Shown: positions 1 to 64,000 of the stretch, piece by piece | How the letters are laid out: each line of letters starts with the position of its first letter | Numbering within the stretch: the first letter of the stretch is position 1 | Origin: a virus | Virus record (IMG/VR): IMGVR_UViG_3300045988_114464 | Coordinates: 49,687-113,686 of that record | Reading direction: 5' to 3' (one strand) | DNA length: 64,000 nt | Made by a program: the position numbers and the translations under genes | Notes under the pieces: generated by a model | Seen by the model: the letters and a program-made list of their open reading frames with translations, nothing else | Told to the model about the DNA's origin: nothing | Database searches by the model: none

Positions 1-1
1 C

Positions 2-148
2 GCTAATGACAATCAGAAGCAGATTATTCTTGATATGATTTGTGATAAGTTGGATAAGGGGCAAGAAGTTGATGGTAATATTCTTATCACTCTGTCTAAG
101 CTAAGTGGCAAGGACTTGCTTGAAATGCAAAATGCCAAGGAGGAATAA
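2..148 (+). CDS. hypothetical protein, C-terminal end (gene begins left of window)
   Basis: Frame open from the window edge to TAA 146-148; ends 3 nt before the next start codon. Confidence 0.5.
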   Translation, partial: ANDNQKQIILDMICDKLDKGQEVDGNILITLSKLSGKDLLEMQNAKEE

Positions 149-151
149 CCA

Positions 152-589
152 ATGGGTACTCCTTTTGACCGTGTAGAAGATTTGGCTACACGAAAAGTAC
201 ATGACTGGAAACTTGGCAAAATCTATAATCGGTCACTTGAAGGATACAATGCTTGGTGTGATGGCTTTCTGTTAAATGCTATTCCAAACTTTGCCAATGA
301 TTGTTGGCAAAGTTTGGAATACAATGAAGAAACTCGTGAGTTTGTATCTGACCTTACACCTACTGAGATTGATATTCTTGCTTGTTTTTGGGTGCTTGAA
401 TGGTGGGAACGTGAAACAAATGATTCGGCGCAAAACGCCGCAAAAATGCAAACATCTTCGTTTAGTACACATTCTCCTGCACAGCATATGAAGGAAGAAC
501 AAGTGATTATCAACACAAAGCGTGAATCAGCATATCAGAAAATCAATGATTATCTGGTGCAAGACCTTGATAAGATTGGAGGTCTATAA
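152..589 (+). CDS. hypothetical virion-module protein
   Basis: 145-aa ORF. RBS aaggagg at 137-143, 8 nt before the ATG. Tightly packed with the following + strand structural genes. Confidence 0.6.
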   Translation: MGTPFDRVEDLATRKVHDWKLGKIYNRSLEGYNAWCDGFLLNAIPNFANDCWQSLEYNEETREFVSDLTPTEIDILACFWVLEWWERETNDSAQNAAKMQTSSFSTHSPAQHMKEEQVIINTKRESAYQKINDYLVQDLDKIGGL

Positions 590-837
590 TGGATAGAATT
601 GATGAAATCTTCAATGTGCTTGTTCAATATGAAAAGGCGATTGATGATAATGATACTTCTGCTACGCTGGATTCTTACCTTAGTTATGTAGATAAGCTAT
701 ATGTACGGTATTTTGGTCAGAACCATAGCGATATTAGTGCTTATCTAAAAGGATTGTATTTACTGGGTGCAGACGCACATCATGATACTGTAAAACGAGT
801 AGTATTTGATATTATCCATATTCTTGAAAAGGAGTGA
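589..837 (+). CDS. hypothetical protein
   Basis: 82-aa ORF. The ATG overlaps the previous stop (TAATG), suggesting coupling. Confidence 0.55.
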   Translation: MDRIDEIFNVLVQYEKAIDDNDTSATLDSYLSYVDKLYVRYFGQNHSDISAYLKGLYLLGADAHHDTVKRVVFDIIHILEKE

Positions 838-841
838 GCCA

Positions 842-2110
842 ATGGCTAACAAATTTTTTGAGAATGAAATGGCTATGGGTATGTGTATGACTCCCAATGA
901 CGCATATAGAGGGGTACAACAAGCCTTTATTGATGACCAGTGGGAAAATACTGCTGTCGAAACCATTGTAGAAGAACAAGATTACATTGGTGCAGATACC
1001 TACCATAAAGTTCATGTGTGGATGAATAAGGTTATTGGCACTACCACTACTTTTATGAAGAATGGTACTGATTATCGTTCACTAATGTACAGAGAGTTAG
1101 ATTACTTTCCAGAGCGCGGTACTTATTTTAAGTATGATAACAACTACTGGATTTCTGATTTCGTAAATCCTTCTGATGGTGTAGTGGGCGGCAATACTAT
1201 TCGCCGTTGCACTAACTTTCTCAGAATTATCGACCCAGAAAACGGCTCAATCTTTACTGTTCCATGTGTACTTGATTACGATATGACTTCACCTTCAGTG
1301 CAAGTATCAAACGCCATTATTACACCAAATAACCATGCGATTGTTATTGTTCAAGCCAATCCAGATACTATGCGTTTGTTTACATACAATAAACGTTTTA
1401 TTATTGGTGGGCGTGCGTTCAAATTAACCGCATATCAAAATGCGCTAATGGCAAACGTAGAAGAAAAAGAACCAACTATTCTTTATCTTGATTTGTCACT
1501 CGATGAGTTGCATGACGGTGATGATTTGGTACATCAAGTAGCTAACAATGGCGCTTATGATTACGCTGTAGTTCTCAATCATTCTGACTTTGCCGTTCCT
1601 GATGCTATTGAATCGCTTGATATTGTGGCTTGCGTTACTCTTAATGGTGAGCAAGTTGACAGACCTATGGTATGGAGTTCAAGTGACACTGCTGTTATCA
1701 CAGTTAATGGCGGAAAATTACAAGTTGTTGGGAAAGGTGTAACCACTATTAAGGCACAGCTTAAAGGTAATTATGATGTTTACGCTGAAGTTAAAGTTAC
1801 AGTTGCCGATAAACAAGAGATTGTTCCAGTTGTAACAATGGAAAACGCATTCGATAGTATTAGGCAGTTTGAAGTTAAGCACGCACAATTTAGCGTCAAT
1901 GGCGAAAAGCTAACTAATCTTATATGTACACTGGATAAGGGTGTGACCAATAATAAGGTTTTACGTCTATCCAGTGATGGGACAATTATGACTATTGAAT
2001 GTATCAATCCATCAAAAGACGTACAGACATTGTATGTTGAAGGTGATACAGAGAGTTACGGTCATGTATCAGCACAATTTAATATTAAAGCACTCAGTAT
2101 GATGGGGTAA
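842..2110 (+). CDS. virion structural protein with C-terminal bacterial Ig-like (Big_2-type) repeats
   Basis: RBS aaaggag upstream of ATG 842. C-terminal segments such as VWSSSDTAVITVNGGKLQVVGKGVTTIKAQL fit the Big_2 pattern. Confidence 0.6.
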   Translation: MANKFFENEMAMGMCMTPNDAYRGVQQAFIDDQWENTAVETIVEEQDYIGADTYHKVHVWMNKVIGTTTTFMKNGTDYRSLMYRELDYFPERGTYFKYDNNYWISDFVNPSDGVVGGNTIRRCTNFLRIIDPENGSIFTVPCVLDYDMTSPSVQVSNAIITPNNHAIVIVQANPDTMRLFTYNKRFIIGGRAFKLTAYQNALMANVEEKEPTILYLDLSLDELHDGDDLVHQVANNGAYDYAVVLNHSDFAVPDAIESLDIVACVTLNGEQVDRPMVWSSSDTAVITVNGGKLQVVGKGVTTIKAQLKGNYDVYAEVKVTVADKQEIVPVVTMENAFDSIRQFEVKHAQFSVNGEKLTNLICTLDKGVTNNKVLRLSSDGTIMTIECINPSKDVQTLYVEGDTESYGHVSAQFNIKALSMMG

Positions 2111-2119
2111 GGTGATAAT

Positions 2120-2686
2120 ATGTATAACAGTATGAAAGCGTTACCTCAAATTCCATATAACATTTTAACGTATTTGGCAAAAAACGATGAAATTATCTGG
2201 AAACTGCTAAAGTATAATAGCTACGATGCTTTAAGCAAACCAGACCTTACTTTTGCAGAGAAGTTAAACCTTATTTGGAAAACTGGGGCACAAGCAGATT
2301 ATAGCATCTTTCTTACTCCCCTTGTGGAAGATGTTATGGCTGAAAGCAAGTGTATTTTGAAAATTTATGATTATTATATTCATGCCAAAGAATTGTATGT
2401 GGCAACACCAGTATATGCGTTTGATTTCTTGTATGGCGGTCAAATGTCTTTGGTAGAATATGAAAATATTCCTGTATCTCGTGGAGATTTGTTTATTCAC
2501 CGCGCTATGGCTGTGCTTAATGGCGCATATGTAGCGGGTATTGGTAAACTAACCTTTAGTGATGATATGTCAAGATACAATCTTGCACGAAGCACTATAG
2601 GAAATAGTAAAACATTTACAGGCGTTCAACTTTATATGAGTACGCTTGTGGGCGATTCTGGTAAGGATGTTGCTTGTGGCGATTGA
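2120..2686 (+). CDS. hypothetical structural-module protein
   Basis: 188-aa ORF; RBS ggtaaggtga before the ATG. Confidence 0.55.
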   Translation: MYNSMKALPQIPYNILTYLAKNDEIIWKLLKYNSYDALSKPDLTFAEKLNLIWKTGAQADYSIFLTPLVEDVMAESKCILKIYDYYIHAKELYVATPVYAFDFLYGGQMSLVEYENIPVSRGDLFIHRAMAVLNGAYVAGIGKLTFSDDMSRYNLARSTIGNSKTFTGVQLYMSTLVGDSGKDVACGD

Positions 2687-3509
2687 TTTACAATACCTCA
2701 AAGAAGTATATTTTGCTTACGATGAACCAGTCCCCTATAAATGTAAGGGGGGTAACACTATTAACATTATTCCTGTTGATGTAAAACATGGGCTTGTTTT
2801 TCAATCCAGTGTTGATATTATAGCATTTGACAAAAATAGTGTCAATGATGCAAAGGTAATTTCTATGAGTTATCTTGAGTTTATTATTGGTATGATGGCT
2901 GAAGCGCCAGTTTTTGTCCAAAAGTTTGTCAATATTTTGAAACTTTGTTTAGGGTTAGAGCATCCTGCGATAACTTTTAATGAACAAACTAACAAGCCGT
3001 TAATAGTGGATGAAGAAGCAGGAATAAAAATTACTCACAAAGATTTTGAAGATATTCGGAGAATTATTCTCTACCAGAATATTCCAAAATATGATGATGA
3101 GTATATTAACCCAGACTTGAAAAAAGCAATGGAAGAAACTGATAGGCTGAGAAACAAAGATATTGATATGCCGACTTTTGAGCGAAAGTGTGCAATTATT
3201 ACGGCTCATTGTGGCTTATCCAAGAAAGAACAGCTTGAGATGACGTTACGTTCTCATATTATGCTTTTTGACGAAGTTTGCGGCGAAATTGAATTTACAA
3301 CGGTTCGTCCCGTGGCACTTTTTGGTGGCAAGGGTAATGAACTTGAACATTGGATTTTCCATAAAAAGAAGGGTAAATTCGATGGATACATTACAGAGAA
3401 AGACCAGCTTGTTAAGCAGATGGGTGGTGAAGGTAGCTTCACTAATGCGTCTACTGATACAAGTCGTGGTGATTCTCTGGAACAATTATTTAATCAAGGA
3501 GGAAATTAA
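2646..3509 (+). CDS. hypothetical structural-module protein (start uncertain: TTG 2646 or ATG 2667)
   Basis: 287-aa ORF overlapping the previous gene by about 40 nt. I saw no motif I recognise. Confidence 0.5.
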   Translation: MWAILVRMLLVAIDLQYLKEVYFAYDEPVPYKCKGGNTINIIPVDVKHGLVFQSSVDIIAFDKNSVNDAKVISMSYLEFIIGMMAEAPVFVQKFVNILKLCLGLEHPAITFNEQTNKPLIVDEEAGIKITHKDFEDIRRIILYQNIPKYDDEYINPDLKKAMEETDRLRNKDIDMPTFERKCAIITAHCGLSKKEQLEMTLRSHIMLFDEVCGEIEFTTVRPVALFGGKGNELEHWIFHKKKGKFDGYITEKDQLVKQMGGEGSFTNASTDTSRGDSLEQLFNQGGN

Positions 3510-3512
3510 AGT

Positions 3513-3731
3513 ATGGCTTCTGCTAATATTTTCACCGCTGGCCCTGCTCGTGCGCTGTTTTTCTACGGTCAGGACTTGATTGGTGTTGGTACTACTCTAA
3601 GTGATACCACTTTCGATTCTTCTATCACCGCCGAGGAAGTACGCGGTGGTCAGGGCAACCTGCTCTACGGTCAATACTTCCATGATTCTTCACTGACCGT
3701 TTCTATTACCGATGTAACTTGCATTGCTTAA
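3513..3731 (+). CDS. major virion structural protein (probable major tail protein), exon 1
   Basis: RBS aaggagg before the ATG and strongly biased codon usage. The ORF stops abruptly at the start of a structured non-coding stretch, and the coding style resumes at 5034. Confidence 0.7.
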   Translation: MASANIFTAGPARALFFYGQDLIGVGTTLSDTTFDSSITAEEVRGGQGNLLYGQYFHDSSLTVSITDVTCIA

Positions 3732-3850
3732 TTGGTGACAATTAAGTACCGAGTGTTTAATGCTTTGAAAATGCCCTAAAGCCCTTTTACCCAAACAGTA
3801 GTTGGAAACAACAAGCTGAGTGGTTATAAAAAGTAAAGGGATTGATTTTA

Positions 3851-3879
3851 TTGACTTTTAAGTATTATTATGATATAAT
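3851..3879 (+). promoter_or_regulatory. sigma-A type promoter inside the intron, driving the endonuclease ORF
   Basis: TTGACT (3851-3856), 17-nt spacer ending in TGa, then TATAAT (3874-3879). Confidence 0.6.
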
Positions 3880-3901
3880 ATAAGAAAGGGGATGATAAAA
3901 T

Positions 3902-4819
3902 TTGCTGTTAAAAGATAATTTAGTTGAAATGAAATGGCATCCAACTAATAGAGTTAAATATGCAACTCGTGGTTATAAATTTACCGCTTTTGGCGAAAAG
4001 TTTTATGCAAAAGCGAGTGATGTACTTGAGTTAAGTAGTGGTGCTAAAATTCCTGTGCAATGCGATTATTGTGGCAAAATTTATTATCCTACTTCTCGTA
4101 ATTATGAGAAATCACAGTTACGAAAAGAGAAAGATTGTTGTGTTGCTTGTAAAGGTAAAGAAATTCGCGCAACCGTACAAAAGAAATATGGTGTTAATAA
4201 TGTAGTAGAGTTGGATGAAGTACGCATGAAGATGAAAGAAACTTGTCTTTCAAAATATGGTACTTCTTCTCCGCTTGAGAATAAAGAAATTTTTCAGAAA
4301 ACACAAGATAGTTTTAATTCTCATTATGGAACAGAAAACGGTATTAAAGATTTGCGTTCTGTTCCAGAAATTGCTACAAGAATTGAGAATACTAATATTT
4401 CTAAGTATGGTGGCAAAGCACCAATATGCTCTTCTAAAATTAGGAACAAAATCAACCAAACAATGTATGAAAACGGAACTTGCAAAACTTCAGAAAAACA
4501 ACTGTTATTGAATCAAATGGTAATTGATTTATACGGTAATTCTGAGTTGAATTATCCTTGCGATAAAGTGTCTTTGGATTGCATGACGATTGTCAATGGA
4601 ATTAAAATTGACATTGAATATGATGGTTGGTATTGGCATAAAGACAAACAAGAAGAAGATAAGCGCAGAGATTTCTTTGTAGAGTCTAAAGGTTATAAAG
4701 TTATTCGCTTTATAGCTTATGAAAACAGACTCCCTACCGAAGAAGAATTACGCAACGCAATTCATAAAATTACAACAACAAGTAGAAAATTTACTAAAGT
4801 CAAATTAAATAAAATCTAA
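3902..4819 (+). CDS. intron-encoded homing endonuclease, PD-(D/E)XK / Vsr-DUF559-like C-terminal nuclease domain
   Basis: C-terminus IDIEYDGWYWHKDKQEEDKRRDFFVESKGYKVIRF fits the D-x-E-x-DG...H...D..R...G..V.R pattern. N-terminal Cys pairs plus repeated KYG modules. TTG start after aaagggga. Confidence 0.6.
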   Translation: MLLKDNLVEMKWHPTNRVKYATRGYKFTAFGEKFYAKASDVLELSSGAKIPVQCDYCGKIYYPTSRNYEKSQLRKEKDCCVACKGKEIRATVQKKYGVNNVVELDEVRMKMKETCLSKYGTSSPLENKEIFQKTQDSFNSHYGTENGIKDLRSVPEIATRIENTNISKYGGKAPICSSKIRNKINQTMYENGTCKTSEKQLLLNQMVIDLYGNSELNYPCDKVSLDCMTIVNGIKIDIEYDGWYWHKDKQEEDKRRDFFVESKGYKVIRFIAYENRLPTEEELRNAIHKITTTSRKFTKVKLNKI

Positions 4820-5033
4820 TGGGTAGTTTAGCAGGGAAAGTCCTAAGTCTATAAAGATATGGAAAACCCCCAACGACTATCTCTTGGCGAGAGAGTAAGC
4901 TACAAGCTAATGGTAGCTGAAAAATCCTCCCCTCTTTGTAGAGGTGAACAAATAGTCTGAACATCTATCGAAAAGATAGAGCAGTTCTTTAAGAACGGCA
5001 TAGGGAGTTGCGTCCTTATGTGAACATATTGCA

Positions 5034-5918
5034 ATGTTTAATCTTCAGTACGTTGCCGCAAACCTTGGTGTAAACCTTGAGCAAGGCGGTCTATCCGTAA
5101 CTGAAGAAGAACTAACTGTTGGCGCAGTTGGTGGCGCAGTAACACTAACTAACAAGCCAATCGCATTCTCTGGTTCTTATATCGGCTGGTATAAGAAGCC
5201 TTCTGACGCTGATTGGACTATTGGTACTATTGACGCTGACCAGAAGAAGATGAATATTGCTGGTGCAAAGGAAAATGAGCACTATTGTGTTAAGTATTTC
5301 TATCAGAATGAGAACGCTAAGTCTATTACTATTAAGGCTCAGTTCGTTCCAAAGGTGCTACACCTTGTTCTGATTAACGACCTATTCTCTGGTTCTACCG
5401 CTGATGTAGCGGCTTCTACTTCTAAGTATGGTCGTCTAATTACCGATATTCCTCAGTTCCAACTCGATGGCGCACAAAATCTGGCATGGGCGGCAGCTTC
5501 TGCGGCAACCGTTTCTCTGTCTGGTAAGGCACTGGCATATTCTGATACCGAGTCTTGCGAAGTAGACCCAGTATACGGTACTATGACTCAAGAGATTTTT
5601 GGCGCTAAGTGGCAGGATGATGTTGTAGCACTCGCTTGCGAGAACGCTGAGATTGACCTTGCTGAATCTGGTACTGAAACTCTGATTGTTCGTGCGGTAT
5701 TCGGTGGCGCAATTGCTTCTCAGCGCAAGGAAAACTCCAACTTTACCTTTGCTATTGTAGATGCCCCTGCTTCTACTGCAACTGGTACTACTGTTGGTGC
5801 TAATACTGGTATTGTAACTGCTGGTACTACTGCTGGCACTGCTGTAATTTCTATTACACTTACCAATTATCCGAACGTACCACCCGCATACGCTACCGTA
5901 ACCGTAACTGTTGGTTAA
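5034..5918 (+). CDS. major virion structural protein (probable major tail protein), exon 2 with C-terminal Ig-like domain
   Basis: No RBS before ATG 5034. Same codon bias as exon 1. The C-terminus GIVTAGTTAGTAVISITLTN...ATVTVTV looks Ig-like. Followed by a strong terminator. Confidence 0.7.
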   Translation: MFNLQYVAANLGVNLEQGGLSVTEEELTVGAVGGAVTLTNKPIAFSGSYIGWYKKPSDADWTIGTIDADQKKMNIAGAKENEHYCVKYFYQNENAKSITIKAQFVPKVLHLVLINDLFSGSTADVAASTSKYGRLITDIPQFQLDGAQNLAWAAASAATVSLSGKALAYSDTESCEVDPVYGTMTQEIFGAKWQDDVVALACENAEIDLAESGTETLIVRAVFGGAIASQRKENSNFTFAIVDAPASTATGTTVGANTGIVTAGTTAGTAVISITLTNYPNVPPAYATVTVTVG

Positions 5919-5924
5919 TCTGAA

Positions 5925-5959
5925 TAGGGAGGAAGGTTATTCCTTTCTCCCTATTTTTT
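5925..5959 (+). terminator. rho-independent terminator
   Basis: 11-bp stem agggaggaagg/cctttctccct, 5-nt loop, then a T6 run. Confidence 0.75.
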
Positions 5960-5978
5960 CATAACAGGAGGTAACATT

Positions 5979-6275
5979 ATGTGTGAATATACTAATGGTA
6001 ATTTGTGCAAAGTTACCAATTCTGTTTGTCCTTATATGATGTACTGCGAAAAAATTCAAGGATATAAGCCGTCAAGATATATGCCTGACGATTGTCCACA
6101 AAAGATAAAAGCCCAAATTCCTGCTGGCTATCGCAGAGTTATTCAAGAACGAAAAGGCAAACTTTATATTGAAATTGGAGAACAAGCAGTTATTGTTCCA
6201 AATCCTTTTGACCACGTTCCACTTTATGTCAAAGCGACAAAATTAAAGAATGGAACATGGCGATTAAAGGAATGA
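5979..6275 (+). CDS. Cys-rich small protein
   Basis: 98-aa ORF; RBS caggagg; several Cys pairs in the N-terminal third. Confidence 0.55.
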   Translation: MCEYTNGNLCKVTNSVCPYMMYCEKIQGYKPSRYMPDDCPQKIKAQIPAGYRRVIQERKGKLYIEIGEQAVIVPNPFDHVPLYVKATKLKNGTWRLKE

Positions 6276-6290
6276 TGGGAGGGTTGCTAA

Positions 6291-6671
6291 ATGGCAGATG
6301 ACATCGGTATCTTATATCATAAGGTGAACGACCTGTCTGAACGAGTGACAGAATTAGAAAGCACCCGACCGTTTATGCAGGAAATGATAGAGAGAGAAAT
6401 TAAAGTAAGTGAAAAATTAGATGCTACTCTTGACGCTGTTCAGTTGTCTATGGTGCAAATGAATGTAAAGATGGACGAACAATCAAAGGCGATTGAAATG
6501 TTGCAGAAAAATTCTGCGGAGTCTAATAAAAAATTAAACAATCGACTTGACGACCTTGAAGAAAGAGGACAATTTGATTTCTTAACTTATATTAAAACAA
6601 ATTTGCCAACAATTATTCTTACTGGTATAGTTGTTGGTGCTTATGTTGCAAAACATTTTAATCTCTTGTAA
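6291..6671 (+). CDS. coiled-coil protein with C-terminal membrane anchor (XhlA-like architecture)
   Basis: 126 aa. Heptad-like Glu/Lys/Leu-rich body and a hydrophobic tail PTIILTGIVVGAYVA. Confidence 0.5.
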   Translation: MADDIGILYHKVNDLSERVTELESTRPFMQEMIEREIKVSEKLDATLDAVQLSMVQMNVKMDEQSKAIEMLQKNSAESNKKLNNRLDDLEERGQFDFLTYIKTNLPTIILTGIVVGAYVAKHFNLL

Positions 6672-6694
6672 TGAAAGAAAGGAACTAAAAGGAA

Positions 6695-7117
6695 ATGGCA
6701 ATTATTCCAGAAAAAGAAACTACATATCTTGATAAGTACGGTGTTACCGTCAATCGTTATCTGACTTATGCTCAGATTCAGCAAATTGCTGAATCAACTA
6801 TGAAATTCCATACTTGGGCTGAACGTCAACAGAATATTGATATGCTAATTCTTGTTCATGCTACGGATATGACCGTTGAAGAAATTGAGAAGCATACACA
6901 TGACGAACTTTTGCAGTGTAGCCTTATTGATGAAGTAATGTTTCATGTTGACAACGTTTATAGGATTTATGACGCTCTTGAATATCATGAATCTACTCAG
7001 CGTGCGCTTGCTCAAATTCTTGGGGAAATCAACAAGTTTATGGATACACCTGTTGGGAAGAATGTAGTGCAGAAATTTGCACGCAAGGCAATGAACGATG
7101 GCGATAACAAGCATTGA
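6695..7117 (+). CDS. hypothetical protein
   Basis: 140-aa ORF; RBS aaaggaa. Confidence 0.55.
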   Translation: MAIIPEKETTYLDKYGVTVNRYLTYAQIQQIAESTMKFHTWAERQQNIDMLILVHATDMTVEEIEKHTHDELLQCSLIDEVMFHVDNVYRIYDALEYHESTQRALAQILGEINKFMDTPVGKNVVQKFARKAMNDGDNKH

Positions 7118-7547
7118 AGCCTTAATGTCAATATGCGCTCCTGCAATTCAAAGCGCGTTAAAGTATACAGTGGAAAAGATTAAAGAAAAGAATGAGCAAG
7201 TTGTTAATCAGATAGTATATGCTGTTTATTCACCTCAAATGTATCCTCGTACTTTTGAATTACGAGAAGCATGGAAAGGCGAAGCCAATGCTTCTGGTGC
7301 AAGCGGTCATGCAACGTTTGAATATGACCCAAGCAAGATTAGTGCTCATTCTAATTTAACTGACGAAGCTGTTCCTTATTTGGCAGAAATTGTATATCAA
7401 GGTCTGGCGGGTAAGATTTACGGTGAAGGCGCTTGGACACAGGCTCGTGACGCATGGCAAGCCCTATTAGACGCTTGTAGTGAAGATGCTATTAAAGAAT
7501 GGTTTTATCAAGGCTGTAGACAAGCAGGATTGCCAATAGAAAGATAA
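7098..7547 (+). CDS. hypothetical protein
   Basis: 149-aa ORF overlapping the previous gene by 20 nt. Confidence 0.55.
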   Translation: MAITSIEALMSICAPAIQSALKYTVEKIKEKNEQVVNQIVYAVYSPQMYPRTFELREAWKGEANASGASGHATFEYDPSKISAHSNLTDEAVPYLAEIVYQGLAGKIYGEGAWTQARDAWQALLDACSEDAIKEWFYQGCRQAGLPIER

Positions 7548-7578
7548 AATAAGGTATAGTACAGAATTGAGGATAACT

Positions 7579-8112
7579 ATGGTTTATTGTGGTATTGATG
7601 CTTCAACCACTGCGGTAGGGTGGAGTATATTCAATGGTACTGACCTTATTGATTATGGGTGCTTTAGACCTAATGGTGATGATTGGCGCGACCGCACTCA
7701 GCAAATCGCGCCTTTCATTAAGCAACTATTAGAAAAGTATCATGTTAATAAGGTGATATTAGAAGATGTTCCTTTAATGGGTAAGCGAGGTAATAAAACC
7801 TTGGTTATCCTTGGTGCTGTGCAAGGAATGTTATTAGGAGTAACATCTTCTATGAATATTCCTACCGAGTTTATTTTACCAAGCGCGTGGAGAAGTCCGA
7901 TTGGACTTTTTGATGGTACGAAAGCTGGTACTCGTAGGGATGAAATGAAAAGAAAGTCAATAGAAAAAGCAAATGAACGATTCGGTCTTGAACTAAAGTG
8001 GGTGTCGCCTTGTAGTAAGAAGAACGATGACGATATTGCTGACGCTATTCTGGTAGCATACTCACAGATAAGCAAAGTTCGCTTTGTCAAAAACCCAAAA
8101 GTGAAGGAGTGA
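7579..8112 (+). CDS. RuvC-like Holliday junction resolvase
   Basis: N-terminal VYCGIDASTTAVGW (first catalytic Asp), ILEDVP (Glu), C-terminal DDDIADAILVAY (Asp pair). RBS gagga before ATG 7579. Confidence 0.7.
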   Translation: MVYCGIDASTTAVGWSIFNGTDLIDYGCFRPNGDDWRDRTQQIAPFIKQLLEKYHVNKVILEDVPLMGKRGNKTLVILGAVQGMLLGVTSSMNIPTEFILPSAWRSPIGLFDGTKAGTRRDEMKRKSIEKANERFGLELKWVSPCSKKNDDDIADAILVAYSQISKVRFVKNPKVKE

Positions 8113-8116
8113 GTTT

Positions 8117-8698
8117 ATGGCAGATTTTAAGATTTCTATTGATACTGAATTAAAAACTTCGCAAATTGATTCACAAATTAGTGAAATAAAATCTAAACTT
8201 GAAAATGCGGTTAAGGATGTTCCTTTAAGTATTAACTTAAATCAAGTAAATAATCAGATTGATGATTTACAAACACGTTTAAGAACCGCGTTTGACAATA
8301 TCAACGCAAACGTCAACTTCGGCAATGCTACACAACAAGCAGAGCAATTAGGGCAAAACTTGAGAACTGCTGGTGATAACTTTAATAGTATCGGTAGTGG
8401 CGGTGGTGGTAATAATGCAAATAACCAATTATTGCAATTAACACAAGGTGCTCAAAATGCTTCTGAGCAAATTCGTGAAACAGCGACCGCAGTTGAAGAA
8501 TCTACGCTTTCTTATCAAGAGTGGAACGTTGTTCTAAACGCTTGTATTGATACTATTAAAAGTTTTGCAGAACAAACTTTTGAAATGGACTCTGCTCTTA
8601 CAGATTTTAAGAAAGTATCTGATTTAAGCGGAGATAGTCTAAATCAATATGTAGATAAATTACAAGACCTTGGTTCTACCGTTGCTCGTACTGGCTAA
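8117..8698 (+). CDS. tail tape measure protein, N-terminal segment
   Basis: Ends ...LQDLGSTVARTG followed by a stop. Joined to SEMVEGATEF at 9280, this reads like the conserved start of a tape-measure core region. Confidence 0.7.
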   Translation: MADFKISIDTELKTSQIDSQISEIKSKLENAVKDVPLSINLNQVNNQIDDLQTRLRTAFDNINANVNFGNATQQAEQLGQNLRTAGDNFNSIGSGGGGNNANNQLLQLTQGAQNASEQIRETATAVEESTLSYQEWNVVLNACIDTIKSFAEQTFEMDSALTDFKKVSDLSGDSLNQYVDKLQDLGSTVARTG

Positions 8699-8863
8699 TA
8701 ATAACCAGAGTGTATAGATGGTAAATATGCACTGAGAAGTGTTCAAAACCCTTGAAAGCCTAAGAGCCTTACTACCACAACATAAGGATGAGATACGCCT
8801 AAGTGTGACGGTATGGAAACTCAAAAAACAGTAAGGATGATATATGGTGGAAACGCCTAAGTA

Positions 8864-8908
8864 TTGATATAAATATTGTATAGTGTTGATATAAAAATGT
8901 CAATAGTG
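8864..8908 (+). repeat. tandem approximately 22-nt AT-rich direct repeat inside the intervening sequence
   Basis: ttgatataaatattgtatagtg followed by ttgatataaaaatgtcaatagtg. Confidence 0.6.
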
Positions 8909-9046
8909 TAAAGTATTTATATAAAATGGCAGTTTGGGCGCGAAGTCCTGATGAGGGATGTGTCAACAGAGTAAAAGTTCACTTCCCTCCAAAATATATA
9001 GGGAAAAGAAGTATTCGGGCTGTAAGAGAAATCTTATAGAATTATC

Positions 9047-9074
9047 TTGACAACGCTAAATAATATGATATAAT
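9047..9074 (+). promoter_or_regulatory. sigma-A type promoter inside the intervening sequence
   Basis: TTGACA, 16-nt spacer ending in TGa, then TATAAT. Confidence 0.5.
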
Positions 9075-9099
9075 AGGCTTATAAAAGGAGTTGAATATC

Positions 9100-9276
9100 A
9101 TGGAGATTATTAAGACGTTGGCTGAATGTTTTGCCGTTCAGTGTTTCTTCTGGCTTATTGGCGGTACGGTTAATTATTTCCGTACTGGCAAGTTCTTTAT
9201 TGTACATTATAAGGCACAAAGGAATGATGAAAAATCTAAGGAGATTTATTCTAAAAGCTGGTGGGATAAAAGATAA
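9100..9276 (+). CDS. small hydrophobic protein encoded inside the intervening sequence (not endonuclease-like)
   Basis: RBS aaaaggag 8 nt before ATG 9100. 58 aa with the hydrophobic segment CFAVQCFFWLIGGTV. The stop lies 3 nt before the proposed 3' junction. Confidence 0.45.
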   Translation: MEIIKTLAECFAVQCFFWLIGGTVNYFRTGKFFIVHYKAQRNDEKSKEIYSKSWWDKR

Positions 9277-9285
9277 CTGTCGGAA

Positions 9286-12200
9286 ATGGTAGAAGGTGCG
9301 ACTGAGTTCCGCAAAAACTCTTTCAATGATGAAGATTCTGCGAACTTAGCGCAAGTTTCAGCTATGTTTCAAAACGTAGCGGATGAATCACTATCTGCTG
9401 GTGATTCTGCTTCGTTTATTATCGCACAAATGAAAGCGTTTGGCATTGAAGCTGACAATGCCATCCATATCGTAGACGCGGTGAACGCCGTTTCTAACAA
9501 TTTTGCGGTTTCATCTGGCGACCTCGCTACGAACCTTGGTAATATGTCTGCCGCACTTGCAGTAGGTAATAATACATTTGAGCAGTCTTTGGCAATGCTT
9601 ACGGGTATTACCGAAGTTACTCGTAATGCGTCTAAGGGTAGCCGTGCGTTGGTGTCCGTGCAGAGCCGTCTTAACCAAGTCGTTGATGAAAGTTCAAGCA
9701 CAGGTCAAAAATTAACTAATTGGTATAATGACCATAATATTGCGATTTATGACCAAGAAGGCGAATTAAGAAGTCTGTATGAAATCTTAGGTGACGTTTC
9801 TAAACAGTGGGACGGACTATCTAAGAATGAGCAGTCTTATTTTCTAAACATACAAGCGGGTGCAAATCAGTCTCAGAACCTTGCTTCACTTCTCTCAAAC
9901 TGGGATTCTGTAGTAAAGGCTCAAGATGTAGCACTTAATTCCGCAGGTTCAGCCGCAAAGGAAAATACGGCATATATGGACAGCCTTGAGTCCAAGGTTG
10001 CGGCTCTAAAGGCTTCTTTCCAAGAACTTGCTAACGCTGTAATTACCAAAGAAATGGTATCAGAAGTGTTGAATTTGGTCAACGCTTTTACTAAACTTGC
10101 TGATACTGGTGTAGGTAGAGCAATTATTAAATTTGCGCTATTCTCTACTACCATGAGAGCGGCTTCTGCTATTTTTGGCAATACGGCAAGAGTATTGCTT
10201 CAGATGTTCACAGGCATGAGCACTGGACAAAGAACCATTACTGAGTTGATGAATGCTGGCGGTAGAATTGGTTCGATATTCACCAATTTGATGGGTATTT
10301 TTAACGATGTTCGTATGTCTGCTTCTGGTATGGCTGGACCGATGACAGCTTCTTCCAGTGCGTTGTCAGGAATGGCTTCATCTGCACTTTCGGCTCTTAC
10401 TTCGCTAAATCCACTTGCGATTGGCATAGGTGCTGTTGTTGCCGCTGGCGCTGGGCTTGCAATAGCTATTAAACATTATGCTAATGAAGAAAAGAATCTT
10501 CAGAAGTCAGTAGACGAACATAAAAATTCTGTTAGTGATATTCAAAGTCAAATTGACGAATACAATTCGACCCTTGAATCTAACAAACAACGTCTTGAAG
10601 AAATCAATTCCTTAAAGGGTACTTCAAAGTGGAATGGCGAACTTGAAAATGAAGCAAACACGCTTGAACGCCAAAATACTCTTATCGAAAGACAGATTAC
10701 TCTACAAGAGCAAAAGCTAAAGGCAGAGCAAGCCGCACTTTGGCAAGAACAATCTAAGTTGTTTGATAAGCAGTATGGCGATAAAATGCGCTATACTACA
10801 AAGCAACAAAATCTTCGTGGTGAAGAAGTATCTGTTACTCTTACTGGCGAAAAAGCCTATAAACAAAAATTAACAGATTTACAAACAACTATCCATAAGT
10901 TTACACAAACACAAAATCTTGATTATAAAGAAGCCGCTACTGAAGCTGAAAGTTCGATTCTATCAATTATTTCTGAACTTGAAGAATATAAAGAAGCGGC
11001 TGTATCTGCTGGCGATACTACTAAAGCTGATTACATTCAATCTTTAATTGATTTGGCTGAAGCCAGTGATTCTGTAAGCGGTGGTACTATTGGTGATGCA
11101 CTTGACGGCGATTCAAAAGCAATGGAGAACGCCGCCGATAAAGCAGAACAATTACACGACCGTATAGTAAATCTTGCACAAGATTTGGGAACAACTGTTG
11201 CTCAACTTGGCATTAAAGCTAAAGACGCTTTTTCTACAGAAGAATGGTTGGAAAAACTTGACCCATCTTCTTTGAACAATCTTGAGCAAATACTAAATCT
11301 GATAGGCGACCGTGCGGGTTGGCTTGGCTCACAGCTTAGCAATATGTCAACAGAAGAAACCGTCACTTATCTATCAGAAGTTATGCGCCGATTTACTGGT
11401 GCTGTGCAAGACGCTACTGGCGCTTATGATGAATTTGACAAGGCTTTAGAAACAGATTTTGCAAAGCCTTTGCAACAAATGAATGAAATGGCTGACTACA
11501 TTGAGCAGTCAGATAAACATGGCATTCAGAATATGCAAGCGTATAACAAGGCTTTGGAAGGCGTATACGGTACAACTGATAAGAATATTATTGCGCTTCA
11601 AGACCAGAAAGCCGCTATGTCGGATTTCCGTACAACTACGGTTGAAACGGCTACTGCTCTTGATAATATGAAAGCCTACTATGATTCAGCGGGTAATTTC
11701 TTAGGCGATAAACTTCTTAAAAATATTGAGCAAATTTCCAAAAACAAGGACAAGTTTGGCGACCTTGTTAATTTTGAGAAATTTGATGACGGCACTTTCA
11801 AAGTAGCTGTTAAGGATTTTGGCGACCTTGCGGACGCTCTTGGTATAACTCAGCCAATGTTGAGCAGTTTTATGGAAGCCCTTGGTGGTTCTGTAGACTT
11901 CCAAATGGGGGACACCTTAAATGCCGCTCAAGCCGCTATTCAAGATATTCATGACGCTGTTTCTAATACAGATGCAGGTGGTATTTCAGACCTACTAAAT
12001 AAACTTGGTAGTGCTGACCCCACGAATATTAAGAATAGAGTGCAAGATTTACAAGCGCTTAATGATAAACTTAATGACCTTTCATCCTATACAAATGTAC
12101 CTTTTGATTTTGACTTTAGTAAATTAGAAGGTCAAGATTTTACTGATGCCGCAAAGCAAGTTGAAGGTTACGCAAATGCACTTAAAACCTTTACTACGGA

Positions 12201-15200
12201 TTCTGGTTCTTGGGATTTAAGTGGTACTATTGACAAGGTTAATAGTGCGCTTAAAGACGCAAGTAAAGGTACTAAAATCGAACTTGATGGTAATAACATT
12301 AAGTTTGAGTCGGAAGATGCAGTCAATGAACTAAAGAGCCAAATCGAAGATGCCTTTGATGGTATGGACTTTGAAGATATTGTCAAAACTGATGCGGGCA
12401 AGAGCATACTTGCTAATCTTTTTGACGGTATGGAAATTGACGCTGACCAAGCGGGCGATGTAGGTAAAGATTTCGCTGACGCAGTAACCGAAGCTATTCA
12501 AGACCAATTAAACACCACTCAAATCGCACTTAACGGTATTGGTGCTGAAGTCAAGGGCGAGTTAGGTTATCAAGTTGACGAAGGCATGAACGCTGTTCAA
12601 GAATCTGGTCAACGAACTGCTGATTGGTTCTCTAATAGCTTTGCGCCACAAGTACAGCAAGGTGTTCAGAGCGCTATGTCTGGTGCAGAACAATCCGCAC
12701 AAAATAGCGTAAGTGTTCTACAAGGCATATTCTCTAACATGAATATTGCTGACCCAATGCAACAAGTTCAGCAAGGTATTCAAAACGTCAACGGCGAAGT
12801 TAATAACTTTAGTGCTGGTAACATGACAAGTCAGCTTGGTGAAGTTGGCACTGCCGCAGGGCAAGCAGGAGATAAATCTGAAGAAGCTAAAACTAAGGCT
12901 CAACAACTGAGTCAAGTTTCTATGTCGAACTTTATCACTGGTATGGTGAATGGCGCAAGTTCGGCTTCTGCGCTATCTTCTATTGCTTCTACTGCTTATA
13001 ACAATGCTTCTAAGTTAAATACTACCTTTACTACCGTATTTAAGGCTGATACTTCTCAGTGGAAAGTTCCTTCTCTTCCTACGGGAGTAAAGAAGGCTGT
13101 GGGTCAAATTCCAGCTTATGCCAACGGTAAAATGGATGACCTTTCTGGCACTCAACCAATGCGTTCTCAATCCTCTAAGATTGCGCTCGTTGGTGAGGAA
13201 GGCGCAGAGTTCCGTATTACTGCTGATGGCAGAAAAGAACTTCTTGGTAAGAATGGTGCAGAATTTGTCAAGGTAAATAAGGGTGATACCATTATTCCTG
13301 CGAATGTTACTGATATGATTCGCAAGGGACAACTTCAAGGGTATGAAGCGGGCAAATTTGGTGGTAGAACTTCTGTTTCTGGTTCTGGTGTAAGCAATGG
13401 CAATCATACTATTCATGTTGGCAAAACCGAAAGTCGATATGTTGGTGCGACCAGTAGTAGCACTAAGGCTACTCATGCTAATACTAAGGCGACTAATGCC
13501 AATACTTCTGCTAAGTCTGCTAACGCTTCTGCAAGTTCCAAAGCCGCTGAAGCAACAGACGAACTAACAGACGCACAGAAAAAGCAGAAAGAAGCCTTTG
13601 AAGAAGCTAACGATGTAACCGAACACCATATTTTCTTGCGTGAAAAACAAGGCGCTTCTTACGCTGAACTCATTAAGATGAGTAAGGCTTATCAGAAGCA
13701 ACTTAATAAGCAAGCAAATTGGTGGAGAAGCCAAGGGTTTAACGATGATTCTGAAGAAATCCGCAAAATCCAAAAGGATTGGTGGGGACTTCAAGATGAC
13801 ATAACTTCCTATCAAGAAAAGGCTTTTGACGAACGCTATCAGAAATCCAAAGATTACATTGATGACCGTAATGACCTTGAAGATTGGGGTGCTGACTCCG
13901 AAATTGAAGCATGGCATCGTGTTGAAAAGTGGATGGATGAATGGTATGCTCGTGGCGAGATTAGCTACAAGTATTACCTTGAAAAGCGTAAAGAAGCCAC
14001 AAAAAAAGCCGCCGAAGCTGAAAAGAAGGCTTGGGAAGAAGCTAAAAAGTCTCAGATTAAAGAACTTGAAGATTGGCAAGACGTTTACGAAGATTTGTTT
14101 GACCTTGTAGCTGACAAGGCTCAAGAAGAAATCGACAAACTGAACGAACAACGCGATACCGTTGAAAAATATTGGGACGATAAAATTGACGCGCTTGAAA
14201 AGGCGAACGATGAACTTGACGACCAGATTGAAAAGGAAGAAGCACTTGACGCTTTGGCTCGTGCTCGTTCCACTAAAGTCATGGTTTATCAGAATGGTCG
14301 ATTCCAATATATCAACGATATGGACGAAGTTTCTGAAGCTAAGACTAACCTTGAAAAGATTGAGCGCGAACAAGCACTCAAGAAAGAAAAGGAAAATCTT
14401 GAAAAGCAGAAAGAAGCGGCTCTAAAGGCTATTGACGACCAGATTGACGCATGGGAAAAATACAAAGACGAGTGGGGCAAGGTTGTTTCTGATTACGAAA
14501 AGAAGCAGAAGGAACTTAATGTTCTACAGAAACTTGGTATTGACCTTGAAGCAGATAACTGGAAAGAGCGCCTTGGTAATCTACAAGATTACGTTAATAA
14601 GTATGCCGAAATTATGGGGCAACTTACCAAACTTAAAAAAGAAGAAGAATTGGGTAAAGACCTGCCTTCCTATGACTCTAACAAGGGTACTGCTGGCGCG
14701 GGTGCTGGTGCAATTATTGGTACTGGTGCAGGTATTGCCGCTGGTGGTGCTATTGGTGGCGCTGTCGGTGGTGCTATTGGCACGGTCATTGGCGCTGTAA
14801 CCGGTGGTCTTGGGCTTAATAAAGGTAGTTCTTCTTCTGGTGGTTCAAGTTCTTCTGGAAAAACTTACCAATCTGTTGGTGGTAAAGCACCTTCTGGCTT
14901 AAAAGCTGGTGACAAGGTAGTTACTAATGGTGGTACTTACACTATCACTGGTGTTAATAAGGACGGTTCTTATACTTCTCAGAAAACTTCTAACACTACA
15001 AAGTCCAATTATAAAGGCACTTATTCAAAGAAGGCTTCTGGCACTAAATATAATGCGGCAGGTATTTCGCTCGTTGGCGAAGAAGGCGCAGAATTGCGCG
15101 TACTTGGTCAAGGTGAAGGTATTGTTCCTCATGATATGACAGCTAACCTGTTTGAATGGGGACAAACCAGACCGAGCGATATTGTATCTGCTATCACAGG

Positions 15201-15354
15201 CGCACAAACTGAAAATTCTGGTGTGACGATTTGCATAGAAAACTTCAATCCTTCTCTACCCAATGTTGTGGATGGTGAAGGTTTTGCTAATTATCTCAAG
15301 AATAATTTCTGGCGTAATGTTGTACAATATAAGACGACTATGGGGAGGGCGTGA
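9286..15354 (+). CDS. tail tape measure protein, main segment (coding probably starts at 9280 after splicing)
   Basis: 2022 aa. Long coiled-coil stretches, Gly-zipper membrane-like segment AGAGAGAIIGTGAGIAAGGAIGG, typical LVGEEGAE motif. No RBS before ATG 9286. Confidence 0.9.
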   Translation: MVEGATEFRKNSFNDEDSANLAQVSAMFQNVADESLSAGDSASFIIAQMKAFGIEADNAIHIVDAVNAVSNNFAVSSGDLATNLGNMSAALAVGNNTFEQSLAMLTGITEVTRNASKGSRALVSVQSRLNQVVDESSSTGQKLTNWYNDHNIAIYDQEGELRSLYEILGDVSKQWDGLSKNEQSYFLNIQAGANQSQNLASLLSNWDSVVKAQDVALNSAGSAAKENTAYMDSLESKVAALKASFQELANAVITKEMVSEVLNLVNAFTKLADTGVGRAIIKFALFSTTMRAASAIFGNTARVLLQMFTGMSTGQRTITELMNAGGRIGSIFTNLMGIFNDVRMSASGMAGPMTASSSALSGMASSALSALTSLNPLAIGIGAVVAAGAGLAIAIKHYANEEKNLQKSVDEHKNSVSDIQSQIDEYNSTLESNKQRLEEINSLKGTSKWNGELENEANTLERQNTLIERQITLQEQKLKAEQAALWQEQSKLFDKQYGDKMRYTTKQQNLRGEEVSVTLTGEKAYKQKLTDLQTTIHKFTQTQNLDYKEAATEAESSILSIISELEEYKEAAVSAGDTTKADYIQSLIDLAEASDSVSGGTIGDALDGDSKAMENAADKAEQLHDRIVNLAQDLGTTVAQLGIKAKDAFSTEEWLEKLDPSSLNNLEQILNLIGDRAGWLGSQLSNMSTEETVTYLSEVMRRFTGAVQDATGAYDEFDKALETDFAKPLQQMNEMADYIEQSDKHGIQNMQAYNKALEGVYGTTDKNIIALQDQKAAMSDFRTTTVETATALDNMKAYYDSAGNFLGDKLLKNIEQISKNKDKFGDLVNFEKFDDGTFKVAVKDFGDLADALGITQPMLSSFMEALGGSVDFQMGDTLNAAQAAIQDIHDAVSNTDAGGISDLLNKLGSADPTNIKNRVQDLQALNDKLNDLSSYTNVPFDFDFSKLEGQDFTDAAKQVEGYANALKTFTTDSGSWDLSGTIDKVNSALKDASKGTKIELDGNNIKFESEDAVNELKSQIEDAFDGMDFEDIVKTDAGKSILANLFDGMEIDADQAGDVGKDFADAVTEAIQDQLNTTQIALNGIGAEVKGELGYQVDEGMNAVQESGQRTADWFSNSFAPQVQQGVQSAMSGAEQSAQNSVSVLQGIFSNMNIADPMQQVQQGIQNVNGEVNNFSAGNMTSQLGEVGTAAGQAGDKSEEAKTKAQQLSQVSMSNFITGMVNGASSASALSSIASTAYNNASKLNTTFTTVFKADTSQWKVPSLPTGVKKAVGQIPAYANGKMDDLSGTQPMRSQSSKIALVGEEGAEFRITADGRKELLGKNGAEFVKVNKGDTIIPANVTDMIRKGQLQGYEAGKFGGRTSVSGSGVSNGNHTIHVGKTESRYVGATSSSTKATHANTKATNANTSAKSANASASSKAAEATDELTDAQKKQKEAFEEANDVTEHHIFLREKQGASYAELIKMSKAYQKQLNKQANWWRSQGFNDDSEEIRKIQKDWWGLQDDITSYQEKAFDERYQKSKDYIDDRNDLEDWGADSEIEAWHRVEKWMDEWYARGEISYKYYLEKRKEATKKAAEAEKKAWEEAKKSQIKELEDWQDVYEDLFDLVADKAQEEIDKLNEQRDTVEKYWDDKIDALEKANDELDDQIEKEEALDALARARSTKVMVYQNGRFQYINDMDEVSEAKTNLEKIEREQALKKEKENLEKQKEAALKAIDDQIDAWEKYKDEWGKVVSDYEKKQKELNVLQKLGIDLEADNWKERLGNLQDYVNKYAEIMGQLTKLKKEEELGKDLPSYDSNKGTAGAGAGAIIGTGAGIAAGGAIGGAVGGAIGTVIGAVTGGLGLNKGSSSSGGSSSSGKTYQSVGGKAPSGLKAGDKVVTNGGTYTITGVNKDGSYTSQKTSNTTKSNYKGTYSKKASGTKYNAAGISLVGEEGAELRVLGQGEGIVPHDMTANLFEWGQTRPSDIVSAITGAQTENSGVTICIENFNPSLPNVVDGEGFANYLKNNFWRNVVQYKTTMGRA

Positions 15355-15376
15355 GCGTAATGCTCACCCCTCTTTT
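15344..15376 (+). terminator. rho-independent terminator overlapping the tape measure stop codon
   Basis: Stem gagggcgtgagc/gctcacccctc (one bulge) followed by TTTT. Confidence 0.6.
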
Positions 15377-15390
15377 ATTAGGAGGACATT

Positions 15391-15642
15391 ATGGACGAAA
15401 TGAACCAAGAAGCTGTACAAGCTATGCTTGAGGGCTTTAATTTGTTGCTTAAAGAAGCAATTAGTAATACTACGAAAATTTATGATGGCTTTGTCATTGG
15501 ACAGAATGGAACTAATTGGAATGTAAGATATAATGGACAAGTTCATTCTATCAAACAGTATGGCGACAATCCAGTAAAAGCTGGAAAAATCGTTAAAGTG
15601 TTTATTCCCCAAGGCAACGCCAATTTAACATTTTTTATGTAA
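15391..15642 (+). CDS. hypothetical protein
   Basis: 83-aa ORF; RBS taggagg. Confidence 0.55.
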   Translation: MDEMNQEAVQAMLEGFNLLLKEAISNTTKIYDGFVIGQNGTNWNVRYNGQVHSIKQYGDNPVKAGKIVKVFIPQGNANLTFFM

Positions 15643-15648
15643 GGAGGT

Positions 15649-16749
15649 ATGGCAATGGCTTTACCAAGACCAGTGTTAAATACACAGGTTGCGTTTGACG
15701 CTACACAGGCTCATACCTTTACGTTTACTGTATATGGGTCTGGTGCTCAAGTTACAGCAAACAAGCTAACCATTAGAAAACAGACTGATAATTCGATTGT
15801 TTATCAACAGCAACAAACTACATTTAAGTTTGAACATACGTTACCTGCTGGTTCTCTAACCAATGGTAACTATTATAATGCAACTATTATCGTGATTGAT
15901 GGCAACGGAGTAGAATCAGCAGAATCTATTCCTATTCAATTTTGGTGCTATTCTGCTCCAAGTATTGTAATGACGAATTTTCCTGTTACTGCAATTATTG
16001 ATAATGCTTCATTCAACTTTGAGTTTAGTTATAATCAAGCTGAAGGAGAAAGATTAAATAGCTATGTAGTTAATTTGTATGATAGTACAAAGACGTTAAT
16101 TTCCACTTCTGGTACAGTGTATGTAGAAGATGGTATACCGCCATATGATGGTGGTTATTTGTTTAACGGCTTTGAGAATACAACCGAATACTTTATTGAA
16201 ATTGTTGGTCTAACAATCAATGGAACTACAGTAACGACAGGACAAGTACGGTTTAATACACGATATATTAACCCAAGTATTTATTCACAGATAGAACTTG
16301 AAAACCATTGCAAAGATGGTTATATTACTGTTACTTCTAATATGATTTTGATTGAGGGTGTAAGTCAGCCCGACCCACCGACATATATAAATAATAAAGA
16401 AGTGGATTTACGCCAAAATAACAGTTATGTTGAATGGAATCAAGGTTACAATATTTCCAGCGATTTTACGACAAAATTATGGTTTAGGGGCGCAAATCCA
16501 AATTCAACTTTAATTCGCTTTAGCAATACTAATGGTCAAACGGTTGCAGTAGATTATCGAGAAGGATATAAAGACCAAACCGCTCAAGATAAGCAAGCGT
16601 ATATGGAAGTATATGTTGAATCTATCAGTGGAATGAAGTATTATATCTTTAGTGATTATCTTGATATTCTGCCAGACAGTTCATATTATTGTTTTTGGCT
16701 AAGACGAATTAACAATATTTATCAAACACATTTTGCGATTGTAGAATAA
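15649..16749 (+). CDS. tail/baseplate structural protein (distal-tail position after the tape measure)
   Basis: 366-aa ORF; RBS aaggagg. Assigned from gene order only. Confidence 0.45.
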   Translation: MAMALPRPVLNTQVAFDATQAHTFTFTVYGSGAQVTANKLTIRKQTDNSIVYQQQQTTFKFEHTLPAGSLTNGNYYNATIIVIDGNGVESAESIPIQFWCYSAPSIVMTNFPVTAIIDNASFNFEFSYNQAEGERLNSYVVNLYDSTKTLISTSGTVYVEDGIPPYDGGYLFNGFENTTEYFIEIVGLTINGTTVTTGQVRFNTRYINPSIYSQIELENHCKDGYITVTSNMILIEGVSQPDPPTYINNKEVDLRQNNSYVEWNQGYNISSDFTTKLWFRGANPNSTLIRFSNTNGQTVAVDYREGYKDQTAQDKQAYMEVYVESISGMKYYIFSDYLDILPDSSYYCFWLRRINNIYQTHFAIVE

Positions 16750-16764
16750 GAAAGGGGTGGATTT

Positions 16765-17673
16765 ATGTTTCAGTTTATAGGACTAAGTGCGTTTGCAGGT
16801 CAAGATTGCTTAAATCCAACTCCTGCACAAGTTAATGATATTAAGACAACAAGAGTAACAAATGCTATTTTTGACCAATTCAGTGTAACGAAGAATGTAT
16901 CTGAACCATTTAATGTTTCACTTCCCACTATTTGGGACTATGATACTATTATGGACGCTACATTTGACGGCAACATTGAAGCTGGCAATGTAGAGTTTGC
17001 TTTGAATCAGATTACTGAAGTCAAAATTAAGCGCCGTGTCCGTGGCACGTTTGATTGGCTGACGCTAAAATCTGTTCCTATTCACTCTGTATCTGACCTA
17101 TCTTTTGCTTTTGAAGATAGAACAAATACGCATGGTGTAGAATATGAATATGCTTTTGTTCCAGTGTTAAATAATGCTGAAGGTGACTATATCATTAACA
17201 GTATTATGTCCGACCTTGAAGGTGTATTTATTGGTGACGCTGATACTTGCTACCGATTCTTGTATGATGTGCAATATGGGACGAATGCACGCAAAGTAAA
17301 TGTTGGTACATTCCAACCATTAGGTAGAAAATATCCTATCGTTATTTCTAATGGTTTGTTAAGTTATGATACAGGTTCTATTTCTGGTATTGTTCTTGAC
17401 GATGAATTTGAAAACACTGGTATTATAGATAGCGCAAAAACCAATGAAAAGAAGCGTAAACTCAAAGATTTTCTTGCTGATAAAAAACCAAAGATTTTAC
17501 GCGATTGGACTGGCGCTAAGTGGTTGGTAGCTATTACCGATGATATTCAGATTTCTTATGCTGAATCTTCTGGTTTGCGCGTACCTTCTATGACTATTAC
17601 ATGGACGGAGATTGGTAATGCTGATGACCAAAATGATTTGTACTACAATGGTATTATTGACGCGCCATCATAA
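16765..17673 (+). CDS. tail/baseplate structural protein
   Basis: 302-aa ORF; RBS aaagggg. Assigned from gene order only. Confidence 0.45.
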   Translation: MFQFIGLSAFAGQDCLNPTPAQVNDIKTTRVTNAIFDQFSVTKNVSEPFNVSLPTIWDYDTIMDATFDGNIEAGNVEFALNQITEVKIKRRVRGTFDWLTLKSVPIHSVSDLSFAFEDRTNTHGVEYEYAFVPVLNNAEGDYIINSIMSDLEGVFIGDADTCYRFLYDVQYGTNARKVNVGTFQPLGRKYPIVISNGLLSYDTGSISGIVLDDEFENTGIIDSAKTNEKKRKLKDFLADKKPKILRDWTGAKWLVAITDDIQISYAESSGLRVPSMTITWTEIGNADDQNDLYYNGIIDAPS

Positions 17674-17685
17674 GGAGGAAGAAAT

Positions 17686-19671
17686 ATGCCAGTAACACTT
17701 GCACAATTTCAAACTTCTGTTCAATCGGTTCAATCTCGTTTTATTAAGGTTGAATTGTTGAATTATCAATTTCAAACTGTAGATGAAATATCAGGAGTTT
17801 GTACTTCTGGTAGCATATCTATTGATTCTACTGCTGATGTGCGAAGAACAGCGAGTATTGTTCTTGCGGTAAAAGATACCAGTTTTGAAGTAGCCAGTGG
17901 CGCAAGAGTATGGCTTGATAAATATATTCGTTTACTTGTCGGTACACAATCAATGCGAACTGGCGAGATTGAATATGTAAATTGTGGCATTTATATTATT
18001 GACGCTCCAAGCTATGAATATGCGCCAGAAACTAATACAGTATCATTTAGTTTGCTTGACCTTATGGCAAAATTGACTGGTACACGAAATGGTTATTTGA
18101 AGGGTGTTCCTGTTGTGCTTAAAGCTGGTGAAAACATTCGTCAGACAATCATTGATACATTGGCTTTAGGTGGGTTTACACAATATGTTGTTGAAGAAGC
18201 ACCATTTCCAAGTGTAATTCCTACAGACCTTGAATTTAGTCAAGGCGCAACTGTATATGATTTGTTGTCAGGACTAAGGGATATATACCCATATTATGAG
18301 ATATATTTTGATGTAAATGGTACGTTCTTTTATAAGCGTAAGCCAACTGGCGAAAACGACCCAGTTGTTGTTGATGATACTACGTTTATTCCAATCGTTA
18401 CCAATGAAAAGATTGAAGTTGACTTCCAAAACGTAAAGAATAGCATTGAGGTATGGGGGCGAACCCATGACCCAGCGCATTATTCTGATACTGCGGAAGT
18501 TACTGACAATACTATTAAGCTAACCATTGAAGATGTAACAACCTATACCGAAAATGTGGTATACGGTTTTACAATGAAAAATAATAAGGGTTTAACTGCG
18601 CCAAAGCTAAAAATCAATGACCTTGCTGTATTGCCGATTAAGAATGATGATGGTACTGACACCAATATCGTTGCCGAAGAAGGCGATGTTTATTTTTGTG
18701 TTCAGTATAAAACAACTTATTGGCGATGGCTTGGACATTTGCAAGCATATGGTTTCGCTGAAGATACAAATGAAAAAAGTCCTTATTATGTAAATGGCTC
18801 AGTAGGGCGTATTCGATTGCCACTGTATGATGATGATTATGCAAATTGTCTAACAGATGATTTGGCACTACAACGCGCTAAATATGAGTTATGGCTTCAC
18901 ACCAATCTGAATGATACTGTAACATTAAGTTGTGTTCCTGTATATTGGCTTGACGTTAATATGCTTGTTGAATACACATTGAATCGCAATGGCGAAAAAC
19001 GTAAGTATCTTATCACTTCAATTCAGCAAGGTCTTGCTCCAACAGATGACATGACTATTACTATGGCAAGATACTATGGTGAAAATGAAGCTGATACAGA
19101 TTATGAGTTGCTTGAATATATTGAATCTGATGGCGACCAATGGATTGATGTTGGGTTCAATCCAAAGCAAGATACTCGTGTTTACGCCAAAGTTAGTCAA
19201 TATCCAAACGCCAAGGAAGGCGCATTGTTTGGCGCTCGTGATTCTGCGGATGGCACAGTACATTATACATTCCGTACCAATGACAAAAAGTATCGTACAG
19301 AATATGCCAATGTTTACGCTGAATTTGCTACAGAAGTAAATTTTGAAGAACCGTTTACAGTGGATAAAGATGATAATGTAACCACTCTGAATACAGATAA
19401 AACGGTTACAATTGCATACACTGGTACATTCACTTGTGCCAATAGTTTGTATATATTCGCTTGTAATACTGGTGGGAAAGCCGACCTAAAGACTAAGGGT
19501 GTTAGAATCCATAGTCTTGTTATTTATGATGATGATAACGCTGTACGCAATCTTATTCCTGCTCGTCACAAAGAAACTGGCGAAATTGGTATGTACGATG
19601 GCGTAGAGTTAAAATTTTACAAAAATGCTGGTACTGGCAAGTTTATTGCTGGTAAGGCAAAAGGAAATTAA
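17686..19671 (+). CDS. tail hub / tail-associated protein with C-terminal putative receptor-binding domain
   Basis: 661 aa; RBS aaggagg. The N-terminus SGSISIDSTADVRRTASIVL resembles the N-termini of prophage tail proteins. The C-terminal domain starts YELLEYIESDGDQWIDVGFN. Confidence 0.45.
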   Translation: MPVTLAQFQTSVQSVQSRFIKVELLNYQFQTVDEISGVCTSGSISIDSTADVRRTASIVLAVKDTSFEVASGARVWLDKYIRLLVGTQSMRTGEIEYVNCGIYIIDAPSYEYAPETNTVSFSLLDLMAKLTGTRNGYLKGVPVVLKAGENIRQTIIDTLALGGFTQYVVEEAPFPSVIPTDLEFSQGATVYDLLSGLRDIYPYYEIYFDVNGTFFYKRKPTGENDPVVVDDTTFIPIVTNEKIEVDFQNVKNSIEVWGRTHDPAHYSDTAEVTDNTIKLTIEDVTTYTENVVYGFTMKNNKGLTAPKLKINDLAVLPIKNDDGTDTNIVAEEGDVYFCVQYKTTYWRWLGHLQAYGFAEDTNEKSPYYVNGSVGRIRLPLYDDDYANCLTDDLALQRAKYELWLHTNLNDTVTLSCVPVYWLDVNMLVEYTLNRNGEKRKYLITSIQQGLAPTDDMTITMARYYGENEADTDYELLEYIESDGDQWIDVGFNPKQDTRVYAKVSQYPNAKEGALFGARDSADGTVHYTFRTNDKKYRTEYANVYAEFATEVNFEEPFTVDKDDNVTTLNTDKTVTIAYTGTFTCANSLYIFACNTGGKADLKTKGVRIHSLVIYDDDNAVRNLIPARHKETGEIGMYDGVELKFYKNAGTGKFIAGKAKGN

Positions 19672-19688
19672 AGGAAAGGAGTGGTTAT

Positions 19689-20534
19689 TTGTCAACACGT
19701 TATAACGATTTATCTTTGACTTCGTTTCCTGATTCAGTAGACGTATTTAAGACATTTTTGAATATTGAAGCAAGAGATGGTACAGCTATCAAGGGCTATA
19801 CTGATGCTATGCAAGCTGGCGACCAAGTATTAGCAAATCAATATCTTGCACAGATTTCTTCTGCATCGCAAAAGATTATTCAAGCGACTGACTTAAATAA
19901 ATTAACAGAAGCTATTCTTGCGATTGAGCGTTTCTATTCTACAGATATTAACGATGATATTGAACAACGTCAAATTGCGTGGAAAGCATTGATTGATAAT
20001 TTTAGCTATATTAGTGAATGGGCTTCTGGCACACCATACAAAAAGAACAATCTTGTTTCATATACAGTTGGAACTAAGACAAATATCTATATTGCTATTG
20101 CTGATACTCCCGCTGATATTGCTCCTACAAATGGCAATTATTGGCGAGTAATGACGCAGAGAGGTAAGCAAGGCGTATCTGGTGTGGGTTTGGCTTACCG
20201 TGCGGAGTGGAACGCAAGCGAAGATTATCAGAAGGATAATGCAGTTACTTACGATGGTGCTCTTTGGCAATCTTTAGCGACAAACACTAATATTAAGCCC
20301 GGCACAAATGACAGTATTTGGAAGTTGGTTATGCCGTATAGCGTTACTGTATATCCAATTCAAGATACTGAGCCAAGTAATCAGAGCGAAGGTGAACTTT
20401 GGTTTGATACCACTGGCAATCCAACCAAATATTACAAACTTGAGCCACTTATCAATCCTGCAAGCGCATCTAATATTACCGCTGGCTTTGAAGCGTATGA
20501 TGGTCAAGGTAACTTGATTGTAGGCACAGCGTAA
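19689..20534 (+). CDS. tail fibre protein with carbohydrate-binding-like repeats
   Basis: TTG start after aaaggag. Repeats of type Y..N..V.Y.G..W......N....P......W. Confidence 0.5.
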   Translation: MSTRYNDLSLTSFPDSVDVFKTFLNIEARDGTAIKGYTDAMQAGDQVLANQYLAQISSASQKIIQATDLNKLTEAILAIERFYSTDINDDIEQRQIAWKALIDNFSYISEWASGTPYKKNNLVSYTVGTKTNIYIAIADTPADIAPTNGNYWRVMTQRGKQGVSGVGLAYRAEWNASEDYQKDNAVTYDGALWQSLATNTNIKPGTNDSIWKLVMPYSVTVYPIQDTEPSNQSEGELWFDTTGNPTKYYKLEPLINPASASNITAGFEAYDGQGNLIVGTA

Positions 20535-20545
20535 GGAGGGTTATT

Positions 20546-21607
20546 ATGGCGAATCCTAATAGCCTTTTTTCGTGGCTAAAATATCAAGATATTCAAATTG
20601 CTGATATAGCGTTACGAACGCAATTTGAATCTTATATGAGTGTAGGTAATTATAGTCAAGCGTTACGTTTACTTTCCGATAATCAATCACAACTTCAAGG
20701 CAAGGCATGGATTGGTGACAGTATTAACACGCTTATCAATGGAATTATAACGCTTGAAAGTTTGTACAATGACAATGTAATTAAGTTTTTGTCCGATTTG
20801 TCAGAAACTTTACAAAATCTTGTAGACAATTATCGTAATGTCGGTACATGGATTGTTGGCAATGAATATAAGGAACTGAACTTTGTTGCTTATGACAATG
20901 AAATGTATATGGCGTTGCAAGATGTTCCTGCAAATACGCCTATTACCGATACTAATTATTGGTTATATGTTGGCTTGCGTGGAGAACAAGGTGTAGCTGG
21001 CGTAAATGTTCGTCAGCAGTACGATTATTCTTTTGGCAAAGCATATAACACTAACGACCTTGTTGTTTATCAAGGACAGATATATGTCGCGTTAAAAAGC
21101 AACACTAATGTTCTTCCTACAAATAGTGATACTTGGTTGTTGTACGAACGAGTAGTTAAAGCCAATATTTATGTAAATAATGTCGCGCCAACTGAAGAAC
21201 TAATCAACGGCAAAATTTGGTTCAAAACGCAATCTGACCCCTATACACATCTTGCCGATACACCGATTATTGGCACATTTATGATGTATCAAAATGGTAC
21301 TTGGGAAGAAATGTACCCTGATACCATCTTTGATTGGGTAGAAGATAAAGACCAATATAGAGAAGTCGGGTTTGAGTTTCAAGTTACAATTCAAACAAAC
21401 GAATGGAATAATTTGTCAGTTGATATTAGCAATAGTCATATTACTATTGATTCTATTGTAAATATAATGCCACAATCTAATATGAGCAACACGCAATGGG
21501 TTGAGTACAATAAACTTGAATCTGTTACCGTTGCCAATGGCAAAATTACAATTATGGCTAACTCACAAATTACACAAAGTTTGCCGATAAAAATTTTAGT
21601 AAGATAA
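20546..21607 (+). CDS. tail fibre protein with carbohydrate-binding-like repeats (paralogous core to 19689-20534)
   Basis: RBS aaggagg. Shares the NYW...RG.QG.(S/A)GV block and the following repeats with the previous gene. Confidence 0.5.
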   Translation: MANPNSLFSWLKYQDIQIADIALRTQFESYMSVGNYSQALRLLSDNQSQLQGKAWIGDSINTLINGIITLESLYNDNVIKFLSDLSETLQNLVDNYRNVGTWIVGNEYKELNFVAYDNEMYMALQDVPANTPITDTNYWLYVGLRGEQGVAGVNVRQQYDYSFGKAYNTNDLVVYQGQIYVALKSNTNVLPTNSDTWLLYERVVKANIYVNNVAPTEELINGKIWFKTQSDPYTHLADTPIIGTFMMYQNGTWEEMYPDTIFDWVEDKDQYREVGFEFQVTIQTNEWNNLSVDISNSHITIDSIVNIMPQSNMSNTQWVEYNKLESVTVANGKITIMANSQITQSLPIKILVR

Positions 21608-21619
21608 GGAGGGAGTAAG

Positions 21620-21967
21620 TTGATAGAATTTCGTCTTTCTGCAAAACAAAATAATACCTATCTTGACTTGTTCCCTCGCACTACTGTCAATGCTATTACC
21701 AATGATGAGCATATTCGGGGAACGCAAGTTCTTGAAGTAGACGTACCTGCTACAACCGAAACAATTCAGACGATTACTATTCAGACAAATAATCGTATTG
21801 TAGACGCGCCATTTGAAGTTCATTATGTTAGTGGTGATAAGAATAGCTACAACACTATTAGTCAAATAGAAGTTAACGAGAACGTGCTTACTATTTATCA
21901 TATTCATAATAAGCCAGAAGCCAGTGTTAAAATCGCCTTGGTATTCTATACTATGGGGGTAGGTTGA
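21620..21967 (+). CDS. hypothetical tail-module protein
   Basis: TTG start after aaggaggg; 115 aa. Confidence 0.5.
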   Translation: MIEFRLSAKQNNTYLDLFPRTTVNAITNDEHIRGTQVLEVDVPATTETIQTITIQTNNRIVDAPFEVHYVSGDKNSYNTISQIEVNENVLTIYHIHNKPEASVKIALVFYTMGVG

Positions 21968-21968
21968 T

Positions 21969-22337
21969 ATGGCAAATAAAGGTTTTACTATGAAAGTCAA
22001 GACAGCGAATGGGTATGTTAGTCTGTATCCACAAACGCTGTTAGAGAAGATTGACGGTCTGAATATTGGCTCTGTATATAAGCAGATTGTTACTTTGTCA
22101 GCCAATAATTGGCAAGATTTACAACAAACTGTTGATGTTGCAGATATTCTTGAATCAGATACACCTATGGTTAATAAGATTCTTGAAGGAACGATAGAAC
22201 AAATGCGACTTCAAGAAAATGCGTTTAATACACTTGACCCTATTGTGGGGGTTTATTCTTTTGATGGGAAAGTAAGATTTACTTGCAAGACATTGCCGCA
22301 AGTAGATTTTAAGGTACAAATATATTGGACTCGATAA
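21969..22337 (+). CDS. hypothetical tail-module protein
   Basis: 122-aa ORF starting directly after the previous stop. Confidence 0.5.
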   Translation: MANKGFTMKVKTANGYVSLYPQTLLEKIDGLNIGSVYKQIVTLSANNWQDLQQTVDVADILESDTPMVNKILEGTIEQMRLQENAFNTLDPIVGVYSFDGKVRFTCKTLPQVDFKVQIYWTR

Positions 22338-22354
22338 AGAAAGGAGTGTGAAAA

Positions 22355-23071
22355 ATGCCAGATTATATTAAAGCCCCAGACGGTGCGTATCTATTCAGAG
22401 CCAGTGAAGTCGAAATTATCAAGGATGAGTTGGGTAGACCTATTGTAATATTTAAGTCTGCTGGTACAACTGCTGTTAAATCAGTAAATGGTAAAACAGG
22501 TGATGTTCAGATTTCTTGTGAAGATGTTCATGCTTTGCCAAATACTACTCAGTATGTAACGCCAGATAATCTCAAGATTCTTGAAGATACTGTTCAAGCC
22601 TTGAATAGTGAAGTTGGAGATTGCGAAAAGAAATTAGACGGCTTCAATATTCGTGTGACTGATGTTGAAGGTGCTATCGCTTCTAAGCTGACGTTGACAG
22701 GTGGTACAATGTTGGGTAATATTGACATGAATGAACACGCTTTGATTAACGCACAAAAAATTCATGTTGATGGTACTACACCTGTGTTCATTGGTTCAGT
22801 TATTGAAAAAACTGACGAGGGTGTAAGACTAACCAGCACTACAGAAGGTGAAGCCGCATTTGTTAAGCCAAATACTCAGAACACTTATGTTCCTGTGTTT
22901 GGTGGTGCTCCAACAAATGCAAGCCACTTAACAACCAAAACATACGTTGATAACGAAATTAGCAACATGGAATCCAAGATGGACGGACTTGTGCCATCTT
23001 TTACCACTGATATGGAAGGCTATGTCCTCACTATTAAAAATGGTGTACCGACTTGGGTTCAACCATCTTAA
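22355..23071 (+). CDS. tail fibre protein
   Basis: RBS aaaggag. Contains the SVNGKTGDVQISCEDVHALP motif common in phage fibres. Confidence 0.55.
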   Translation: MPDYIKAPDGAYLFRASEVEIIKDELGRPIVIFKSAGTTAVKSVNGKTGDVQISCEDVHALPNTTQYVTPDNLKILEDTVQALNSEVGDCEKKLDGFNIRVTDVEGAIASKLTLTGGTMLGNIDMNEHALINAQKIHVDGTTPVFIGSVIEKTDEGVRLTSTTEGEAAFVKPNTQNTYVPVFGGAPTNASHLTTKTYVDNEISNMESKMDGLVPSFTTDMEGYVLTIKNGVPTWVQPS

Positions 23072-23087
23072 TTAAAGGAGAGATTTC

Positions 23088-23288
23088 ATGCCGAAGAAAC
23101 CTATAATGGCTCCTGATGGTGGCTATCTGCTCGATGGCGATGATTTTGTTATCACTAAAGACGAGTTGGGTAGACCAGTTATCAGTGTAGTAGGTGGGGC
23201 TACGGGAGAAGTCAAAAAGATTGTAGAAGAACACAATGACGACCCGAACGCCCACGAAAAGATTGACCTCGATGGTGGCGAGTTGTAA
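23088..23288 (+). CDS. small protein sharing its N-terminus with the preceding fibre protein
   Basis: RBS aaaggag. APDGGYLL...ITKDELGRPVI parallels APDGAYLF...IIKDELGRPIV of 22355-23071. Confidence 0.5.
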   Translation: MPKKPIMAPDGGYLLDGDDFVITKDELGRPVISVVGGATGEVKKIVEEHNDDPNAHEKIDLDGGEL

Positions 23289-23308
23289 TTCCACCAAAAG
23301 TATGCAAA

Positions 23309-23350
23309 ATATGAGGATAACCTCATATAAATAAAAAATATATTTTTTAT
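23309..23350 (+). promoter_or_regulatory. 8-bp hairpin followed by a perfect 20-nt AT palindrome upstream of the fibre gene
   Basis: atatgagg-ataa-cctcatat (23309-23328), then ATAAAAAATATATTTTTTAT (23331-23350). Confidence 0.4.
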
Positions 23351-23368
23351 AAAAGGAGATTTTTTATT

Positions 23369-25003
23369 ATGGCTATTATTCAAATTAAGAGAACTTCTGA
23401 ACTTGCCAAGATTACTGCCGCACAGCTAAAGGCTGGCGAACTTGCTGTCGTACTGGGTACTGGCGCTGACGCTGGTAAGCTGTATGTCGGTGTTGACGGC
23501 GTAGCTGGCACTGCCATTCCTGTAAAGGCTTCTGGTGCTGACATTGCTAATAAGCTGGCAAACGCTCAGAACTTCTCTATTAAAGGTGACGTAACTGCTA
23601 CTCCTGTTGCATTTGATGGCACTGGTGCTGTTGCGCTACAAGCTGTTATTGCTAATAAGGCTGTAACCAAGGCAAAGCTGGCTGACGAAGTTACCGCTTC
23701 TCTTGATAAGGCTGATTCTGCTGTACAAGAAGTTATTACTGGTAAGACCAACGGTACTATCAGCGTTGATGGTACTGACGTAGCAGTATTTGGTCTTGGC
23801 GATGCGGCATACAAGACTGCTAAGTATTTTGAAGATGACGCTCAAACCAAGGCTGACGCTGTTAAGAATGCAGTAGTCAACACTATCACTGCTGGCAATG
23901 GCGTTGCTGTAACTGGTACTGCTACCAAAAAGACCGTTGCAGTTGTTGTTGACCCAACTTCTGATGAGCATCTAACTGTTGGTGCTGATGGTCTAAAGCT
24001 AACTCTACCTGCCGCTGATGAGTATAGCGTTGTTAAGGATGCTGATGCAGGTGAGTTCTCTGCTGTTTACCACCTAACCAAGAATGGTGCTAACGTTGGT
24101 GTGGCAATCAACATTCCTAAGGACTTGTTCGTTAAGTCTGGTGAAGTTGTTGTAAATCCAGAAGGTCAACTTGCTGGCACTTACATTAAGCTGACCCTAC
24201 AGAACCAAGAAGCACCTCTCTACATCAACGTTGCTACTCTAATTGACGCTTACACTGGTGTTGATGGCACTGAGATTACCGTTGCTGTATCCGAGGACAA
24301 CAAGATTTCCGCAGTTATCAAGGATGGTACTATTGCTCTTGGCAAGCTGGCTCAAGGTGTACAAGACTCTATCGCCAAGGCTGATACCGCACTACAGAAG
24401 GCTGACATTGCAGAAGGTGCTACCAACGGCACTATCGCTGTAAAGGGTACTGACATTGCTGTACACGGTCTAAAGGACGCGGCTTACTCTACTGTTGCTG
24501 ACCTAAACAAGCACGCTGATGACGCTGTTGACGCTCTAAAGGGTACTGAAGCTGACGCTACTACCGCTATCACTGTTTACGGTGCTCGTGCTCTGGCACA
24601 AAAGGGTGTAGACGATGCCGCTACTGCAAAGGCTGAAGCCGACAAGAAGGTTGCTTCTGTAACCGCTGAAGATAAGTCTATCGTTGTTGGCGGTACTGCT
24701 ACTGCTCCAACTGTTAAGGTTGGTGTATCTACCACCGAAGGCAACGCTCTGACTCTGGACACTAACGGTCTGTTCGTAGCTACTCCTTCTTCTATGGCGG
24801 CTGGCAACGGTATTACCATTGAAGGTAACACTGTATTTGCAAAGGTAGTTGCCGCTAACGGTCTATCTGTTGACGCTTCTGGTATCAAGATGGCTCTTGG
24901 CTCTGCTACCACTGCTGGTGCTGTTAAGGGTTCTTCTGAGATTGCTATTGGTGCTGACGGTGCTATGACCGTAGCTGTAATCGATGCAGGTTCTCTCGAC
25001 TAA
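23369..25003 (+). CDS. Ala/Thr-rich repetitive fibre protein
   Basis: The N-terminus IIQIKRTSELA...LKAGELAV...KLYVGVDG resembles fibre N-terminal domains. Internal repeats TNGTI.V.GTD.AV.GL.DAAY. Strong codon bias. Confidence 0.55.
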   Translation: MAIIQIKRTSELAKITAAQLKAGELAVVLGTGADAGKLYVGVDGVAGTAIPVKASGADIANKLANAQNFSIKGDVTATPVAFDGTGAVALQAVIANKAVTKAKLADEVTASLDKADSAVQEVITGKTNGTISVDGTDVAVFGLGDAAYKTAKYFEDDAQTKADAVKNAVVNTITAGNGVAVTGTATKKTVAVVVDPTSDEHLTVGADGLKLTLPAADEYSVVKDADAGEFSAVYHLTKNGANVGVAINIPKDLFVKSGEVVVNPEGQLAGTYIKLTLQNQEAPLYINVATLIDAYTGVDGTEITVAVSEDNKISAVIKDGTIALGKLAQGVQDSIAKADTALQKADIAEGATNGTIAVKGTDIAVHGLKDAAYSTVADLNKHADDAVDALKGTEADATTAITVYGARALAQKGVDDAATAKAEADKKVASVTAEDKSIVVGGTATAPTVKVGVSTTEGNALTLDTNGLFVATPSSMAAGNGITIEGNTVFAKVVAANGLSVDASGIKMALGSATTAGAVKGSSEIAIGADGAMTVAVIDAGSLD

Positions 25004-25021
25004 TTTTAGTCAAAATTCCTA

Positions 25022-25050
25022 TTGACATTTCACAAATAGTGTGATACAAT
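25022..25050 (+). promoter_or_regulatory. sigma-A type promoter abutting a terminator hairpin
   Basis: TTGACA, 17-nt spacer (tttcacAAATAGtgTGa), then TACAAT. Confidence 0.55.
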
Positions 25051-25052
25051 TA

Positions 25053-25087
25053 AGGGAGAGGGGAAATATCCTCTCTCCCTATTTTTT
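25053..25087 (+). terminator. rho-independent terminator after the fibre gene
   Basis: 11-bp stem agggagagggg/cctctctccct, 6-nt loop, then aTTTTTT. Confidence 0.75.
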
Positions 25088-25111
25088 ACGAAAAGGAGGT
25101 TTGAGTCAGAG

Positions 25112-25768
25112 ATGCGAATAATTCTGAACGGTCGTGACGTATCATATATTAACAATGACCGTGTTGTTGGCTTTGAAACAGACAACGATGTGAACGAGTT
25201 CATTTGCGTTGTAGAAGATTCTATACCTACGCCAGCTTGGGGATATAAACTTGATGTTAAAGCCAAATTGGGTGACAAGACATTCTACAACACAATTAAC
25301 TTGACCAAGAGTAAAGACGCAGATAATGAGTATAGTGTTTTGCTTGGGGCGAATATGTTACCGCAAGGTAAATGTTTATGTAATATTCGCCGTATTTCGG
25401 GCAAAAAGGTTTATAACTCAGATGTGTTTGAAATGTGGGTTAAGAAGCCTGTGCTTAGTTATTGTGGCGCATATCAGGAAGATGGATTTATCCCCAGTGA
25501 GTTCTTTCAAATTGAGCAAAGAATGGACGAAATAAATAATCATCCTCCTGTCCCTGACGCAAGTGGATACTGGAAAATTTGGAATGCTGATAAAGGCGAA
25601 TATGAAATTTCAGATATTCCTTCTTCTGGTGGAACAGTATCTTTTATTGCTGGTGACGGTCTTGATATTCAAGATAACAAAATTTCAATTAAAACAGATA
25701 AAAAGTCTATTTCCGTCAATGAAGATAACGAGATTTACGTTAATGGCATTGACGGTGATATTTTGTAA
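25112..25768 (+). CDS. hypothetical tail-module protein
   Basis: 218-aa ORF; RBS aaaggagg. Confidence 0.55.
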   Translation: MRIILNGRDVSYINNDRVVGFETDNDVNEFICVVEDSIPTPAWGYKLDVKAKLGDKTFYNTINLTKSKDADNEYSVLLGANMLPQGKCLCNIRRISGKKVYNSDVFEMWVKKPVLSYCGAYQEDGFIPSEFFQIEQRMDEINNHPPVPDASGYWKIWNADKGEYEISDIPSSGGTVSFIAGDGLDIQDNKISIKTDKKSISVNEDNEIYVNGIDGDIL

Positions 25769-25783
25769 GAAAGGAGATTATTT

Positions 25784-26431
25784 ATGACGAAGAAAATTCA
25801 ACTGCTTCGTGGCAAAGAAGTTAAGCTAAAGTCTGCTACCAATCCTTCTGGTTACGTTCTTTCTGACGCTGAGTTCTTTGTAGATACTACTCAACACAAG
25901 GTTATTGTTGGTGACGCTAACGCTACGCCAGACGGTCGCTTTGCATTGGCTAATGAGTCTGAAGTAAAGGCGGTACAAACCGAAGTTGAGGGTATTGCTC
26001 AAGATGTTGGTGATATTCAGCTTGATTATGCTAAAACCGCAAGTGGTAATACCATTGCTGCTAATAGCGTGGCTGTTGCTAATGGCGAAGGTAAGCTAAC
26101 TGGCGTTACTGGTACTGCGGGTCAATTTATTGGTTTTGACGCTAATGGTGTACCTACTGCACAATCTGTTAGCACTTCTAGCGCTCTTAACAAATCTGCA
26201 ACTGTTACTCTGCCAGTGATAAGTGGCACTACTGCTATTGTTGCTGTAAGCGGTATGGTGGCAAATGCTGACCCATTCTTTGTTATTCCTCAGTGGAGCA
26301 CTCATATGACCGATGAAAAGTCTGCGTGGAATAAGATTGTTAGCGTTGAATCTCAAGCAGGTTCTCTCAAGTTTACTACAAGTGGTAGCACTGCAACTGC
26401 TGTTACTTTTAAGGTCTTTTGGACTGCATAA
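25784..26431 (+). CDS. fibre-like protein
   Basis: RBS aaaggag. The N-terminus KIQLLRGKE...LSDAEFFVDTTQHKVIVGDA resembles fibre N-terminal domains. Confidence 0.5.
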   Translation: MTKKIQLLRGKEVKLKSATNPSGYVLSDAEFFVDTTQHKVIVGDANATPDGRFALANESEVKAVQTEVEGIAQDVGDIQLDYAKTASGNTIAANSVAVANGEGKLTGVTGTAGQFIGFDANGVPTAQSVSTSSALNKSATVTLPVISGTTAIVAVSGMVANADPFFVIPQWSTHMTDEKSAWNKIVSVESQAGSLKFTTSGSTATAVTFKVFWTA

Positions 26432-26434
26432 TAA

Positions 26435-26471
26435 TAGGGAAGATAGTTAATTCTATCTTCCCTATTTTTTT
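26435..26471. terminator. terminator at the convergence point of the two transcription arms
   Basis: 12-bp stem tagggaagatag/ctatcttcccta with a T7 run on the + strand. Lies between the last + gene and the last - gene. Confidence 0.7.
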
Positions 26472-26481
26472 GATTGTTGTT

Positions 26482-27036
26482 TTAGATGGTGCGCAGAGTA
26501 TTTTCAATTTCTGACCAAGACTTGAAAGGATAAAGATTATATTTATTATCTTTATTCCACATCTGACCAAACAAGTAACAAAATCTGCGAGTGCTTGAAG
26601 CCATATTCCATTTGTGAATATTTTCGGCGCAATCATCAATAAGAACGTCACCTTGTACCAGTTCTTTATGCTGTGTGATGACAATATGGTTGTTGAGCCA
26701 ATCTGTAGATACGCCTAAGTTTCGTTTTAGGCAAATCATCTTTTCGGCAAAGGCTGGATTGAATACATTGGACGCTGTGACAAAGTAAACTTCGTGCTCT
26801 CGGTTGAGCCAATCAAAGGCGTTTTTAGCACCGTCAATTAACGATACTTCATCGTGCCAGAATGTGCAATCTTCAAGTTCAGCCCACGGATTGATATTCT
26901 TATATACGCTCTCAAACCAATGATAATGCGTTACGTTTTCAAGAGTATACCTTGTACCGTAACGATTGTTAAGACGCTTGAGTAATGCTTCTTGAGTGTT
27001 AAGCATTACGCCGTCTACATCAATTAAGATTCTCAT
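26482..27036 (-). CDS. 5'(3')-deoxyribonucleotidase, HAD superfamily
   Basis: N-terminal ILIDVDGVM nucleophile motif; length and layout fit the NT5C family. Confidence 0.6.
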   Translation of the reverse strand: MRILIDVDGVMLNTQEALLKRLNNRYGTRYTLENVTHYHWFESVYKNINPWAELEDCTFWHDEVSLIDGAKNAFDWLNREHEVYFVTASNVFNPAFAEKMICLKRNLGVSTDWLNNHIVITQHKELVQGDVLIDDCAENIHKWNMASSTRRFCYLFGQMWNKDNKYNLYPFKSWSEIENTLRTI

Positions 27037-27301
27037 AGAAATGTTACCACCTTTGAACGTTTGCCACGCGAGTTATTGTTTCTTGACTCTAAAAATTCTG
27101 CCATGTAACGCTCTTTTTTGTCGCTTGGTAGAATATTAACAATACAATAGGGGCATGATAAACATTCTGGTATTTTCATTGCGGGCGCACTACAAATGTC
27201 AAAAAGAGTATCGCCTAAAGACTTTCTTTCTTTGTAGCACTTGCGATATTTTCTCCAACGCTTAACACTTCTAAACAGATTACGAAGTCGCATCATCATC
27301 A
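27033..27301 (-). CDS. small basic Cys-rich protein
   Basis: Starts at an ATGATGATG cluster after ggag. Contains CSAPAMKIPECLSCPYC. Confidence 0.45.
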
Positions 27302-28008
27302 ACTCCGAACATCTGACCATACCAGCCTTCTTCAGTGAAAGCCAATCTATTGTTATTATCAGTAATTACCTTGGGGTCATCTGGGTCTGTCATATCCCAA
27401 TAATCAAATGCTACATTACAATTAAGGCAAGCAATAGCAGTATCTACCTTTGCGTTTACCTTTACGCCACAGCACGGGCAAATATAAGACTTCTTCTGTG
27501 CAGGATTGACTTCTGGAAAAGTAGTATTGCGAGTATAGTCACAGATATGCGGGTCTACAATACCATCGTCAATAAGGGATTGAATGAAGTCGCAGAAAGC
27601 AGGGGTCGCTTCAGTATGACCCCAACCAATGCCTTGCGCCTTGTCACAGATAAGGTCACGGGCTTCGCACGCCTTCTTGAACTTCTTATTATGGGATTTA
27701 CCCTTACAATCAATGATACTATTAACCTTGCAGTACAGATGAATCATCTCGTGCATAAGGGTTTCGGAGGTCTGATAGATACCATCACCAAGGCGTTCAC
27801 CAGCGATGCTAATTTCGTACTTAATGTCAGTATCATCGTTGACATTAACATAAGTGTCATCCCAGAAGCACCCTGCGAGGTTATTGCCATTCTTCTTTGC
27901 GCCTACAGTAAGGGTGATATAGGGCTGTGGGAGAGTGGACTCAAAATAATGCTTATTAAGGTGCTGAAATAAGGTTTCAAGATTCTTAATTACTTCATAA
28001 CTTGTCAT
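27280..28008 (-). CDS. SprT-like zinc metalloprotease domain protein
   Basis: HEMIH (HExxH) motif and a C-terminal Cys cluster CPCCG...CLNC. RBS aaaggagaa. Confidence 0.55.
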   Translation of the reverse strand: MTSYEVIKNLETLFQHLNKHYFESTLPQPYITLTVGAKKNGNNLAGCFWDDTYVNVNDDTDIKYEISIAGERLGDGIYQTSETLMHEMIHLYCKVNSIIDCKGKSHNKKFKKACEARDLICDKAQGIGWGHTEATPAFCDFIQSLIDDGIVDPHICDYTRNTTFPEVNPAQKKSYICPCCGVKVNAKVDTAIACLNCNVAFDYWDMTDPDDPKVITDNNNRLAFTEEGWYGQMFGVDDDATS

Positions 28009-28020
28009 GGTTATTCTCCT

Positions 28021-28416
28021 TTAATCATTAGAAGTGATGGTTACAGGCGCAATCATTTCTGGCAGGAAGTTGACTTCGTAGTGATACTTGTCAACGTAAG
28101 CACCGCTTACATCTTCGACAACGTAAATTGTCCAATCGTTAAGATATACAAGGTGCTTTTTGTAAACGCCCTTTCCAATTTCTACCGTGACTTCAAGTTC
28201 GTTGGTATCGTTGTTTGCAATGGCGAAGTTGCCAATCAGTTCAAATACAGGCTTGTCGGTACGAGCGTTAATGACTTCAAGCCTACGAGTTACGTTAAAA
28301 TTATCGGCTTCTTTTGAAATGTTGTATGCAACGCGGGTACTCTGACGACCACAACCAGAAGCACATAGAAGGGTTACACCAGCTAATGTGCCAGCAATTA
28401 CACGTTTGATATTCAT
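28021..28416 (-). CDS. probable lipoprotein
   Basis: Signal peptide MNIKRVIAGTLAGVTLLCASGC with a lipobox-like ASGC. Confidence 0.55.
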   Translation of the reverse strand: MNIKRVIAGTLAGVTLLCASGCGRQSTRVAYNISKEADNFNVTRRLEVINARTDKPVFELIGNFAIANNDTNELEVTVEIGKGVYKKHLVYLNDWTIYVVEDVSGAYVDKYHYEVNFLPEMIAPVTITSND

Positions 28417-28428
28417 ATAGATTTCCTT

Positions 28429-28716
28429 TCATTTAGGGGAGCGGTTTATTCCGTTCCCCCTATTTTTCCCATCGTCATCATTGAACTCTGATAGAAGCCC
28501 ATCGTCAAATCCATCATACCAACCTTTTTCATAAAAGATTCCCGCTTGAGCAATGAATGTGGAAAAGAGATTCATAAACAGTGCTACTGTTTTTCGGTCA
28601 TCTTCAAGTGTCATGCCAAATAGTGACGCTTCTTTATTTGGAAGGTCGGTATCAACAATTATAATGACAGCGTAACCAGAGTTGTTATAATTGAAATGCA
28701 GTGTGGGATAAATCAT
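28429..28716 (-). CDS. hypothetical protein
   Basis: 95-aa ORF with a weak RBS. Confidence 0.45.
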   Translation of the reverse strand: MIYPTLHFNYNNSGYAVIIIVDTDLPNKEASLFGMTLEDDRKTVALFMNLFSTFIAQAGIFYEKGWYDGFDDGLLSEFNDDDGKNRGNGINRSPK

Positions 28717-28728
28717 AGCTTCATGCGC

Positions 28729-29301
28729 TTACTTACCAGTAGAACCCAGTCCACCATTTCCTCTTGCTGTATCGCTCAGATTCTTTACTTCGTTGAAGTC
28801 AATCTGTTGGTATCTGCGAAGTTCCATCTGTGCAATACGGTCGCCCTTGGTAATGGTAAAGTCTGTGCCAGAAGTATTGAGAAGAATTACCTTAATCTCT
28901 CCGCGATAATCTTCGTCAATTTCACCACCTACAGTAATAATGCCCTTACTTGCAAGACCAGAGCGAGAACGAATCTTGAGCATGAAGCCTTCTGGCGGTT
29001 CGCAAGCAATACCAGTGCCAATAACTGCGGTAGTACCAGCGGGAACAATCTTATCCTCAATGGCATAAAGGTCACATAGACCAGCCTTTGCGCTACCATA
29101 CTTGGGGATAATAGCGTCATCGTTCATCTTCTTAATCTTTACCTTGACCTTTGCCTTGGTAAACATTTCAAAGGTCTGCGCAGTCATCATCTGTACGAAT
29201 TGGGGAAGGTCTACTTGCATAGACTGACCGATTGGTGGTTCACCACCCATTCGCTTGGGGTCGAAATTTGGGGTTGCTTGATTGGGTAGAATGATTGACA
29301 T
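28729..29301 (-). CDS. dut: dUTP diphosphatase with an approximately 55-aa N-terminal extension
   Basis: Motifs AGLCDLYA, RSRSGLA, GEIDEDYRGEI, DRIAQM, RGNGGLGSTG. RBS aaggagg. Confidence 0.9.
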   Translation of the reverse strand: MSIILPNQATPNFDPKRMGGEPPIGQSMQVDLPQFVQMMTAQTFEMFTKAKVKVKIKKMNDDAIIPKYGSAKAGLCDLYAIEDKIVPAGTTAVIGTGIACEPPEGFMLKIRSRSGLASKGIITVGGEIDEDYRGEIKVILLNTSGTDFTITKGDRIAQMELRRYQQIDFNEVKNLSDTARGNGGLGSTGK

Positions 29302-29327
29302 AATGATTCCTCCTTAAATTTAGATAC

Positions 29328-29375
29328 ATAAAAAATAAGTGTGTACTAATTGTCTTTCCTTAGTACACACTTATT
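29328..29375 (-). terminator. rho-independent terminator after the ThyX-like gene
   Basis: 16-bp stem aataagtgtgtactaa/ttagtacacacttatt followed by TTTTT on the - strand. Confidence 0.7.
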
Positions 29376-29401
29376 GTATCATGCTATTTAGTTCTTGTCA
29401 A
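29373..29401 (-). promoter_or_regulatory. sigma-A type promoter abutting a terminator hairpin
   Basis: On the - strand: TTGACA, 17-nt spacer (agaactAAATAGcaTGa), then TACAAT. The -35 overlaps the ThyX-like stop codon. Confidence 0.55.
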
Positions 29402-30029
29402 TAGTTACTTCGTAAAAATCTTTCAAATAAGGGATTTTTTCGAGCATGGTGGAAACGAATACGCGCCACTCTGGAAGTCGATGATTTGCTCTCTGCTTAC
29501 ACATATTAAGTAGAGTTTCAAGGGAACAATCATAGGTTGCCCGAATCATAAAGCCCTGTGGGAGCATATTGCGAATCTCTTGGAAGATAACTGGGTCTTT
29601 GGTGTCCAGATAGATTTCACGCAGACGGTTCAATTCTTTAATCGTGCTATGCCACCATTCAGCGTGAACAGGGTCTTGATAAGTCATTGCTTCAACATTG
29701 AAGTCGAGCATATAAAATTCTTCAGACACGCCCTTGTGCATAAAAGAACAAGAATTACGAGCAGTGGCTACCTTGTATGTGTCAAATTCAGCCCATACAT
29801 ACGCGGGCATGATAATATCCATCTGAACGTGGATAAAGCGTAGGAACTTACGGTGCTCTGTGCCAGCCTTTACAAGACGCTTTGCAAGGTTAAGGTCAGC
29901 TTCACCAAGAGAGAATGTGCCGTCTGGGTAAAAGAAGCTGTCTGACTTAACCCATGATTGTAGCGGTGCTCTCATACCACGAAAAGCGGATTCCCAACCA
30001 CAAGTTGTAATGTTTTCAATTTTAATCAT
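29388..30029 (-). CDS. ThyX-like (flavin thymidylate synthase fold) protein lacking the canonical RHR motif
   Basis: [18 protein letters not shown].EF and LPQGF..[18 protein letters not shown]...LPEWR align by eye to the ThyX core. TYK replaces RHR. Confidence 0.45.
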   Translation of the reverse strand: [213 protein letters not shown]

Positions 30030-30030
30030 A

Positions 30031-30750
30031 TTATTTTACCTCTTTCCAAGTTTTTCTTTTTACTATATCTCTAATTGTTGACGGGTCAACATTAAACATT
30101 CTACCTAATGCGCCACTACTATAATTTTTATCTCGCTTTTTGTAATGCTCTCGGATAAATTTTATATCTTGAATTGTGAATTTGTGAGCATGATGATTTT
30201 CACCATACGATATTTTTTCCAATCCTGTTTCATAAGCGTGTCGAGTATTTTGCGAATAAGTTACCCATTCAAGATTTTCATAATTATTGTTTTTCTTGTT
30301 ACCGTCTATATGATTCACAATCATCTTATCGCCTTTAAGTAAAGGTAAAAAGGGTTGAGGAACAAAATATTGCGCGATAAGCCTATGGATATAAACAGCT
30401 TTCCCTTTATGGGGAAAATGAACATATCCTTGTCGGTCAGTGCTTACATGATATTCGTTACCCATAGTATTAAAAACTCGCCCTGATTTTGTAATAAATA
30501 TATTATATTCTTTAATATAATATAAGTCTGATATTTGAACTTCGCTGTTTGTTAAATTTTCAGCAAAAATTTTCCAACGAATATCAAGCATTTTTGAACG
30601 AGCATCTTCTAAAGTTGGGTAATTCCCGTAATATTTTGTTTTACCGTGAGTGGATATGTTGACAACATATTTTTGTTGGCGAGAATCAAAAGTAACGCCT
30701 GCACTTTGATGAATTTGATTAAATTGAGTTCTTATCGAACCATCAATCAT
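30031..30750 (-). CDS. free-standing HNH homing endonuclease with N-terminal AP2-like DNA-binding region
   Basis: IVNHIDGNKKNNNYENLEWVTYSQNTRHA (HNH_3 pattern); N-terminal ...KYYGNYPTLEDA. Confidence 0.7.
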   Translation of the reverse strand: MIDGSIRTQFNQIHQSAGVTFDSRQQKYVVNISTHGKTKYYGNYPTLEDARSKMLDIRWKIFAENLTNSEVQISDLYYIKEYNIFITKSGRVFNTMGNEYHVSTDRQGYVHFPHKGKAVYIHRLIAQYFVPQPFLPLLKGDKMIVNHIDGNKKNNNYENLEWVTYSQNTRHAYETGLEKISYGENHHAHKFTIQDIKFIREHYKKRDKNYSSGALGRMFNVDPSTIRDIVKRKTWKEVK

Positions 30751-30827
30751 TGGGGGATTCCTCCTTATAGGTGTTGTACATAGTTTTCTTTATGAATAGT
30801 GCTGTGTTCATCATTGTGGCGATTAAC

Positions 30828-31277
30828 TCAAACAGTGCGAACAACAGCAGTACCATCTGCGTTCAAAATGATAGCGGCACAGGTGTCTTTATCAGGGAAC
30901 TTGTTATTCTGCAAGCGAACAACAACCTTGGTTACGCTACCAAGTTCAAATTCAGCTTCACTTACTTCGCCGTGTAACATAGCTTTATAGCAATTATGAG
31001 GAAGGTGAAGTTCAGAAACACGCTTAAAATAGTGCCGTGTAGGGATAATAGTGTATTTCTTTCTCAAGGTGTACTGTACGGCATATTCAACTTCATCACA
31101 CCAGAATACATTTTTATTAAATGTGCCGTTAAGAGAGTAAAGGAAAGTGCTAAAAAGATAACTTTCAAGAGAACGAGATAAACTACTCCAAGTATACTGG
31201 CCATCTCGAATTTGATGCTTCGTACCGTTAATTTCAACATACGAGTCGTAAATTTCCACATCAAAAGTAATTTTCAT
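30828..31277 (-). CDS. hypothetical protein
   Basis: 149-aa ORF; RBS aaggagag. Confidence 0.55.
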   Translation of the reverse strand: MKITFDVEIYDSYVEINGTKHQIRDGQYTWSSLSRSLESYLFSTFLYSLNGTFNKNVFWCDEVEYAVQYTLRKKYTIIPTRHYFKRVSELHLPHNCYKAMLHGEVSEAEFELGSVTKVVVRLQNNKFPDKDTCAAIILNADGTAVVRTV

Positions 31278-31290
31278 TTTAATCTCTCCT

Positions 31291-31349
31291 TAAAAAACAA
31301 TACTTCTTATTCATATAGATAGTATATCACAAGAAGTATTGTAAGTCAA
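31291..31349 (-). promoter_or_regulatory. composite terminator hairpin with nested promoter
   Basis: On the - strand: TTGACT, 17 nt, TATACT. The 12-nt arms ACAATACTTCTT/AAGAAGTATTGT bracket the -10, followed by TTTTT. Confidence 0.6.
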
Positions 31350-31356
31350 GGGTTAT

Positions 31357-31596
31357 TTAGTTGTCAGAATTAAAAAGAGTAACGTTACAGTCAACCATAA
31401 TAACACGGTCACTTTCACCATAAGTGTAAGATACACTATCCACACGAGCAGTTTCACAAGTGTTGGGTGAAGTGTAGATATATTCGCCTACACGCGGAGT
31501 AGGTGAACCGAGTGGCATTTCCCACTGTGCGTATACATAGTCGCTATATTGACCTGATTCTGCGTCAAGGTCAAATAGTCTGATTAGTGTGTTCAT
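31357..31596 (-). CDS. hypothetical protein
   Basis: 79-aa ORF whose ATG overlaps the nrdG stop. Confidence 0.5.
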   Translation of the reverse strand: MNTLIRLFDLDAESGQYSDYVYAQWEMPLGSPTPRVGEYIYTSPNTCETARVDSVSYTYGESDRVIMVDCNVTLFNSDN

Positions 31597-32117
31597 TAAG
31601 TTCCCTCCATTAGAATAGGTTGTTCTTGCCCCAGTGACATATGAGATAAAATAACACGTTGATTAGATGAACCACGCCACTTTAGCGAAGGGTCGCGTAG
31701 CGAATCAATGTATTGTCCATCTACTATTACGTCACATAATGATATTAGGTTTTGGCGGTAGATTCTCATGTCAGATTCATCGTTCCATATATCTTCCCAC
31801 TTGAAGCCAGTCCATAGCCATACTGTTTTACCAAGGCTACGAGCGGTTAAAGCAAGTTGGTTCATAATATGAAAACCTGTGTTGTCTTGACATAGTGGGT
31901 CGCCACCTGTGAATGTAATACCACTGCACCAAGGTTGACGAAGCGTGTCACAGACGAAATTAAATTGTTCTTCGCCAAATTCGTCACCATTGCGGCTATC
32001 CCATGTTTCTGGGTTAAAACAGTTTTGACAATGATGATTACAACCAGATACCCAAACTACGCAACGTAAACCGCTACCGTTATTCATGTTACAAGAGTCA
32101 ATTTTAATATAGTTCAT
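31596..32117 (-). CDS. nrdG: anaerobic ribonucleotide reductase activating protein (radical SAM)
   Basis: CNHHCQNC (CxxxCxxC) cluster, GGDPL motif, located directly downstream of nrdD. Confidence 0.85.
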   Translation of the reverse strand: MNYIKIDSCNMNNGSGLRCVVWVSGCNHHCQNCFNPETWDSRNGDEFGEEQFNFVCDTLRQPWCSGITFTGGDPLCQDNTGFHIMNQLALTARSLGKTVWLWTGFKWEDIWNDESDMRIYRQNLISLCDVIVDGQYIDSLRDPSLKWRGSSNQRVILSHMSLGQEQPILMEGT

Positions 32118-32126
32118 ACTGACACC

Positions 32127-33089
32127 TCACATTGATTTGCGGTCTTTGAACTCTGCGAGTTTGTGGTCTGCATACATGGTTCTGCCTTTGATTTTAGAAT
32201 ATCCTAAATATCCGTTCATTCTCTCAATACGAGTGATGTTTTTACTGCCACATTTAGGACATTCATCTTTATCAATGAAAGAAGCGCCACAATCTTCACA
32301 ATAATCAAGCTGTAGATTTACACCTTCATAGAAGCCCATATCCATTGCTCTACGAATGAGAGTTTTCATTGCTTCAATATTGTAGTCTGTAGTATAACGA
32401 CAATATTGAATATTACCACCATTACATAGATGGAACATTGGATATTCAATATCTTGCTTTTGAATAGGCGAAATATCTTCCCATACACCACAATGAAACG
32501 AATTAGAAGTGTAAGGACGGTCAGATACGCCCTTAATAATGCCGTATTTCTTGCGGAACTGCTCGACCTGCAAACCGCAAAGGGATTCAGCAGGAGTTCC
32601 GTAGAGAGCATATAGAATGTTGTCGATTTTCTTATATTTCTCAGCATAATCATTGATAAACTTCAAAACTTCAATGGCAAAAGTATTATCTTCGGCAATG
32701 GTTTTACCGTTATACAGTACACTGGTTTCATTGAGTGCAGTAATACCAAAACTCATTGTCATAGGACGAAGGAAATCTTCGCCAATTTCTTCTTCTGGGT
32801 CAAAGTGACCATTAAGAAAACCGCCTTGACAGAAAGCAAGTGGGTTAGTACCAGCTTTCTTGTGAGAAAGATAAGTAAATGTGCGCTTGTGAATAGCGCG
32901 GCACATATCAAGATAATAAGTTAGTACGTCATAAAAATCCTTGTTTTCTTGCTTTGCTTTAGCAAGAATCATAGGAAAGTGAAGGGAGATTGCTCCGAGG
33001 TTACAACGCCCTTCATATACAGGCTTGTCTTGGTCATCTGCGGGGTACATACCGCCACGCTCATACCAAGGTGAAAGATTTGCTCGACA
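32127..33089 (-). CDS. nrdD: anaerobic ribonucleoside-triphosphate reductase, exon 2
   Basis: Starts CRANLSPW. C-terminal Zn ribbon CEDCG...CPKCG and glycyl-radical motif RMNGY. Confidence 0.9.
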   Translation of the reverse strand, partial: CRANLSPWYERGGMYPADDQDKPVYEGRCNLGAISLHFPMILAKAKQENKDFYDVLTYYLDMCRAIHKRTFTYLSHKKAGTNPLAFCQGGFLNGHFDPEEEIGEDFLRPMTMSFGITALNETSVLYNGKTIAEDNTFAIEVLKFINDYAEKYKKIDNILYALYGTPAESLCGLQVEQFRKKYGIIKGVSDRPYTSNSFHCGVWEDISPIQKQDIEYPMFHLCNGGNIQYCRYTTDYNIEAMKTLIRRAMDMGFYEGVNLQLDYCEDCGASFIDKDECPKCGSKNITRIERMNGYLGYSKIKGRTMYADHKLAEFKDRKSM

Positions 33090-33910
33090 CAAGGGAATTA
33101 TATCCCTTAGACTATATCATAATTGTTTGGTCAATTCTTCGCGCTTCCATAGCAAGAATTGCACTTGCTATGTACTCTACTTGGTTACTTTCTGATACAA
33201 CCCAAATTACATATCAGATACCCTTTCGATAGTCGTTTAACATACATATTCAAATTTGTAATTATCGAAGTAATTAGGACTTAATTCGCCTTTTAGCACT
33301 CGCGCAATTTTGTGCCTATCCATATGTAAACATCTACCAGCTTCACGAATAGAAGTGAAATTTTGCACATTGCCTTCTTTGTCAATAGCGCGAATAGCCG
33401 TGTTGTTTTTGTGTGTTCTATTGCCACTATCCCAACCATGTTGTACATTATAAGCATTAGTACACCATTCAAGATTTTCAAGACGATTGTCTGTTTTATC
33501 AGAATTGATATGATTAACGTACTTATAATTGTTAGGATTTGGGATGAAACAATGTGCTAAGATAACATGAACTCGTTCATGTACAAAACTGTGGTCAGGT
33601 AAACTACGCATTACTTGCATATATCCATCACTGCCTTTATGTGGGGTGACTTGATTACCTGTGCGAGAGTTATAAAAGTTAAAATTTTCATCTACCAAAA
33701 ATCCGTTGTATTCTTTATATTGCATTTTATCACCTTCTTTCGTATAAAATCATTTGAATATGCTTAGCACAGCGATTATTTCATACTTTTGTATGAACCT
33801 TCCCTGTTAGCAGAGATATTAACAAACCATTTCCTGTTTGAACTTACGTTATCTCCACACCATATATTTATATGTTCACGAAGTTTTACATGGGCTATCG
33901 TGTCATTTCA
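33090..33910 (-). mobile_element. group I intron in nrdD
   Basis: P1 is AUGGGU paired with GCCCAU, with a U.G pair at the 5' splice site. The 3' core is GATATAGTC followed by a P9 hairpin. Omega-G at 33090. Splicing restores ...ISRMG-CRANLSPW. Confidence 0.85.
33237..33725 (-). CDS. intron-encoded HNH homing endonuclease
   Basis: VNHINSDKTDNRLENLEWCTNAYNVQH (HNH_3 pattern). Lies entirely inside the nrdD intron. Confidence 0.8.
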   Translation of the reverse strand: MQYKEYNGFLVDENFNFYNSRTGNQVTPHKGSDGYMQVMRSLPDHSFVHERVHVILAHCFIPNPNNYKYVNHINSDKTDNRLENLEWCTNAYNVQHGWDSGNRTHKNNTAIRAIDKEGNVQNFTSIREAGRCLHMDRHKIARVLKGELSPNYFDNYKFEYVC

Positions 33911-35098
33911 ACCCATTCGACTAATAGTTACACCATACTTTTTATAAATTTCTGGTGCATAGCCATCACCTGTACACGAGATAAAATCGGGGTACATACA
34001 TTTGCTACTGCAATCAATCGCTTCATCAAACAGCCATTCCAGTTCTTTGCCTTCGCCGTGAAGTTCTTTATCATAAAGGAAACTTAGTTTAGGAAATAGC
34101 ACAGGATGTTTGAAACCTTTCTTACCTTGTCCTTCCTTGCGTACCCTTAGGCAAACAGAAGATAGCATAGATTCCATACGGTTAGTACCCAGTCCAAAAG
34201 AAACAGCGGTAAACGGATAATCGCCACGACTTGAAGCCACAGAATTAAACTTCATTTCCCATGCTTGGAAACCTTGCTCTGCTTCACGAGTAACTTTATT
34301 AAAAGCATAGGTATCTGCCGCTTGTTCAAATGCCTGACTGCTTGTATTACCTTGCCAATTATCTACGATTGCGAAATAATCTTGGTAATATTTCTCATAA
34401 CTCTTTTGAGCATAAGGAGCAAGTAGCTTATCAATCTCGCTGATTGTATAGCCACCATACTGAGCCGCCGCCATATTCATTGCAACATCAGCTACAAGGT
34501 CGAAAGCTACATCAAGGCTATGCGGTTCTTCATAATCGAGATTACCCATAGTAAAACCACCAGTAAGAATTGACTTCATATCAGCAAGGCAACAGTTTAC
34601 ACTATCAAGTCTTGAGCCACGGTCGTGAATATAGATATAGCCTTCAGACATTGCTTGTTCTTCTTCGATAGTAAGGAAGAATTTCTTGTAAAGTTCACTG
34701 TTTAATTCATTGTACACAATAGCCTTTTGTGTGGTTACAAGAGCACTATCGGCATTAGCATTGCTTCTATCTCCGATAAAAGATAGAGACAGCTTCTTGC
34801 TATATACCTTATCCAACATTGAAGCAAAGGCGCTCTTATTGTCACGATATTCACGATAAGATTTTGCTACCGCTGAATTAACCGAATCAAGAGCAACTTC
34901 CACCATATTGTGAATAGTATTGACAGGAACAGGAGTTTCATTATACTGTAGCTTGCCACGAACGGTTGATACAACCTTATCTTCGTCATTCTTAGATAAA
35001 GGCATACATACACGTTCCGCACTTTTTTGGATAGCTTTGCGAATCTTGTTTCCGTCAAAATTTACGATAGCCCCATTCTTTTTAAGGACTTTAATCAT
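33911..35098 (-). CDS. nrdD: anaerobic ribonucleoside-triphosphate reductase, exon 1 (ATP-cone N-terminus)
   Basis: The N-terminus MIKVLKKNGAIVNFDGNKIRKAIQ fits an ATP-cone. Ends ...ISRMG at the 5' splice site. Confidence 0.9.
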
Positions 35099-35142
35099 AA
35101 ATTATCACACTCCCTTGTATATAAATTTTTATAACCTACAAT

Positions 35143-35176
35143 ATCTTGTAGAATACCATAGTAACATAAAAATGTT
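35143..35176. promoter_or_regulatory. perfect 15-bp inverted repeat upstream of nrdD
   Basis: ATACCATAGTAACAT-aaaa-ATGTTACTATGGTAT. No U-tract on either strand. Confidence 0.4.
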
Positions 35177-35217
35177 ACTATGGTATGAACAAATTGTAAA
35201 CAAATTATGAACAATTA

Positions 35218-35550
35218 TTACGATGCTCTGCACTTTGCTTCACGTTCGATTTGTGCAATCTTCGGCAACAGAACTTCAAATAGAATATCAAGTTCTTCAG
35301 CATAACTGAAATTACTACCACGAGCAGGTGGCGCATCTATAATATCACGATAAGTTTGAATCAGCCAATGGTATAATAGTTTATCTCGTTCATAGAAGAA
35401 TTGCGTATTAAAATAGTTATTTACATCTTCAAAAGTATCAAAAGTAATAAGAAAACTTTTTTTCCCAAATTCATCAAAATTGACTTCATCACCAAAATTG
35501 ACTTCATCAAAGTTTACAAATCCTCTGGTTGTACAGTCATCAATATACAT
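35218..35550 (-). CDS. hypothetical protein
   Basis: 110-aa ORF. Confidence 0.5.
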   Translation of the reverse strand: MYIDDCTTRGFVNFDEVNFGDEVNFDEFGKKSFLITFDTFEDVNNYFNTQFFYERDKLLYHWLIQTYRDIIDAPPARGSNFSYAEELDILFEVLLPKIAQIEREAKCRAS

Positions 35551-35738
35551 TATCCTAAATCCTCATCAAAACCAATAGCCATTACTTCTTCAGCCCTGAC
35601 AAAGACATGATTACTGTTGCTTCTTTCGATAATCCAATAATCTTCATCATGTGGCAGTCTAAACTCTACCACATCGAAAAGAAACAATGAACTACCGTTT
35701 TTCCTAATAATTTTCAGTGTTTTCGGTGTGCTTACCAT
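35550..35738 (-). CDS. hypothetical protein
   Basis: 62-aa ORF; RBS gaggtg. Confidence 0.45.
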   Translation of the reverse strand: MVSTPKTLKIIRKNGSSLFLFDVVEFRLPHDEDYWIIERSNSNHVFVRAEEVMAIGFDEDLG

Positions 35739-35748
35739 TACCTACACC

Positions 35749-36237
35749 TCACTTCACGCTAATGCTCTTGTTCTCCACCAGCTTAACACCATGTAGCGGA
35801 GTACCACTCTGTACCATCTTCTTGAGGTCGGTCTTGCTATACTTGTAGGTTTCAATCTTAGTGCATAGGTCTTTGTGGAACTTGAGAAATTCTTCTTCAT
35901 TGATCTCGGTGCTTGTAGACTTACGGAAAGAAATCTTGCAACGTGCAGTTTCAAACTTGCTACCTTGCAGGTCATCAGACAGCATAACCTTTAGACGATT
36001 GATAAGATTTTCCTTGACCTTTCTACGCTTTGCAAGGTTGACTTCTTCCTTCTTGATAGCGTCACACTCGGCTTCAACAGACTTAATGTAACAAGCGATG
36101 TTTTCAATCTTTTCGTCATGTGCTACTTGAAGCTGGTCAAGTAGCGACATATCGGTAAGGATTTCGCCAGTTTCTTCGTCAATCTCGATGTTGTTCATAA
36201 AGTCAAGAATTTGAGAGTTAATATCATATAGTGTCAT
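35749..36237 (-). CDS. Gp157-like protein (siphovirus Gp157 family)
   Basis: RBS ggagg before ATG 36237. Coiled-coil N-terminal half with IENIACYIK...AEC.AIK.E, typical of Gp157-like proteins. Confidence 0.5.
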   Translation of the reverse strand: MTLYDINSQILDFMNNIEIDEETGEILTDMSLLDQLQVAHDEKIENIACYIKSVEAECDAIKKEEVNLAKRRKVKENLINRLKVMLSDDLQGSKFETARCKISFRKSTSTEINEEEFLKFHKDLCTKIETYKYSKTDLKKMVQSGTPLHGVKLVENKSISVK

Positions 36238-36945
36238 TTTGATTCCTCCATTAAATAGTTGTACCATGTTTCAGCCATTGCTTGCGCGATAGATGGGAAA
36301 GTTTTACTACGATTCTTAGCGCGTTCAGCTTGGTTCTTACCGCCTTGAGCGTCACACCAGTTTACTCTTTGTCCATTGTGGAGATAGTATTTAGCGTCCG
36401 GCTTATCAAAATCGTTACGTCTTTCAAGTAAAGGTAGACCCTTTAACCAAAGACAAGTGCGCTTCATGTCATAGCTTTCGTCATCTTTACTCGTGACAAA
36501 GTAATAGGGGTGGATAATCTGATTTGGCTTACGATAATGCGTGTTCATATAGCCAACAGGGTTTTCAATAGCAATATGCTTACAGTTGGCATGGACAAAG
36601 TTCATAAAGAAATCATACGCTTCTTCACGTTGCTTAATGCGTTCAGCAACTTTTTCTGGTGAGTTACATCGTAAGCTATAATGTCTTGTCCCTGCCACAG
36701 TAAGGTAAGTACAAGGTGGATGAGCAATGATTAAATCCCACTGTCCTTCCACCTTATGCACTTTGCCGTCCATTGTGGTAAATTCACAGTTACCGTTAAG
36801 TAAACTTAACACATCACCTTTAATATGCCATTCAGGGTGTCCACCGCTACACTCTTGAATGTCACAGGAGAAGCAACGCCCCCCCCAACTCACGGAAAGC
36901 CTTACAAACAGTTTGGCTTTCTTCACAAGCAATTAGAATATTCAT
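36234..36945 (-). CDS. DNA (cytosine-5) methyltransferase, reading frame broken at a G8 tract
   Basis: Motifs IIAHPPCTYL (PC) and IENPVG (ENV). The RBS-linked start MNILIACEESQTVCKAFRELGG (36945) is out of frame with the body ORF 36234-36932. G7 would restore the frame. Confidence 0.8.
36879..36886 (-). repeat. G8 homopolymer (coding strand) in the C5 methyltransferase
   Basis: Direct count: C8 on the + strand. Confidence 0.95.
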
Positions 36946-36959
36946 GGTTATCTCCTTAG

Positions 36960-37217
36960 TTATACTTCTTCGTATGTTTTTTCAAAAATATCAGGTTTAC
37001 AAGGGTAAAACTCGCCGTTTACACCCTTGATGATGTAGTCACCAACAGATGCCAGCATAGTTCCCTCAAGAGTTAAAACAAGGAACATTTTCTTGTTCTC
37101 ACTCCACACGACATTCATTCCGCAAAACTTGTCGATTTCCGTCTGGTTCTTGCCTGTCCACTGAACAGCTTCGATAACTACAGGTTTCTTACGATATTTC
37201 ATAATCATTTTCTTCAC
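36960..37217 (-). CDS. conserved small phage protein
   Basis: 85 aa, KKPVVIEAVQW...GDYIIKGVNGEFYPCKPDIFEKTYE. I recall this pattern from many phages, but its function is unknown. Confidence 0.55.
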   Translation of the reverse strand: MKKMIMKYRKKPVVIEAVQWTGKNQTEIDKFCGMNVVWSENKKMFLVLTLEGTMLASVGDYIIKGVNGEFYPCKPDIFEKTYEEV

Positions 37218-37411
37218 TCTCCGAAAATCATAATATATTTAGTCCCGCTCTCAGGGTCATGTTTGCGTAACCAATCCTTAAATTCCTTTTCAGTAGAACA
37301 GCGATATAGCATATTCTGCATTTCGTTCAAGTTCTGACGAATGATTTCAAGGTCTTTACGAACGCCGTTGATTGAATTGATAATGTCTTGTTGCACTTCT
37401 TTGTCAATCAT
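37214..37411 (-). CDS. hypothetical protein
   Basis: 65-aa ORF with overlapping stop/start. Confidence 0.45.
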   Translation of the reverse strand: MIDKEVQQDIINSINGVRKDLEIIRQNLNEMQNMLYRCSTEKEFKDWLRKHDPESGTKYIMIFGE

Positions 37412-37414
37412 TGC

Positions 37415-37642
37415 TTACTCCTTTCTAATGCCAATGCCAGCTTGCATAAGCAAATCATACAAGTCAAGGTCGCTTGAATCGGTGAGATAATCGCCGTTTT
37501 TATCATAAAGATTGTAATTGGTATAAGGTCGAGCCGTAATGCCTGTTAGATGTTGAAGTTTGGTGAGAAACACGGCATCAACGCCATCATATTCAAGATA
37601 CTCGTTTAATTCATTGAACTGTTTTTGAGAGATTGTTCTCAT
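37415..37642 (-). CDS. hypothetical protein
   Basis: 75-aa ORF. Confidence 0.45.
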   Translation of the reverse strand: MRTISQKQFNELNEYLEYDGVDAVFLTKLQHLTGITARPYTNYNLYDKNGDYLTDSSDLDLYDLLMQAGIGIRKE

Positions 37643-37863
37643 TCTACCTCACACCCCATATTCTTTGCCAGTTGTTCTACAGAAGTTTTAATTGTTGCAT
37701 TCGTCAATTTCATACCGTACTGCGGTAAATTTTCAATAATATCATTGATTTCCGCTTTGTACTCAATACCGTTATCTCTTAACGCTTGTAGTAGTTCATC
37801 TTTACGAATTAGACCACTAATCTCTATTGTGTAAGAATCACAAGTATTTGTTATTCCTTTCAT
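37639..37863 (-). CDS. hypothetical protein
   Basis: 74-aa ORF. Confidence 0.45.
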   Translation of the reverse strand: MKGITNTCDSYTIEISGLIRKDELLQALRDNGIEYKAEINDIIENLPQYGMKLTNATIKTSVEQLAKNMGCEVE

Positions 37864-38105
37864 TCCAATTCCTCCTGCAAGTCCATATTCACTGTTTCAG
37901 TACCGCAAGCATTCGGCTGTACCTTGTACTCAAAGCCATACTGCTTCTCATACCCTTGCAGTACACCTTCGATAGCTTCATAGCCTGTGTCGAACCTATG
38001 AACATCATGGTTTGCCTTGTCGATTAACTGCTCTGGGTCAATTTCATCTTCACATTCAATAATGTGATAGTGCTTGGTTAGTTCAACGATTAGATACTTA
38101 GCCAT
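37860..38105 (-). CDS. hypothetical protein
   Basis: RBS gaaggtga before ATG 38105. Confidence 0.45.
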   Translation of the reverse strand: MAKYLIVELTKHYHIIECEDEIDPEQLIDKANHDVHRFDTGYEAIEGVLQGYEKQYGFEYKVQPNACGTETVNMDLQEELE

Positions 38106-38298
38106 TGGTTTCACCTTCATTTGAAGAATTTTGTAAGTCGTTAATAAACGTCATAATCTTATTATAGCACTCGTTACATACGCAACTGTACACCTTGTCA
38201 ACAAAACCTTCGTGTTTTTCCGTCATGATGTTCCAACTCATGTACATCGTTCTCGCATTCATTTCCTTGCCACATACATCGCAAAATGTTTTAGTCAT
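38098..38298 (-). CDS. small zinc-ribbon protein
   Basis: CDVCG...CVCNEC pairs; RBS aaaggagaa. Confidence 0.5.
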   Translation of the reverse strand: MTKTFCDVCGKEMNARTMYMSWNIMTEKHEGFVDKVYSCVCNECYNKIMTFINDLQNSSNEGETNG

Positions 38299-38369
38299 TA
38301 TGATTCTCCTTTCACTAATTTTTGCTTGTTGATTGTACTATATCCGTCACGGAATATTTATCAATCATC

Positions 38370-38618
38370 TCAAACTAATAAATCTTTTATTTCTTTGCCA
38401 TCAATAGACTTAACAAAATAAAGCATAATATTAGGCGAAGAAGGACTTCCCAGCAAAATTGAAGTCGTCATATTTGTGTTGGTACAATATACTGTGATAA
38501 CATCATTTTCGATAGATTTAACATACCCAGTTGTGTTATCTTTGAATAAAATAAGCATATTAGGTTCAATCCAGCCAAATACTTGTTTTAAGTATGTGCT
38601 TGAAAATTTCGTTTTCAT
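38370..38618 (-). CDS. hypothetical protein
   Basis: 82-aa ORF. Confidence 0.45.
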   Translation of the reverse strand: MKTKFSSTYLKQVFGWIEPNMLILFKDNTTGYVKSIENDVITVYCTNTNMTTSILLGSPSSPNIMLYFVKSIDGKEIKDLLV

Positions 38619-38674
38619 TGAACGCCAACCGCCTTTCTTAGCTTTTTATAATTGCTTATACACCACAAAATGTT

Positions 38675-39389
38675 TTAATCATTATTATATTTTCCTTTCC
38701 ACCTAAACAGCTTTTCTGTTTTCTTAGGCTGATTATTCTTGTTATAGTCAAGCGTTCTTCTCAATTCCTTTTCCCAGACAACTTCAAAATCGTCTGGCGC
38801 TTCTTGCTCGGAAATAAATACAATACATCTCTTAGAAAGTTCACGCATATATTCCCAAAATTCTTCGTGGTTAAAATCACCAGTTGTATAACCAGTAGTT
38901 TTAGCATAAGGCGGGTCACAATATACAACCGCCCCGTTTGGAATATCAACTTCACGATAATCAAGACAAGTAAAATTGGCATTTTGTACACCTTGCAAGT
39001 CACGAAGTAAACTGCGTTCCGCTCGGGCACAATAATTGTCACCTCGTTTATTACTTGCCAACCCACCAAACCATTTACCACCAAACGAACAACCAAAACC
39101 GACAAAACCAGTTAATGCCTTATTCTCGTCTTTGTGCTCTTTGATGTAATAATATTCTTCTTTAGTGATAATAGAAGGTGGTGTCCAGCCAGACTGTAAA
39201 CCTTTCCACATTTCAATCAAATATGGATGCTTATCATTAAGAATTTTGGTTTCTGCTTTTACTTTCGCTTCAACAGCACAAGAGCCACAGAACAGACTTA
39301 CGAATGTCTGCCCCCCCCAAGTTCAAGGTGTGGTTGATAACTTGTGCAATCTGAGTTGAGATACGAGATTTTCCGCCCATGTATTGCAT
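38675..39389 (-). CDS. dam: DNA adenine methyltransferase (Dam-like, DPPY), reading frame broken at a G8 tract
   Basis: The start MQYMGGKSRISTQIAQVINHTLNLGG (ATG 39389, RBS ggagg) is out of frame with the body ...QTFVSLFCGSCAVE...DPPY (ORF 38675-39220). G7 would restore the frame. Confidence 0.8.
39311..39318 (-). repeat. G8 homopolymer (coding strand) in the dam-like gene
   Basis: Direct count: C8 on the + strand. Confidence 0.95.
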
Positions 39390-39390
39390 T

Positions 39391-39447
39391 GTTAATTACC
39401 TCCGAAATTTGTTTAGAAATACGAGATTTACCGCCTAAGTAACGCAT
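39391..39447 (-). pseudogene. orphan 19-codon 5' fragment of a second dam allele
   Basis: ATG CGT TAC TTA GGC GGT AAA TCT CGT ATT... encodes MRYLGGKSRISKQISEVIN. It parallels MQYMGGKSRISTQIAQVIN of the adjacent gene, and its 3' end supplies that gene's RBS. Confidence 0.65.
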
Positions 39448-39478
39448 ATAATCATCCTTTCATGTTGATGATTATATC

Positions 39479-39574
39479 TTATCTCATTTTAGTTGCTTTG
39501 TCAATACGTTCTTTGGCGATTTCAAAATAATTTTCATCAAGTTCCATACCGATGAAATTGCGGTTTGTATTGAC
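39479..39574 (-). pseudogene. orphan 3' remnant of an N4/N6 DNA methyltransferase gene
   Basis: Encodes VNTNRNFIGMELDENYFEIAKERIDKATKMR followed by a stop. This matches the typical C-terminal ..R.FIG.E.....Y...A..RI of N6_N4 methyltransferases. No upstream body is present. Confidence 0.55.
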
Positions 39575-39576
39575 AA

Positions 39577-40218
39577 TTATTCAAAATTAAACTTATATAC
39601 TCTTTTAACCCAACTTAAAAAATCTTCTTTTGACATTGTACTTTTGGCTGTGTTACAATATTTGCAACAAGGAACTGTATTTGTGACAGTATAGCCTATG
39701 TTACTATCAATTCTGTCAATTCCATTGCATTTTACAACAGTATCAGAAAATAAACCGTCTGCTTTTGTTTCGTTTCTTCTATCATATAAAACTTTAGAAT
39801 ACTCTAACCCACAATAATAACATGGCGATTTTGATTTTTTGATAAAATCTTCTATTGGCATAATTGTCCCATTAAATTTTTTGTGCCTTCTCATTAAATG
39901 GGAATATTGAACTTTGAAAATGGCGTATTCTCTATCTTCAAATAACCCAAATTGATTTCCTCTTTTTTTAAGAAACTCGGTTAGTAAGCATCCGCAACTT
40001 TTTGATTTTCCACTTGATAAATTATCGCCAACTACAATTTTTTGCTGACCGCAATCACATTGGCACAACCATGTATGTTTTCCCCTGTGGTCTTTACCCA
40101 TGTGTTTTATTACTACCAATCTTCCATATCTTTCACCCGTTCTGTCTCTAAATGCGCTCAATAATAAACCTGCTTTCTTTTTTATTGAGTTCAAGGCAAT
40201 CGCCATTCTTAATATCAA
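39577..40218 (-). CDS. free-standing HNH-like homing endonuclease (paralog family of three); start region ambiguous
   Basis: GERYGRLVVI...WLCQCDCG...SCGC N-terminal module; C-terminal GIDRIDSNIGYT..N.VPCCKYCN. The good RBS+ATG at 40222 is in another frame upstream of an A6 run. Confidence 0.6.
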   Translation of the reverse strand: MILRMAIALNSIKKKAGLLLSAFRDRTGERYGRLVVIKHMGKDHRGKHTWLCQCDCGQQKIVVGDNLSSGKSKSCGCLLTEFLKKRGNQFGLFEDREYAIFKVQYSHLMRRHKKFNGTIMPIEDFIKKSKSPCYYCGLEYSKVLYDRRNETKADGLFSDTVVKCNGIDRIDSNIGYTVTNTVPCCKYCNTAKSTMSKEDFLSWVKRVYKFNFE

Positions 40219-40253
40219 TCATTATTATTCTCCTATTTAACTTAAAGTTAATT

Positions 40254-40774
40254 TCACTTCTTCTGAATTTCTTCAAAGACAATCTGCTTTGGTAACATCT
40301 TGTGGCACACATACGCACTACTGAAAGGTGGGTTAAGGCTTGGCTTTTGGTCTGCGTAGTCCTTGAAGTAAGCAACTCTGCGGTTAAGGTACATGATTTC
40401 AAACTCATTGTTCTTAAATATATCGAACCTTCGCTGAGATTCAAACAAGCCTACAACACCCACCAGCATTGCGAACGGCTTGCCAATTTCAAACAGTCGT
40501 TCCAACACTTCTGTCTTGACGCTATAAGGTGGATTGCTGATAATCATGTCACACTGTGGTATTGGCATTGTGAAAAAGTCCTGACCATTATCAATGTGCG
40601 TACAGATTACCTTGTTGCCCTGTGCTTTAAGCATTTTAACGAAGTGTGATTCTTCTGTATCAAAAGGACACCATACCGTCAGTTGGGGGGGGCATAAGCC
40701 AAGATAGGCTTAACGGCATAGGGCGGTGTGTAGAAGTTATCGTTGCCAGAGCCAGCTACTTTATCCATTTTCAT
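40254..40774 (-). CDS. N6-adenine DNA methyltransferase (NPPY), reading frame broken at a C8 tract
   Basis: The start MKMDKVAGSGNDNFYTPPYAVKPILAYAPP (ATG 40774, RBS aaggagag) is out of frame with the body QLTVWCPFD...IISNPPYS (ORF 40254-40634). C9 or C6 would restore the frame. Confidence 0.75.
40685..40692 (-). repeat. C8 homopolymer (coding strand) in the NPPY methyltransferase
   Basis: Direct count: G8 on the + strand. Confidence 0.95.
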
Positions 40775-40787
40775 GATTGTTCTCTCC

Positions 40788-41243
40788 TTACTTAATCTCA
40801 ATAATTTTTTCTGCATCGCTCATCGTCATATCATTGGAAACGCGTTTAACATAAAAGAAATACTTCTTTGCGCCATCCTTTACTTTGTAGACGATAAAGA
40901 TATAATTTTGTCCAAGAACAAATGGCTCATCGTCTGTGTATTGAATGGTTTGGCTAACAACTTGTTCGTCAATGATTTCAGCGTGAGCGTCTAACCATGC
41001 TGAATCAATTTCTTCTACACAACAAGCGGGATAAGAAAAATTTTCTGTACCATTATAATAAGTGGTATAGTTAACAAATTTACCGTTATTATCCTTCTTG
41101 GCTTCTACAATATGCCCCCAATCTCCATATTGAGGAAGGATACCGAGAATAAAATCAATACCGTCTACAGTGTCTACAAGTCTTTCGTCAAATTCTTTGG
41201 CGCTTTTCAGCGCTTCTTCCCAAGGCTTAATATAAACTTTCAT
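40788..41243 (-). CDS. hypothetical protein (tandem paralog 1)
   Basis: MKVYIKPWEEALKSAKE...GDWGHI...CCVEEI... is shared with the next gene. Confidence 0.55.
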   Translation of the reverse strand: MKVYIKPWEEALKSAKEFDERLVDTVDGIDFILGILPQYGDWGHIVEAKKDNNGKFVNYTTYYNGTENFSYPACCVEEIDSAWLDAHAEIIDEQVVSQTIQYTDDEPFVLGQNYIFIVYKVKDGAKKYFFYVKRVSNDMTMSDAEKIIEIK

Positions 41244-41255
41244 AGCGTCCTCTCC

Positions 41256-41714
41256 TTAGTTAATTTCTCTAAAATCTTCTACAGTTTCTTCGCAACCGTT
41301 ATACGAAATACAATAAACATAAAAGAAATAAGCGTGTCTTGCGTCCATAGCCTTGTAAATCGTGATGTGGTGGGTTTCGTAACTTTCAAAGTTATCGTCC
41401 CATGCATCTGTGGTGAATACTTCTTCGCTAAACTTACTTGCGTGCTCTTCAAGCCAATTTGGTGTGATTTCTTCTACGCAACAAGCATCATAACTAAAAC
41501 CTATATCTTTAGACCGAGAATGCACTACGGTATAAGAAGTGTATTCATCATCACTGTTTTTCGTAACCGTGCAAATATGTCCCCAATCGCCCATGCGTCG
41601 AGAAACGCCCAAAATTTCCGCACGGTCAGGAAAGAAGTTTACAAACCCTTCATGCTTCTTGGCTTCTTTCAGTGCTTCAACCCACGGTTTGATATATACT
41701 TTCATAGTTTCCAT
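41256..41714 (-). CDS. hypothetical protein (tandem paralog 2)
   Basis: RBS aaggagg before ATG 41714. METMKVYIKPWVEALKEAKK...GDWGHI...CCVEEI. Confidence 0.55.
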   Translation of the reverse strand: METMKVYIKPWVEALKEAKKHEGFVNFFPDRAEILGVSRRMGDWGHICTVTKNSDDEYTSYTVVHSRSKDIGFSYDACCVEEITPNWLEEHASKFSEEVFTTDAWDDNFESYETHHITIYKAMDARHAYFFYVYCISYNGCEETVEDFREIN

Positions 41715-41768
41715 AATAAAACCTCCTTGATTTGATACTATTGTACCATTCTCAAGGAGGTCTGTCAA
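41715..41768 (-). promoter_or_regulatory. composite terminator hairpin with nested promoter and SD-containing 3' arm
   Basis: On the - strand: TTGACA, 17 nt, TACAAT. Arms ACCTCCTTGA/TCAAGGAGGT bracket the -10, followed by TTTATT and the ATG. Confidence 0.6.
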
Positions 41769-41785
41769 GCATTTATTTTAAGTTT

Positions 41786-42133
41786 TTAGAGAGAATTATA
41801 GCCAGAATTTTGTTTAGTTAAATATTGAAGCCCTTCTGATAGCGCTTCAAACATCATCTCTGCGTCATCAGTTGTCCAATATTCATCACGAATTTTATAT
41901 TTAACAACACAATCTGCTCCATAATTTTTTAGAGCGTCTTTGAATTGCTTCGCTAATTCTTCGCCATATACCGCTGGTTCTCCCATAATGGTTTTCACGC
42001 CATCTTTAGGTACAGAAACATAGTATGTTCCAGATAGATAGTTGTTAGGTTCTTGCTGTATATAAAGTCCCATTATATTTGCTTTTATAGCAGTGGTGGC
42101 AAACTCTAAATCTTTTTGTTGCTTTTCGTTCAT
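41786..42133 (-). CDS. hypothetical protein
   Basis: 115-aa ORF. Confidence 0.5.
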   Translation of the reverse strand: MNEKQQKDLEFATTAIKANIMGLYIQQEPNNYLSGTYYVSVPKDGVKTIMGEPAVYGEELAKQFKDALKNYGADCVVKYKIRDEYWTTDDAEMMFEALSEGLQYLTKQNSGYNSL

Positions 42134-42136
42134 TGC

Positions 42137-44371
42137 TTAGTTCTCCTTCAGCATATCTTTCAGCCAAGTATCTCGTGTAGTTTCTTCTTGTACTTCTAAC
42201 GCATCTCTCAACACATCTACATCGCTAATAACAATTAACTTATCACGAGAACGTGTCATAGCTACATAGCATAAGTTGCGAGATAGTAGACGCTTATGTG
42301 CTTGGTCGGCAAGGAAAATTACCGCCTTTGCACTCGACCCTTGGCTCTTATGTGTAGAAATACAATAGCCCAAAATCAAGTTTCTAAGGTCAGCACCTTC
42401 ATATACACCGTAGCCATTCTCAAATTCAACAATAAGAGCATAACCCTTATCAGTTTCCATAACTTCGCGCACATAACCAATATCACCATTCATTACTTCG
42501 ATAGGGAAAGAAGAGCTAAAAGAACCTTCATCATTCAGCGCAACAGCGGTCATGCGATAATTGTTCTTGGTGTTTAGTACCTTATCGCCCCACTTAAACT
42601 GAATCTTACCACCCTTATTGTTATCTTCGTATTCAACAGGCGTATAGTCTCTATCATTGAAATGCGCTTGGATAGCACGATTGATTGCCACTGAGCCAGC
42701 TTCACCCTTGTTAAACGGCGAAAGAATCATAATATCGTCCTTAGTATATCCTTCATCGAGCAAATGCTGATATTCTGTCATCACTTGCTTAATAGGATTT
42801 GAAATCGGCTCAAATTCATAATCGTCATACTTTTCTGCTATATGGTCAATATTACCGTTACGAGTATCAGTTGCAATCGTGATTAGACCGCTTGTAGAAT
42901 AGCGAAAAATCTTGTTTAGACTTGCTACTGGTACAATTCCACTATTGATAACATCAACGATAAAATTGCCACATTGAATAGATGCTAACTGTGCAGGGTC
43001 GCATACAAATACAAGTTTGCATTTATAGCCGACCTTTTTGAGAAGTTGTGCCATAAGGTGTACGCTTACCATTGAACTCTCGTCTACAATAACGACACCA
43101 CGATACTGCATACACTGACCTTCTTGTTCATCCATGCTATGCTGTGCAAGAAAACGATGAATAGTAGAAGCCTTACGCCCTGTGCTATTAGCCAATACTT
43201 TACTTGCAATACCAGTAGGTGCTAATAACATATAGTCTACACACATATCTTCTAACATACGAACAAGCGCTTTGGTAGACGCTGACTTACCCGAACCACT
43301 ATAACCACGAAGGACGCAAATATTCTGCTCCCAAGTATTATAAAGCACTTGCATCTGCTCATCGGTACACTTAAAGCCGTCAACTTCTCTGAACTTTTCA
43401 AAGTCTGGCTCGTTCATAGTGTATTCTGTTTCAAAGATATTACCTTGTAGTAGTCTATCCTTAATATGTTTTGCAATCGTTTCTTCGGCTTCATAAGTAT
43501 CAATCAACGCCGAATAACCAGTAGTTTCATCGTGATGAATAAAACGGCAACCGTTTACTACTTCTGGAATGTACTCTTTGCACTCTGGAATCATTTCTTC
43601 TGCCATATAACCGAGAACTTCTGCTTCAATGCGCGTATCGCCTTCAAGTTCGTTCTCATGTAGAATATTAACACAGCCATATTCACAGCGAAGTTTGCTG
43701 TTTTTTAGGTCAGGATAGCGCTTCAACACCTCTCTATCGCTCTTAGCAAACGACCAGTTAATAACATCGTGATAAATACGGTAAGGATTTTCTTCAAAGT
43801 CTTGCTGAAGCAGTTCTGGACTTGCGTATTTGTCCGAAAGTTTCTGTACATCTTTGTCTTGTGTGATACCCAATTCAGCGCAAACGGGGAAGAAAAGGAT
43901 GGATTCAAGGTTCTTCTTAATTTTATCAATATACATTTCAACGCGAACCTTGCCTACGTTATAAATGTTATGATAATCAATATCTTCTTCTTCACCGCGC
44001 AACACCATCTGAACAAAGTGAGGATATGCTTCATGCACACGTTCGGCTTGAATATATTCCATCATCGTGCTAAGAATAGATATTTCTTTTTCTTCTTCGA
44101 CTACAATCTCATCTTTTTCCATCTTTAGACCCGGATAACCGACAAGAATATAACTTGCTGGACGTTTGGCGTTCTGATTAGGGCGAATAGTAATTTCAAC
44201 TTCATCGCCTTCCTTAAAGCCAAACAGATTGCTACCAGAGATAGAGAAGCCACCCCACTTATCAAGTTCCATATTATAGTTTCCAATGGGTTTACAGCCC
44301 AAAATACGGAACTCATCAAGATAATTGACGAATACTTGCTTTCTAATTTTGCATTTAACGTCTAATGCCAT
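42137..44371 (-). CDS. RecD-like SF1 DNA helicase
   Basis: Walker A GYSGSGKS, Walker B VVIVDESSM, FVCDPAQL, C-terminal STHKSQGS...YVAMTRSR. RBS ggagg before ATG 44371. Confidence 0.85.
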   Translation of the reverse strand: MALDVKCKIRKQVFVNYLDEFRILGCKPIGNYNMELDKWGGFSISGSNLFGFKEGDEVEITIRPNQNAKRPASYILVGYPGLKMEKDEIVVEEEKEISILSTMMEYIQAERVHEAYPHFVQMVLRGEEEDIDYHNIYNVGKVRVEMYIDKIKKNLESILFFPVCAELGITQDKDVQKLSDKYASPELLQQDFEENPYRIYHDVINWSFAKSDREVLKRYPDLKNSKLRCEYGCVNILHENELEGDTRIEAEVLGYMAEEMIPECKEYIPEVVNGCRFIHHDETTGYSALIDTYEAEETIAKHIKDRLLQGNIFETEYTMNEPDFEKFREVDGFKCTDEQMQVLYNTWEQNICVLRGYSGSGKSASTKALVRMLEDMCVDYMLLAPTGIASKVLANSTGRKASTIHRFLAQHSMDEQEGQCMQYRGVVIVDESSMVSVHLMAQLLKKVGYKCKLVFVCDPAQLASIQCGNFIVDVINSGIVPVASLNKIFRYSTSGLITIATDTRNGNIDHIAEKYDDYEFEPISNPIKQVMTEYQHLLDEGYTKDDIMILSPFNKGEAGSVAINRAIQAHFNDRDYTPVEYEDNNKGGKIQFKWGDKVLNTKNNYRMTAVALNDEGSFSSSFPIEVMNGDIGYVREVMETDKGYALIVEFENGYGVYEGADLRNLILGYCISTHKSQGSSAKAVIFLADQAHKRLLSRNLCYVAMTRSRDKLIVISDVDVLRDALEVQEETTRDTWLKDMLKEN

Positions 44372-44425
44372 AAATAAGACCTCCGTTCTTGCGATTATTG
44401 TACCATAGAACGAAGGTCTTGTCAA
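44372..44425 (-). promoter_or_regulatory. composite terminator hairpin with nested promoter and SD-containing 3' arm
   Basis: On the - strand: TTGACA, 17 nt, TACAAT. 13-nt arms AGACCTTCGTTCT/AGAACGGAGGTCT (one G.U pair), followed by TATTT and the ATG. Confidence 0.6.
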
Positions 44426-44440
44426 GCATTTTATTCGATT

Positions 44441-44626
44441 TTATTCTTCTTCTCGTCTAAATTGTTCAATCCAATCAATGTAATTCTTCCAACCACACCG
44501 AGGACAATAAACTACACGATAATCTATAAGAGAAAACCAGTTGTCTTTAACCTTCCAATCAATCGTATCTTCATCGACTTCAAAGTTTTTATGACAACAT
44601 TCGCAGTTTACCTTTAGAATAGCCAT
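44441..44626 (-). CDS. small zinc-ribbon protein
   Basis: CECCH...CPRCG pairs. Confidence 0.5.
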   Translation of the reverse strand: MAILKVNCECCHKNFEVDEDTIDWKVKDNWFSLIDYRVVYCPRCGWKNYIDWIEQFRREEE

Positions 44627-44628
44627 AA

Positions 44629-44952
44629 TTACACCTCTTGGTCTACAATCTCGATAATCTCTTGCAAAGTGTCTAAAGCAGTTTGAGATTGTCGTACTCT
44701 CCCCAGTCCAGAAATACGCTGAACAATTTCCTTAATATCCATAAGAGCACGCTGAGCCGATTCAAGGTTTGCTTCATAAGATTCAAGTTCATACTTGGTA
44801 GCGTCTAAATCGTCTTGAACGTTAATAGGCTCTATGCAATTCTTGAGTTCTCTAAGAAAATCGCCACCCATATATTGATGAATATAATAGTAGCAATCTT
44901 CAAGGTCTTGAATAATTGCTTGACCACCATTCTTAATTGGTGTTACTGTCAT
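44629..44952 (-). CDS. hypothetical protein
   Basis: RBS ggaggtg before ATG 44952. Confidence 0.5.
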   Translation of the reverse strand: MTVTPIKNGGQAIIQDLEDCYYYIHQYMGGDFLRELKNCIEPINVQDDLDATKYELESYEANLESAQRALMDIKEIVQRISGLGRVRQSQTALDTLQEIIEIVDQEV

Positions 44953-45137
44953 TGTTTCACCTCCGTTCTCCTGTTCCATGCTTCAATTACTTTTTCAACA
45001 GCACTGGTTTTATAGCATTCACTATCCACCAAAATTTTAGAAGAAGCGCGACATTTAGTACAAAGCACTCTTACGCCGTCATTTACAAACAGCCTTGCTT
45101 CTCCACCACAAAAAGGACAAGATTTAAGTTCAATCAT
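44949..45137 (-). CDS. Lar-like restriction alleviation protein
   Basis: LKSCPFCGGEA...VLCTKC...AWNRR fits the Lar family pattern. Confidence 0.5.
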   Translation of the reverse strand: MIELKSCPFCGGEARLFVNDGVRVLCTKCRASSKILVDSECYKTSAVEKVIEAWNRRTEVKQ

Positions 45138-45139
45138 TG

Positions 45140-45334
45140 TTAAATATATCCCCTATTCTTCTTTTTAGCTTCGATGTTTGCCATTACTTCTGATAATTCA
45201 AAAGCGTCTATGCAACAGTTCCAACTATCTGCACCAAACGAACGTAAAATACAGTTCTGGCAACATGATTGTTCTTCGCAGAATGTGCCAATGGTTTCAA
45301 CAGCTTCTAATAATTTTTTATTGCTGATTGCCAT
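45140..45334 (-). CDS. hypothetical protein
   Basis: 64-aa ORF. Confidence 0.45.
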   Translation of the reverse strand: MAISNKKLLEAVETIGTFCEEQSCCQNCILRSFGADSWNCCIDAFELSEVMANIEAKKKNRGYI

Positions 45335-45584
45335 TTTCTTTATCTTCCTTAATCGTTACACGAAGTTCAACTACTCGACCGTCTTTGAGTGTCCACTCCC
45401 ATCCACTTGATGATGCTTTAGAGCAACCAAAACCACCAAGTAGTTCCATTACCATATGGTCACGAACGGCTTGAATTGCTTCTTCAGTAACGTCTGACTT
45501 GTTACGCCACAAGGATTTGTTCTTTGGCTCAAGCGTTCCTGCATAAATACCGAAAGCACCACAGCCAACATGATATTCAGCCAT
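45318..45584 (-). CDS. hypothetical protein
   Basis: 88-aa ORF. Confidence 0.45.
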   Translation of the reverse strand: MAEYHVGCGAFGIYAGTLEPKNKSLWRNKSDVTEEAIQAVRDHMVMELLGGFGCSKASSSGWEWTLKDGRVVELRVTIKEDKENGNQQ

Positions 45585-45855
45585 CTTTTTTACCTCCGCT
45601 CATCTTTGCCCCGCAGTTGGGGCAGTAAGGCTTGTCGTACTCTTGCGAAAAATTTCGACAATGGGTGCATTGCTCTTCATAGTTTCCCGTTTCCAGATTG
45701 AACCGTCCCGCGCCCCATTCTCCATACACTACTGGCACAACGTCAGCAGTAGGAATTTTATCAAGGAAATCTTGAATATCCTGTCTTGTCTTAAAAGCGC
45801 GTCTTGGTAATACTTCTGTTACAGCGTCACATTCAATATCTACATATCGTGCCAT
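45577..45855 (-). CDS. hypothetical zinc-ribbon protein
   Basis: CTHC...CPNCG pairs; RBS aaggagg. Confidence 0.5.
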   Translation of the reverse strand: MARYVDIECDAVTEVLPRRAFKTRQDIQDFLDKIPTADVVPVVYGEWGAGRFNLETGNYEEQCTHCRNFSQEYDKPYCPNCGAKMSGGKKDG

Positions 45856-45903
45856 GCTTTATTCCTCCTTCGGCTCATAACCGTATCTGTAACTTTGTAA
45901 CTC

Positions 45904-45932
45904 CATTGTACCATCATCTTCATTGATTGTCA
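45904..45932 (-). promoter_or_regulatory. sigma-A type promoter
   Basis: On the - strand: TTGACA, 17 nt (ending tgg), TACAAT. The -35 lies inside the last codons of the upstream HNH-like gene. Confidence 0.5.
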
Positions 45933-46585
45933 AGATTTTTTGTAGCTTGTGTATGCTTTATTGGTGTTTCAAAAGCACTCTCTACAGACCATTTAAGGCG
46001 TACTATACGATTATAAATAGCATTATAAGGAAGATTTAACTCTTTGCACCATTGTGATAAGTTTTGGGTAGTTTCTTTGTATACTAACTTATGATTAGTC
46101 TGTCTATTATTTGCTTGCATTGTTCGGTCAGTCCAACGGCAATTATTTGGCTCATAATTTCCATTGTTATCAATACGGTCGATAGTAAGCCCTTCTTGAT
46201 AGCCATTTTTTATAGACCATCTATAAAACATTTCAAATGAATTGAGCCAATCGTCACAGATTGTAATTCCTCTGCCACCATATCTATTATAATTTTCAGC
46301 GTTGGGATTGTAACATCTTGCCTTCATTGTTTTCCACACACCATAAATTTTATCGTACCTATGTCCGTGTTTGGTATGAACTTTAGCAGTAATTTCACTG
46401 TGTAAACATCCACAACTTTTTGTATTATCGCTTCGCAAGTTACCTGCTTTAACTATAAGATGTGTGTGATTTTCACAAGAACATTCACATTCCCATAGAT
46501 ATTGTCGGTCTGTGCTTTTCCCAGCAAAACGAATGACTTTCAACCGCCCAAAAGTTTGCCCCGTTAAATCATATCTTTGTTGCAT
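45920..46585 (-). CDS. free-standing HNH-like homing endonuclease (paralog family of three)
   Basis: LTGQTFGRLKVI...WECECSC...SCGC; LTIDRIDNNGNYEPNNCRWTDRTMQANN. Confidence 0.65.
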   Translation of the reverse strand: MQQRYDLTGQTFGRLKVIRFAGKSTDRQYLWECECSCENHTHLIVKAGNLRSDNTKSCGCLHSEITAKVHTKHGHRYDKIYGVWKTMKARCYNPNAENYNRYGGRGITICDDWLNSFEMFYRWSIKNGYQEGLTIDRIDNNGNYEPNNCRWTDRTMQANNRQTNHKLVYKETTQNLSQWCKELNLPYNAIYNRIVRLKWSVESAFETPIKHTQATKNLDNQ

Positions 46586-46691
46586 AATAATACCTCTTAT
46601 CTAAATATTATTGGAATAAGGGAGTATTGAGATAAGCAATACTCCCTTTACAAAGAAGTTATGCGCTTAACTTCTTTTATTCCTATTTTTA

Positions 46692-46720
46692 ATTATATCA
46701 CATTTTTATCAAGAAGTCAA
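46692..46720 (-). promoter_or_regulatory. sigma-A type promoter for the HNH-like gene, followed by a two-hairpin leader
   Basis: On the - strand: TTGACT, 17 nt (ending TGa), TATAAT. 9-bp and 12-bp hairpins at 46653-46676 and 46618-46648. Confidence 0.55.
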
Positions 46721-49242
46721 TTATTTTTTTCTTGGTTTTCACCATATCTTTGAAATTGAATCTCAATTTCGCCATTTTTTCTAACTTCAGTAATTAAATT
46801 TATTGGATAAGGAAAGATAGAATTTTTATAGGTCTTAACAACAAAAGTATCATCTCTACGGTAGCCTGTTAAAATTAACAAACATCCTCTGCCAAACCAT
46901 GATTTATCTACAATTATTCTTTCTCCATTTTTTTCGACAGAAATTTGCGCTTTATACTTAGCAAATTCAAGTCCATTAAATTTTATTTGTACTACATTAT
47001 TATTGGTGTCCAATATAGTAATACTATGATGAGCGTCATTACGCGCTATTACTGTTCCCATAATTCGACTAAGCTGATACTGTCGCCATTCACGCTTGCC
47101 GTACTTTTTAGTAACAAACATTGGCTCAGTAGGCAACTTATCAAATGTAGTAACATTGTATCTATCAGCGTCAATGCAAGCTAATTCATGCTCATTAGAG
47201 TAATAGGACAGTGCTTCAAAACTCCAATGATTAACGTTCATGTTAGGCAACTTATCACGCATACGAGCCTTGATAGATTGTTCGTTATACATTTTTAGGA
47301 ACTCTGGCTGGTTAATATAAGCCTTTAGTTCTTCAGTGACGTTCTTGAATAGCTTCTCAAGCGACTTATCTACAACAAGCGTTCTGCCTTCCTCATCATA
47401 CCACCAATCTACATTTTCTTCAAGTTGACTACGGCACATTGAATCGAAGAAAACTAATGCTCGTTCGTCAAGCCAATAGATTTTCTTTGACTTGAATTTA
47501 GGATGTGTACCATAGAGGAATTGCTTTGAACACATGTATTTTTTGAAAGCAAGTGGCATGGTAAGGGTGTTGGGTAGCTTACAGCCAATGCGTTGTAATT
47601 CAGCTAAATTAGCAGTGGTAAGTGTTTGTTTGCGAGGGGTAGAAAGGGCGAAATACGCTTGCATGACACGCATACGGTCAGGACAGAACTCATCAAAACA
47701 GCCAGCCTTAATTAGTTGGATAAACTTAGATGGTGTGATAAGTGTACCTTGGTATGAGTTGCGCGTATAGAAGTCGCGGAAAGAAGTGTAGGGGCGGTTT
47801 GCGATAATTTGTTGAGCAATTTCTGCGTTAATGGATGAAATACCGCCTAAACCGAAAAGAATGGTGTTATCTTTTTCTCTTGGCGTGAAGTCCATATCTG
47901 AACCATTAGCAGAAGGAGCACTAACATAGATATTAGATTGACGCATTTTATAGATGGCTTTAGCAATCTCTGAATAATCTGTACTGCCCTTGCGTTCGAC
48001 CTCTGATTCAACACCAGATGCTTCGGTGGATAGACACGCGCAATTCCAATATACACGAGGATAGAAATAATTAAGATTAAGTTCTTGTAGAGCAATAATT
48101 GAATAAGAATAGGAATGTAATTGGGAGAAGGAATATCCCATACTTGCCGCAAATACAACATTCCAAATATAATCAAGGAATACTTCTCGCGTACCAATTT
48201 TACGTCCATATTCAAAAAATTGTTGCTTTGCTTCTTCTTGTAGCTTTGCTGACTTCTTTGCGATGGATTTACGAAGTTTGTTGCTTTCTTTCAAAGTATA
48301 ACCAGCTACACGCTTATCCATAGACAAACGCATAACTTTTTCCTGTGAATCTGCAAGACCATAAGCGTCTGAAAGATATTCCCACAGAACTGCGCGTTCT
48401 TCGTCATTTAGTCCAAAGCTAATAGTGTCTTGTACCCATGCTTCGTGACTGTTTTTATAACGAATATAACGGTCAATAGGTGTTTCGTCTGCATTATCTG
48501 GTTGTAATCGCAATAGGCTATTAGCCGCAGACAAATCCATTACTGAGCGAGGTTTAGTTGCAGACAACGCTTTAGCCGAAATCGGAGTATCAAATTGAAA
48601 GACAGAATAAATAGATGGTAGAATATCCCACATTTTAGTATCATTGTATTCCAATACATCAGGATGTAGCCACTTGTAATATGTTGCTTTAAGTGAGCCT
48701 TCCCATGTAATTTTGCCGTTTGCTAACAGATAGTCCATTGTTTTATGAATCTTATCTGCCGCAGAAACCGATAGCATATCCATCTTAACCAGACTTGCGG
48801 CTTCGCTATCCCATAGGTCATAACAGGTGCTTAATGCTCCATCAGGCGAACGAATAGCAGAAACGTAATTAACATAAGGCTCGTTACAGAGCGTTACTCC
48901 TGCGGCGTGACGACCTCGATTAGTAATCAATCCTTCAAGACCAAGAGCGGATTCTTTAAGTCCTTCATATTTAGCCATTTCATTGACCATTTCAGTAATA
49001 GGTCGTTCTCCAAGCAAACATTCCTTTAGACTTGCTACTTTACCACGGTTGACAGGAACAAGAGATTTAAGATAACCAGCGGTATCATTTCCAATACCCA
49101 GTCCTTTACAAGCGCGTTCAATAGCTGTTTTTGCAGAAATCTTAGAAAAAGTAGTTACATTAAGAACCTTATCTTCTCCAAAGAACTCTTTCATTTTATT
49201 GACGATTGCTTTCTTTTTGGATGCTTCAGAATCGTTATCAAT
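46717..49242 (-). CDS. dnaE: DNA polymerase III alpha-type (C-family) polymerase, exon 2
   Basis: Begins IDNDSEA, completing the PD-IDND catalytic Asp motif. Long polymerase body. No RBS of its own. Confidence 0.85.
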   Translation of the reverse strand: MDNDSEASKKKAIVNKMKEFFGEDKVLNVTTFSKISAKTAIERACKGLGIGNDTAGYLKSLVPVNRGKVASLKECLLGERPITEMVNEMAKYEGLKESALGLEGLITNRGRHAAGVTLCNEPYVNYVSAIRSPDGALSTCYDLWDSEAASLVKMDMLSVSAADKIHKTMDYLLANGKITWEGSLKATYYKWLHPDVLEYNDTKMWDILPSIYSVFQFDTPISAKALSATKPRSVMDLSAANSLLRLQPDNADETPIDRYIRYKNSHEAWVQDTISFGLNDEERAVLWEYLSDAYGLADSQEKVMRLSMDKRVAGYTLKESNKLRKSIAKKSAKLQEEAKQQFFEYGRKIGTREVFLDYIWNVVFAASMGYSFSQLHSYSYSIIALQELNLNYFYPRVYWNCACLSTEASGVESEVERKGSTDYSEIAKAIYKMRQSNIYVSAPSANGSDMDFTPREKDNTILFGLGGISSINAEIAQQIIANRPYTSFRDFYTRNSYQGTLITPSKFIQLIKAGCFDEFCPDRMRVMQAYFALSTPRKQTLTTANLAELQRIGCKLPNTLTMPLAFKKYMCSKQFLYGTHPKFKSKKIYWLDERALVFFDSMCRSQLEENVDWWYDEEGRTLVVDKSLEKLFKNVTEELKAYINQPEFLKMYNEQSIKARMRDKLPNMNVNHWSFEALSYYSNEHELACIDADRYNVTTFDKLPTEPMFVTKKYGKREWRQYQLSRIMGTVIARNDAHHSITILDTNNNVVQIKFNGLEFAKYKAQISVEKNGERIIVDKSWFGRGCLLILTGYRRDDTFVVKTYKNSIFPYPINLITEVRKNGEIEIQFQRYGENQEKNN

Positions 49243-50111
49243 CAATTATACCGTTGGTTATTTATTCCCAATACTTTAACACTGATTTAACAGTCGGTTT
49301 AGACTATATCTTCATCTCTATTTAAGAGAGGATGGCGCTGGATAAGGGGAGTTTCACCCCTTACCGCTTAGTCGTTGCAGATTTCTTTATCCATTTGTTT
49401 AGTCCAAACATTAAGAGTATAATTCTTTGTTCTCCGATATTTAACTAAACTCGTATATGAAATACAAGGGTTGTATTTCTGAAGAAAATCGCGTAGTTCT
49501 GTGCCACCTACTAATATAGGCGATACTACTTCTCCGTCTTTTAATACTTGATAATGTTTATAATTGCGTAAAGCGTTTATTCCACTATCTGTATAACTTT
49601 GATGGATATTTTCTTCTTGAGTAATCCATTTAAGATTAAGTATAATGATTATTATAAATATTGGCATCTTTGTGTCCCACAACAGCACCTTCAAACCAAC
49701 CGTTTATAAAATGCAAAGCAACCAATCTATGAATTAAACAATGTTTATATATTCCGTCATTTCGCTTCAGAGTAACACAAAGATAAGCACTTGTTGAACC
49801 ACAATAAGGGGACAATTTTCTCCATTTGTTTCCCATGCGTTTTGACATAACAGTTCCGTTATCTCCGATAGCGTAGCCATCATAATTTTTAATAGCTACA
49901 AATCGTTCACCGTTAATCGTAAAAAGTGTTTCCATCAGTTTCACCTCCTTTGTATTAAAATGTTTGGATAAAGACTTTCCACAGTATTGCCATGTTGCCG
50001 ATTCTAAACAACAAGGTTTCCACTGTTAGCACCTTGTAAAGGCACACCCTGTATGTACAGGTTCACCATCTTGTTTTCTATGCGTCACCGCATAGCCAGA
50101 CTATGTTGTTA
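49243..50111 (-). mobile_element. group I intron in the DNA polymerase gene
   Basis: P1 is CCAGAU paired with GUCUGG (11-16 nt into the intron), with a U.G pair. The 3' core is GAAGATATAGTC. Omega-G at 49243. Splicing restores ELPD-IDND. Confidence 0.85.
49368..49935 (-). pseudogene. intron-encoded HNH homing endonuclease, frameshifted
   Basis: RBS aaggagg before ATG 49935. ...VVGHKDANIYNNHY ends at a stop, and the motif continues as LNLKWITQEEN in the +1 frame (ORFs 49636-49944 and 49368-49694). Confidence 0.7.
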
Positions 50112-51563
50112 ATCTGGAAGTTCCACACCTCTCATGTGATTTAAGTGTCGCCAAGACGGCATATAATCACCAAGGGGAAGAGGGTCAATTTGAGTAATTG
50201 AAAGCAAATAGCAAGTTTCAAAGCCAGCCGCAGAACCACGGGCGGGCATTGACAAACTACCAGCGTCCCAAATCAGTTCGATAATTTCTGTCATCGTACT
50301 GTAATAAGACGGCATGGAAGTATGAAGCTGGTCACTGATAATTTTAAGTTCTTTCCATTCTTCGTTTAAGCGTTGAATGTAAGGTTCTACTTCCTTTCCA
50401 CGATTTAGCACCTTATCAATCAAACCTTGTTCAGCTTGATAGAAAAAATATCGTTCATGGATAGGGCGGTCAGCACTTGCATAATAACCAAAGTATTCAT
50501 ATTTATCATAATATTCTTTGAATTTATGTCGAGTATGAAAAATCTTTGGTAGTTTGTCTAATGGAATTTGAGGGATAATAGGGTCATGTAGAATGTTATA
50601 TTCTTGTACTCTATCAGCAATCTCATCGCTCCAAGCAAACATCTTATCAATTTGCTCATTAGTAAAGTCAATAAGTAGATATTCACGCAATTCTTGTTCG
50701 CTCATGCAATATGCCGTTGCATAAAATGAGTCTACTTCTCTATCGCCTTCTTGCGAAAGCAAATAGGTCTTGTGAATAACCGCATCTTCTTTTCTAAGAT
50801 AATGTGCGTCAGTTGTGGCGATAATAGGAATATTTGTCTTTTCATGCAGTTTCCACAACAAACGATTAACCTTGCTTTGGTCTGTATCGGCTTCACTTGC
50901 TGGCTGTACTTCAAGATAAAAATTACCTTTGCCAAAGATATACTGAAAATAATTGGCTTCTTCTACCGCTTGTTGAAAAGAACCTTGTAAAAGAAGTTTG
51001 TCAATTACCGAGCCTAAACAAGCTGAACTTGCTATTACATGACCACGATTACCACCAATCACTTCTTTAAGGTCGGTATAATACGTTGGTCTACGATAAA
51101 TTTTACCTTGTTTCCATGCTCTTATCCATGCTCTTGTAGACAATTCACGCAGTTGCTTATGACCTTCAGTATCAAGAGCAAGAAGAATAAAGTGATAATA
51201 CGGTGTAGAGTTTGGCGTTTCGCGGTTAAGCAAATCATCTTCTTCTCTAACAGCGTAAATCTCATTACCTAAACCAAGAGTAAATGGTCTATCTTTCTCC
51301 ATAGACTGCCATTTCTTCAAGGCTTGAATATGGCTACTGATACCTTCGTGTTCAGTAATACTGATACCACGCAAGCCAATATCATAAGCGTATTGAATCA
51401 AGTCTGGCAATCTATTTACTACATCAGGGAATCCAAGCATTGCATTGCTGTATTCCGAGTGCGTGTGATTATTGTACACTTCTAACCCCTCCTTAAAACA
51501 AAAATGGGAATAGCTTTTAACTACTCCCATTCTATCACATATCTGTTCACTTGTCAAGCTCAA
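50112..51563 (-). CDS. dnaE: DNA polymerase III alpha-type polymerase, exon 1 (PHP domain)
   Basis: PHP motifs NHTHSEYS, ITEHEG, ATTDAHY. Ends ...GVELPD at the 5' splice site. Confidence 0.85.
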
Positions 51564-51750
51564 ATCTAATATACGGATACTCTTTTATAGCGATTACTCG
51601 TGCATTGTCTATTTCCATAGCGTTCAAAAAATTATTGATTGAAAGTACAATATTTCCATTATCTTTCAACTCGTTGGACTTGTTATCTAATGCAATACAC
51701 CTTGCAAGCATCACAACCAATCTTTCAAACTGAAAATTTGTCATTAACAT
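51547..51750 (-). CDS. hypothetical protein
   Basis: 67-aa ORF. Confidence 0.45.
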   Translation of the reverse strand: MLMTNFQFERLVVMLARCIALDNKSNELKDNGNIVLSINNFLNAMEIDNARVIAIKEYPYIRFELDK

Positions 51751-51755
51751 TTTAA

Positions 51756-52151
51756 TTACTCCTTGTCAAGAAGTTCTAACGTCATTTTTCTAAGTTTTCT
51801 GAGTTCGTCACCGCAAGCGTTCAACTGACAAAAAGCACTGTCAATTTTACGAGCAACTTTTTCATACTGCTCCAATATTGCACCCTTGTCTGGATTCAAT
51901 ACATTCTCTCCAATCTTATCAAAAGTTTTGTTGAGATTATCAATTTGTCCCACCCACGCATAATCGGTATACGCATAAATGGTTTCAGAATCACTTTTAT
52001 TTGTAACATTAACAGAATCAAAATCAAGAGGTTGTAAATCAAGCCGAATTTCTCCGAGGGTTCTATAAGTGTAATAAAAATTTATAATTCTATATCTAAC
52101 GCCTTCTTTGGTAATGGCAATATCACCAACGTGAATATCATTAAAGTTCAT
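51756..52151 (-). CDS. hypothetical protein with small beta-barrel-like N-terminus
   Basis: 131 aa; ATGA overlap with the upstream gene. Confidence 0.5.
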   Translation of the reverse strand: MNFNDIHVGDIAITKEGVRYRIINFYYTYRTLGEIRLDLQPLDFDSVNVTNKSDSETIYAYTDYAWVGQIDNLNKTFDKIGENVLNPDKGAILEQYEKVARKIDSAFCQLNACGDELRKLRKMTLELLDKE

Positions 52152-52483
52152 AGCATATTAACCTCCATTTCATCAAGTCTATATCTAAGTGCTCTAACTT
52201 CCTTAGTCAACTTAGCAATCTGTTCTATCAAAGCCTTAAAATCGCTCATACTAACTGTTTGCAAATTCTCGCCACCAATAGATTCAAAATATTTATACAT
52301 ATCTTTTTCAAGACCATGATATTCAATGTACTTTTTGGTAAAATCACCAAAATTACCAGTATCATCTGGCTTAATGCGAAGGTCATACCACACTTCGCCG
52401 TTATGACTCCTCATTTCAACCTTGGTAATAACACCAGTTGTACCTTGTAGGGTTTTAATTCCCCAGCCTTCACGAATATTCAT
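52148..52483 (-). CDS. hypothetical protein
   Basis: RBS ggaggg before ATG 52483; ATGA overlap with the upstream stop. Confidence 0.5.
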   Translation of the reverse strand: MNIREGWGIKTLQGTTGVITKVEMRSHNGEVWYDLRIKPDDTGNFGDFTKKYIEYHGLEKDMYKYFESIGGENLQTVSMSDFKALIEQIAKLTKEVRALRYRLDEMEVNML

Positions 52484-52752
52484 TGAATACACCCTCCACA
52501 ACATCCACGCGGTACATTCTCATTCACGACCTTGAGAATTTCATCCCTGTACTGCTCAAGGCTTTCGGGCAAGCCACAAAGTCGCCAATCGCCAGTTTCA
52601 ATGTACTCATTCCGTTCTTCATCAAATCCACACTTACCGCCAGACCGCAAGCAGGGTGCTTCAAGAGTAAATTCTTCCCCATTCACTCTAATAATCAGTG
52701 TACCACTGCACAAGTTCGGAAACTTACCATTATACGATACAAATTCTACCAC
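52480..52752 (-). CDS. Cys-rich small protein
   Basis: 90 aa ending in CCGGC. Confidence 0.5.
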   Translation of the reverse strand: MVEFVSYNGKFPNLCSGTLIIRVNGEEFTLEAPCLRSGGKCGFDEERNEYIETGDWRLCGLPESLEQYRDEILKVVNENVPRGCCGGCIQ

Positions 52753-52754
52753 GA

Positions 52755-53624
52755 TTATACCTCCAACAGCTTATGTGTTAACGTCCAATTATAACGTCTT
52801 ACTTCAGCACACTTCTTGTTATATTCTTCTCGCGCTTTCTTGCTACGAGCATAATTGTCTGGATATTTAGGTCTGTCCATCAGCATTTTCTTATTACAGC
52901 ACTCGCTATCTACATATACCTTGCTGTCACGAACCCACAGTTCCTTATCAGCAATGTTATCTACCTCTTTGAAAGCGTCCAGATACTTCTTTCTATCTAT
53001 TGCACTAAAGCCTTTGCGCTTCAAATAATAGCACGCTTCGCACACAGAATATTCTTCATCGGACAGTGCCAACCTTTGTTCAGCACAAAACTGCCTATAA
53101 GCAATATACTTTTCACACGCTTCATAGGTAGAGAACATCTCGTTCTCATGGCATTTAATGCTATCAGCAAGGCTCTTGCCAAAGAATCCAGTATCATGTG
53201 CTTGAAACTTCTCAGTAAGGATATAACCATTACCGTCCTTTTTAACGTCATGGTCAACATAGAATACATTCTTATAAGAAATTGGCACAAGCCAACCTTT
53301 AACAAGATACTGATATACAGCTTCTTCGTCACGCCAATAAATGACAATTTTCATGCTCTCAGGATAAGCCCAATGCTCTTCACGCTCGTAAGGACAATGC
53401 GACTTATAGGTAAATTCCTTTGCACTGATTTTACAAGATACCTGTCCAATTTCATACCAAGGCTTGCCATTGATATAGGTTTCAATGTTAGGCACGATAC
53501 GCTTTAGACCTTCGTCAGTTAAATAAACGCACATTGGGTGGACATTGCCGCAAACATAGTTAAAATCCATTGCGTTATCACAAATATTAGGGATATAATA
53601 GATGTTCTTTTTTACGATTTCCAT
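52755..53624 (-). CDS. hypothetical protein
   Basis: RBS aaggagag before ATG 53624; about 289 aa, Cys-rich. Confidence 0.55.
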   Translation of the reverse strand: MEIVKKNIYYIPNICDNAMDFNYVCGNVHPMCVYLTDEGLKRIVPNIETYINGKPWYEIGQVSCKISAKEFTYKSHCPYEREEHWAYPESMKIVIYWRDEEAVYQYLVKGWLVPISYKNVFYVDHDVKKDGNGYILTEKFQAHDTGFFGKSLADSIKCHENEMFSTYEACEKYIAYRQFCAEQRLALSDEEYSVCEACYYLKRKGFSAIDRKKYLDAFKEVDNIADKELWVRDSKVYVDSECCNKKMLMDRPKYPDNYARSKKAREEYNKKCAEVRRYNWTLTHKLLEV

Positions 53625-53648
53625 AGTTTTCACTCTCCTTATGTGACT

Positions 53649-53677
53649 ATTGTATCACATCTCTAAAGAACCGTCAA
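53649..53677 (-). promoter_or_regulatory. sigma-A type promoter
   Basis: On the - strand: TTGACG, 17 nt (ending TGa), TACAAT. Confidence 0.55.
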
Positions 53678-53864
53678 CATAAATTTCTAAAATGTTAATA
53701 TCAAAAGCGATAGATTTTACACCATACTGACAATAATTGCATCTACCTATTTCTTTTTGAAACTCATATACAAGCCCTGAAAATACACATTTATTGTTTT
53801 CTTCAAAAACTTCAATATAGGTATCACCAGCGATTTTTCTTATCAATTCATATAAGGTGAACAT
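53655..53864 (-). CDS. hypothetical protein (tandem paralog b)
   Basis: ATG 53864 is preceded by TGAAGAAAGGATTGgttggt, the same initiation region as the neighbouring gene. Confidence 0.5.
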   Translation of the reverse strand: MFTLYELIRKIAGDTYIEVFEENNKCVFSGLVYEFQKEIGRCNYCQYGVKSIAFDINILEIYVDGSLEM

Positions 53865-53887
53865 ACCAACCAATCCTTTCTTCAAAA

Positions 53888-54091
53888 TTATTCTTCCACA
53901 ACAATTTCAAAATAATTCTTTTCTCTGTTAAAATTAAGTGAGCAGACTTCTTCGCCTTTAACATATTCCTTACCAATCCAGTAAAATTCTTCAACATTAC
54001 CAATATATAAAGGCACGTTTGGCTTCTCTCTGTTAATAATTACAATATTTGCAAACGCAGGTAATACAAATATCAACTCTAACAATTTCAC
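53888..54091 (-). CDS. hypothetical protein (tandem paralog a)
   Basis: GTG 54091 is preceded by TGAAGAAAGGATTGattgaa. The longer ORF in the track overlaps the deaminase gene. Confidence 0.45.
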   Translation of the reverse strand: MKLLELIFVLPAFANIVIINREKPNVPLYIGNVEEFYWIGKEYVKGEEVCSLNFNREKNYFEIVVEE

Positions 54092-54092
54092 T

Positions 54093-54503
54093 TCAATCAA
54101 TCCTTTCTTCAGCCGTGCCAAAGTCAGTAGTATACACCACTCTTTTAACACCCAAACTCTTAATCATCTTCATGCATCCAGCACACGGTCTTGCCATGCC
54201 ATTCTCGCCATCACATTTTCTCTTACGAGCAATGTATACCGTTACTTTAGACCACTCAATTTCTTCGTTAAGTAGTGGGGCGAGTGCGTGTATCTCTGCG
54301 TGAAGATAATGCGGTTTATCATCTTCTGGGAAACGCTCTCTATTATATTTCTTCTGCAAGGGATGGGTCTTGCAAGTATTGAACGCTGTGTTAAGCACTG
54401 TGTTCTTCTGCGCTACTACACAGCCCATATGGTATCTGCCATAGTCACTGCAATCAGCAATAGACAAGGCATGAGCCAGCATTTTTTTATCGTTCTTGTT
54501 CAT
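54093..54503 (-). CDS. deoxycytidylate (dCMP) deaminase
   Basis: Zinc motifs HAEIHAL and PCAGCMKMI. Confidence 0.85.
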   Translation of the reverse strand: MNKNDKKMLAHALSIADCSDYGRYHMGCVVAQKNTVLNTAFNTCKTHPLQKKYNRERFPEDDKPHYLHAEIHALAPLLNEEIEWSKVTVYIARKRKCDGENGMARPCAGCMKMIKSLGVKRVVYTTDFGTAEERID

Positions 54504-54688
54504 AAAAATAACCACTTAATTATACTACACCAATAAAAAATCCAGAGAATGATGATAGATAAAGAAGCAAAGATAATAATGCTCCAACTTCTGTAATGAT
54601 AATATTTCCATTCATCAATAATTAACCACATTGCATTTACAGTCATAAAAATCATCGCAAATAAAGGGAAAGCAAAAAGAACAAACAT
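54500..54688 (-). CDS. small membrane protein
   Basis: 62 aa with two hydrophobic segments; RBS gaggtga. Confidence 0.5.
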   Translation of the reverse strand: MFVLFAFPLFAMIFMTVNAMWLIIDEWKYYHYRSWSIIIFASLSIIILWIFYWCSIIKWLFL

Positions 54689-54707
54689 TTATAATTTCAC
54701 CTCACAA

Positions 54708-54923
54708 TTAGCACACAAAAAGGATAACCCATGCAACCATGCACAGCAGAACAATATACCATTCAATCCAGTTCCCCCAGAACAGTACAGGTGTTTGATG
54801 CTTTCTAAGCCAATACTTCATATCTTTCCATACATTGTATGAACTCAGACAGAAAGCAAGCAAAAGAATTGGAACAACAGCCCAACGAATAAACTCTACA
54901 AAAACCTTATCATTACCCATCAT
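54708..54923 (-). CDS. small membrane protein
   Basis: RBS gggag before ATG 54923; two hydrophobic segments. Confidence 0.5.
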   Translation of the reverse strand: MMGNDKVFVEFIRWAVVPILLLAFCLSSYNVWKDMKYWLRKHQTPVLFWGNWIEWYIVLLCMVAWVILFVC

Positions 54924-54925
54924 TA

Positions 54926-55270
54926 TCACTCCCAATCAATCAGCACTTCGATATATCTCATTCTACACTGGTCATTCGGAACATCACCAGACACGACCCT
55001 ATATCCCTTTTGCTCAAGCGCTCTCATAAGTCGCTGTTCAGCCAATACAGAAATGAGGTTAGCATTGTACACGATACGAGGATTGACCGCTTGTGCATCG
55101 TTAATGCGCTTCATCATTTCAATGTGCATAGTGCTCTTGAGATAAGAGTAACCGCTTACGTCCTTGAAGCCCTGCTTACCCTTAGATAGATTGTTAAAGA
55201 TACCGATATTCTTACGAATCATCTTCATATATTCTTCCTTAGTCGGAAGTACGTTATAACTGTTTGCCAT
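54926..55270 (-). CDS. hypothetical protein
   Basis: 114-aa ORF; RBS ggaggaa. Confidence 0.5.
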   Translation of the reverse strand: MANSYNVLPTKEEYMKMIRKNIGIFNNLSKGKQGFKDVSGYSYLKSTMHIEMMKRINDAQAVNPRIVYNANLISVLAEQRLMRALEQKGYRVVSGDVPNDQCRMRYIEVLIDWE

Positions 55271-55272
55271 GT

Positions 55273-55491
55273 TTATTCCTCCGCCTTTACAATAAAACTT
55301 TTCTCAACAAGCCATGTATGATTACCCGAAGTGCCGCTATCTTCGCCCCAATTTACGAGAACCATTTTTTTATCCACCGTTGTCACTACCTCACCAATTA
55401 CTGTACAAGCGGGATAAAACTCAGGCAAAGCAATGTGTGCTACATTGCTCTTCATACGCACTTTATCACCAGCACAAAACCGAGTTTCCAT
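55273..55491 (-). CDS. small beta-barrel (SH3-like) domain protein
   Basis: GDKVRMK...YP..G.IGEVV....K.VLVNWG pattern, repeated twice in 59575-60753. Confidence 0.5.
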   Translation of the reverse strand: METRFCAGDKVRMKSNVAHIALPEFYPACTVIGEVVTTVDKKMVLVNWGEDSGTSGNHTWLVEKSFIVKAEE

Positions 55492-55503
55492 ATTTATTCT
55501 CCT

Positions 55504-55827
55504 TTATTTACGTTCAACATGATAGTTCATACCTGCTCTAAAAGATTCAATCAACAAATCCTTAATGATTTCTTGTTCTTTTGCGCTGAAATTCTTTAAG
55601 GCATTATCGTTAATGTTCTTTTCAATATAGTCCCATGACTCTGCTTTAGGTAGAACATAAGGCTTTAATTCATCTTCATCACACCAATGATTAAACTTTT
55701 CTCCTGTGACGAAATAATAATATCCACGACCATCACAGCTTACTTGGGTAACAATCCCCAGCGGAACTTTTGAGCGTTCTGATACTTCCTTAGTTACTTT
55801 GTCGCCAATCTTAAACTTTGCTTTCAT
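55504..55827 (-). CDS. hypothetical protein
   Basis: 107-aa ORF; RBS aaggagg. Confidence 0.5.
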   Translation of the reverse strand: MKAKFKIGDKVTKEVSERSKVPLGIVTQVSCDGRGYYYFVTGEKFNHWCDEDELKPYVLPKAESWDYIEKNINDNALKNFSAKEQEIIKDLLIESFRAGMNYHVERK

Positions 55828-55848
55828 AAAAACAACCTCCTTATTAAA

Positions 55849-56026
55849 TTAACCAAAAAGATAGTACACAGTAACAAGAGAAGTTACAAAATACATAATT
55901 AAGACGCATCCAAAAATAAATGCGTATTCTGAAGTAATAGCCAAATATAATAGCACTGCAAAAATAATAGTCCACAGCGAAATACCTAACGAAACCATAA
56001 TAATTGTACCTACCATAAAAAACAAC
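55849..56026 (-). CDS. small membrane protein
   Basis: RBS aaggagg before ATG 56026; almost entirely hydrophobic. Confidence 0.5.
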
Positions 56027-56084
56027 CTCCTTTGTTTATGTATCAATGATACCACAAAGGAGGTTGTATGTCAAGGGATTTTAT
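56027..56084 (-). promoter_or_regulatory. composite terminator hairpin with nested promoter and SD-containing 3' arm
   Basis: On the - strand: TTGACA, 17 nt, TATCAT. 12-nt arms AACCTCCTTTGT/ACAAAGGAGGTT, followed by gTTTTTT and the ATG. Confidence 0.6.
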
Positions 56085-56093
56085 GAAATTTTA

Positions 56094-56543
56094 TTAAAAG
56101 CCATATATAGAAATATCATATTCTACAGTAGCACTCCATTGATAATTACTACCCACTTGATGTGAAGAAAAATAACAAGGATATTGAGTACCTCCCACAG
56201 AAGAACTTACATTGTTATATTGCCAATATGAATTTCTCCTATAAGCAAATGCGCTACCTACCATTGTTGAACCACTTCCAGAAGTCGATAGTAATATACC
56301 ATCGTTTACTCCATAACCTGTTACTTGATTTCCCAACGAAGTATATAAAGATGATAAAGTGCCGTTTACATAAATATTAAATTTTATCAATAGCAAAGAA
56401 TATTCATCATCTACTGAAAAAGAATAAATATTGCAATCTGTTCTATTATATTCTTTGTTTATTGTCCCCGTTTTATGGTCGAGTAACGACAATGAAACAG
56501 AAGATGTTTCTGCTGAACCTTCCTTCATCACCTTGGCGTTCAT
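56094..56543 (-). CDS. hypothetical beta-rich protein (paralog 2 of the MxAKVMKE pair)
   Basis: ATG 56543 gives MNAKVMKEG...; preceded by the G-rich gtggggtgg. Confidence 0.55.
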   Translation of the reverse strand: MNAKVMKEGSAETSSVSLSLLDHKTGTINKEYNRTDCNIYSFSVDDEYSLLLIKFNIYVNGTLSSLYTSLGNQVTGYGVNDGILLSTSGSGSTMVGSAFAYRRNSYWQYNNVSSSVGGTQYPCYFSSHQVGSNYQWSATVEYDISIYGF

Positions 56544-56565
56544 GCTACCACCCCACTTTCGGAGT

Positions 56566-56877
56566 TTAGCCGAACGCAGTAAAATAAACCATTGTAGAGT
56601 ATTCGTGACCAATGTTGAACCGTAATGTATTTTCGTCCCAAGACATTTGAAATAGAATTATGTCGTGGTCTTCTAAGCCTTCTAAATTGTACACCTCGGT
56701 TTGACCATTGACAGCAATTCCGTATTTGTCCTGTCCGAATTTGACAGTAATAAAATATGGGTCGAATGAAAATGTTACTGTATACATTCGTGAATAGTGA
56801 ACCGATACCGATTGTACTTCGATTCGACAACTGTTGTTTTTCGAAGAAAACATTTCTTTCATTACTTTTGCATCCAT
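56566..56877 (-). CDS. hypothetical protein (paralog 1 of the MxAKVMKE pair)
   Basis: MDAKVMKEMF...; the ATG lies 8 nt after the G8 tract. Confidence 0.55.
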   Translation of the reverse strand: MDAKVMKEMFSSKNNSCRIEVQSVSVHYSRMYTVTFSFDPYFITVKFGQDKYGIAVNGQTEVYNLEGLEDHDIILFQMSWDENTLRFNIGHEYSTMVYFTAFG

Positions 56878-56885
56878 TACTTACG

Positions 56886-56893
56886 CCCCCCCC
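56886..56893 (-). repeat. G8 homopolymer 8 nt upstream of ATG 56877
   Basis: Direct count: C8 on the + strand. Confidence 0.95.
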
Positions 56894-56945
56894 AACTGAA
56901 CGAGAAGTTTGTAAGTTGTGAACATCAGGAGGATTGCTTACGCGC

Positions 56946-56990
56946 TCAACGTAAGCCCCCCCCCAGTGAAACAATGGTTTGGTTAATCAT
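56946..56990 (-). CDS. 14-codon leader ORF crossing the G9 tract
   Basis: RBS aaaggagg 9 nt before ATG 56990. Encodes MINQTIVSLGGGLR followed by a stop, as sequenced. Confidence 0.4.
   Translation of the reverse strand: MINQTIVSLGGGLR
56956..56964 (-). repeat. G9 homopolymer inside the leader ORF
   Basis: Direct count: C9 on the + strand. Confidence 0.95.
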
Positions 56991-57023
56991 AGACCAAATC
57001 CTCCTTTATAAATTATATTAACC

Positions 57024-57881
57024 TCACATAAAAGCAGAGGTTTGAATCTTAGTAATCATGTTGCTTAGAGCAACAGCAAGTTCTTGCCTTGTTACTTGCT
57101 TAGTAGGATTGAACTTACCGTGATTATCGCCTTGCATAACACCATACTTTGTTACGATTTCAACAGCATCACGCGCCCAATCATCGACATTATCCTTATC
57201 TTCGTACATCGCCAGTGGGTCTTTCTTTAGGTAAACGCAAAATGCGCTATCGACCTTGCGATTCTCAGAAGGATTGTTTACGACCTTGCCGTTGTGTAGC
57301 TTTCTTACACTGCCACCGCCATCAAGGTTCATAGCATAAACTGCATGATATTGTAGAAAAATTGCAGTCATTTGCTCAAAAGTCATACCGGGCTTATCTA
57401 CGGTCAGCACAAGAACATTACCAGTTTCGGTAACGCCAATAGCAGTACGAGCCGTTCTGTAATTCAACGTCTTAGCGTTGCCATATTCCTTGTTTGCCTT
57501 GCCGTCAATAACCAGCATAGGATAAGCGGTCATAAAGTCGCGCCATTCCTTCTCGTTATCCTTGCCATATTGTAGCGTCTGCGCCTTATAGCAAGTAGTA
57601 CCCATGCCTACAAAGCCATTCTTATAGTTTTGCTCAGCGTACATAGACACGAACGACATGACATTGTGCCCTGTTTTCATATCAAATAGACCGCCGTTTA
57701 CCATGATGTTCGGCTTGTTCTCAGCACGGTTATAGTAATGCTCAAGCATCTCTGTCGGCTCTGCCAGCTTACAGAACCTTACTTCTTGAATGCTGTCAAA
57801 AGGGATAATATCAAGCTGTGTATATTCATTTACATACACAGTCTGAAAAGCCATATATTCATTCAAAATAAATCTCTCCAA
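57024..57881 (-). CDS. phosphodiester glycosidase (NAGPA/DUF2233-like) domain protein with C-terminal SLH motif
   Basis: ...RTAIGV...NLDGGGS... core. The C-terminal WARDAVEIVTKYGVMQGDNHGKFNPTKQVTRQELAVAL fits an S-layer homology motif. Start uncertain. Confidence 0.6.
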   Translation of the reverse strand: MERFILNEYMAFQTVYVNEYTQLDIIPFDSIQEVRFCKLAEPTEMLEHYYNRAENKPNIMVNGGLFDMKTGHNVMSFVSMYAEQNYKNGFVGMGTTCYKAQTLQYGKDNEKEWRDFMTAYPMLVIDGKANKEYGNAKTLNYRTARTAIGVTETGNVLVLTVDKPGMTFEQMTAIFLQYHAVYAMNLDGGGSVRKLHNGKVVNNPSENRKVDSAFCVYLKKDPLAMYEDKDNVDDWARDAVEIVTKYGVMQGDNHGKFNPTKQVTRQELAVALSNMITKIQTSAFM

Positions 57882-59578
57882 TCATCATCGTCAGCAAGCG
57901 ACTTAACCTTGCTCTTAGGCGCAATCTCGTACTGTTGAATCATAGCTTGAGGATAGTAGCGACCGTTCCATTCGTTTGTACAAAGGGTTACTATTGCTTC
58001 AAATGTAAATTTGTCGTACTTTTCCCATTCAGCGGATTGTTCTTCACTTAGTCTAAACTTAATAAAATCTACGCCGTAAGCACTGATTTTACCTGTTGTT
58101 GTTTTCTTTCTGAATAAACGAACCCAGTTCTGATAGCAAGTAAACTTGACATAAAACGTAGGCTCAACAACACCACTACCTGCGCTACCCCACATATCTT
58201 TATATTCTTCACAGTTCATACAGAGTGGAAGATTGATTTGCTGTGGAGTCAACCTTGCTGTAACATCTATTGTATCACAAATTACATCATTTGTCAAGTG
58301 CGAATCGAGATATTTTAGAAGTTTTTTTAGATTGGCTTTAGGCATGATTAAGCCTGAAGCGCATTCGTGACCTTCAGCCTTGGCAAGTTGTGATTCATTG
58401 ATGATGCTTGCAATGGGGAAAGGTGAGCGCATACTACCAGAATATTGTGTTGGATTGACTGGACGCAGAACGAAAGACGGCTTATTCACAAGTGATAGCA
58501 TCTTATTCGCTACCAACCCAGTATAGTTAGCTTGCTCGTTCTCGATAAATCCAACAGCGGCTTTATGCTCATTATCCATATCTTCGCTGACTTTAGACAT
58601 AATCTCGTCTACTGTCTTACGTTGTTCATTTACAGCCTTACGAAGAACGGCAATACCACCTGCCATATCACATTCGCCAACAAGCGACTCAAAGAAAATA
58701 CGCTTGCCTTCTTGGTCATTACTGCGACATAGAGCATTGATTGGTGGAATACACCCAAAGGAAAAGCCGTGTGGGTCTGTTTCACCCTTGTAGTTTAGCG
58801 TCTGTACAAGTTCATTGAGTTCTGGCGCGTAGTCAAGATTCTTAATTCCGTCTATAAAATATGTTCGGTTCTCAAGACTCGTCATATCGCATACATCGCT
58901 AATTAGACTAACGGCGATAAAAGGTATATATTCTTGATAAATTTTAATCTCGGTAATTGGGTCTAAATAAAGTTCGCCATATCGCTCAATCAGCTTAAAG
59001 GTAACACCTGTACCTGACAAAGCCGTGTTTAGTCCAGTGCCGAGATGATGATTGACAACGGTAGCGTAGTTGTTGCTTGTAGGCGTAGTTTCATGGTGGT
59101 CACATACGATGGTCTGCACACCATTTTCCTTCAGCGTCATGCAAGGTTCATTGTCAGAACTGCCAGCGTCAGGAATGATTAGTAGCTTTGCGCCAGAATC
59201 AATAACTTGTTGTACCATGTTTTCTGTCGTTTTTAGCCCGTGTTGCTTCGCGGTATGGAATAGAACTTGAATTTTATCTTGAGGAACGTCAAGATATTCT
59301 TTCAGAAATTTGTACATTATGGCACTTGAAAGGTTGCCGTCAGTATCGCTGTCAACACAAATTGCAACTTTTTCGCCCTTTTCAACTGCTGTCTTAATCT
59401 CAGCACAAGCAACATCAATGTTAGGATAATTGCCAGCATAATCATAGCAATAAGCTACATCGCCATTACCAGAGAGGTCGATATAACGCTCGACCTCATC
59501 TTCCTTCACACCACAAGCGACAAGATATTCACGAATGAAATCTCCTGTGACTTTGTTTAATAGTGGGCGTACTTTCAT
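57863..59578 (-). CDS. recJ: RecJ-like DHH-family single-strand DNA exonuclease
   Basis: DHH family motifs CVDSDTDG, IIPDAGS, VCDHHE. Confidence 0.75.
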   Translation of the reverse strand: MKVRPLLNKVTGDFIREYLVACGVKEDEVERYIDLSGNGDVAYCYDYAGNYPNIDVACAEIKTAVEKGEKVAICVDSDTDGNLSSAIMYKFLKEYLDVPQDKIQVLFHTAKQHGLKTTENMVQQVIDSGAKLLIIPDAGSSDNEPCMTLKENGVQTIVCDHHETTPTSNNYATVVNHHLGTGLNTALSGTGVTFKLIERYGELYLDPITEIKIYQEYIPFIAVSLISDVCDMTSLENRTYFIDGIKNLDYAPELNELVQTLNYKGETDPHGFSFGCIPPINALCRSNDQEGKRIFFESLVGECDMAGGIAVLRKAVNEQRKTVDEIMSKVSEDMDNEHKAAVGFIENEQANYTGLVANKMLSLVNKPSFVLRPVNPTQYSGSMRSPFPIASIINESQLAKAEGHECASGLIMPKANLKKLLKYLDSHLTNDVICDTIDVTARLTPQQINLPLCMNCEEYKDMWGSAGSGVVEPTFYVKFTCYQNWVRLFRKKTTTGKISAYGVDFIKFRLSEEQSAEWEKYDKFTFEAIVTLCTNEWNGRYYPQAMIQQYEIAPKSKVKSLADDDDWRDLF

Positions 59579-60753
59579 ACGTTTACACCATTTACACGAA
59601 GATAATCACAAATCGGGATAAGAGCCTTAAAGTCAGGGCTGTGAATTGCTGGATAGCACTCTGGCATACCCCATTCGGGCTTGAACGTCAGAGACACACA
59701 CGTTTGATTACCAAAGTGCATCATTTTATTATACTCGCCAATCGCCCACTGTTTAATATAGCACAGACCCACTGGCTTATTTCCACAATACAGCGCCTTG
59801 ATAGAATCACTTCTAAACTGCTCTACCATTTCGTTAAACGGAATAGCTACATACATTTCACAATCTGGGTCATTGAGAACGTCAAATCCAAAAGACCATG
59901 AATCACCTGCGGAACTGTAAGCAATATCAGCATAAATTTCTGTCTTTCTACCGTTTTCACGAGAATAGGCGAAATTAGCTACATTATAGCTATTGTCATC
60001 CTTGTAGAAAGTGACAATCGTCTTACCGCCAAGCGCATCATCAATCGACTTTTTGCTCGGCTTCTTTCCTACCTTCGACTTAATAATAAAGCTACGACCC
60101 TTGGTAGCACGACCATAACCAGAGCGATATGCGGCGACAACCATCTTCTTGACAACAGAAGAATACATATCAATATCTCCAACACGGATTGGAACAAACT
60201 GGTTCAGTTTTGGCTTCAGCATTTCCCATACTTCGTCATCGGTGTAGTTAGGCTCAACTTCGTAAAACAGCTTAACATCGTCCTCATTGCACCACCGTGA
60301 CTTTGTGCCATCTTCCCAAACGTCAACACCCTCGGCATTGCCCCAATCAACCATTAGGGTATTCTCGCCAAACACTCCCGTGTCAATCATTTTTACAGTA
60401 CCAACAGTACCAACTACGGGGTAGAATTGACTTACCATTTCGTGCTTCTTAGCATTGGTGAAAACAACCTTATCACCAACCTTAAACTTGCTCATATTGC
60501 AAACTTCCTTTTGTGTATTTACTTGCGTATTTGCGTTGACTTTTGCTAATCTCTTCTCGCCGCACCACCAAGTATATTTGCCATTAAGATTACAGTTTAC
60601 TCCTGAATCTTGACCCCAATCAACAAGAGCCGTTTCATCGCGGAGCGAATACTGAACTACAACACCAATACTACCCTTTGCGGGATAATTCTCAGGATAT
60701 TTCGTGTGAAACTCATTTTCCATCATCATTACTTCATCGCCAACATTAAGCAT
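59575..60753 (-). CDS. hypothetical protein with two N-terminal SH3-like repeats
   Basis: ATG 60753 overlaps the upstream stop (TAATG). Repeats VGDEV...YP..G.IG.VV...VDWG and VGDKV...YP..GTVGTV...VDWG. Confidence 0.55.
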   Translation of the reverse strand: MLNVGDEVMMMENEFHTKYPENYPAKGSIGVVVQYSLRDETALVDWGQDSGVNCNLNGKYTWWCGEKRLAKVNANTQVNTQKEVCNMSKFKVGDKVVFTNAKKHEMVSQFYPVVGTVGTVKMIDTGVFGENTLMVDWGNAEGVDVWEDGTKSRWCNEDDVKLFYEVEPNYTDDEVWEMLKPKLNQFVPIRVGDIDMYSSVVKKMVVAAYRSGYGRATKGRSFIIKSKVGKKPSKKSIDDALGGKTIVTFYKDDNSYNVANFAYSRENGRKTEIYADIAYSSAGDSWSFGFDVLNDPDCEMYVAIPFNEMVEQFRSDSIKALYCGNKPVGLCYIKQWAIGEYNKMMHFGNQTCVSLTFKPEWGMPECYPAIHSPDFKALIPICDYLRVNGVNV

Positions 60754-61148
60754 TATCTTGCACGCTCCTTCATCTTGTCGCAAAAGCCCTGAAAACTATC
60801 GTGAATATAGTCCTTGACGAGACACATAACAGGATGGTCTACTTCATCAATCGCAATCCATGACTCGCACTCGTCATCTTCAAACGGACACCAATACTTG
60901 TCCTTGGTGTAAATTTTAAGAATCATATCTTCTTCGTCATACTCAATGTAATCGAAGCGAGATTCACTACTATGTTCACGAAACTTCTTGCTTGTGTCCT
61001 TCTCACGGCGGAACAGTGACGCTTCTTTAAGCATCTCACTCGCAAATTGAATGAAACTGTCAATAGGAATAAGCGATTCTGTTCCGTCAATCATGCCGAC
61101 ATAAACCAGCGGCTCACCTTCGTGCTTCAACACTTTACCAAAAAACAT
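60753..61148 (-). CDS. hypothetical protein
   Basis: 131-aa ORF; RBS aaggagg. Confidence 0.5.
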   Translation of the reverse strand: MFFGKVLKHEGEPLVYVGMIDGTESLIPIDSFIQFASEMLKEASLFRREKDTSKKFREHSSESRFDYIEYDEEDMILKIYTKDKYWCPFEDDECESWIAIDEVDHPVMCLVKDYIHDSFQGFCDKMKERAR

Positions 61149-61210
61149 ATTAAATAACCTCCTTGGTTTGTTTGTGAATACATTGTATCACATACCAAGG
61201 AGGTTGTCAA
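61149..61210 (-). promoter_or_regulatory. composite terminator hairpin with nested promoter and SD-containing 3' arm
   Basis: On the - strand: TTGACA, 17 nt (ending TGa), TACAAT. 11-nt arms AACCTCCTTGG/CCAAGGAGGTT. Homologous to the 56027-56095 region. Confidence 0.6.
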
Positions 61211-61216
61211 TAGAAA

Positions 61217-61864
61217 TTATGAAATTTTATTAGTCTTTCTTTGGTGATTACGAACGGGTGTAGTAAAGGCTTTTTCTATTGACCATTTACTTTGTCTAAT
61301 TCGACCAAATAATGTGCGATAATTTATATTTAATATTTCAGACCATTCTTTTAGTGTATGCGTAACTCCGTTATATTCAACAAAAAATGAATCTGTTTTA
61401 TTGTTGGCTTGCTGTTTTAATGTAGCCCAACGACAATTACTTGGCTCATAGTTACCGTTTACATCAATACGGTCGATAAATAGATTATCTTGATAACCAT
61501 TTGCTAAAGCCCATTCTTTGAATGTTTCAAAAGAATCTATCCATTCCTCGCAAACTTTAATTCCTCTACCGCCGTAATGCTCATAACCTCTACAATATGT
61601 TAAATAACAACGCTTTTTTATTCCATACCAAATATTAAACAATCGAGTGTTTGTTTCACCATGCTTTTTGTGACAACAACCGTTATAACAACCACAACTG
61701 GTTGTATTTCCAGTTACTAAAGCGTTACTTTTAACTTGAACCACGTTGCCACAATCACACTGACAAACCCAACGCACTTTGCCAGTTTTAGGGTCGTTTT
61801 CTCCTAAGTGTAATGCTGTCAATCGTCCGAAACGTTGCCCTGTTAAATCTTTAATCCTGCTCAT
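61217..61864 (-). CDS. free-standing HNH-like homing endonuclease (paralog family of three)
   Basis: LTGQRFGRLTAL...WVCQCDCG...SCGC; FIDRIDVNGNYEPSNCRWATLKQQANN. The ATG overlaps the holin stop. Confidence 0.65.
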   Translation of the reverse strand: MSRIKDLTGQRFGRLTALHLGENDPKTGKVRWVCQCDCGNVVQVKSNALVTGNTTSCGCYNGCCHKKHGETNTRLFNIWYGIKKRCYLTYCRGYEHYGGRGIKVCEEWIDSFETFKEWALANGYQDNLFIDRIDVNGNYEPSNCRWATLKQQANNKTDSFFVEYNGVTHTLKEWSEILNINYRTLFGRIRQSKWSIEKAFTTPVRNHQRKTNKIS

Positions 61865-62139
61865 TAGTCTTTCTTTGGATGAGTATAACTCATTGCATTG
61901 GTTGAATCTCCAAAACCGCTGGTCGTAGTATCAATTAGCGAGTTCCAAATATTAACCAGAACCAAACCCAAACAATAGGGATTGGACACTGTGTTCTTGA
62001 TTACATCAATTACACCTTGCCATGTAGTTAAATCTGCCGCTGTTAGACCAGCGTAAGCAAGTGCGGTAGTTAGTGCGCCAAGAATTACATTAAACCAAAA
62101 TACTGGATTTCGTGCGCGAACTTTAAGATTTAGATTCAT
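61864..62139 (-). CDS. holin (phi LC3-like family)
   Basis: 91 aa with two hydrophobic segments. C-terminal DTTTSGFGDS..AM.Y..P is typical of this holin family. Sits directly downstream of the amidase. Confidence 0.6.
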   Translation of the reverse strand: MNLNLKVRARNPVFWFNVILGALTTALAYAGLTAADLTTWQGVIDVIKNTVSNPYCLGLVLVNIWNSLIDTTTSGFGDSTNAMSYTHPKKD

Positions 62140-62942
62140 TACTCTTCACTCCCATACATACCCGCTCTATCGTTAATAACAAGAACTCGTAACAAATCTT
62201 CACTCAAGTCAAGACCCTTGCCATTGCCCTTGAGATAGCCCTTGTCTACCAGCTTCTTAATAGTTGCCTTGCCCCAATCTGGAACTTCAGCAACGCTATT
62301 ATATACCTTGTTATACTTGCCATATACTTGTTCAGCAATCTTGCCAGCCACTTGATTAGCAATCTTCTTGGCTTCGGACTGAGCAATAGCTGTGGTTTCT
62401 GCTTTAGTCATGTCATTCTCCTTATTCTTTACCATGTTTAGGAAATTAGTCCACTGTTCATAATGTTCCACAAAGGGCTGGGGGCAACTCTTGTGAGTGC
62501 AGTGCCAGTGCATACACACATGGTTAATATCAATACCATATTGTTCCATTAGCCACTGAACCAGCTTTACAGTGCGCTTCTGGGTTTCCATAGTAATAAC
62601 ATATTCGCCGTTCTTCCAATCGCTACACATTTCAATACCAATGGAATTAACGTTGCGACAGCTATTGTAATAATAGCCTGTTTCACTACCACAGTGCCAT
62701 GCTGTATTAGCAAGGTTTACAGTTTGCCAAATCTCGTTCTCGTCAACAAAAAAATGTGCGCTTGCATTAAGCCCACCGCAACGAGCAAAATAATCAGCAT
62801 TGTTCTTTGCAGTATCACCCTTACCAGCAGTAAAGTGAATAACAATCCATTGAATCTTGTGCTTTACGCCATTCTTAGTACGACCATACATGAAATTAGA
62901 ATCATTACATTGCTTAAATTGAAAACAAGGTTTTTCTGCCAT
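62139..62942 (-). CDS. N-acetylmuramoyl-L-alanine amidase endolysin (Amidase_2/PGRP type)
   Basis: IVIHFTAG...SAHFFVDE...AWHCG...IGIEMC...H...SCP motifs. The C-terminal segment is a putative wall-binding region. Confidence 0.85.
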   Translation of the reverse strand: MAEKPCFQFKQCNDSNFMYGRTKNGVKHKIQWIVIHFTAGKGDTAKNNADYFARCGGLNASAHFFVDENEIWQTVNLANTAWHCGSETGYYYNSCRNVNSIGIEMCSDWKNGEYVITMETQKRTVKLVQWLMEQYGIDINHVCMHWHCTHKSCPQPFVEHYEQWTNFLNMVKNKENDMTKAETTAIAQSEAKKIANQVAGKIAEQVYGKYNKVYNSVAEVPDWGKATIKKLVDKGYLKGNGKGLDLSEDLLRVLVINDRAGMYGSEE

Positions 62943-62992
62943 TATATCACTTCCTTTAGAGAAAGGGGAGAGATGAACTCTCCCCTTGATAA

Positions 62993-63208
62993 TTACTTAT
63001 GAAGCAGACCGTTATCTTCCAGTAGCTTACGATAAGGAATGCTTAGAAGTTCTGGTACACCAGTCTTTTCAGCACGCCACTGAATATAAACGGCACGAGC
63101 AAGGTCGTCATGCTTGATGTTGTGGGCGTTATCCCACTTATCAAGTTGAACTCCAATATCTCCTTCAAGTTTTGCGATGTGTCGATGTTGTAGTTTGTAG
63201 TTGTACAT
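62993..63208 (-). CDS. hypothetical protein
   Basis: 71-aa ORF. Confidence 0.45.
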   Translation of the reverse strand: MYNYKLQHRHIAKLEGDIGVQLDKWDNAHNIKHDDLARAVYIQWRAEKTGVPELLSIPYRKLLEDNGLLHK

Positions 63209-63226
63209 AATTTTTTCTTCCTTTCT

Positions 63227-63676
63227 TTAGATACGAATGAAATCTTTGTCTTTCAGAAAACCGACATTATATGGGATTTTGTCATATATATTATACCCCA
63301 AATACGGATAAGTTACACAAGTGTTTTCATAATATTTTTCGGTAAAATACACTCTTATTGTAATGGTAAGCGTATTAGGATAAGATGTGGGCGAATAAAA
63401 ATTGCCTAACTGCACTCCTACTACTGGATATGTATTAGAAGAATCATCAAAACCCGATAAATAAATATAATCATTATAAATATTGGTATCGCCTATTGTT
63501 AATGTATTAGTGCAAGTAGCGCTTAGCAATTCAGCATAAACAGCACTACGTCTAACAGACTTTTTATTACTCCACGAACCACCTCGACTAAAAGTTACAC
63601 TGAACGTATAATCTTCATAAATCAATTTGTTTTTCTGCGGGTTTTCTTCTCCGAGATGATTGATGATACTATTCAT
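63227..63676 (-). CDS. hypothetical protein
   Basis: 149-aa ORF, Tyr/Asn-rich and beta-like. Confidence 0.5.
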   Translation of the reverse strand: MNSIINHLGEENPQKNKLIYEDYTFSVTFSRGGSWSNKKSVRRSAVYAELLSATCTNTLTIGDTNIYNDYIYLSGFDDSSNTYPVVGVQLGNFYSPTSYPNTLTITIRVYFTEKYYENTCVTYPYLGYNIYDKIPYNVGFLKDKDFIRI

Positions 63677-63695
63677 GCAATCACCTCGTTTCGGT

Positions 63696-64000
63696 TTAAT
63701 AGAACGCTACTACATAAGCCGATTCTTTCCCTTGTAAATGGTCTATGGTCATTGTTTTGCCAGAGAATGTTACATCTATATAATCGTTTTCTGAGTTGGA
63801 GTCGGCATAATGGTAAGTTATTGTTTGTTTGGAATAATAAATGTTTACTGAATATCCGTAATTGTATCCACTGGCGGAATAATCCATACTTAAAGAAACA
63901 AATTTCGGGACGTGAGAGAAAGTAATTTTTATTTCTTCGTTGCGGACTTCTGCTTCTTTGTATTCCGCAGTTAAGCCTTGCGCTTGTAAAGGTTCTCCCA
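63696..64000 (-). CDS. hypothetical protein, C-terminal part (frame open to the right window edge)
   Basis: The frame of ORF 63696-63887 stays open upstream to position 64000 (...GEPLQAQGLTAEYKEAEVRNEEIKITFSHVPKFVSLSMDY...). Confidence 0.45.
   Translation of the reverse strand, partial: GEPLQAQGLTAEYKEAEVRNEEIKITFSHVPKFVSLSMDYSASGYNYGYSVNIYYSKQTITYHYADSNSENDYIDVTFSGKTMTIDHLQGKESAYVVAFY

Follow-up and report, generated by a model that had tools for sequence, protein, structure and literature searches.

A methyltransferase gene in the genome of an uncultured, gut-type phage of ~113 kb is broken near its 5′ end by a run of eight C residues. The start codon opens a frame that closes shortly after the run, and the remainder of the gene, with its catalytic motif, lies one frame over. 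The question is whether this gene has died, is read across two frames, or is held in one state of a reversible switch. We consider it probable that the run is a slipped-strand contingency locus that switches an orphan phage methyltransferase, and that the copy found in the window (the whole 64,000-nucleotide stretch analysed) is the OFF variant of a functional gene.

Organization of the interrupted methyltransferase gene

The gene is encoded on the − strand and has the following parts:

40254..40774, −: whole interrupted methyltransferase gene of the phrog_799 family, 173 aa at C9, with NPPY at residues 81-84
40789-40782, −: ribosome binding site (RBS) aaggagag, read directly from the sequence
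40774-40772, −: start codon ATG, which opens a 31-codon frame
40679..40774, −: N-terminal frame at C8, the OFF-state product, 31 codons (MKMDKV...AYAPPN) followed by TGA at 40681-40679
40692-40685, −: C8 tract (G8 on the + strand), codons 28-30, with length polymorphism in relatives
40254..40684, −: methyltransferase body frame (QLTVWCPFD...NPPYS...QKK-stop), one frame over from the ATG at C8

The RBS and the ATG are separated by 7 nt (6 nt with the RBS taken as aaggagaga), and the RBS overlaps the TAA (40788-40790) that closes the upstream gene. The N-terminal frame opened by the ATG at 40774 reads MKMDKVAGSGNDNFYTPPYAVKPILAYAPPN. Past the tract, the body frame reads (C)PPQLTVWCPFDTEESHFVKML...ISNPPYS..., a continuation also given as QLTVWCPFDTEESHFVKML...ISNPPYS..., and ends at the stop at 40254. 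In an in-silico rebuild of the gene at different tract lengths, C9 yields an uninterrupted ORF of 173 aa and C6 one of 172 aa; C7, C8, and C10 each run into a stop 1-9 codons past the tract. The rebuild by tract length leaves no other frame disruption in the window copy. The layout of ATG, TGA, and body frame given in a preliminary description of this DNA, together with its proposal that C9 or C6 would restore the frame, is reproduced both from the sequence and by the rebuild.

An alternative start that would rescue the C8 state was considered and rejected, as the body frame contains no ATG, GTG, or TTG ahead of the tract. At C7 and C10, the body becomes continuous with a third-frame ATG (product P0132), giving a protein that lacks the invariant N-terminal residues.

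Two tandem paralogues, at 40788-41243 and 41256-41768 (both −), are found directly upstream of the gene, with the sequences MKVYIKPWEEALKSAKEF... and ...METMKVYIKPWVEALKEAKKHEGF...; a Pfam search returned no match for either of them.

Identity of the encoded protein and position of the tract

The protein matches the PHROG family phrog_799, annotated “DNA methyltransferase” (E 3.5e-31). The Pfam EcoRI_methylase profile scores 21.7 bits, below its cut-off of 26.4; no NCBIfam model matches the repaired protein, and no relative in the PDB is detectable by sequence. The AF2 (AlphaFold2) model of the repaired protein has a pLDDT of 87.5 and a pTM of 0.85, and Foldseek returned 22 PDB matches to it at E<=1e-3, all the named ones being SAM-dependent methyltransferases. 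Among the best matches, which have query TM-scores of 0.5-0.62, are enzymes that act on adenine N6 in nucleic acids, namely KsgA/DIMT1, type I HsdM, and PacII M. As modeled, the fold is that of a class I SAM-dependent methyltransferase. The catalytic motif IV, (D/N/S)PP(Y/F), is represented by the NPPY at residues 81-84, in which N81, P82, and P83 do not vary across 39 homologues.

From the sequence and the predicted structure, the product is most likely a small orphan amino-methyltransferase of the NPPY type, putatively an N6-adenine methyltransferase that would recognize a target motif in DNA. DNA is the predicted substrate because of the phage context and the PHROG annotation; the best structural matches of the predicted fold include rRNA adenine methyltransferases.

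When the 39 homologues are aligned, the tract falls in the one loop of the N-terminal region that varies and bears indels, flanked by the invariant residues Y27 and W35. Other sequences found in this loop are KPNS, PNDA, EEGA, APPPA, and PPPSGV. Most homologues among 80 viral loci have no tract there. Several separate lineages, though, have a tract at this position, either C7-C10 in other flanking sequence or G6/G7, and the tracts of these lineages include both in-frame and out-of-frame lengths. This distribution points to a tract that arose repeatedly and independently at a permissive site.

Long G/C tracts in the window

Six C8 matches, in five tracts, are found in the window, against a mean expectation of 0.12 from 100 dinucleotide-preserving shuffles, none of which reaches the observed count. 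The lengths of G/C runs in the window have a gap between short and long runs, with ten of length 5, one of length 6, none of length 7, and five of length 8-9. The window has a G+C content of 38.5%, and its A/T runs go no longer than 7. A bimodal distribution of G/C runs is also found over 852 kb of related loci (length 4, 1625 runs; 5, 264; 6, 27; 7, 30; 8, 60; 9, 33; 10, 5), where the second mode is 8.

Three of the five tracts fall in methyltransferase genes that are unrelated to one another, each tract in the first 30 codons of its gene. Besides the interrupted gene described above, the tract-bearing features of the window are:

38675..39447, −: D12-class Dam-like adenine methyltransferase gene (PF02086, E 2.2e-20; phrog_56), with G8 at 39311-39318
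36234..36945, −: third methyltransferase gene (MT3; phrog_757, E 8.6e-57), with G8 at 36879-36886; G7 or G10 restores the frame
56886..56964, −: two tracts outside methyltransferase genes, G9 at 56956-56964 and G8 at 56886-56893

As read from the sequence, the tract is C-rich on the mRNA of the interrupted gene and G-rich (G8) on those of the other two methyltransferases, in agreement with the preliminary description. That description also held that the interrupted gene requires a length change opposite to that of the G8 genes. This is correct in so far as G7 or G10 restores the G8 genes, and incomplete for the Dam-like gene, which is also restored by G9 by way of a second start.

Tract length in related phages

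Searches of viral and metagenome contigs yielded eight independent relatives at 90-97% nucleotide identity, with conserved flanks. Their tracts are as follows:

L001, L002, L087: C9, full-length ORF
L083, L084, L085: C8, truncated
L086: C5 with a TGG-to-TGA change in the body, truncated and decaying
L089: interrupted tract TCCCTCTCC (GTC CCT CTC CAA ATG), fixed in frame

With the window included, C9 is found three times, C8 four times, and C5 with a nonsense codon and the interrupted in-frame tract once each. The exact 31-aa OFF peptide of the C8 state (...APPN) is called on 133 public contigs, and close variants of it on 36, 16, 5, 3, and 3 further contigs. The predicted product of the C7 state is represented by 37-aa peptides ending in APPTDSMVSF on 17 and 7 contigs, C10 is implied by product P0132 (LMPPPQLTVW...), and a C11-type state by a 32-aa peptide in a variant flank. 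Full-length APPQL proteins, the product of C9, are also present among the called products of public assemblies. Taking public assemblies and relatives together, C5, C7, C8, C9, C10, and C11 all occur. The preliminary description had proposed that tract length switches the gene and that a tract invariant in length, with no detectable frameshifting, would mark it as dead. The lengths in fact differ among relatives, the closest of which are in frame at C9, and the range of C5 and C7-C11 in assemblies supports the proposed switching, although differences from one assembly to another speak for it indirectly.

In a tree built from the gene without its tract, ON and OFF alleles interleave, and tract length must therefore have changed repeatedly. 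The nearest neighbour of the window copy (C8) on this tree is L001 (C9), at 4.6% divergence. C8, an OFF state, is the commonest state in the lineage of the interrupted gene, and a second lineage has C8 in six of six cases. Given this predominance, C8 alleles could be expressed in some other way.

Selection on the methyltransferase body and alternative explanations

All pairs compared over the 141 codons that follow the tract have a dN/dS of 0.00-0.08. L083 and L084, both OFF, differ by 24 synonymous and no nonsynonymous changes, which corresponds to a dN/dS of 0.00 at a dS of 0.36. For the window copy, the values are 0.04-0.06 against all relatives, and 4 to 6.5 amino-acid changes are specific to its lineage. 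Strong purifying selection acts on the body, OFF-OFF pairs included, and since dN/dS is low even in those pairs, the body frame must have been expressed throughout the divergence of these phages. L086, the one clear case of decay, also has its tract shortened to a stable C5.

The locus has four of the features by which a contingency locus is recognized: a repeat of hypermutable length lies inside an ORF, repeat number toggles the intact ORF, the polymorphism has conserved flanks and does not follow phylogeny, and selection persists despite the frequent OFF state. Four other explanations bear on the same data. One, which we hold to be unlikely, is that RNA polymerase stutters on the C8/G8 run and produces some C9 mRNA, in which case the OFF state would be leaky, possibly beside switching of the DNA. 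Homopolymers of 8-9 nt fall in the range of RNA polymerase slippage, and such leakage would explain how C8 predominates with the body still under selection. However, variation at the DNA level is directly seen and is enough for the data, and there is no conserved, fixed out-of-frame design of the gene. In bacteria, the known productive slippage sites are, moreover, A/T runs, G/C hybrids being more stable.

A second explanation, programmed −1 ribosomal frameshifting, would make C8 the normal genotype, with the ribosome slipping over two proline codons at C_CCC_CCC. The preliminary description offered such a slip as the equivalent of a C9 tract, and formally this stands: the heptamer is valid and lies in the zero frame of the ATG at 40774, and the product of a −1 slip is identical to that of C9. 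C8 is also the most frequent state in assemblies, and C8 genomes retain purifying selection on the body. As the mechanism at work, the slip is nonetheless very improbable. No stimulatory structure is found in the 101 nt from the tract onward: their MFE of −20.9 kcal/mol is close to the −20.3 averaged over shuffled sequences (z = −0.17), and 72 of 200 shuffles are as stable or more so. The two-frame layout is not conserved, given the C9 in-frame, interrupted in-frame, and C7/C10/C11 alleles and the single ORF of most homologues, and the G8 tracts of the other two genes would call for a shift in the other direction (+1). C_CCC_CCC is not known as one of the efficient slippery sites of bacteria.

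That the C8 copy is a pseudogene heading to loss, with the tract as an incidental mutational hotspot, is hard to reconcile with the low dN/dS of the window copy against its relatives or with the absence of any nonsynonymous change between two other C8 alleles. Besides the tract there is no disruption of the frame, and tracts occur at the same loop in independent lineages. Decay does occur in these phages, as in L086 with its C5 and nonsense codon; in the window an HNH endonuclease has taken the place of a neighbouring methyltransferase, and the window copy has the lineage-specific amino-acid changes mentioned above. We nevertheless regard a dead gene as a scarcely plausible reading. Lastly, although some platforms are error-prone on homopolymers, an error of sequencing or assembly has a negligible probability: the same C8 and peptide recur on the 133 contigs, from many assemblies, beside C7, C9, and C10, the 8-9 nt mode is confined to G/C runs, and contig names (MEGAHIT-style for a 113.7 kb ENA metagenome contig 100% identical to the window over 5 kb, SPAdes-style for those of the relatives) indicate short-read assemblers, whose assemblies are presumably not prone to systematic homopolymer error.

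Other tract-bearing genes of this phage

The tracts of the other methyltransferase genes also vary in length among relatives, between G7, G8, and G9 in the Dam-like gene, G7 and G8 in MT3, and C8 and C9 in a fourth methyltransferase. The Dam-like gene is distinguished by a 58-nt duplication of its N-terminal coding segment in the region 39300-39447 (−), which places two starts upstream of the tract, MRYLGGKSRIS (39447) and MQYMGGKSRIS (39389), in different frames. The start at 39447 needs G9 and the start at 39389 needs G7 or G10, which leaves the gene ON in two of its three tract phases. The gene is OFF only at G8, the length found in the window, L001, L002, and L084. In L085 the tract is G9, and the upstream start opens an ORF that continues into the body as far as the locus extends, short of the stop. 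The copy in L083 is without the duplication and is ON at G7. In having two starts the gene is similar in design to H. influenzae lic1, with its multiple ATGs. The MT3 gene of L084 has G7 and reads through the tract in the correct frame.

The fourth methyltransferase, of the N6_N4 type (MIDIKNGDCLELMPHIPPQSVDMIL...), is found in relatives between the interrupted gene and the Dam-like gene (L001 6520-7200). Its C8 in L001 is an ON state, and its C9 in L002 and L087 is an OFF state. In the corresponding region of the window (39577-40218, −), an HNH endonuclease gene is found in place of this methyltransferase, of which a remnant, MIDIKNGDCLEL, persists near 40183-40218.

In L089 (ENA ERZ18707882 NODE_5, 112 kb), a close relative, every tract is resolved together (5001-8100). 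The tract of the interrupted gene is there broken by three C-to-T changes and in frame, MT3 has TTA-G6 and is in frame, the tract of the fourth methyltransferase is interrupted and the gene internally deleted, and no Dam-like gene is called. This pattern suggests a coordinated gain or loss of hypermutability across loci.

The two tracts outside methyltransferase genes are close to each other. The G9 tract lies inside a 14-codon upstream ORF that has a strong RBS (aaaggagg-N8-ATG 56989, MINQTIVSLGGGLR-stop), and the G8 tract ends 8 nt before the ATG at 56877, at the place expected of an RBS. Downstream of both is a pair of paralogous small genes, MDAKVMKE... (56877-56566) and MNAKVMKE... (to 56094). 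With the small gene at 56877 as the query, no relatives were found among viral contigs.

The flanks of the tracts are alike. When each is read with the C run forward, all five tracts (36879, 39311, 40685, 56886, 56956) have a G directly 5′ and A(A)[C/G]T on the 3′ side. Three of the five are C8-AACT, and the tracts at 40685 and 56886 are alike at 18 of 19 positions (TTAYG-C8-AACTGA). These likenesses hold even though the C run is not on the coding strand of every gene. Other lineages have recurring flanks of their own, for example TTG-Cn-AA in L069. The common flank G-C8-AACT was considered as a DNA-level signal or a copied module, which we do not favor, as flanks differ across relatives and lineages. 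The flank of the interrupted gene is partly different in relatives (ACA/ACG, AAATG), and that of MT3, also present in L089 with its shortened tract, encodes a conserved FRELG motif. The likeness of the flanks is probably due largely to run extension at the codon level (TTG before G-runs, CAA/CAG after C-runs), together with coincidence.

Genome context and tracts in other phages

Structural genes of the window lie on the + strand. Its replication genes, among them those for a RecD-like helicase and DnaE, lie on the − strand, and it also encodes an SLH-domain protein. The replicative polymerase appears to be split (46717-51563, −). The DnaE-like ORF (46717-49245, −) begins at position 104 of the Pfam profile, and a separate polymerase ORF (50109-51563; phrog_405/7513) is found beyond several small ORFs that lie between the two. 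Related Enterocloster phages likewise have the polymerase match in two pieces, and four of the six have an annotated “DNA endonuclease” under the match.

A megablast search with 24 kb of the window found no near-identical cultured phage. The nearest isolates are Enterocloster bolteae phages of ~100 kb, with ~45% amino-acid identity in DnaE. Together with the SLH-domain protein, this kinship makes a member of the Clostridia or Lachnospiraceae a candidate host. The Enterocloster phage homologue of the interrupted gene, at 65% identity, has no tract. In Enterocloster phage CB473P3 (L090, OP172757.1), a G8 tract (2808-2815) is found at the start of a small CDS, CB473P3_00049, after the lytic amidase gene.

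In a different uncultured lineage (L015, L017, L031, L065, L074-L080), a 12.5 kb locus carries 7-11 G/C tracts with lengths of 7-10 nt. In L075, the sole locus of this lineage examined gene by gene, the tracts are found mostly in DNA-modification genes. The carriers are C5-cytosine methyltransferases, PAPS-reductase-like proteins, and the homologue of the interrupted gene, and some genes contain two tracts. Near-identical genomes differ at nearly every tract, with lengths in L015/L017 of 9/8, 9/8, 9/8, 9/7, and 8/9.

A model for switching and its relation to known systems

In the model that we favor, slipped-strand mispairing during replication of the phage DNA would change the tract by one base in either direction, at a frequency that we infer to be high. 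Each change would shift the frame set by the start codon relative to that of the methyltransferase body, giving the ON state at C9 or C6 and the OFF state at C7, C8, C10, and C11. Independent tracts in several methyltransferases would then produce progeny with a mixture of methylation genotypes. Such a mixture could be of benefit as bet-hedging between hosts whose restriction is blocked by methylation and hosts with systems that are triggered by it. By analogy with T2 agt, bet-hedging against host restriction is probably the purpose of the switch.

Whether the phage as a whole carries a multi-switch epigenome, in which three to four unrelated orphan methyltransferases, each with its own tract, would allow 8-16 genotypes per population, and whether this arrangement recurs on a larger scale elsewhere, is a proposal to which we give even chances.

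A precedent for a tract-switched DNA-modification gene in a phage already exists in two cases, the BPP-1 methylase and T2 agt. According to 2004 work on Bordetella phage BPP-1, as cited in PMC4791379, an adenine methylase ORF of this phage contains a poly-G (G/C) homopolymer of variable length. BPP-1 shares with the phage studied here an adenine methylase, predicted in the present case, and a G/C homopolymer inside its ORF, and differs in the methyltransferase family and the host clade. It has one tract in one gene, whereas tracts are found here in three genes of unrelated families (four in relatives), and the evidence in BPP-1 comes from isolates rather than from comparison at population scale. 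In coliphage T2, the DNA-modification gene agt contains a homopolymer with reversible changes of +/-1, the measured reversion is ~1000-fold above that of a point mutant, and the progeny escape the modification-dependent TgvAB or the modification-sensitive McrA/BC defence (Gomez, Barrick and Waters, bioRxiv 10.1101/2025.10.21.683753). The bet-hedging logic proposed here is the same. The agt case concerns A-runs in a glucosyltransferase gene of a T-even phage and a measured reversion, whereas the present case concerns C/G tracts of 8-9 nt in methyltransferase genes known from sequences alone.

Length-variable tracts also act on other phage functions. In Fletchervirus phages of Campylobacter, hypermutable polyG tracts of 7-11 nt are reported in receptor-binding genes, where they give rise to ON/OFF subpopulations (Sorensen et al. 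2021). Those tracts act on receptor-binding proteins and adsorption, and those described here would act on DNA modification. In bacteria, the phase-variable mod/hsdM phasevarions of Haemophilus, Neisseria, Helicobacter, and Campylobacter switch stochastically between ON and OFF and thereby change methylation genome-wide (PMC5149525, PMC4889913). Like the interrupted gene, they carry a simple-sequence repeat toward the 5′ end of a methyltransferase ORF. Phasevarions are, however, chromosomal, usually belong to Type I, III, or IIG restriction-modification, and mainly alter host gene expression; the methyltransferases described here are orphans carried on a phage, with no linked nuclease. A search of the literature found no description of combinatorial, multi-gene, tract-driven diversification of phage DNA modification, and tract-laden DNA-modification clusters in uncultured phages are apparently a wider pattern that has not been described.

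Phage methyltransferases are usually viewed as constitutive anti-restriction tools. The comparative data presented here indicate that several of them are kept functional by selection and yet are mostly OFF behind hypermutable tracts. If this interpretation is correct, the recently proposed concept of phage contingency loci would extend from the A-runs of T-even phages to G/C tracts in gut-type phages, and the tracts would provide a mechanism for methylation heterogeneity inside phage populations. It would also follow that a frameshifted methyltransferase gene in an assembled viral metagenome is often a phase variant and not a pseudogene or an error, which annotators of such assemblies would need to bear in mind.

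Follow-up and report, generated by a model that had tools for sequence, protein, structure and literature searches.

The DNA analysed here (the window) is a stretch of 64,000 nucleotides from an SPbeta-like gut phage of roughly 113 kb. Contig L037, whose sequence is identical to the window across their overlap, extends past the window end (L037 position x corresponds to window position 72943 - x), and jointly with L049, L050 and L146 it covers everything in the window from about 30 kb onward, together with DNA past the window end. An SLH domain, together with Enterocloster phages and SPbeta as the closest relatives of the polymerase, points to a host in Clostridia or Firmicutes; a host search of the genome contigs returned two MAG bins only. 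Megablast of both tract regions against 50,697 GenBank phages gave no match, and the scan of a single metagenome with site D recovered two loci only. The first region contains three DNA methyltransferase genes, each interrupted by a homopolymer that is named below on its G-rich strand:

36234..36945, minus strand: methyltransferase C gene (phrog_757), out of frame as assembled
36879-36886, minus strand: site C, G8
38675..39446, minus strand: D12-class (Dam-like) methyltransferase gene (PF02086), out of frame as assembled
39311-39318, minus strand: site D, G8
40254..40774, minus strand: methyltransferase A gene (EcoRI-methylase-like, phrog_799), out of frame as assembled
40685-40692, plus strand: site A, G8

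The second region, around 56.9 kb, comprises two small genes and the leader that precedes them:

56094..56543, minus strand: gene 2, 149 aa (MNAKVMKEG...), second in the cassette
56566..56877, minus strand: gene 1, 103 aa (MDAKVMKEM...), an orphan, first in the cassette controlled by E and B
56886-56893, minus strand: site B, G8
56928..56932, minus strand: CCTCC, anti-Shine-Dalgarno-like
56936..56956, minus strand: predicted hairpin GCTTACG(T)-loop-(G)CGTAAGC, directly after tract E
56946..56990, minus strand: leader ORF encoding MINQTIVSLGGGLR and a stop, with its ATG at 56990 and a Shine-Dalgarno sequence (SD), AAAGGAGG, upstream
56956-56964, minus strand: site E, G9

A sequence-only reading had reported these five tracts with their flanks, and all of them were found at the positions it gave. 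The homopolymers are far longer than composition predicts, as is typical of contingency loci: six G8 matches in the window compare with 0.13 expected from shuffles, and the G/C runs are distributed bimodally, with a single run of 6 (a G6), none of 7, and then four G8 and one G9. Across 10 relatives, no run of at least seven G was found in the structural region, where a control G6 run keeps its length in 10/10 of them. The genome just past the window and the relatives carry many further poly-G tracts. A sequencing artefact, of the kind that two-colour chemistry produces at poly-G, is rejected for these sites because assemblies made independently in ENA, Logan and IMG/VR show the same tracts. 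Elsewhere, a G14/C-run at the extreme end of contig L015 is probably an artefact of that kind.

The tracts of methyltransferases A, C and D lie near the 5′ ends of the genes, and a one-base change restores the frame of each. In methyltransferase A the tract is a C8 on the coding strand and C9 restores the frame; the ON length, G9, is found in L001 and L002, and G8 in L049 and L050. It falls in the variable linker that separates two conserved motifs, K-Y and WCPFD. K-Y is present there in about 70 of 80 homologs; in this lineage the residues are A-Y or V-Y, the kind of change that an imported patch would leave. Homologs in other phage lineages have independent tracts of their own at this linker, with unrelated flanks. 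On the G strand, site A is flanked by CCGTCAGTT and CATAAGCCAAG (in L001 the flank reads CGTAAA), the right flank partly encoding a conserved I-L-x-Y.

Site C, a G8 whose shortening to G7 restores the frame, lies between CCGTGAGTT and CGTTGCTTCT. Methyltransferase C homologs read K/E-L-G-H-E-A-Y-S-C-D at the tract position, and the TTC CGT of the site encodes a Phe-Arg that is conserved in tract-free homologs; since homologs share residues at this position, the left flank is largely ancestral coding sequence. Site D lies between CCTTGAACTT and CAGACATTCG, in a gene whose N-terminus is duplicated and which therewith has two starts (ATG1, 39446; ATG2, 39389). Translation from ATG2 stays in frame with G7 and translation from ATG1 with G9; a G8 leaves the gene off, the third frame being closed by a TGA. 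Among D12 homologs this linker holds poly-G in some and (GA)n in others. A fourth methyltransferase, F, occurs in the relatives and also has a tract near its 5′ end, where a one-base length change toggles the frame. Three assemblies of this strain, made independently, have G8 and hence the OFF state at A, C and D alike, and D is G8 (OFF) in 6/7 assemblies, a uniformity that is odd for freely switching loci and that may reflect selection for the off state.

At the 56.9-kb locus two tracts stand in series, one in the leader (E) and one at the SD position (B). Site E sits inside the leader ORF, which continues to tract B when E is G8 and stops 63-71 nt ahead of gene 1 when E is G9 or G10; all three lengths (G9, G10, G8) occur in other strains. 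Its right flank, CTTACG, is one arm of the predicted hairpin, and paralog N has CTTACA...TGTAAG instead, a two-sided change that preserves the E-type stem pairing. The CCTCC motif is predicted to pair with a G tract (MFE fold z = -3.0), a pairing that we infer from the folding model. Site B, flanked by CGTTCAGTT and CGTAAGTAATG, ends 8 nt ahead of the gene 1 ATG, that is at the SD position; its right flank contains TAA in two frames, adjoining or overlapping the ATG, and its CGTAAGT is predicted to pair with an upstream ACTTACA. Tract B is G7 in L033 and G9 in L148, and its flank reads TTTAGTT in L146. The predicted ON combination, E=G8 with B=G9, is present in one strain, L148, where a called 37-aa ORF ends on the gene 1 ATG. 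A homology search with gene 1 found 5 close relatives only, and in the 95%-identical L033 the body of the gene has been replaced, the leader and the first 9 codons being retained.

Most of the tracts of this genome lie, as E does, in paralogous leader ORFs ahead of a tandem family of small orphan genes. The array reaches the window end and was followed beyond it via L037:

63227..64000, minus strand: end of the array within the window, with a 149-aa member (63227-63676) and most of a 106-aa member
equivalent of 64016, minus strand: ATG of the 106-aa member, just past the window
equivalent of 64025-64032: tract M, G8, just past the window
equivalents of 64.5, 65.0, 65.6 and 66.3 kb: tracts L, K, J and I, beyond the window

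The leader ORFs are 14-38 codons long. In the single-tract leaders of three genomes (11 listed, with spacers of 39-89 nt), one length class brings the stop of the leader to -2 or +1 relative to the next ATG, and the remaining two leave it 22-81 nt upstream. The resulting stop/start overlap is TAATG, TGATG or ATGA, and exactly one length class yields it in each leader. With shuffled spacers the overlap arises at a rate of 18-46%, depending on the leader, and these rates multiply to about 2e-4 across the 7 distinct leaders of the shuffle test. The folds of I, J, K and B place the SD in a predicted hairpin (z = -2.1 to -3.0, moderate values from single-sequence predictions), and in leader L the SD is not sequestered in the MFE fold. 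Promoter-like sites in the array do not exceed the shuffled expectation, so the array is probably one transcript. The idea that the tracts lie in promoter spacers was dropped, promoter and terminator scans having shown no excess. Nine small array proteins gave nothing significant against Pfam and PHROG, and an AlphaFold model had a pLDDT of 49.6.

Tract length differs between near-identical genomes, 10/11 sites varying by 1-4 bases across 3-7 assemblies. The lengths by assembly are:

tract A: 8, 8, 8, 9, 9
tract B: 8, 8, 8, 7, 8, 8, 9
tract D: 8 in six, 7 in one (L145)
tract E: 9, 9, 9, 9, 10, 10, 8
tract F: 8, 9, 7
tract I: 9, 8, 6, 9, 9
tract J: 7, 7, 8, 8
tract K: 8, 8, 9, 8, 8, 8
tract L: 8, 8, 8, 9, 8, 10

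Length is variable at A, B, E, F and I-M, constant only at C and nearly so at D. As in contingency loci, a change of one unit shifts a reading frame or the position of a leader stop, and the length is polymorphic in near-identical genomes.

The flanks of the tracts resemble one another beyond expectation. The sequence-only reading had put the likeness of A and B at about 20 of 22 positions; the excess holds, and the figure was too high, 11/12 of the nearest positions (TCAGTT-G8-C[A/G]TAAG) and 14/22 overall being shared without gaps, or about 14/16 with a 1-nt gap. When 5 flank sets were drawn at random from the G3-G6 runs of the window and the best of 10 pairs was taken, at least 11 of 12 matches had a probability of 6e-4 and at least 14 of 22 one of 6e-3. 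By local alignment A scores 39 against leader I (28 columns) and 35 against B (20 columns), the null, built on leader I and not on B by keeping the tract and shuffling the flanks, having a mean of 19, an sd of 2.7 and a maximum of 32 in 300 trials. Compared with 18 leader flanks, A scores 13, reached by 0/628 controls, and C and D score 9, reached by 10/628 controls (about P = 0.016 each), which suggests a modest likeness of C and D to the leaders; F shows no similarity to leader flanks. It is the right flank of C that resembles a leader (J), and the best leader partner of D is M (TGA(G)ACTT-Gn-CAGA). Some of the match between site A and leader I could be coincidence, since the right flank of A encodes I-L-x-Y. 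The left flank CGTNAGTT attributed to a third site is indeed shared by A and C, and its position in relatives of A reads CTGT.

The similarity is stronger when stated as a looser consensus, A-[C/G]-T-[T/G]-G7-9-C, which fits all tracts and about 1% of short G runs. A left flank A[CG]TT or ACT with a right flank C is found at 10/10 of the G>=7 tracts in the window and the 8.9 kb beyond its end, and at 6/628 (0.96%) of the G3-G6 control runs. T(-1) and C(+1) are unvarying in more than 20 non-allelic tracts and in all alleles of the lineage, F excepted; they may influence slippage, and functional constraint would give the same pattern. A phage clade of 50% GC has a different flank bias, AC-Gn-CTT.

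The claim on orientation stands: the minus-strand gene around site A reads the tract as C8, and at the other four sites it is the G run that is on the coding strand. So does the view that protein coding is not the cause, the shared sequence being read in different frames among leaders and antisense in methyltransferase A. A protein-level cause (Leu-Gly-Gly, or Pro-Pro-Gln from the other strand) was accordingly dropped: the core occurs in three frames in leaders, and the linkers of A and D are unconserved in their families. An inversion between A and B was also rejected. The 16 kb between these inverted copies is collinear among relatives, which show one orientation, and no recombinase Pfam hit is recorded nearby; among the precomputed Pfam hits for the called genes of L037, L049, L050 and L146 there is no resolvase or integrase.

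The flanks fall into several subtypes with pairwise similarity over 10-28 nt. At tract L, the 12 nt to the left carry 9 differences between strains and match leader P, the sequence on both sides being identical; leaders thus swap 12-nt patches bounded by the tract.

Most likely, in our view, the G8/G9 runs are length-variable on/off switches, and the likeness of their flanks comes from copying between modules, not from a site recognized by a protein. In one setting, a one-base change near the 5′ end would put methyltransferase A, C, D or F in or out of frame. In the other, one length class of a well-initiated leader ORF would let its stop overlap the next ATG; ribosomes would then arrive at a start whose SD would otherwise be sequestered in a hairpin, open it and re-initiate there. 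Because the overlap depends on the length class, tract length would set the access of ribosomes to the next start. The leader modules would be paralogs still exchanging short tract-bounded patches, and the methyltransferase tracts appear to share sequence ancestry with them. The route would probably be short templated copying anchored on the G:C run, with the G-strand orientation kept whatever the orientation of the gene. Switching rates, translational coupling and the mechanism and direction of the copying are what we infer from tracts, frames, overlaps, length polymorphism and excess flank similarity that are themselves observed. Taken whole, as frame switches, leader stop/start switches and flanks left as a by-product of history, this explanation has our moderate confidence.

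Of the origins that the sequence-only reading had offered for the motif, common origin is supported by the paralogous leaders, the exchange of patches and the likeness of tracts A, C and D each to one leader subtype beyond the core, and a slippage, nicking or recombination factor gains no support. It appears unlikely that the flanks are a recognition motif, A-S-T-T...C or CGTNAGTT...CRTAAG, on which a protein of phage or host would depend to promote slippage, to nick or to recombine site-specifically. The invariance of T(-1) and C(+1), the tracking of the pattern with the G strand and not the gene strand, and the biased flanks of the second clade speak in its favour. However, a search of 2.9 million viral contigs found CAGTT-G7+-CRTAAG only at A and B homologs and in one chance hit, IMG/VR giving A and B homologs only, and alleles differ in the outer positions (at -5, -8, +2 and +6), so that the long motif has neither recurrence beyond homologs nor allelic conservation. 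The 5-nt core does recur, but in one lineage with related modules. Moreover, the linker tracts of methyltransferase A in other lineages have unrelated flanks, the subtypes resemble descent and not one consensus site, and A and B are inverted repeats, yet the relatives are collinear and no recombinase hit is recorded in the region. Convergence under RNA constraint, with hairpin arms and anti-SD/SD pairings running the leader switch, has a small likelihood too: the E flank CTTACG and the B flank CGTAAGT are indeed arms of predicted hairpins, and the compensated stem of paralog N speaks for it, but site A, antisense in a coding region, and the methyltransferase sites in general are left unexplained, and the core A-S-T-T, in three frames, is not consistently paired in the folds.

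Chance with local sequence bias, devoid of biological meaning, is a very unlikely source of the similarity. T precedes 52% of short G runs, the left flank of C is ancestral, the matching stretches are short and the motif was in part defined post hoc; against this stand the A-B probability of about 6e-4 after correction for 10 pairs, the score of A that no control attained, and the fit of all ten tracts to a pattern of 1% of controls. We give still less credit to recoding, in which a G8 of fixed length would be expressed through frameshifting of ribosomes or slippage of RNA polymerase. Transcriptional slippage sets in at about the length of the RNA:DNA hybrid, to which runs of 8-9 come close; D is G8 in 6/7 assemblies, and three assemblies have G8 at each of A, C and D. 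Nevertheless, programmed recoding would keep a fixed slippery length among relatives, and at nearly every site the length varies in the DNA itself; A would need +1, but C and D -1; and no conserved stimulatory element is seen.

An extension of the copying explanation, which we put forward tentatively and hold to be doubtful, is that a G:C run with about 10-25 nt of flank constitutes a copyable switch module. Template switching or short-patch conversion would seed tracts in unrelated genes in either orientation, and by this means the lineage would spread phase variability through its own genome and keep an array of individually switchable, translationally coupled small genes.

To our knowledge, contingency loci of phages have been described only recently. 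Hypermutable poly-G contingency loci are known from two sets of phages, T2/T4 (Gomez, Barrick and Waters, 2025, PMC12633550) and the Fletchervirus phages of Campylobacter (Sorensen et al., 2021, Cell Rep 35:109214, cited in PMC12823448). As far as the available parts of these sources describe them, those tracts, like the present ones, are homopolymers of phage genes whose slippage toggles the frame and yields mixed progeny populations. The changes described there are frameshifts within genes, whereas most tracts here lie in upstream leader ORFs, for which stop/start coupling is proposed; this lineage further differs in having four tracts in DNA methyltransferase genes and in the flanks that its tracts share, a feature of which the available part of PMC12633550 makes no mention.

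The phase-variable Mod/Hsd methyltransferases of Haemophilus, Neisseria, Helicobacter and Moraxella (phasevarions) likewise have a simple repeat in the 5′ part of the ORF that toggles the enzyme. Unlike these, the present genes are carried by a phage, and no restriction partner is apparent, which suggests that their likely role is the protection of phage DNA and not the control of a regulon. The D12 gene differs further in its duplicated N-terminus and two starts, owing to which two of three length classes are in frame. In the lic loci of Haemophilus influenzae, tetranucleotide repeats have alternative ATGs in different frames upstream, and there as in methyltransferase D several starts make more than one repeat class productive; the second start of methyltransferase D, in contrast, comes from a duplicated N-terminal coding segment. 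Four switchable DNA methyltransferases would probably hedge between restriction of unmethylated DNA and defences that cut methylated DNA.

Translational coupling is exemplified by trp operon junctions, MS2 coat-replicase and erm leader peptides. ATGA, TGATG or TAATG junctions and a strong SD of the upstream ORF are common to these and the present leaders, and in I, J, K and B the downstream SD is likewise predicted to lie in a hairpin; however, it is a heritable homopolymer length that would gate the ribosome here, and not a metabolite, an antibiotic or a constant flow. A non-exhaustive literature search found no description of homopolymer-gated stop/start coupling. A repeat in a coupled leader ORF would let each gene of a polycistronic array switch separately, and related, flank-exchanging tracts within one genome would bear on how hypermutable sites arise. 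For annotation, this means that frameshifted methyltransferases and leader ORFs of 14-38 codons are not to be dismissed as pseudogenes or noise.

The five poly-G tracts of the window and their flanks are located and spelled as the sequence-only reading gave them, at all five sites checked:

36879-36886 (-), tract C: G8 in a methyltransferase gene (phrog_757) that is in frame with G7
39311-39318 (-), tract D: G8 in a D12/Dam-like methyltransferase gene (PF02086) that is in frame with G7
40685-40692 (+), tract A: G8, which is C8 on the coding strand of an EcoRI-methylase-like gene (phrog_799) that is in frame with C9
56886-56893 (-), tract B: G8 in the leader before gene 1 (56566-56877, -)
56956-56964 (-), tract E: G9 in the same leader

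The G/C runs of the window are bimodal in length (one G6, none of length 7, four G8 and one G9), the number of G8 runs expected from shuffles being 0.13. The sole G6 run, taaGGGGGGtaa at 2747-2752 (+), lies inside a structural gene, is G6 in 10/10 relatives examined, and can serve as a length-stable reference for the G7-G10 tracts.

Tracts C, D and A are located 59-82 nt inside three DNA methyltransferase genes, and in each of these a change of one base restores the frame. All three are off in the window assembly and in two more assemblies of the same strain; A is G9 (on) in 95%-identical relatives, and one metagenome contig shows D as G7. A fourth methyltransferase, of the N6_N4 type, carries tract F, which is C8 (on) in one relative and C9 (off) in another. 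Its gene is full length in contig L001 (9250-9990), tract F included; at the corresponding place of the window (39480-40218, -) an HNH endonuclease gene (39577-40218) stands in place of all but its last ~27 codons, which end in NRNFIGMELDENYFEIAKERIDKATKMR and the stop.

In the D gene the N-terminus is duplicated and provides two ATGs, which are in different frames (39389-39446, -). The copies begin MRYLGGKSRISKQISEV and then MQYMGGKSRISTQIAQV, the Shine-Dalgarno (SD) sequence of the second start being inside the first copy, and both G7 and G9 lead to the full enzyme, which is off only with G8. The corresponding linker in homologs from other phages holds either poly-G or (GA)n: (GA)n replaces poly-G in L006, L009 and L010, and two poly-G tracts are found in L014, L016 and L019. 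In a GC-richer unrelated phage clade (L011-L025, 50-58% G+C), as many as ten G7-G13 tracts cluster in the few kb that surround a D12 methyltransferase homolog; these have a flank bias of their own, AC-Gn-CTT, and lengths that vary between near-identical contigs. A 62-aa ORF that precedes the methyltransferase cluster on its upstream side (L049 2107-2295, equivalent to ~44.9-45.1 kb of the window) has a recorded Lar-type restriction-alleviation domain (PF14354), in line with an anti-restriction role of the region.

Tracts E and B have the NAGPA gene on one side and a 103-aa orphan gene on the other. Contig L037, identical to the window over the overlap, adds 8.9 kb with five more tracts (I, J, K, L and M) at most 2.3 kb past the window end. 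Each of these is inside a short ORF with a strong SD sequence and is followed downstream by a member of a tandem small-gene family (55-149 aa) whose N-termini read M[DN]G[IK][IV] or M[DN]AKVMKE; relatives contribute the further sites H, N, O, P and Q. Spacers measure 39-89 nt in the single-tract leaders of three genomes, and in every one of these leaders one length class, and no other, takes the ORF to a stop overlapping the next ATG (TAATG, TGATG or ATGA); in the other two classes the stop falls 22-81 nt earlier. For individual leaders, such an overlap arises with 18-46% of shuffled spacers, which multiplies to ~2e-4 across seven leaders. In B, M and O the tract ends 8 nt ahead of the ATG; in two length classes the ORF terminates at the ATG, and in the third it continues past it out of frame.

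Consensus leader states differ between strains: J is on and I, K and L are off in that of the window, and I and K are on and J off in L051. At the window locus, the (E, B) lengths observed are (9,8), (9,7), (10,8) and (8,9). Of these, (8,9) is the combination predicted to be ON, and with it a 37-aa ORF is called that ends on the ATG of gene 1. We infer that the array would be polycistronic, each gene being switched singly by tract-dependent translational coupling. The downstream SD is inside a predicted hairpin in I, J, K and B, and a search for promoter-like sites revealed no excess over the shuffled expectation. In the leaders, part of the flank may have an RNA role as well: the right flanks of E (CTTACG) and of B (CGTAAGT) are each an arm of a predicted hairpin, and the E-type stem is kept in paralog N as CTTACA/TGTAAG. 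Methyltransferases subject to phase variation belong to the textbook examples, as does coupling through stop/start codons. Phage contingency loci have been described in Campylobacter phages (work cited in PMC12823448) and in T2/T4 (PMC12633550); our limited literature search found no description of repeat-in-leader coupling, of a switchable small-gene array or of related flanks.

The flanks of A and B had been read as sharing about 20 of 22 positions. Their similarity does exceed chance, although it is shorter than claimed: identical positions amount to 11/12 nearest the tract, 14/22 ungapped and ~14/16 with one gap. When the flanks of G3-G6 runs were resampled, five per draw, and the best of ten pairs was kept, P was 6e-4 for 11/12 and 6e-3 for 14/22. 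The local alignment score of A and B is 35, against a mean of 19 and a maximum of 32 in 300 trials of a null built on leader I (flanks shuffled, tract retained). The CGT common to A and C is not a tract-linked feature, since in C it codes a family-conserved Phe-Arg; relatives have CTGT in its place at site A. The earlier observation, partly confirmed, has broader validity in a looser form. Indeed, A-[C/G]-T-[T/G]-Gn-C fits all 10 G>=7 tracts of the genome and all those in close relatives, except F, where an A follows the run; among 628 G3-G6 control runs, T precedes in 52%, C follows in 22% and the whole pattern occurs in 0.96%.

Two explanations had been advanced for these flanks, recognition of the DNA by a factor and common origin. 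Several observations speak against a binding site. Among 2.9 million IMG/VR contigs, CAGTT-G7+-(0-3 nt)-CRTAAG occurs only at A/B homologs and in one chance match. Its outer positions differ between alleles (CGTAAA at A in L001, TTTAGTT at B in L146/L147), and the tracts that methyltransferase A has gained in other lineages, at the same linker, are flanked by unrelated sequence. In a tract-rich phage clade of 50% GC the bias is different, with C before the run in 83% (34% in the background), AC in 45% (9%) and CTT after it in 24% (6%). Relatives are collinear even though A and B are inverted copies of each other, and no recombinase is recorded near the tracts among the Pfam hits of the called genes of the region. 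The flank families are lineage-specific with long pairwise matches, looking like shared ancestry and unlike one binding site. The recognition reading finds no support.

Common origin, in turn, fits best. Most sites are paralogous leaders, and the likeness among them would for this reason be due to descent. The leaders also appear to recombine at the tract: the 12-nt stretch to the left of tract L varies at 9 positions from strain to strain and matches leader P of L052, amid sequence that is identical on either side. When each methyltransferase site was compared with 18 leader flanks, the 628 short runs serving as controls, A reached a score of 13, attained by 0/628 controls; it pairs best with leader I (CCGTCAGTT-G8-CATAAGCCAAG vs CCGTCA-CT-G8-CATACGCCAAG, local score 39). 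Methyltransferase A has A-Y or V-Y where ~70/80 homologs have K-Y, as would be expected if a patch had come in from a leader-like donor. C (partner J, right flank CGTT(G)CTTCT) and D (partner M, TGA(G)ACTT-Gn-CAGA) each score 9, reached by 10/628 controls, so that statistical support for their likeness to leaders is modest; the flanks of F gave no significant match to the 18 leader flanks against the same controls.

Gene 1 and gene 2 of the window (56094-56877, -) have bodies unrelated to those in L033 (7006-7815), a phage ~95% identical around them, and the leader, the first 9 codons and a 44-nt junction (56526-56569) are conserved; the locus looks like a cassette-exchange hotspot. In the gene 1 homolog P0005 (window 56820-56850, -), residues 11-18 differ (FFNKQQLS vs SSKNNSCR), in what looks like a compensated frameshift pair between a T run and an A run. 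The octamer TTGAGCAA (TTGAGCG at window 56943-56949) is present in nearly every leader spacer, and its reverse complement, TTGCTCAA, just upstream of several leader SDs (sites of either in L037: 7327-7335, 7427-7434, 7866-7873, 7966-7973 and others); it could serve in long-range pairing or as a protein-binding site.

The window has a G+C content of ~38%, and its genes run on the + strand until ~28 kb and on the - strand thereafter. They encode a 2022-aa tape measure protein, tail proteins, a split DNA polymerase III alpha, a RecJ-like nuclease, a helicase and a NAGPA+SLH wall hydrolase. Since the structural proteins match SPbeta Yom/Yon Pfam families, the nearest polymerase relatives are Enterocloster bolteae phages (~100 kb, 45% amino-acid identity) with SPbeta next, and near-identical contigs (113.6-113.7 kb) come from human-gut metagenomes, the phage would be SPbeta-like and infect a gut Firmicute. 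The polymerase is contained in two ORFs ~860 nt apart (46717-49245 and 50109-51563, -); in L148 it is a single 1309-aa gene with an HNH/NUMOD4 ORF ahead of it, pointing to a mobile insertion in the strain of the window. A DUF7487/DUF559 endonuclease ORF (3902-4819) appears to interrupt the tail-tube (YomU-like) gene (2646-5918, +), present as an uninterrupted 360-aa gene in some relatives. In relative 3300045988_122291, a TnpB-like ORF (MQKGIKFRVYPNKTQKNLINRIFGG..., L032 6920-7200) adjoins the NAGPA gene and occupies the place of the E/B leader of the window.
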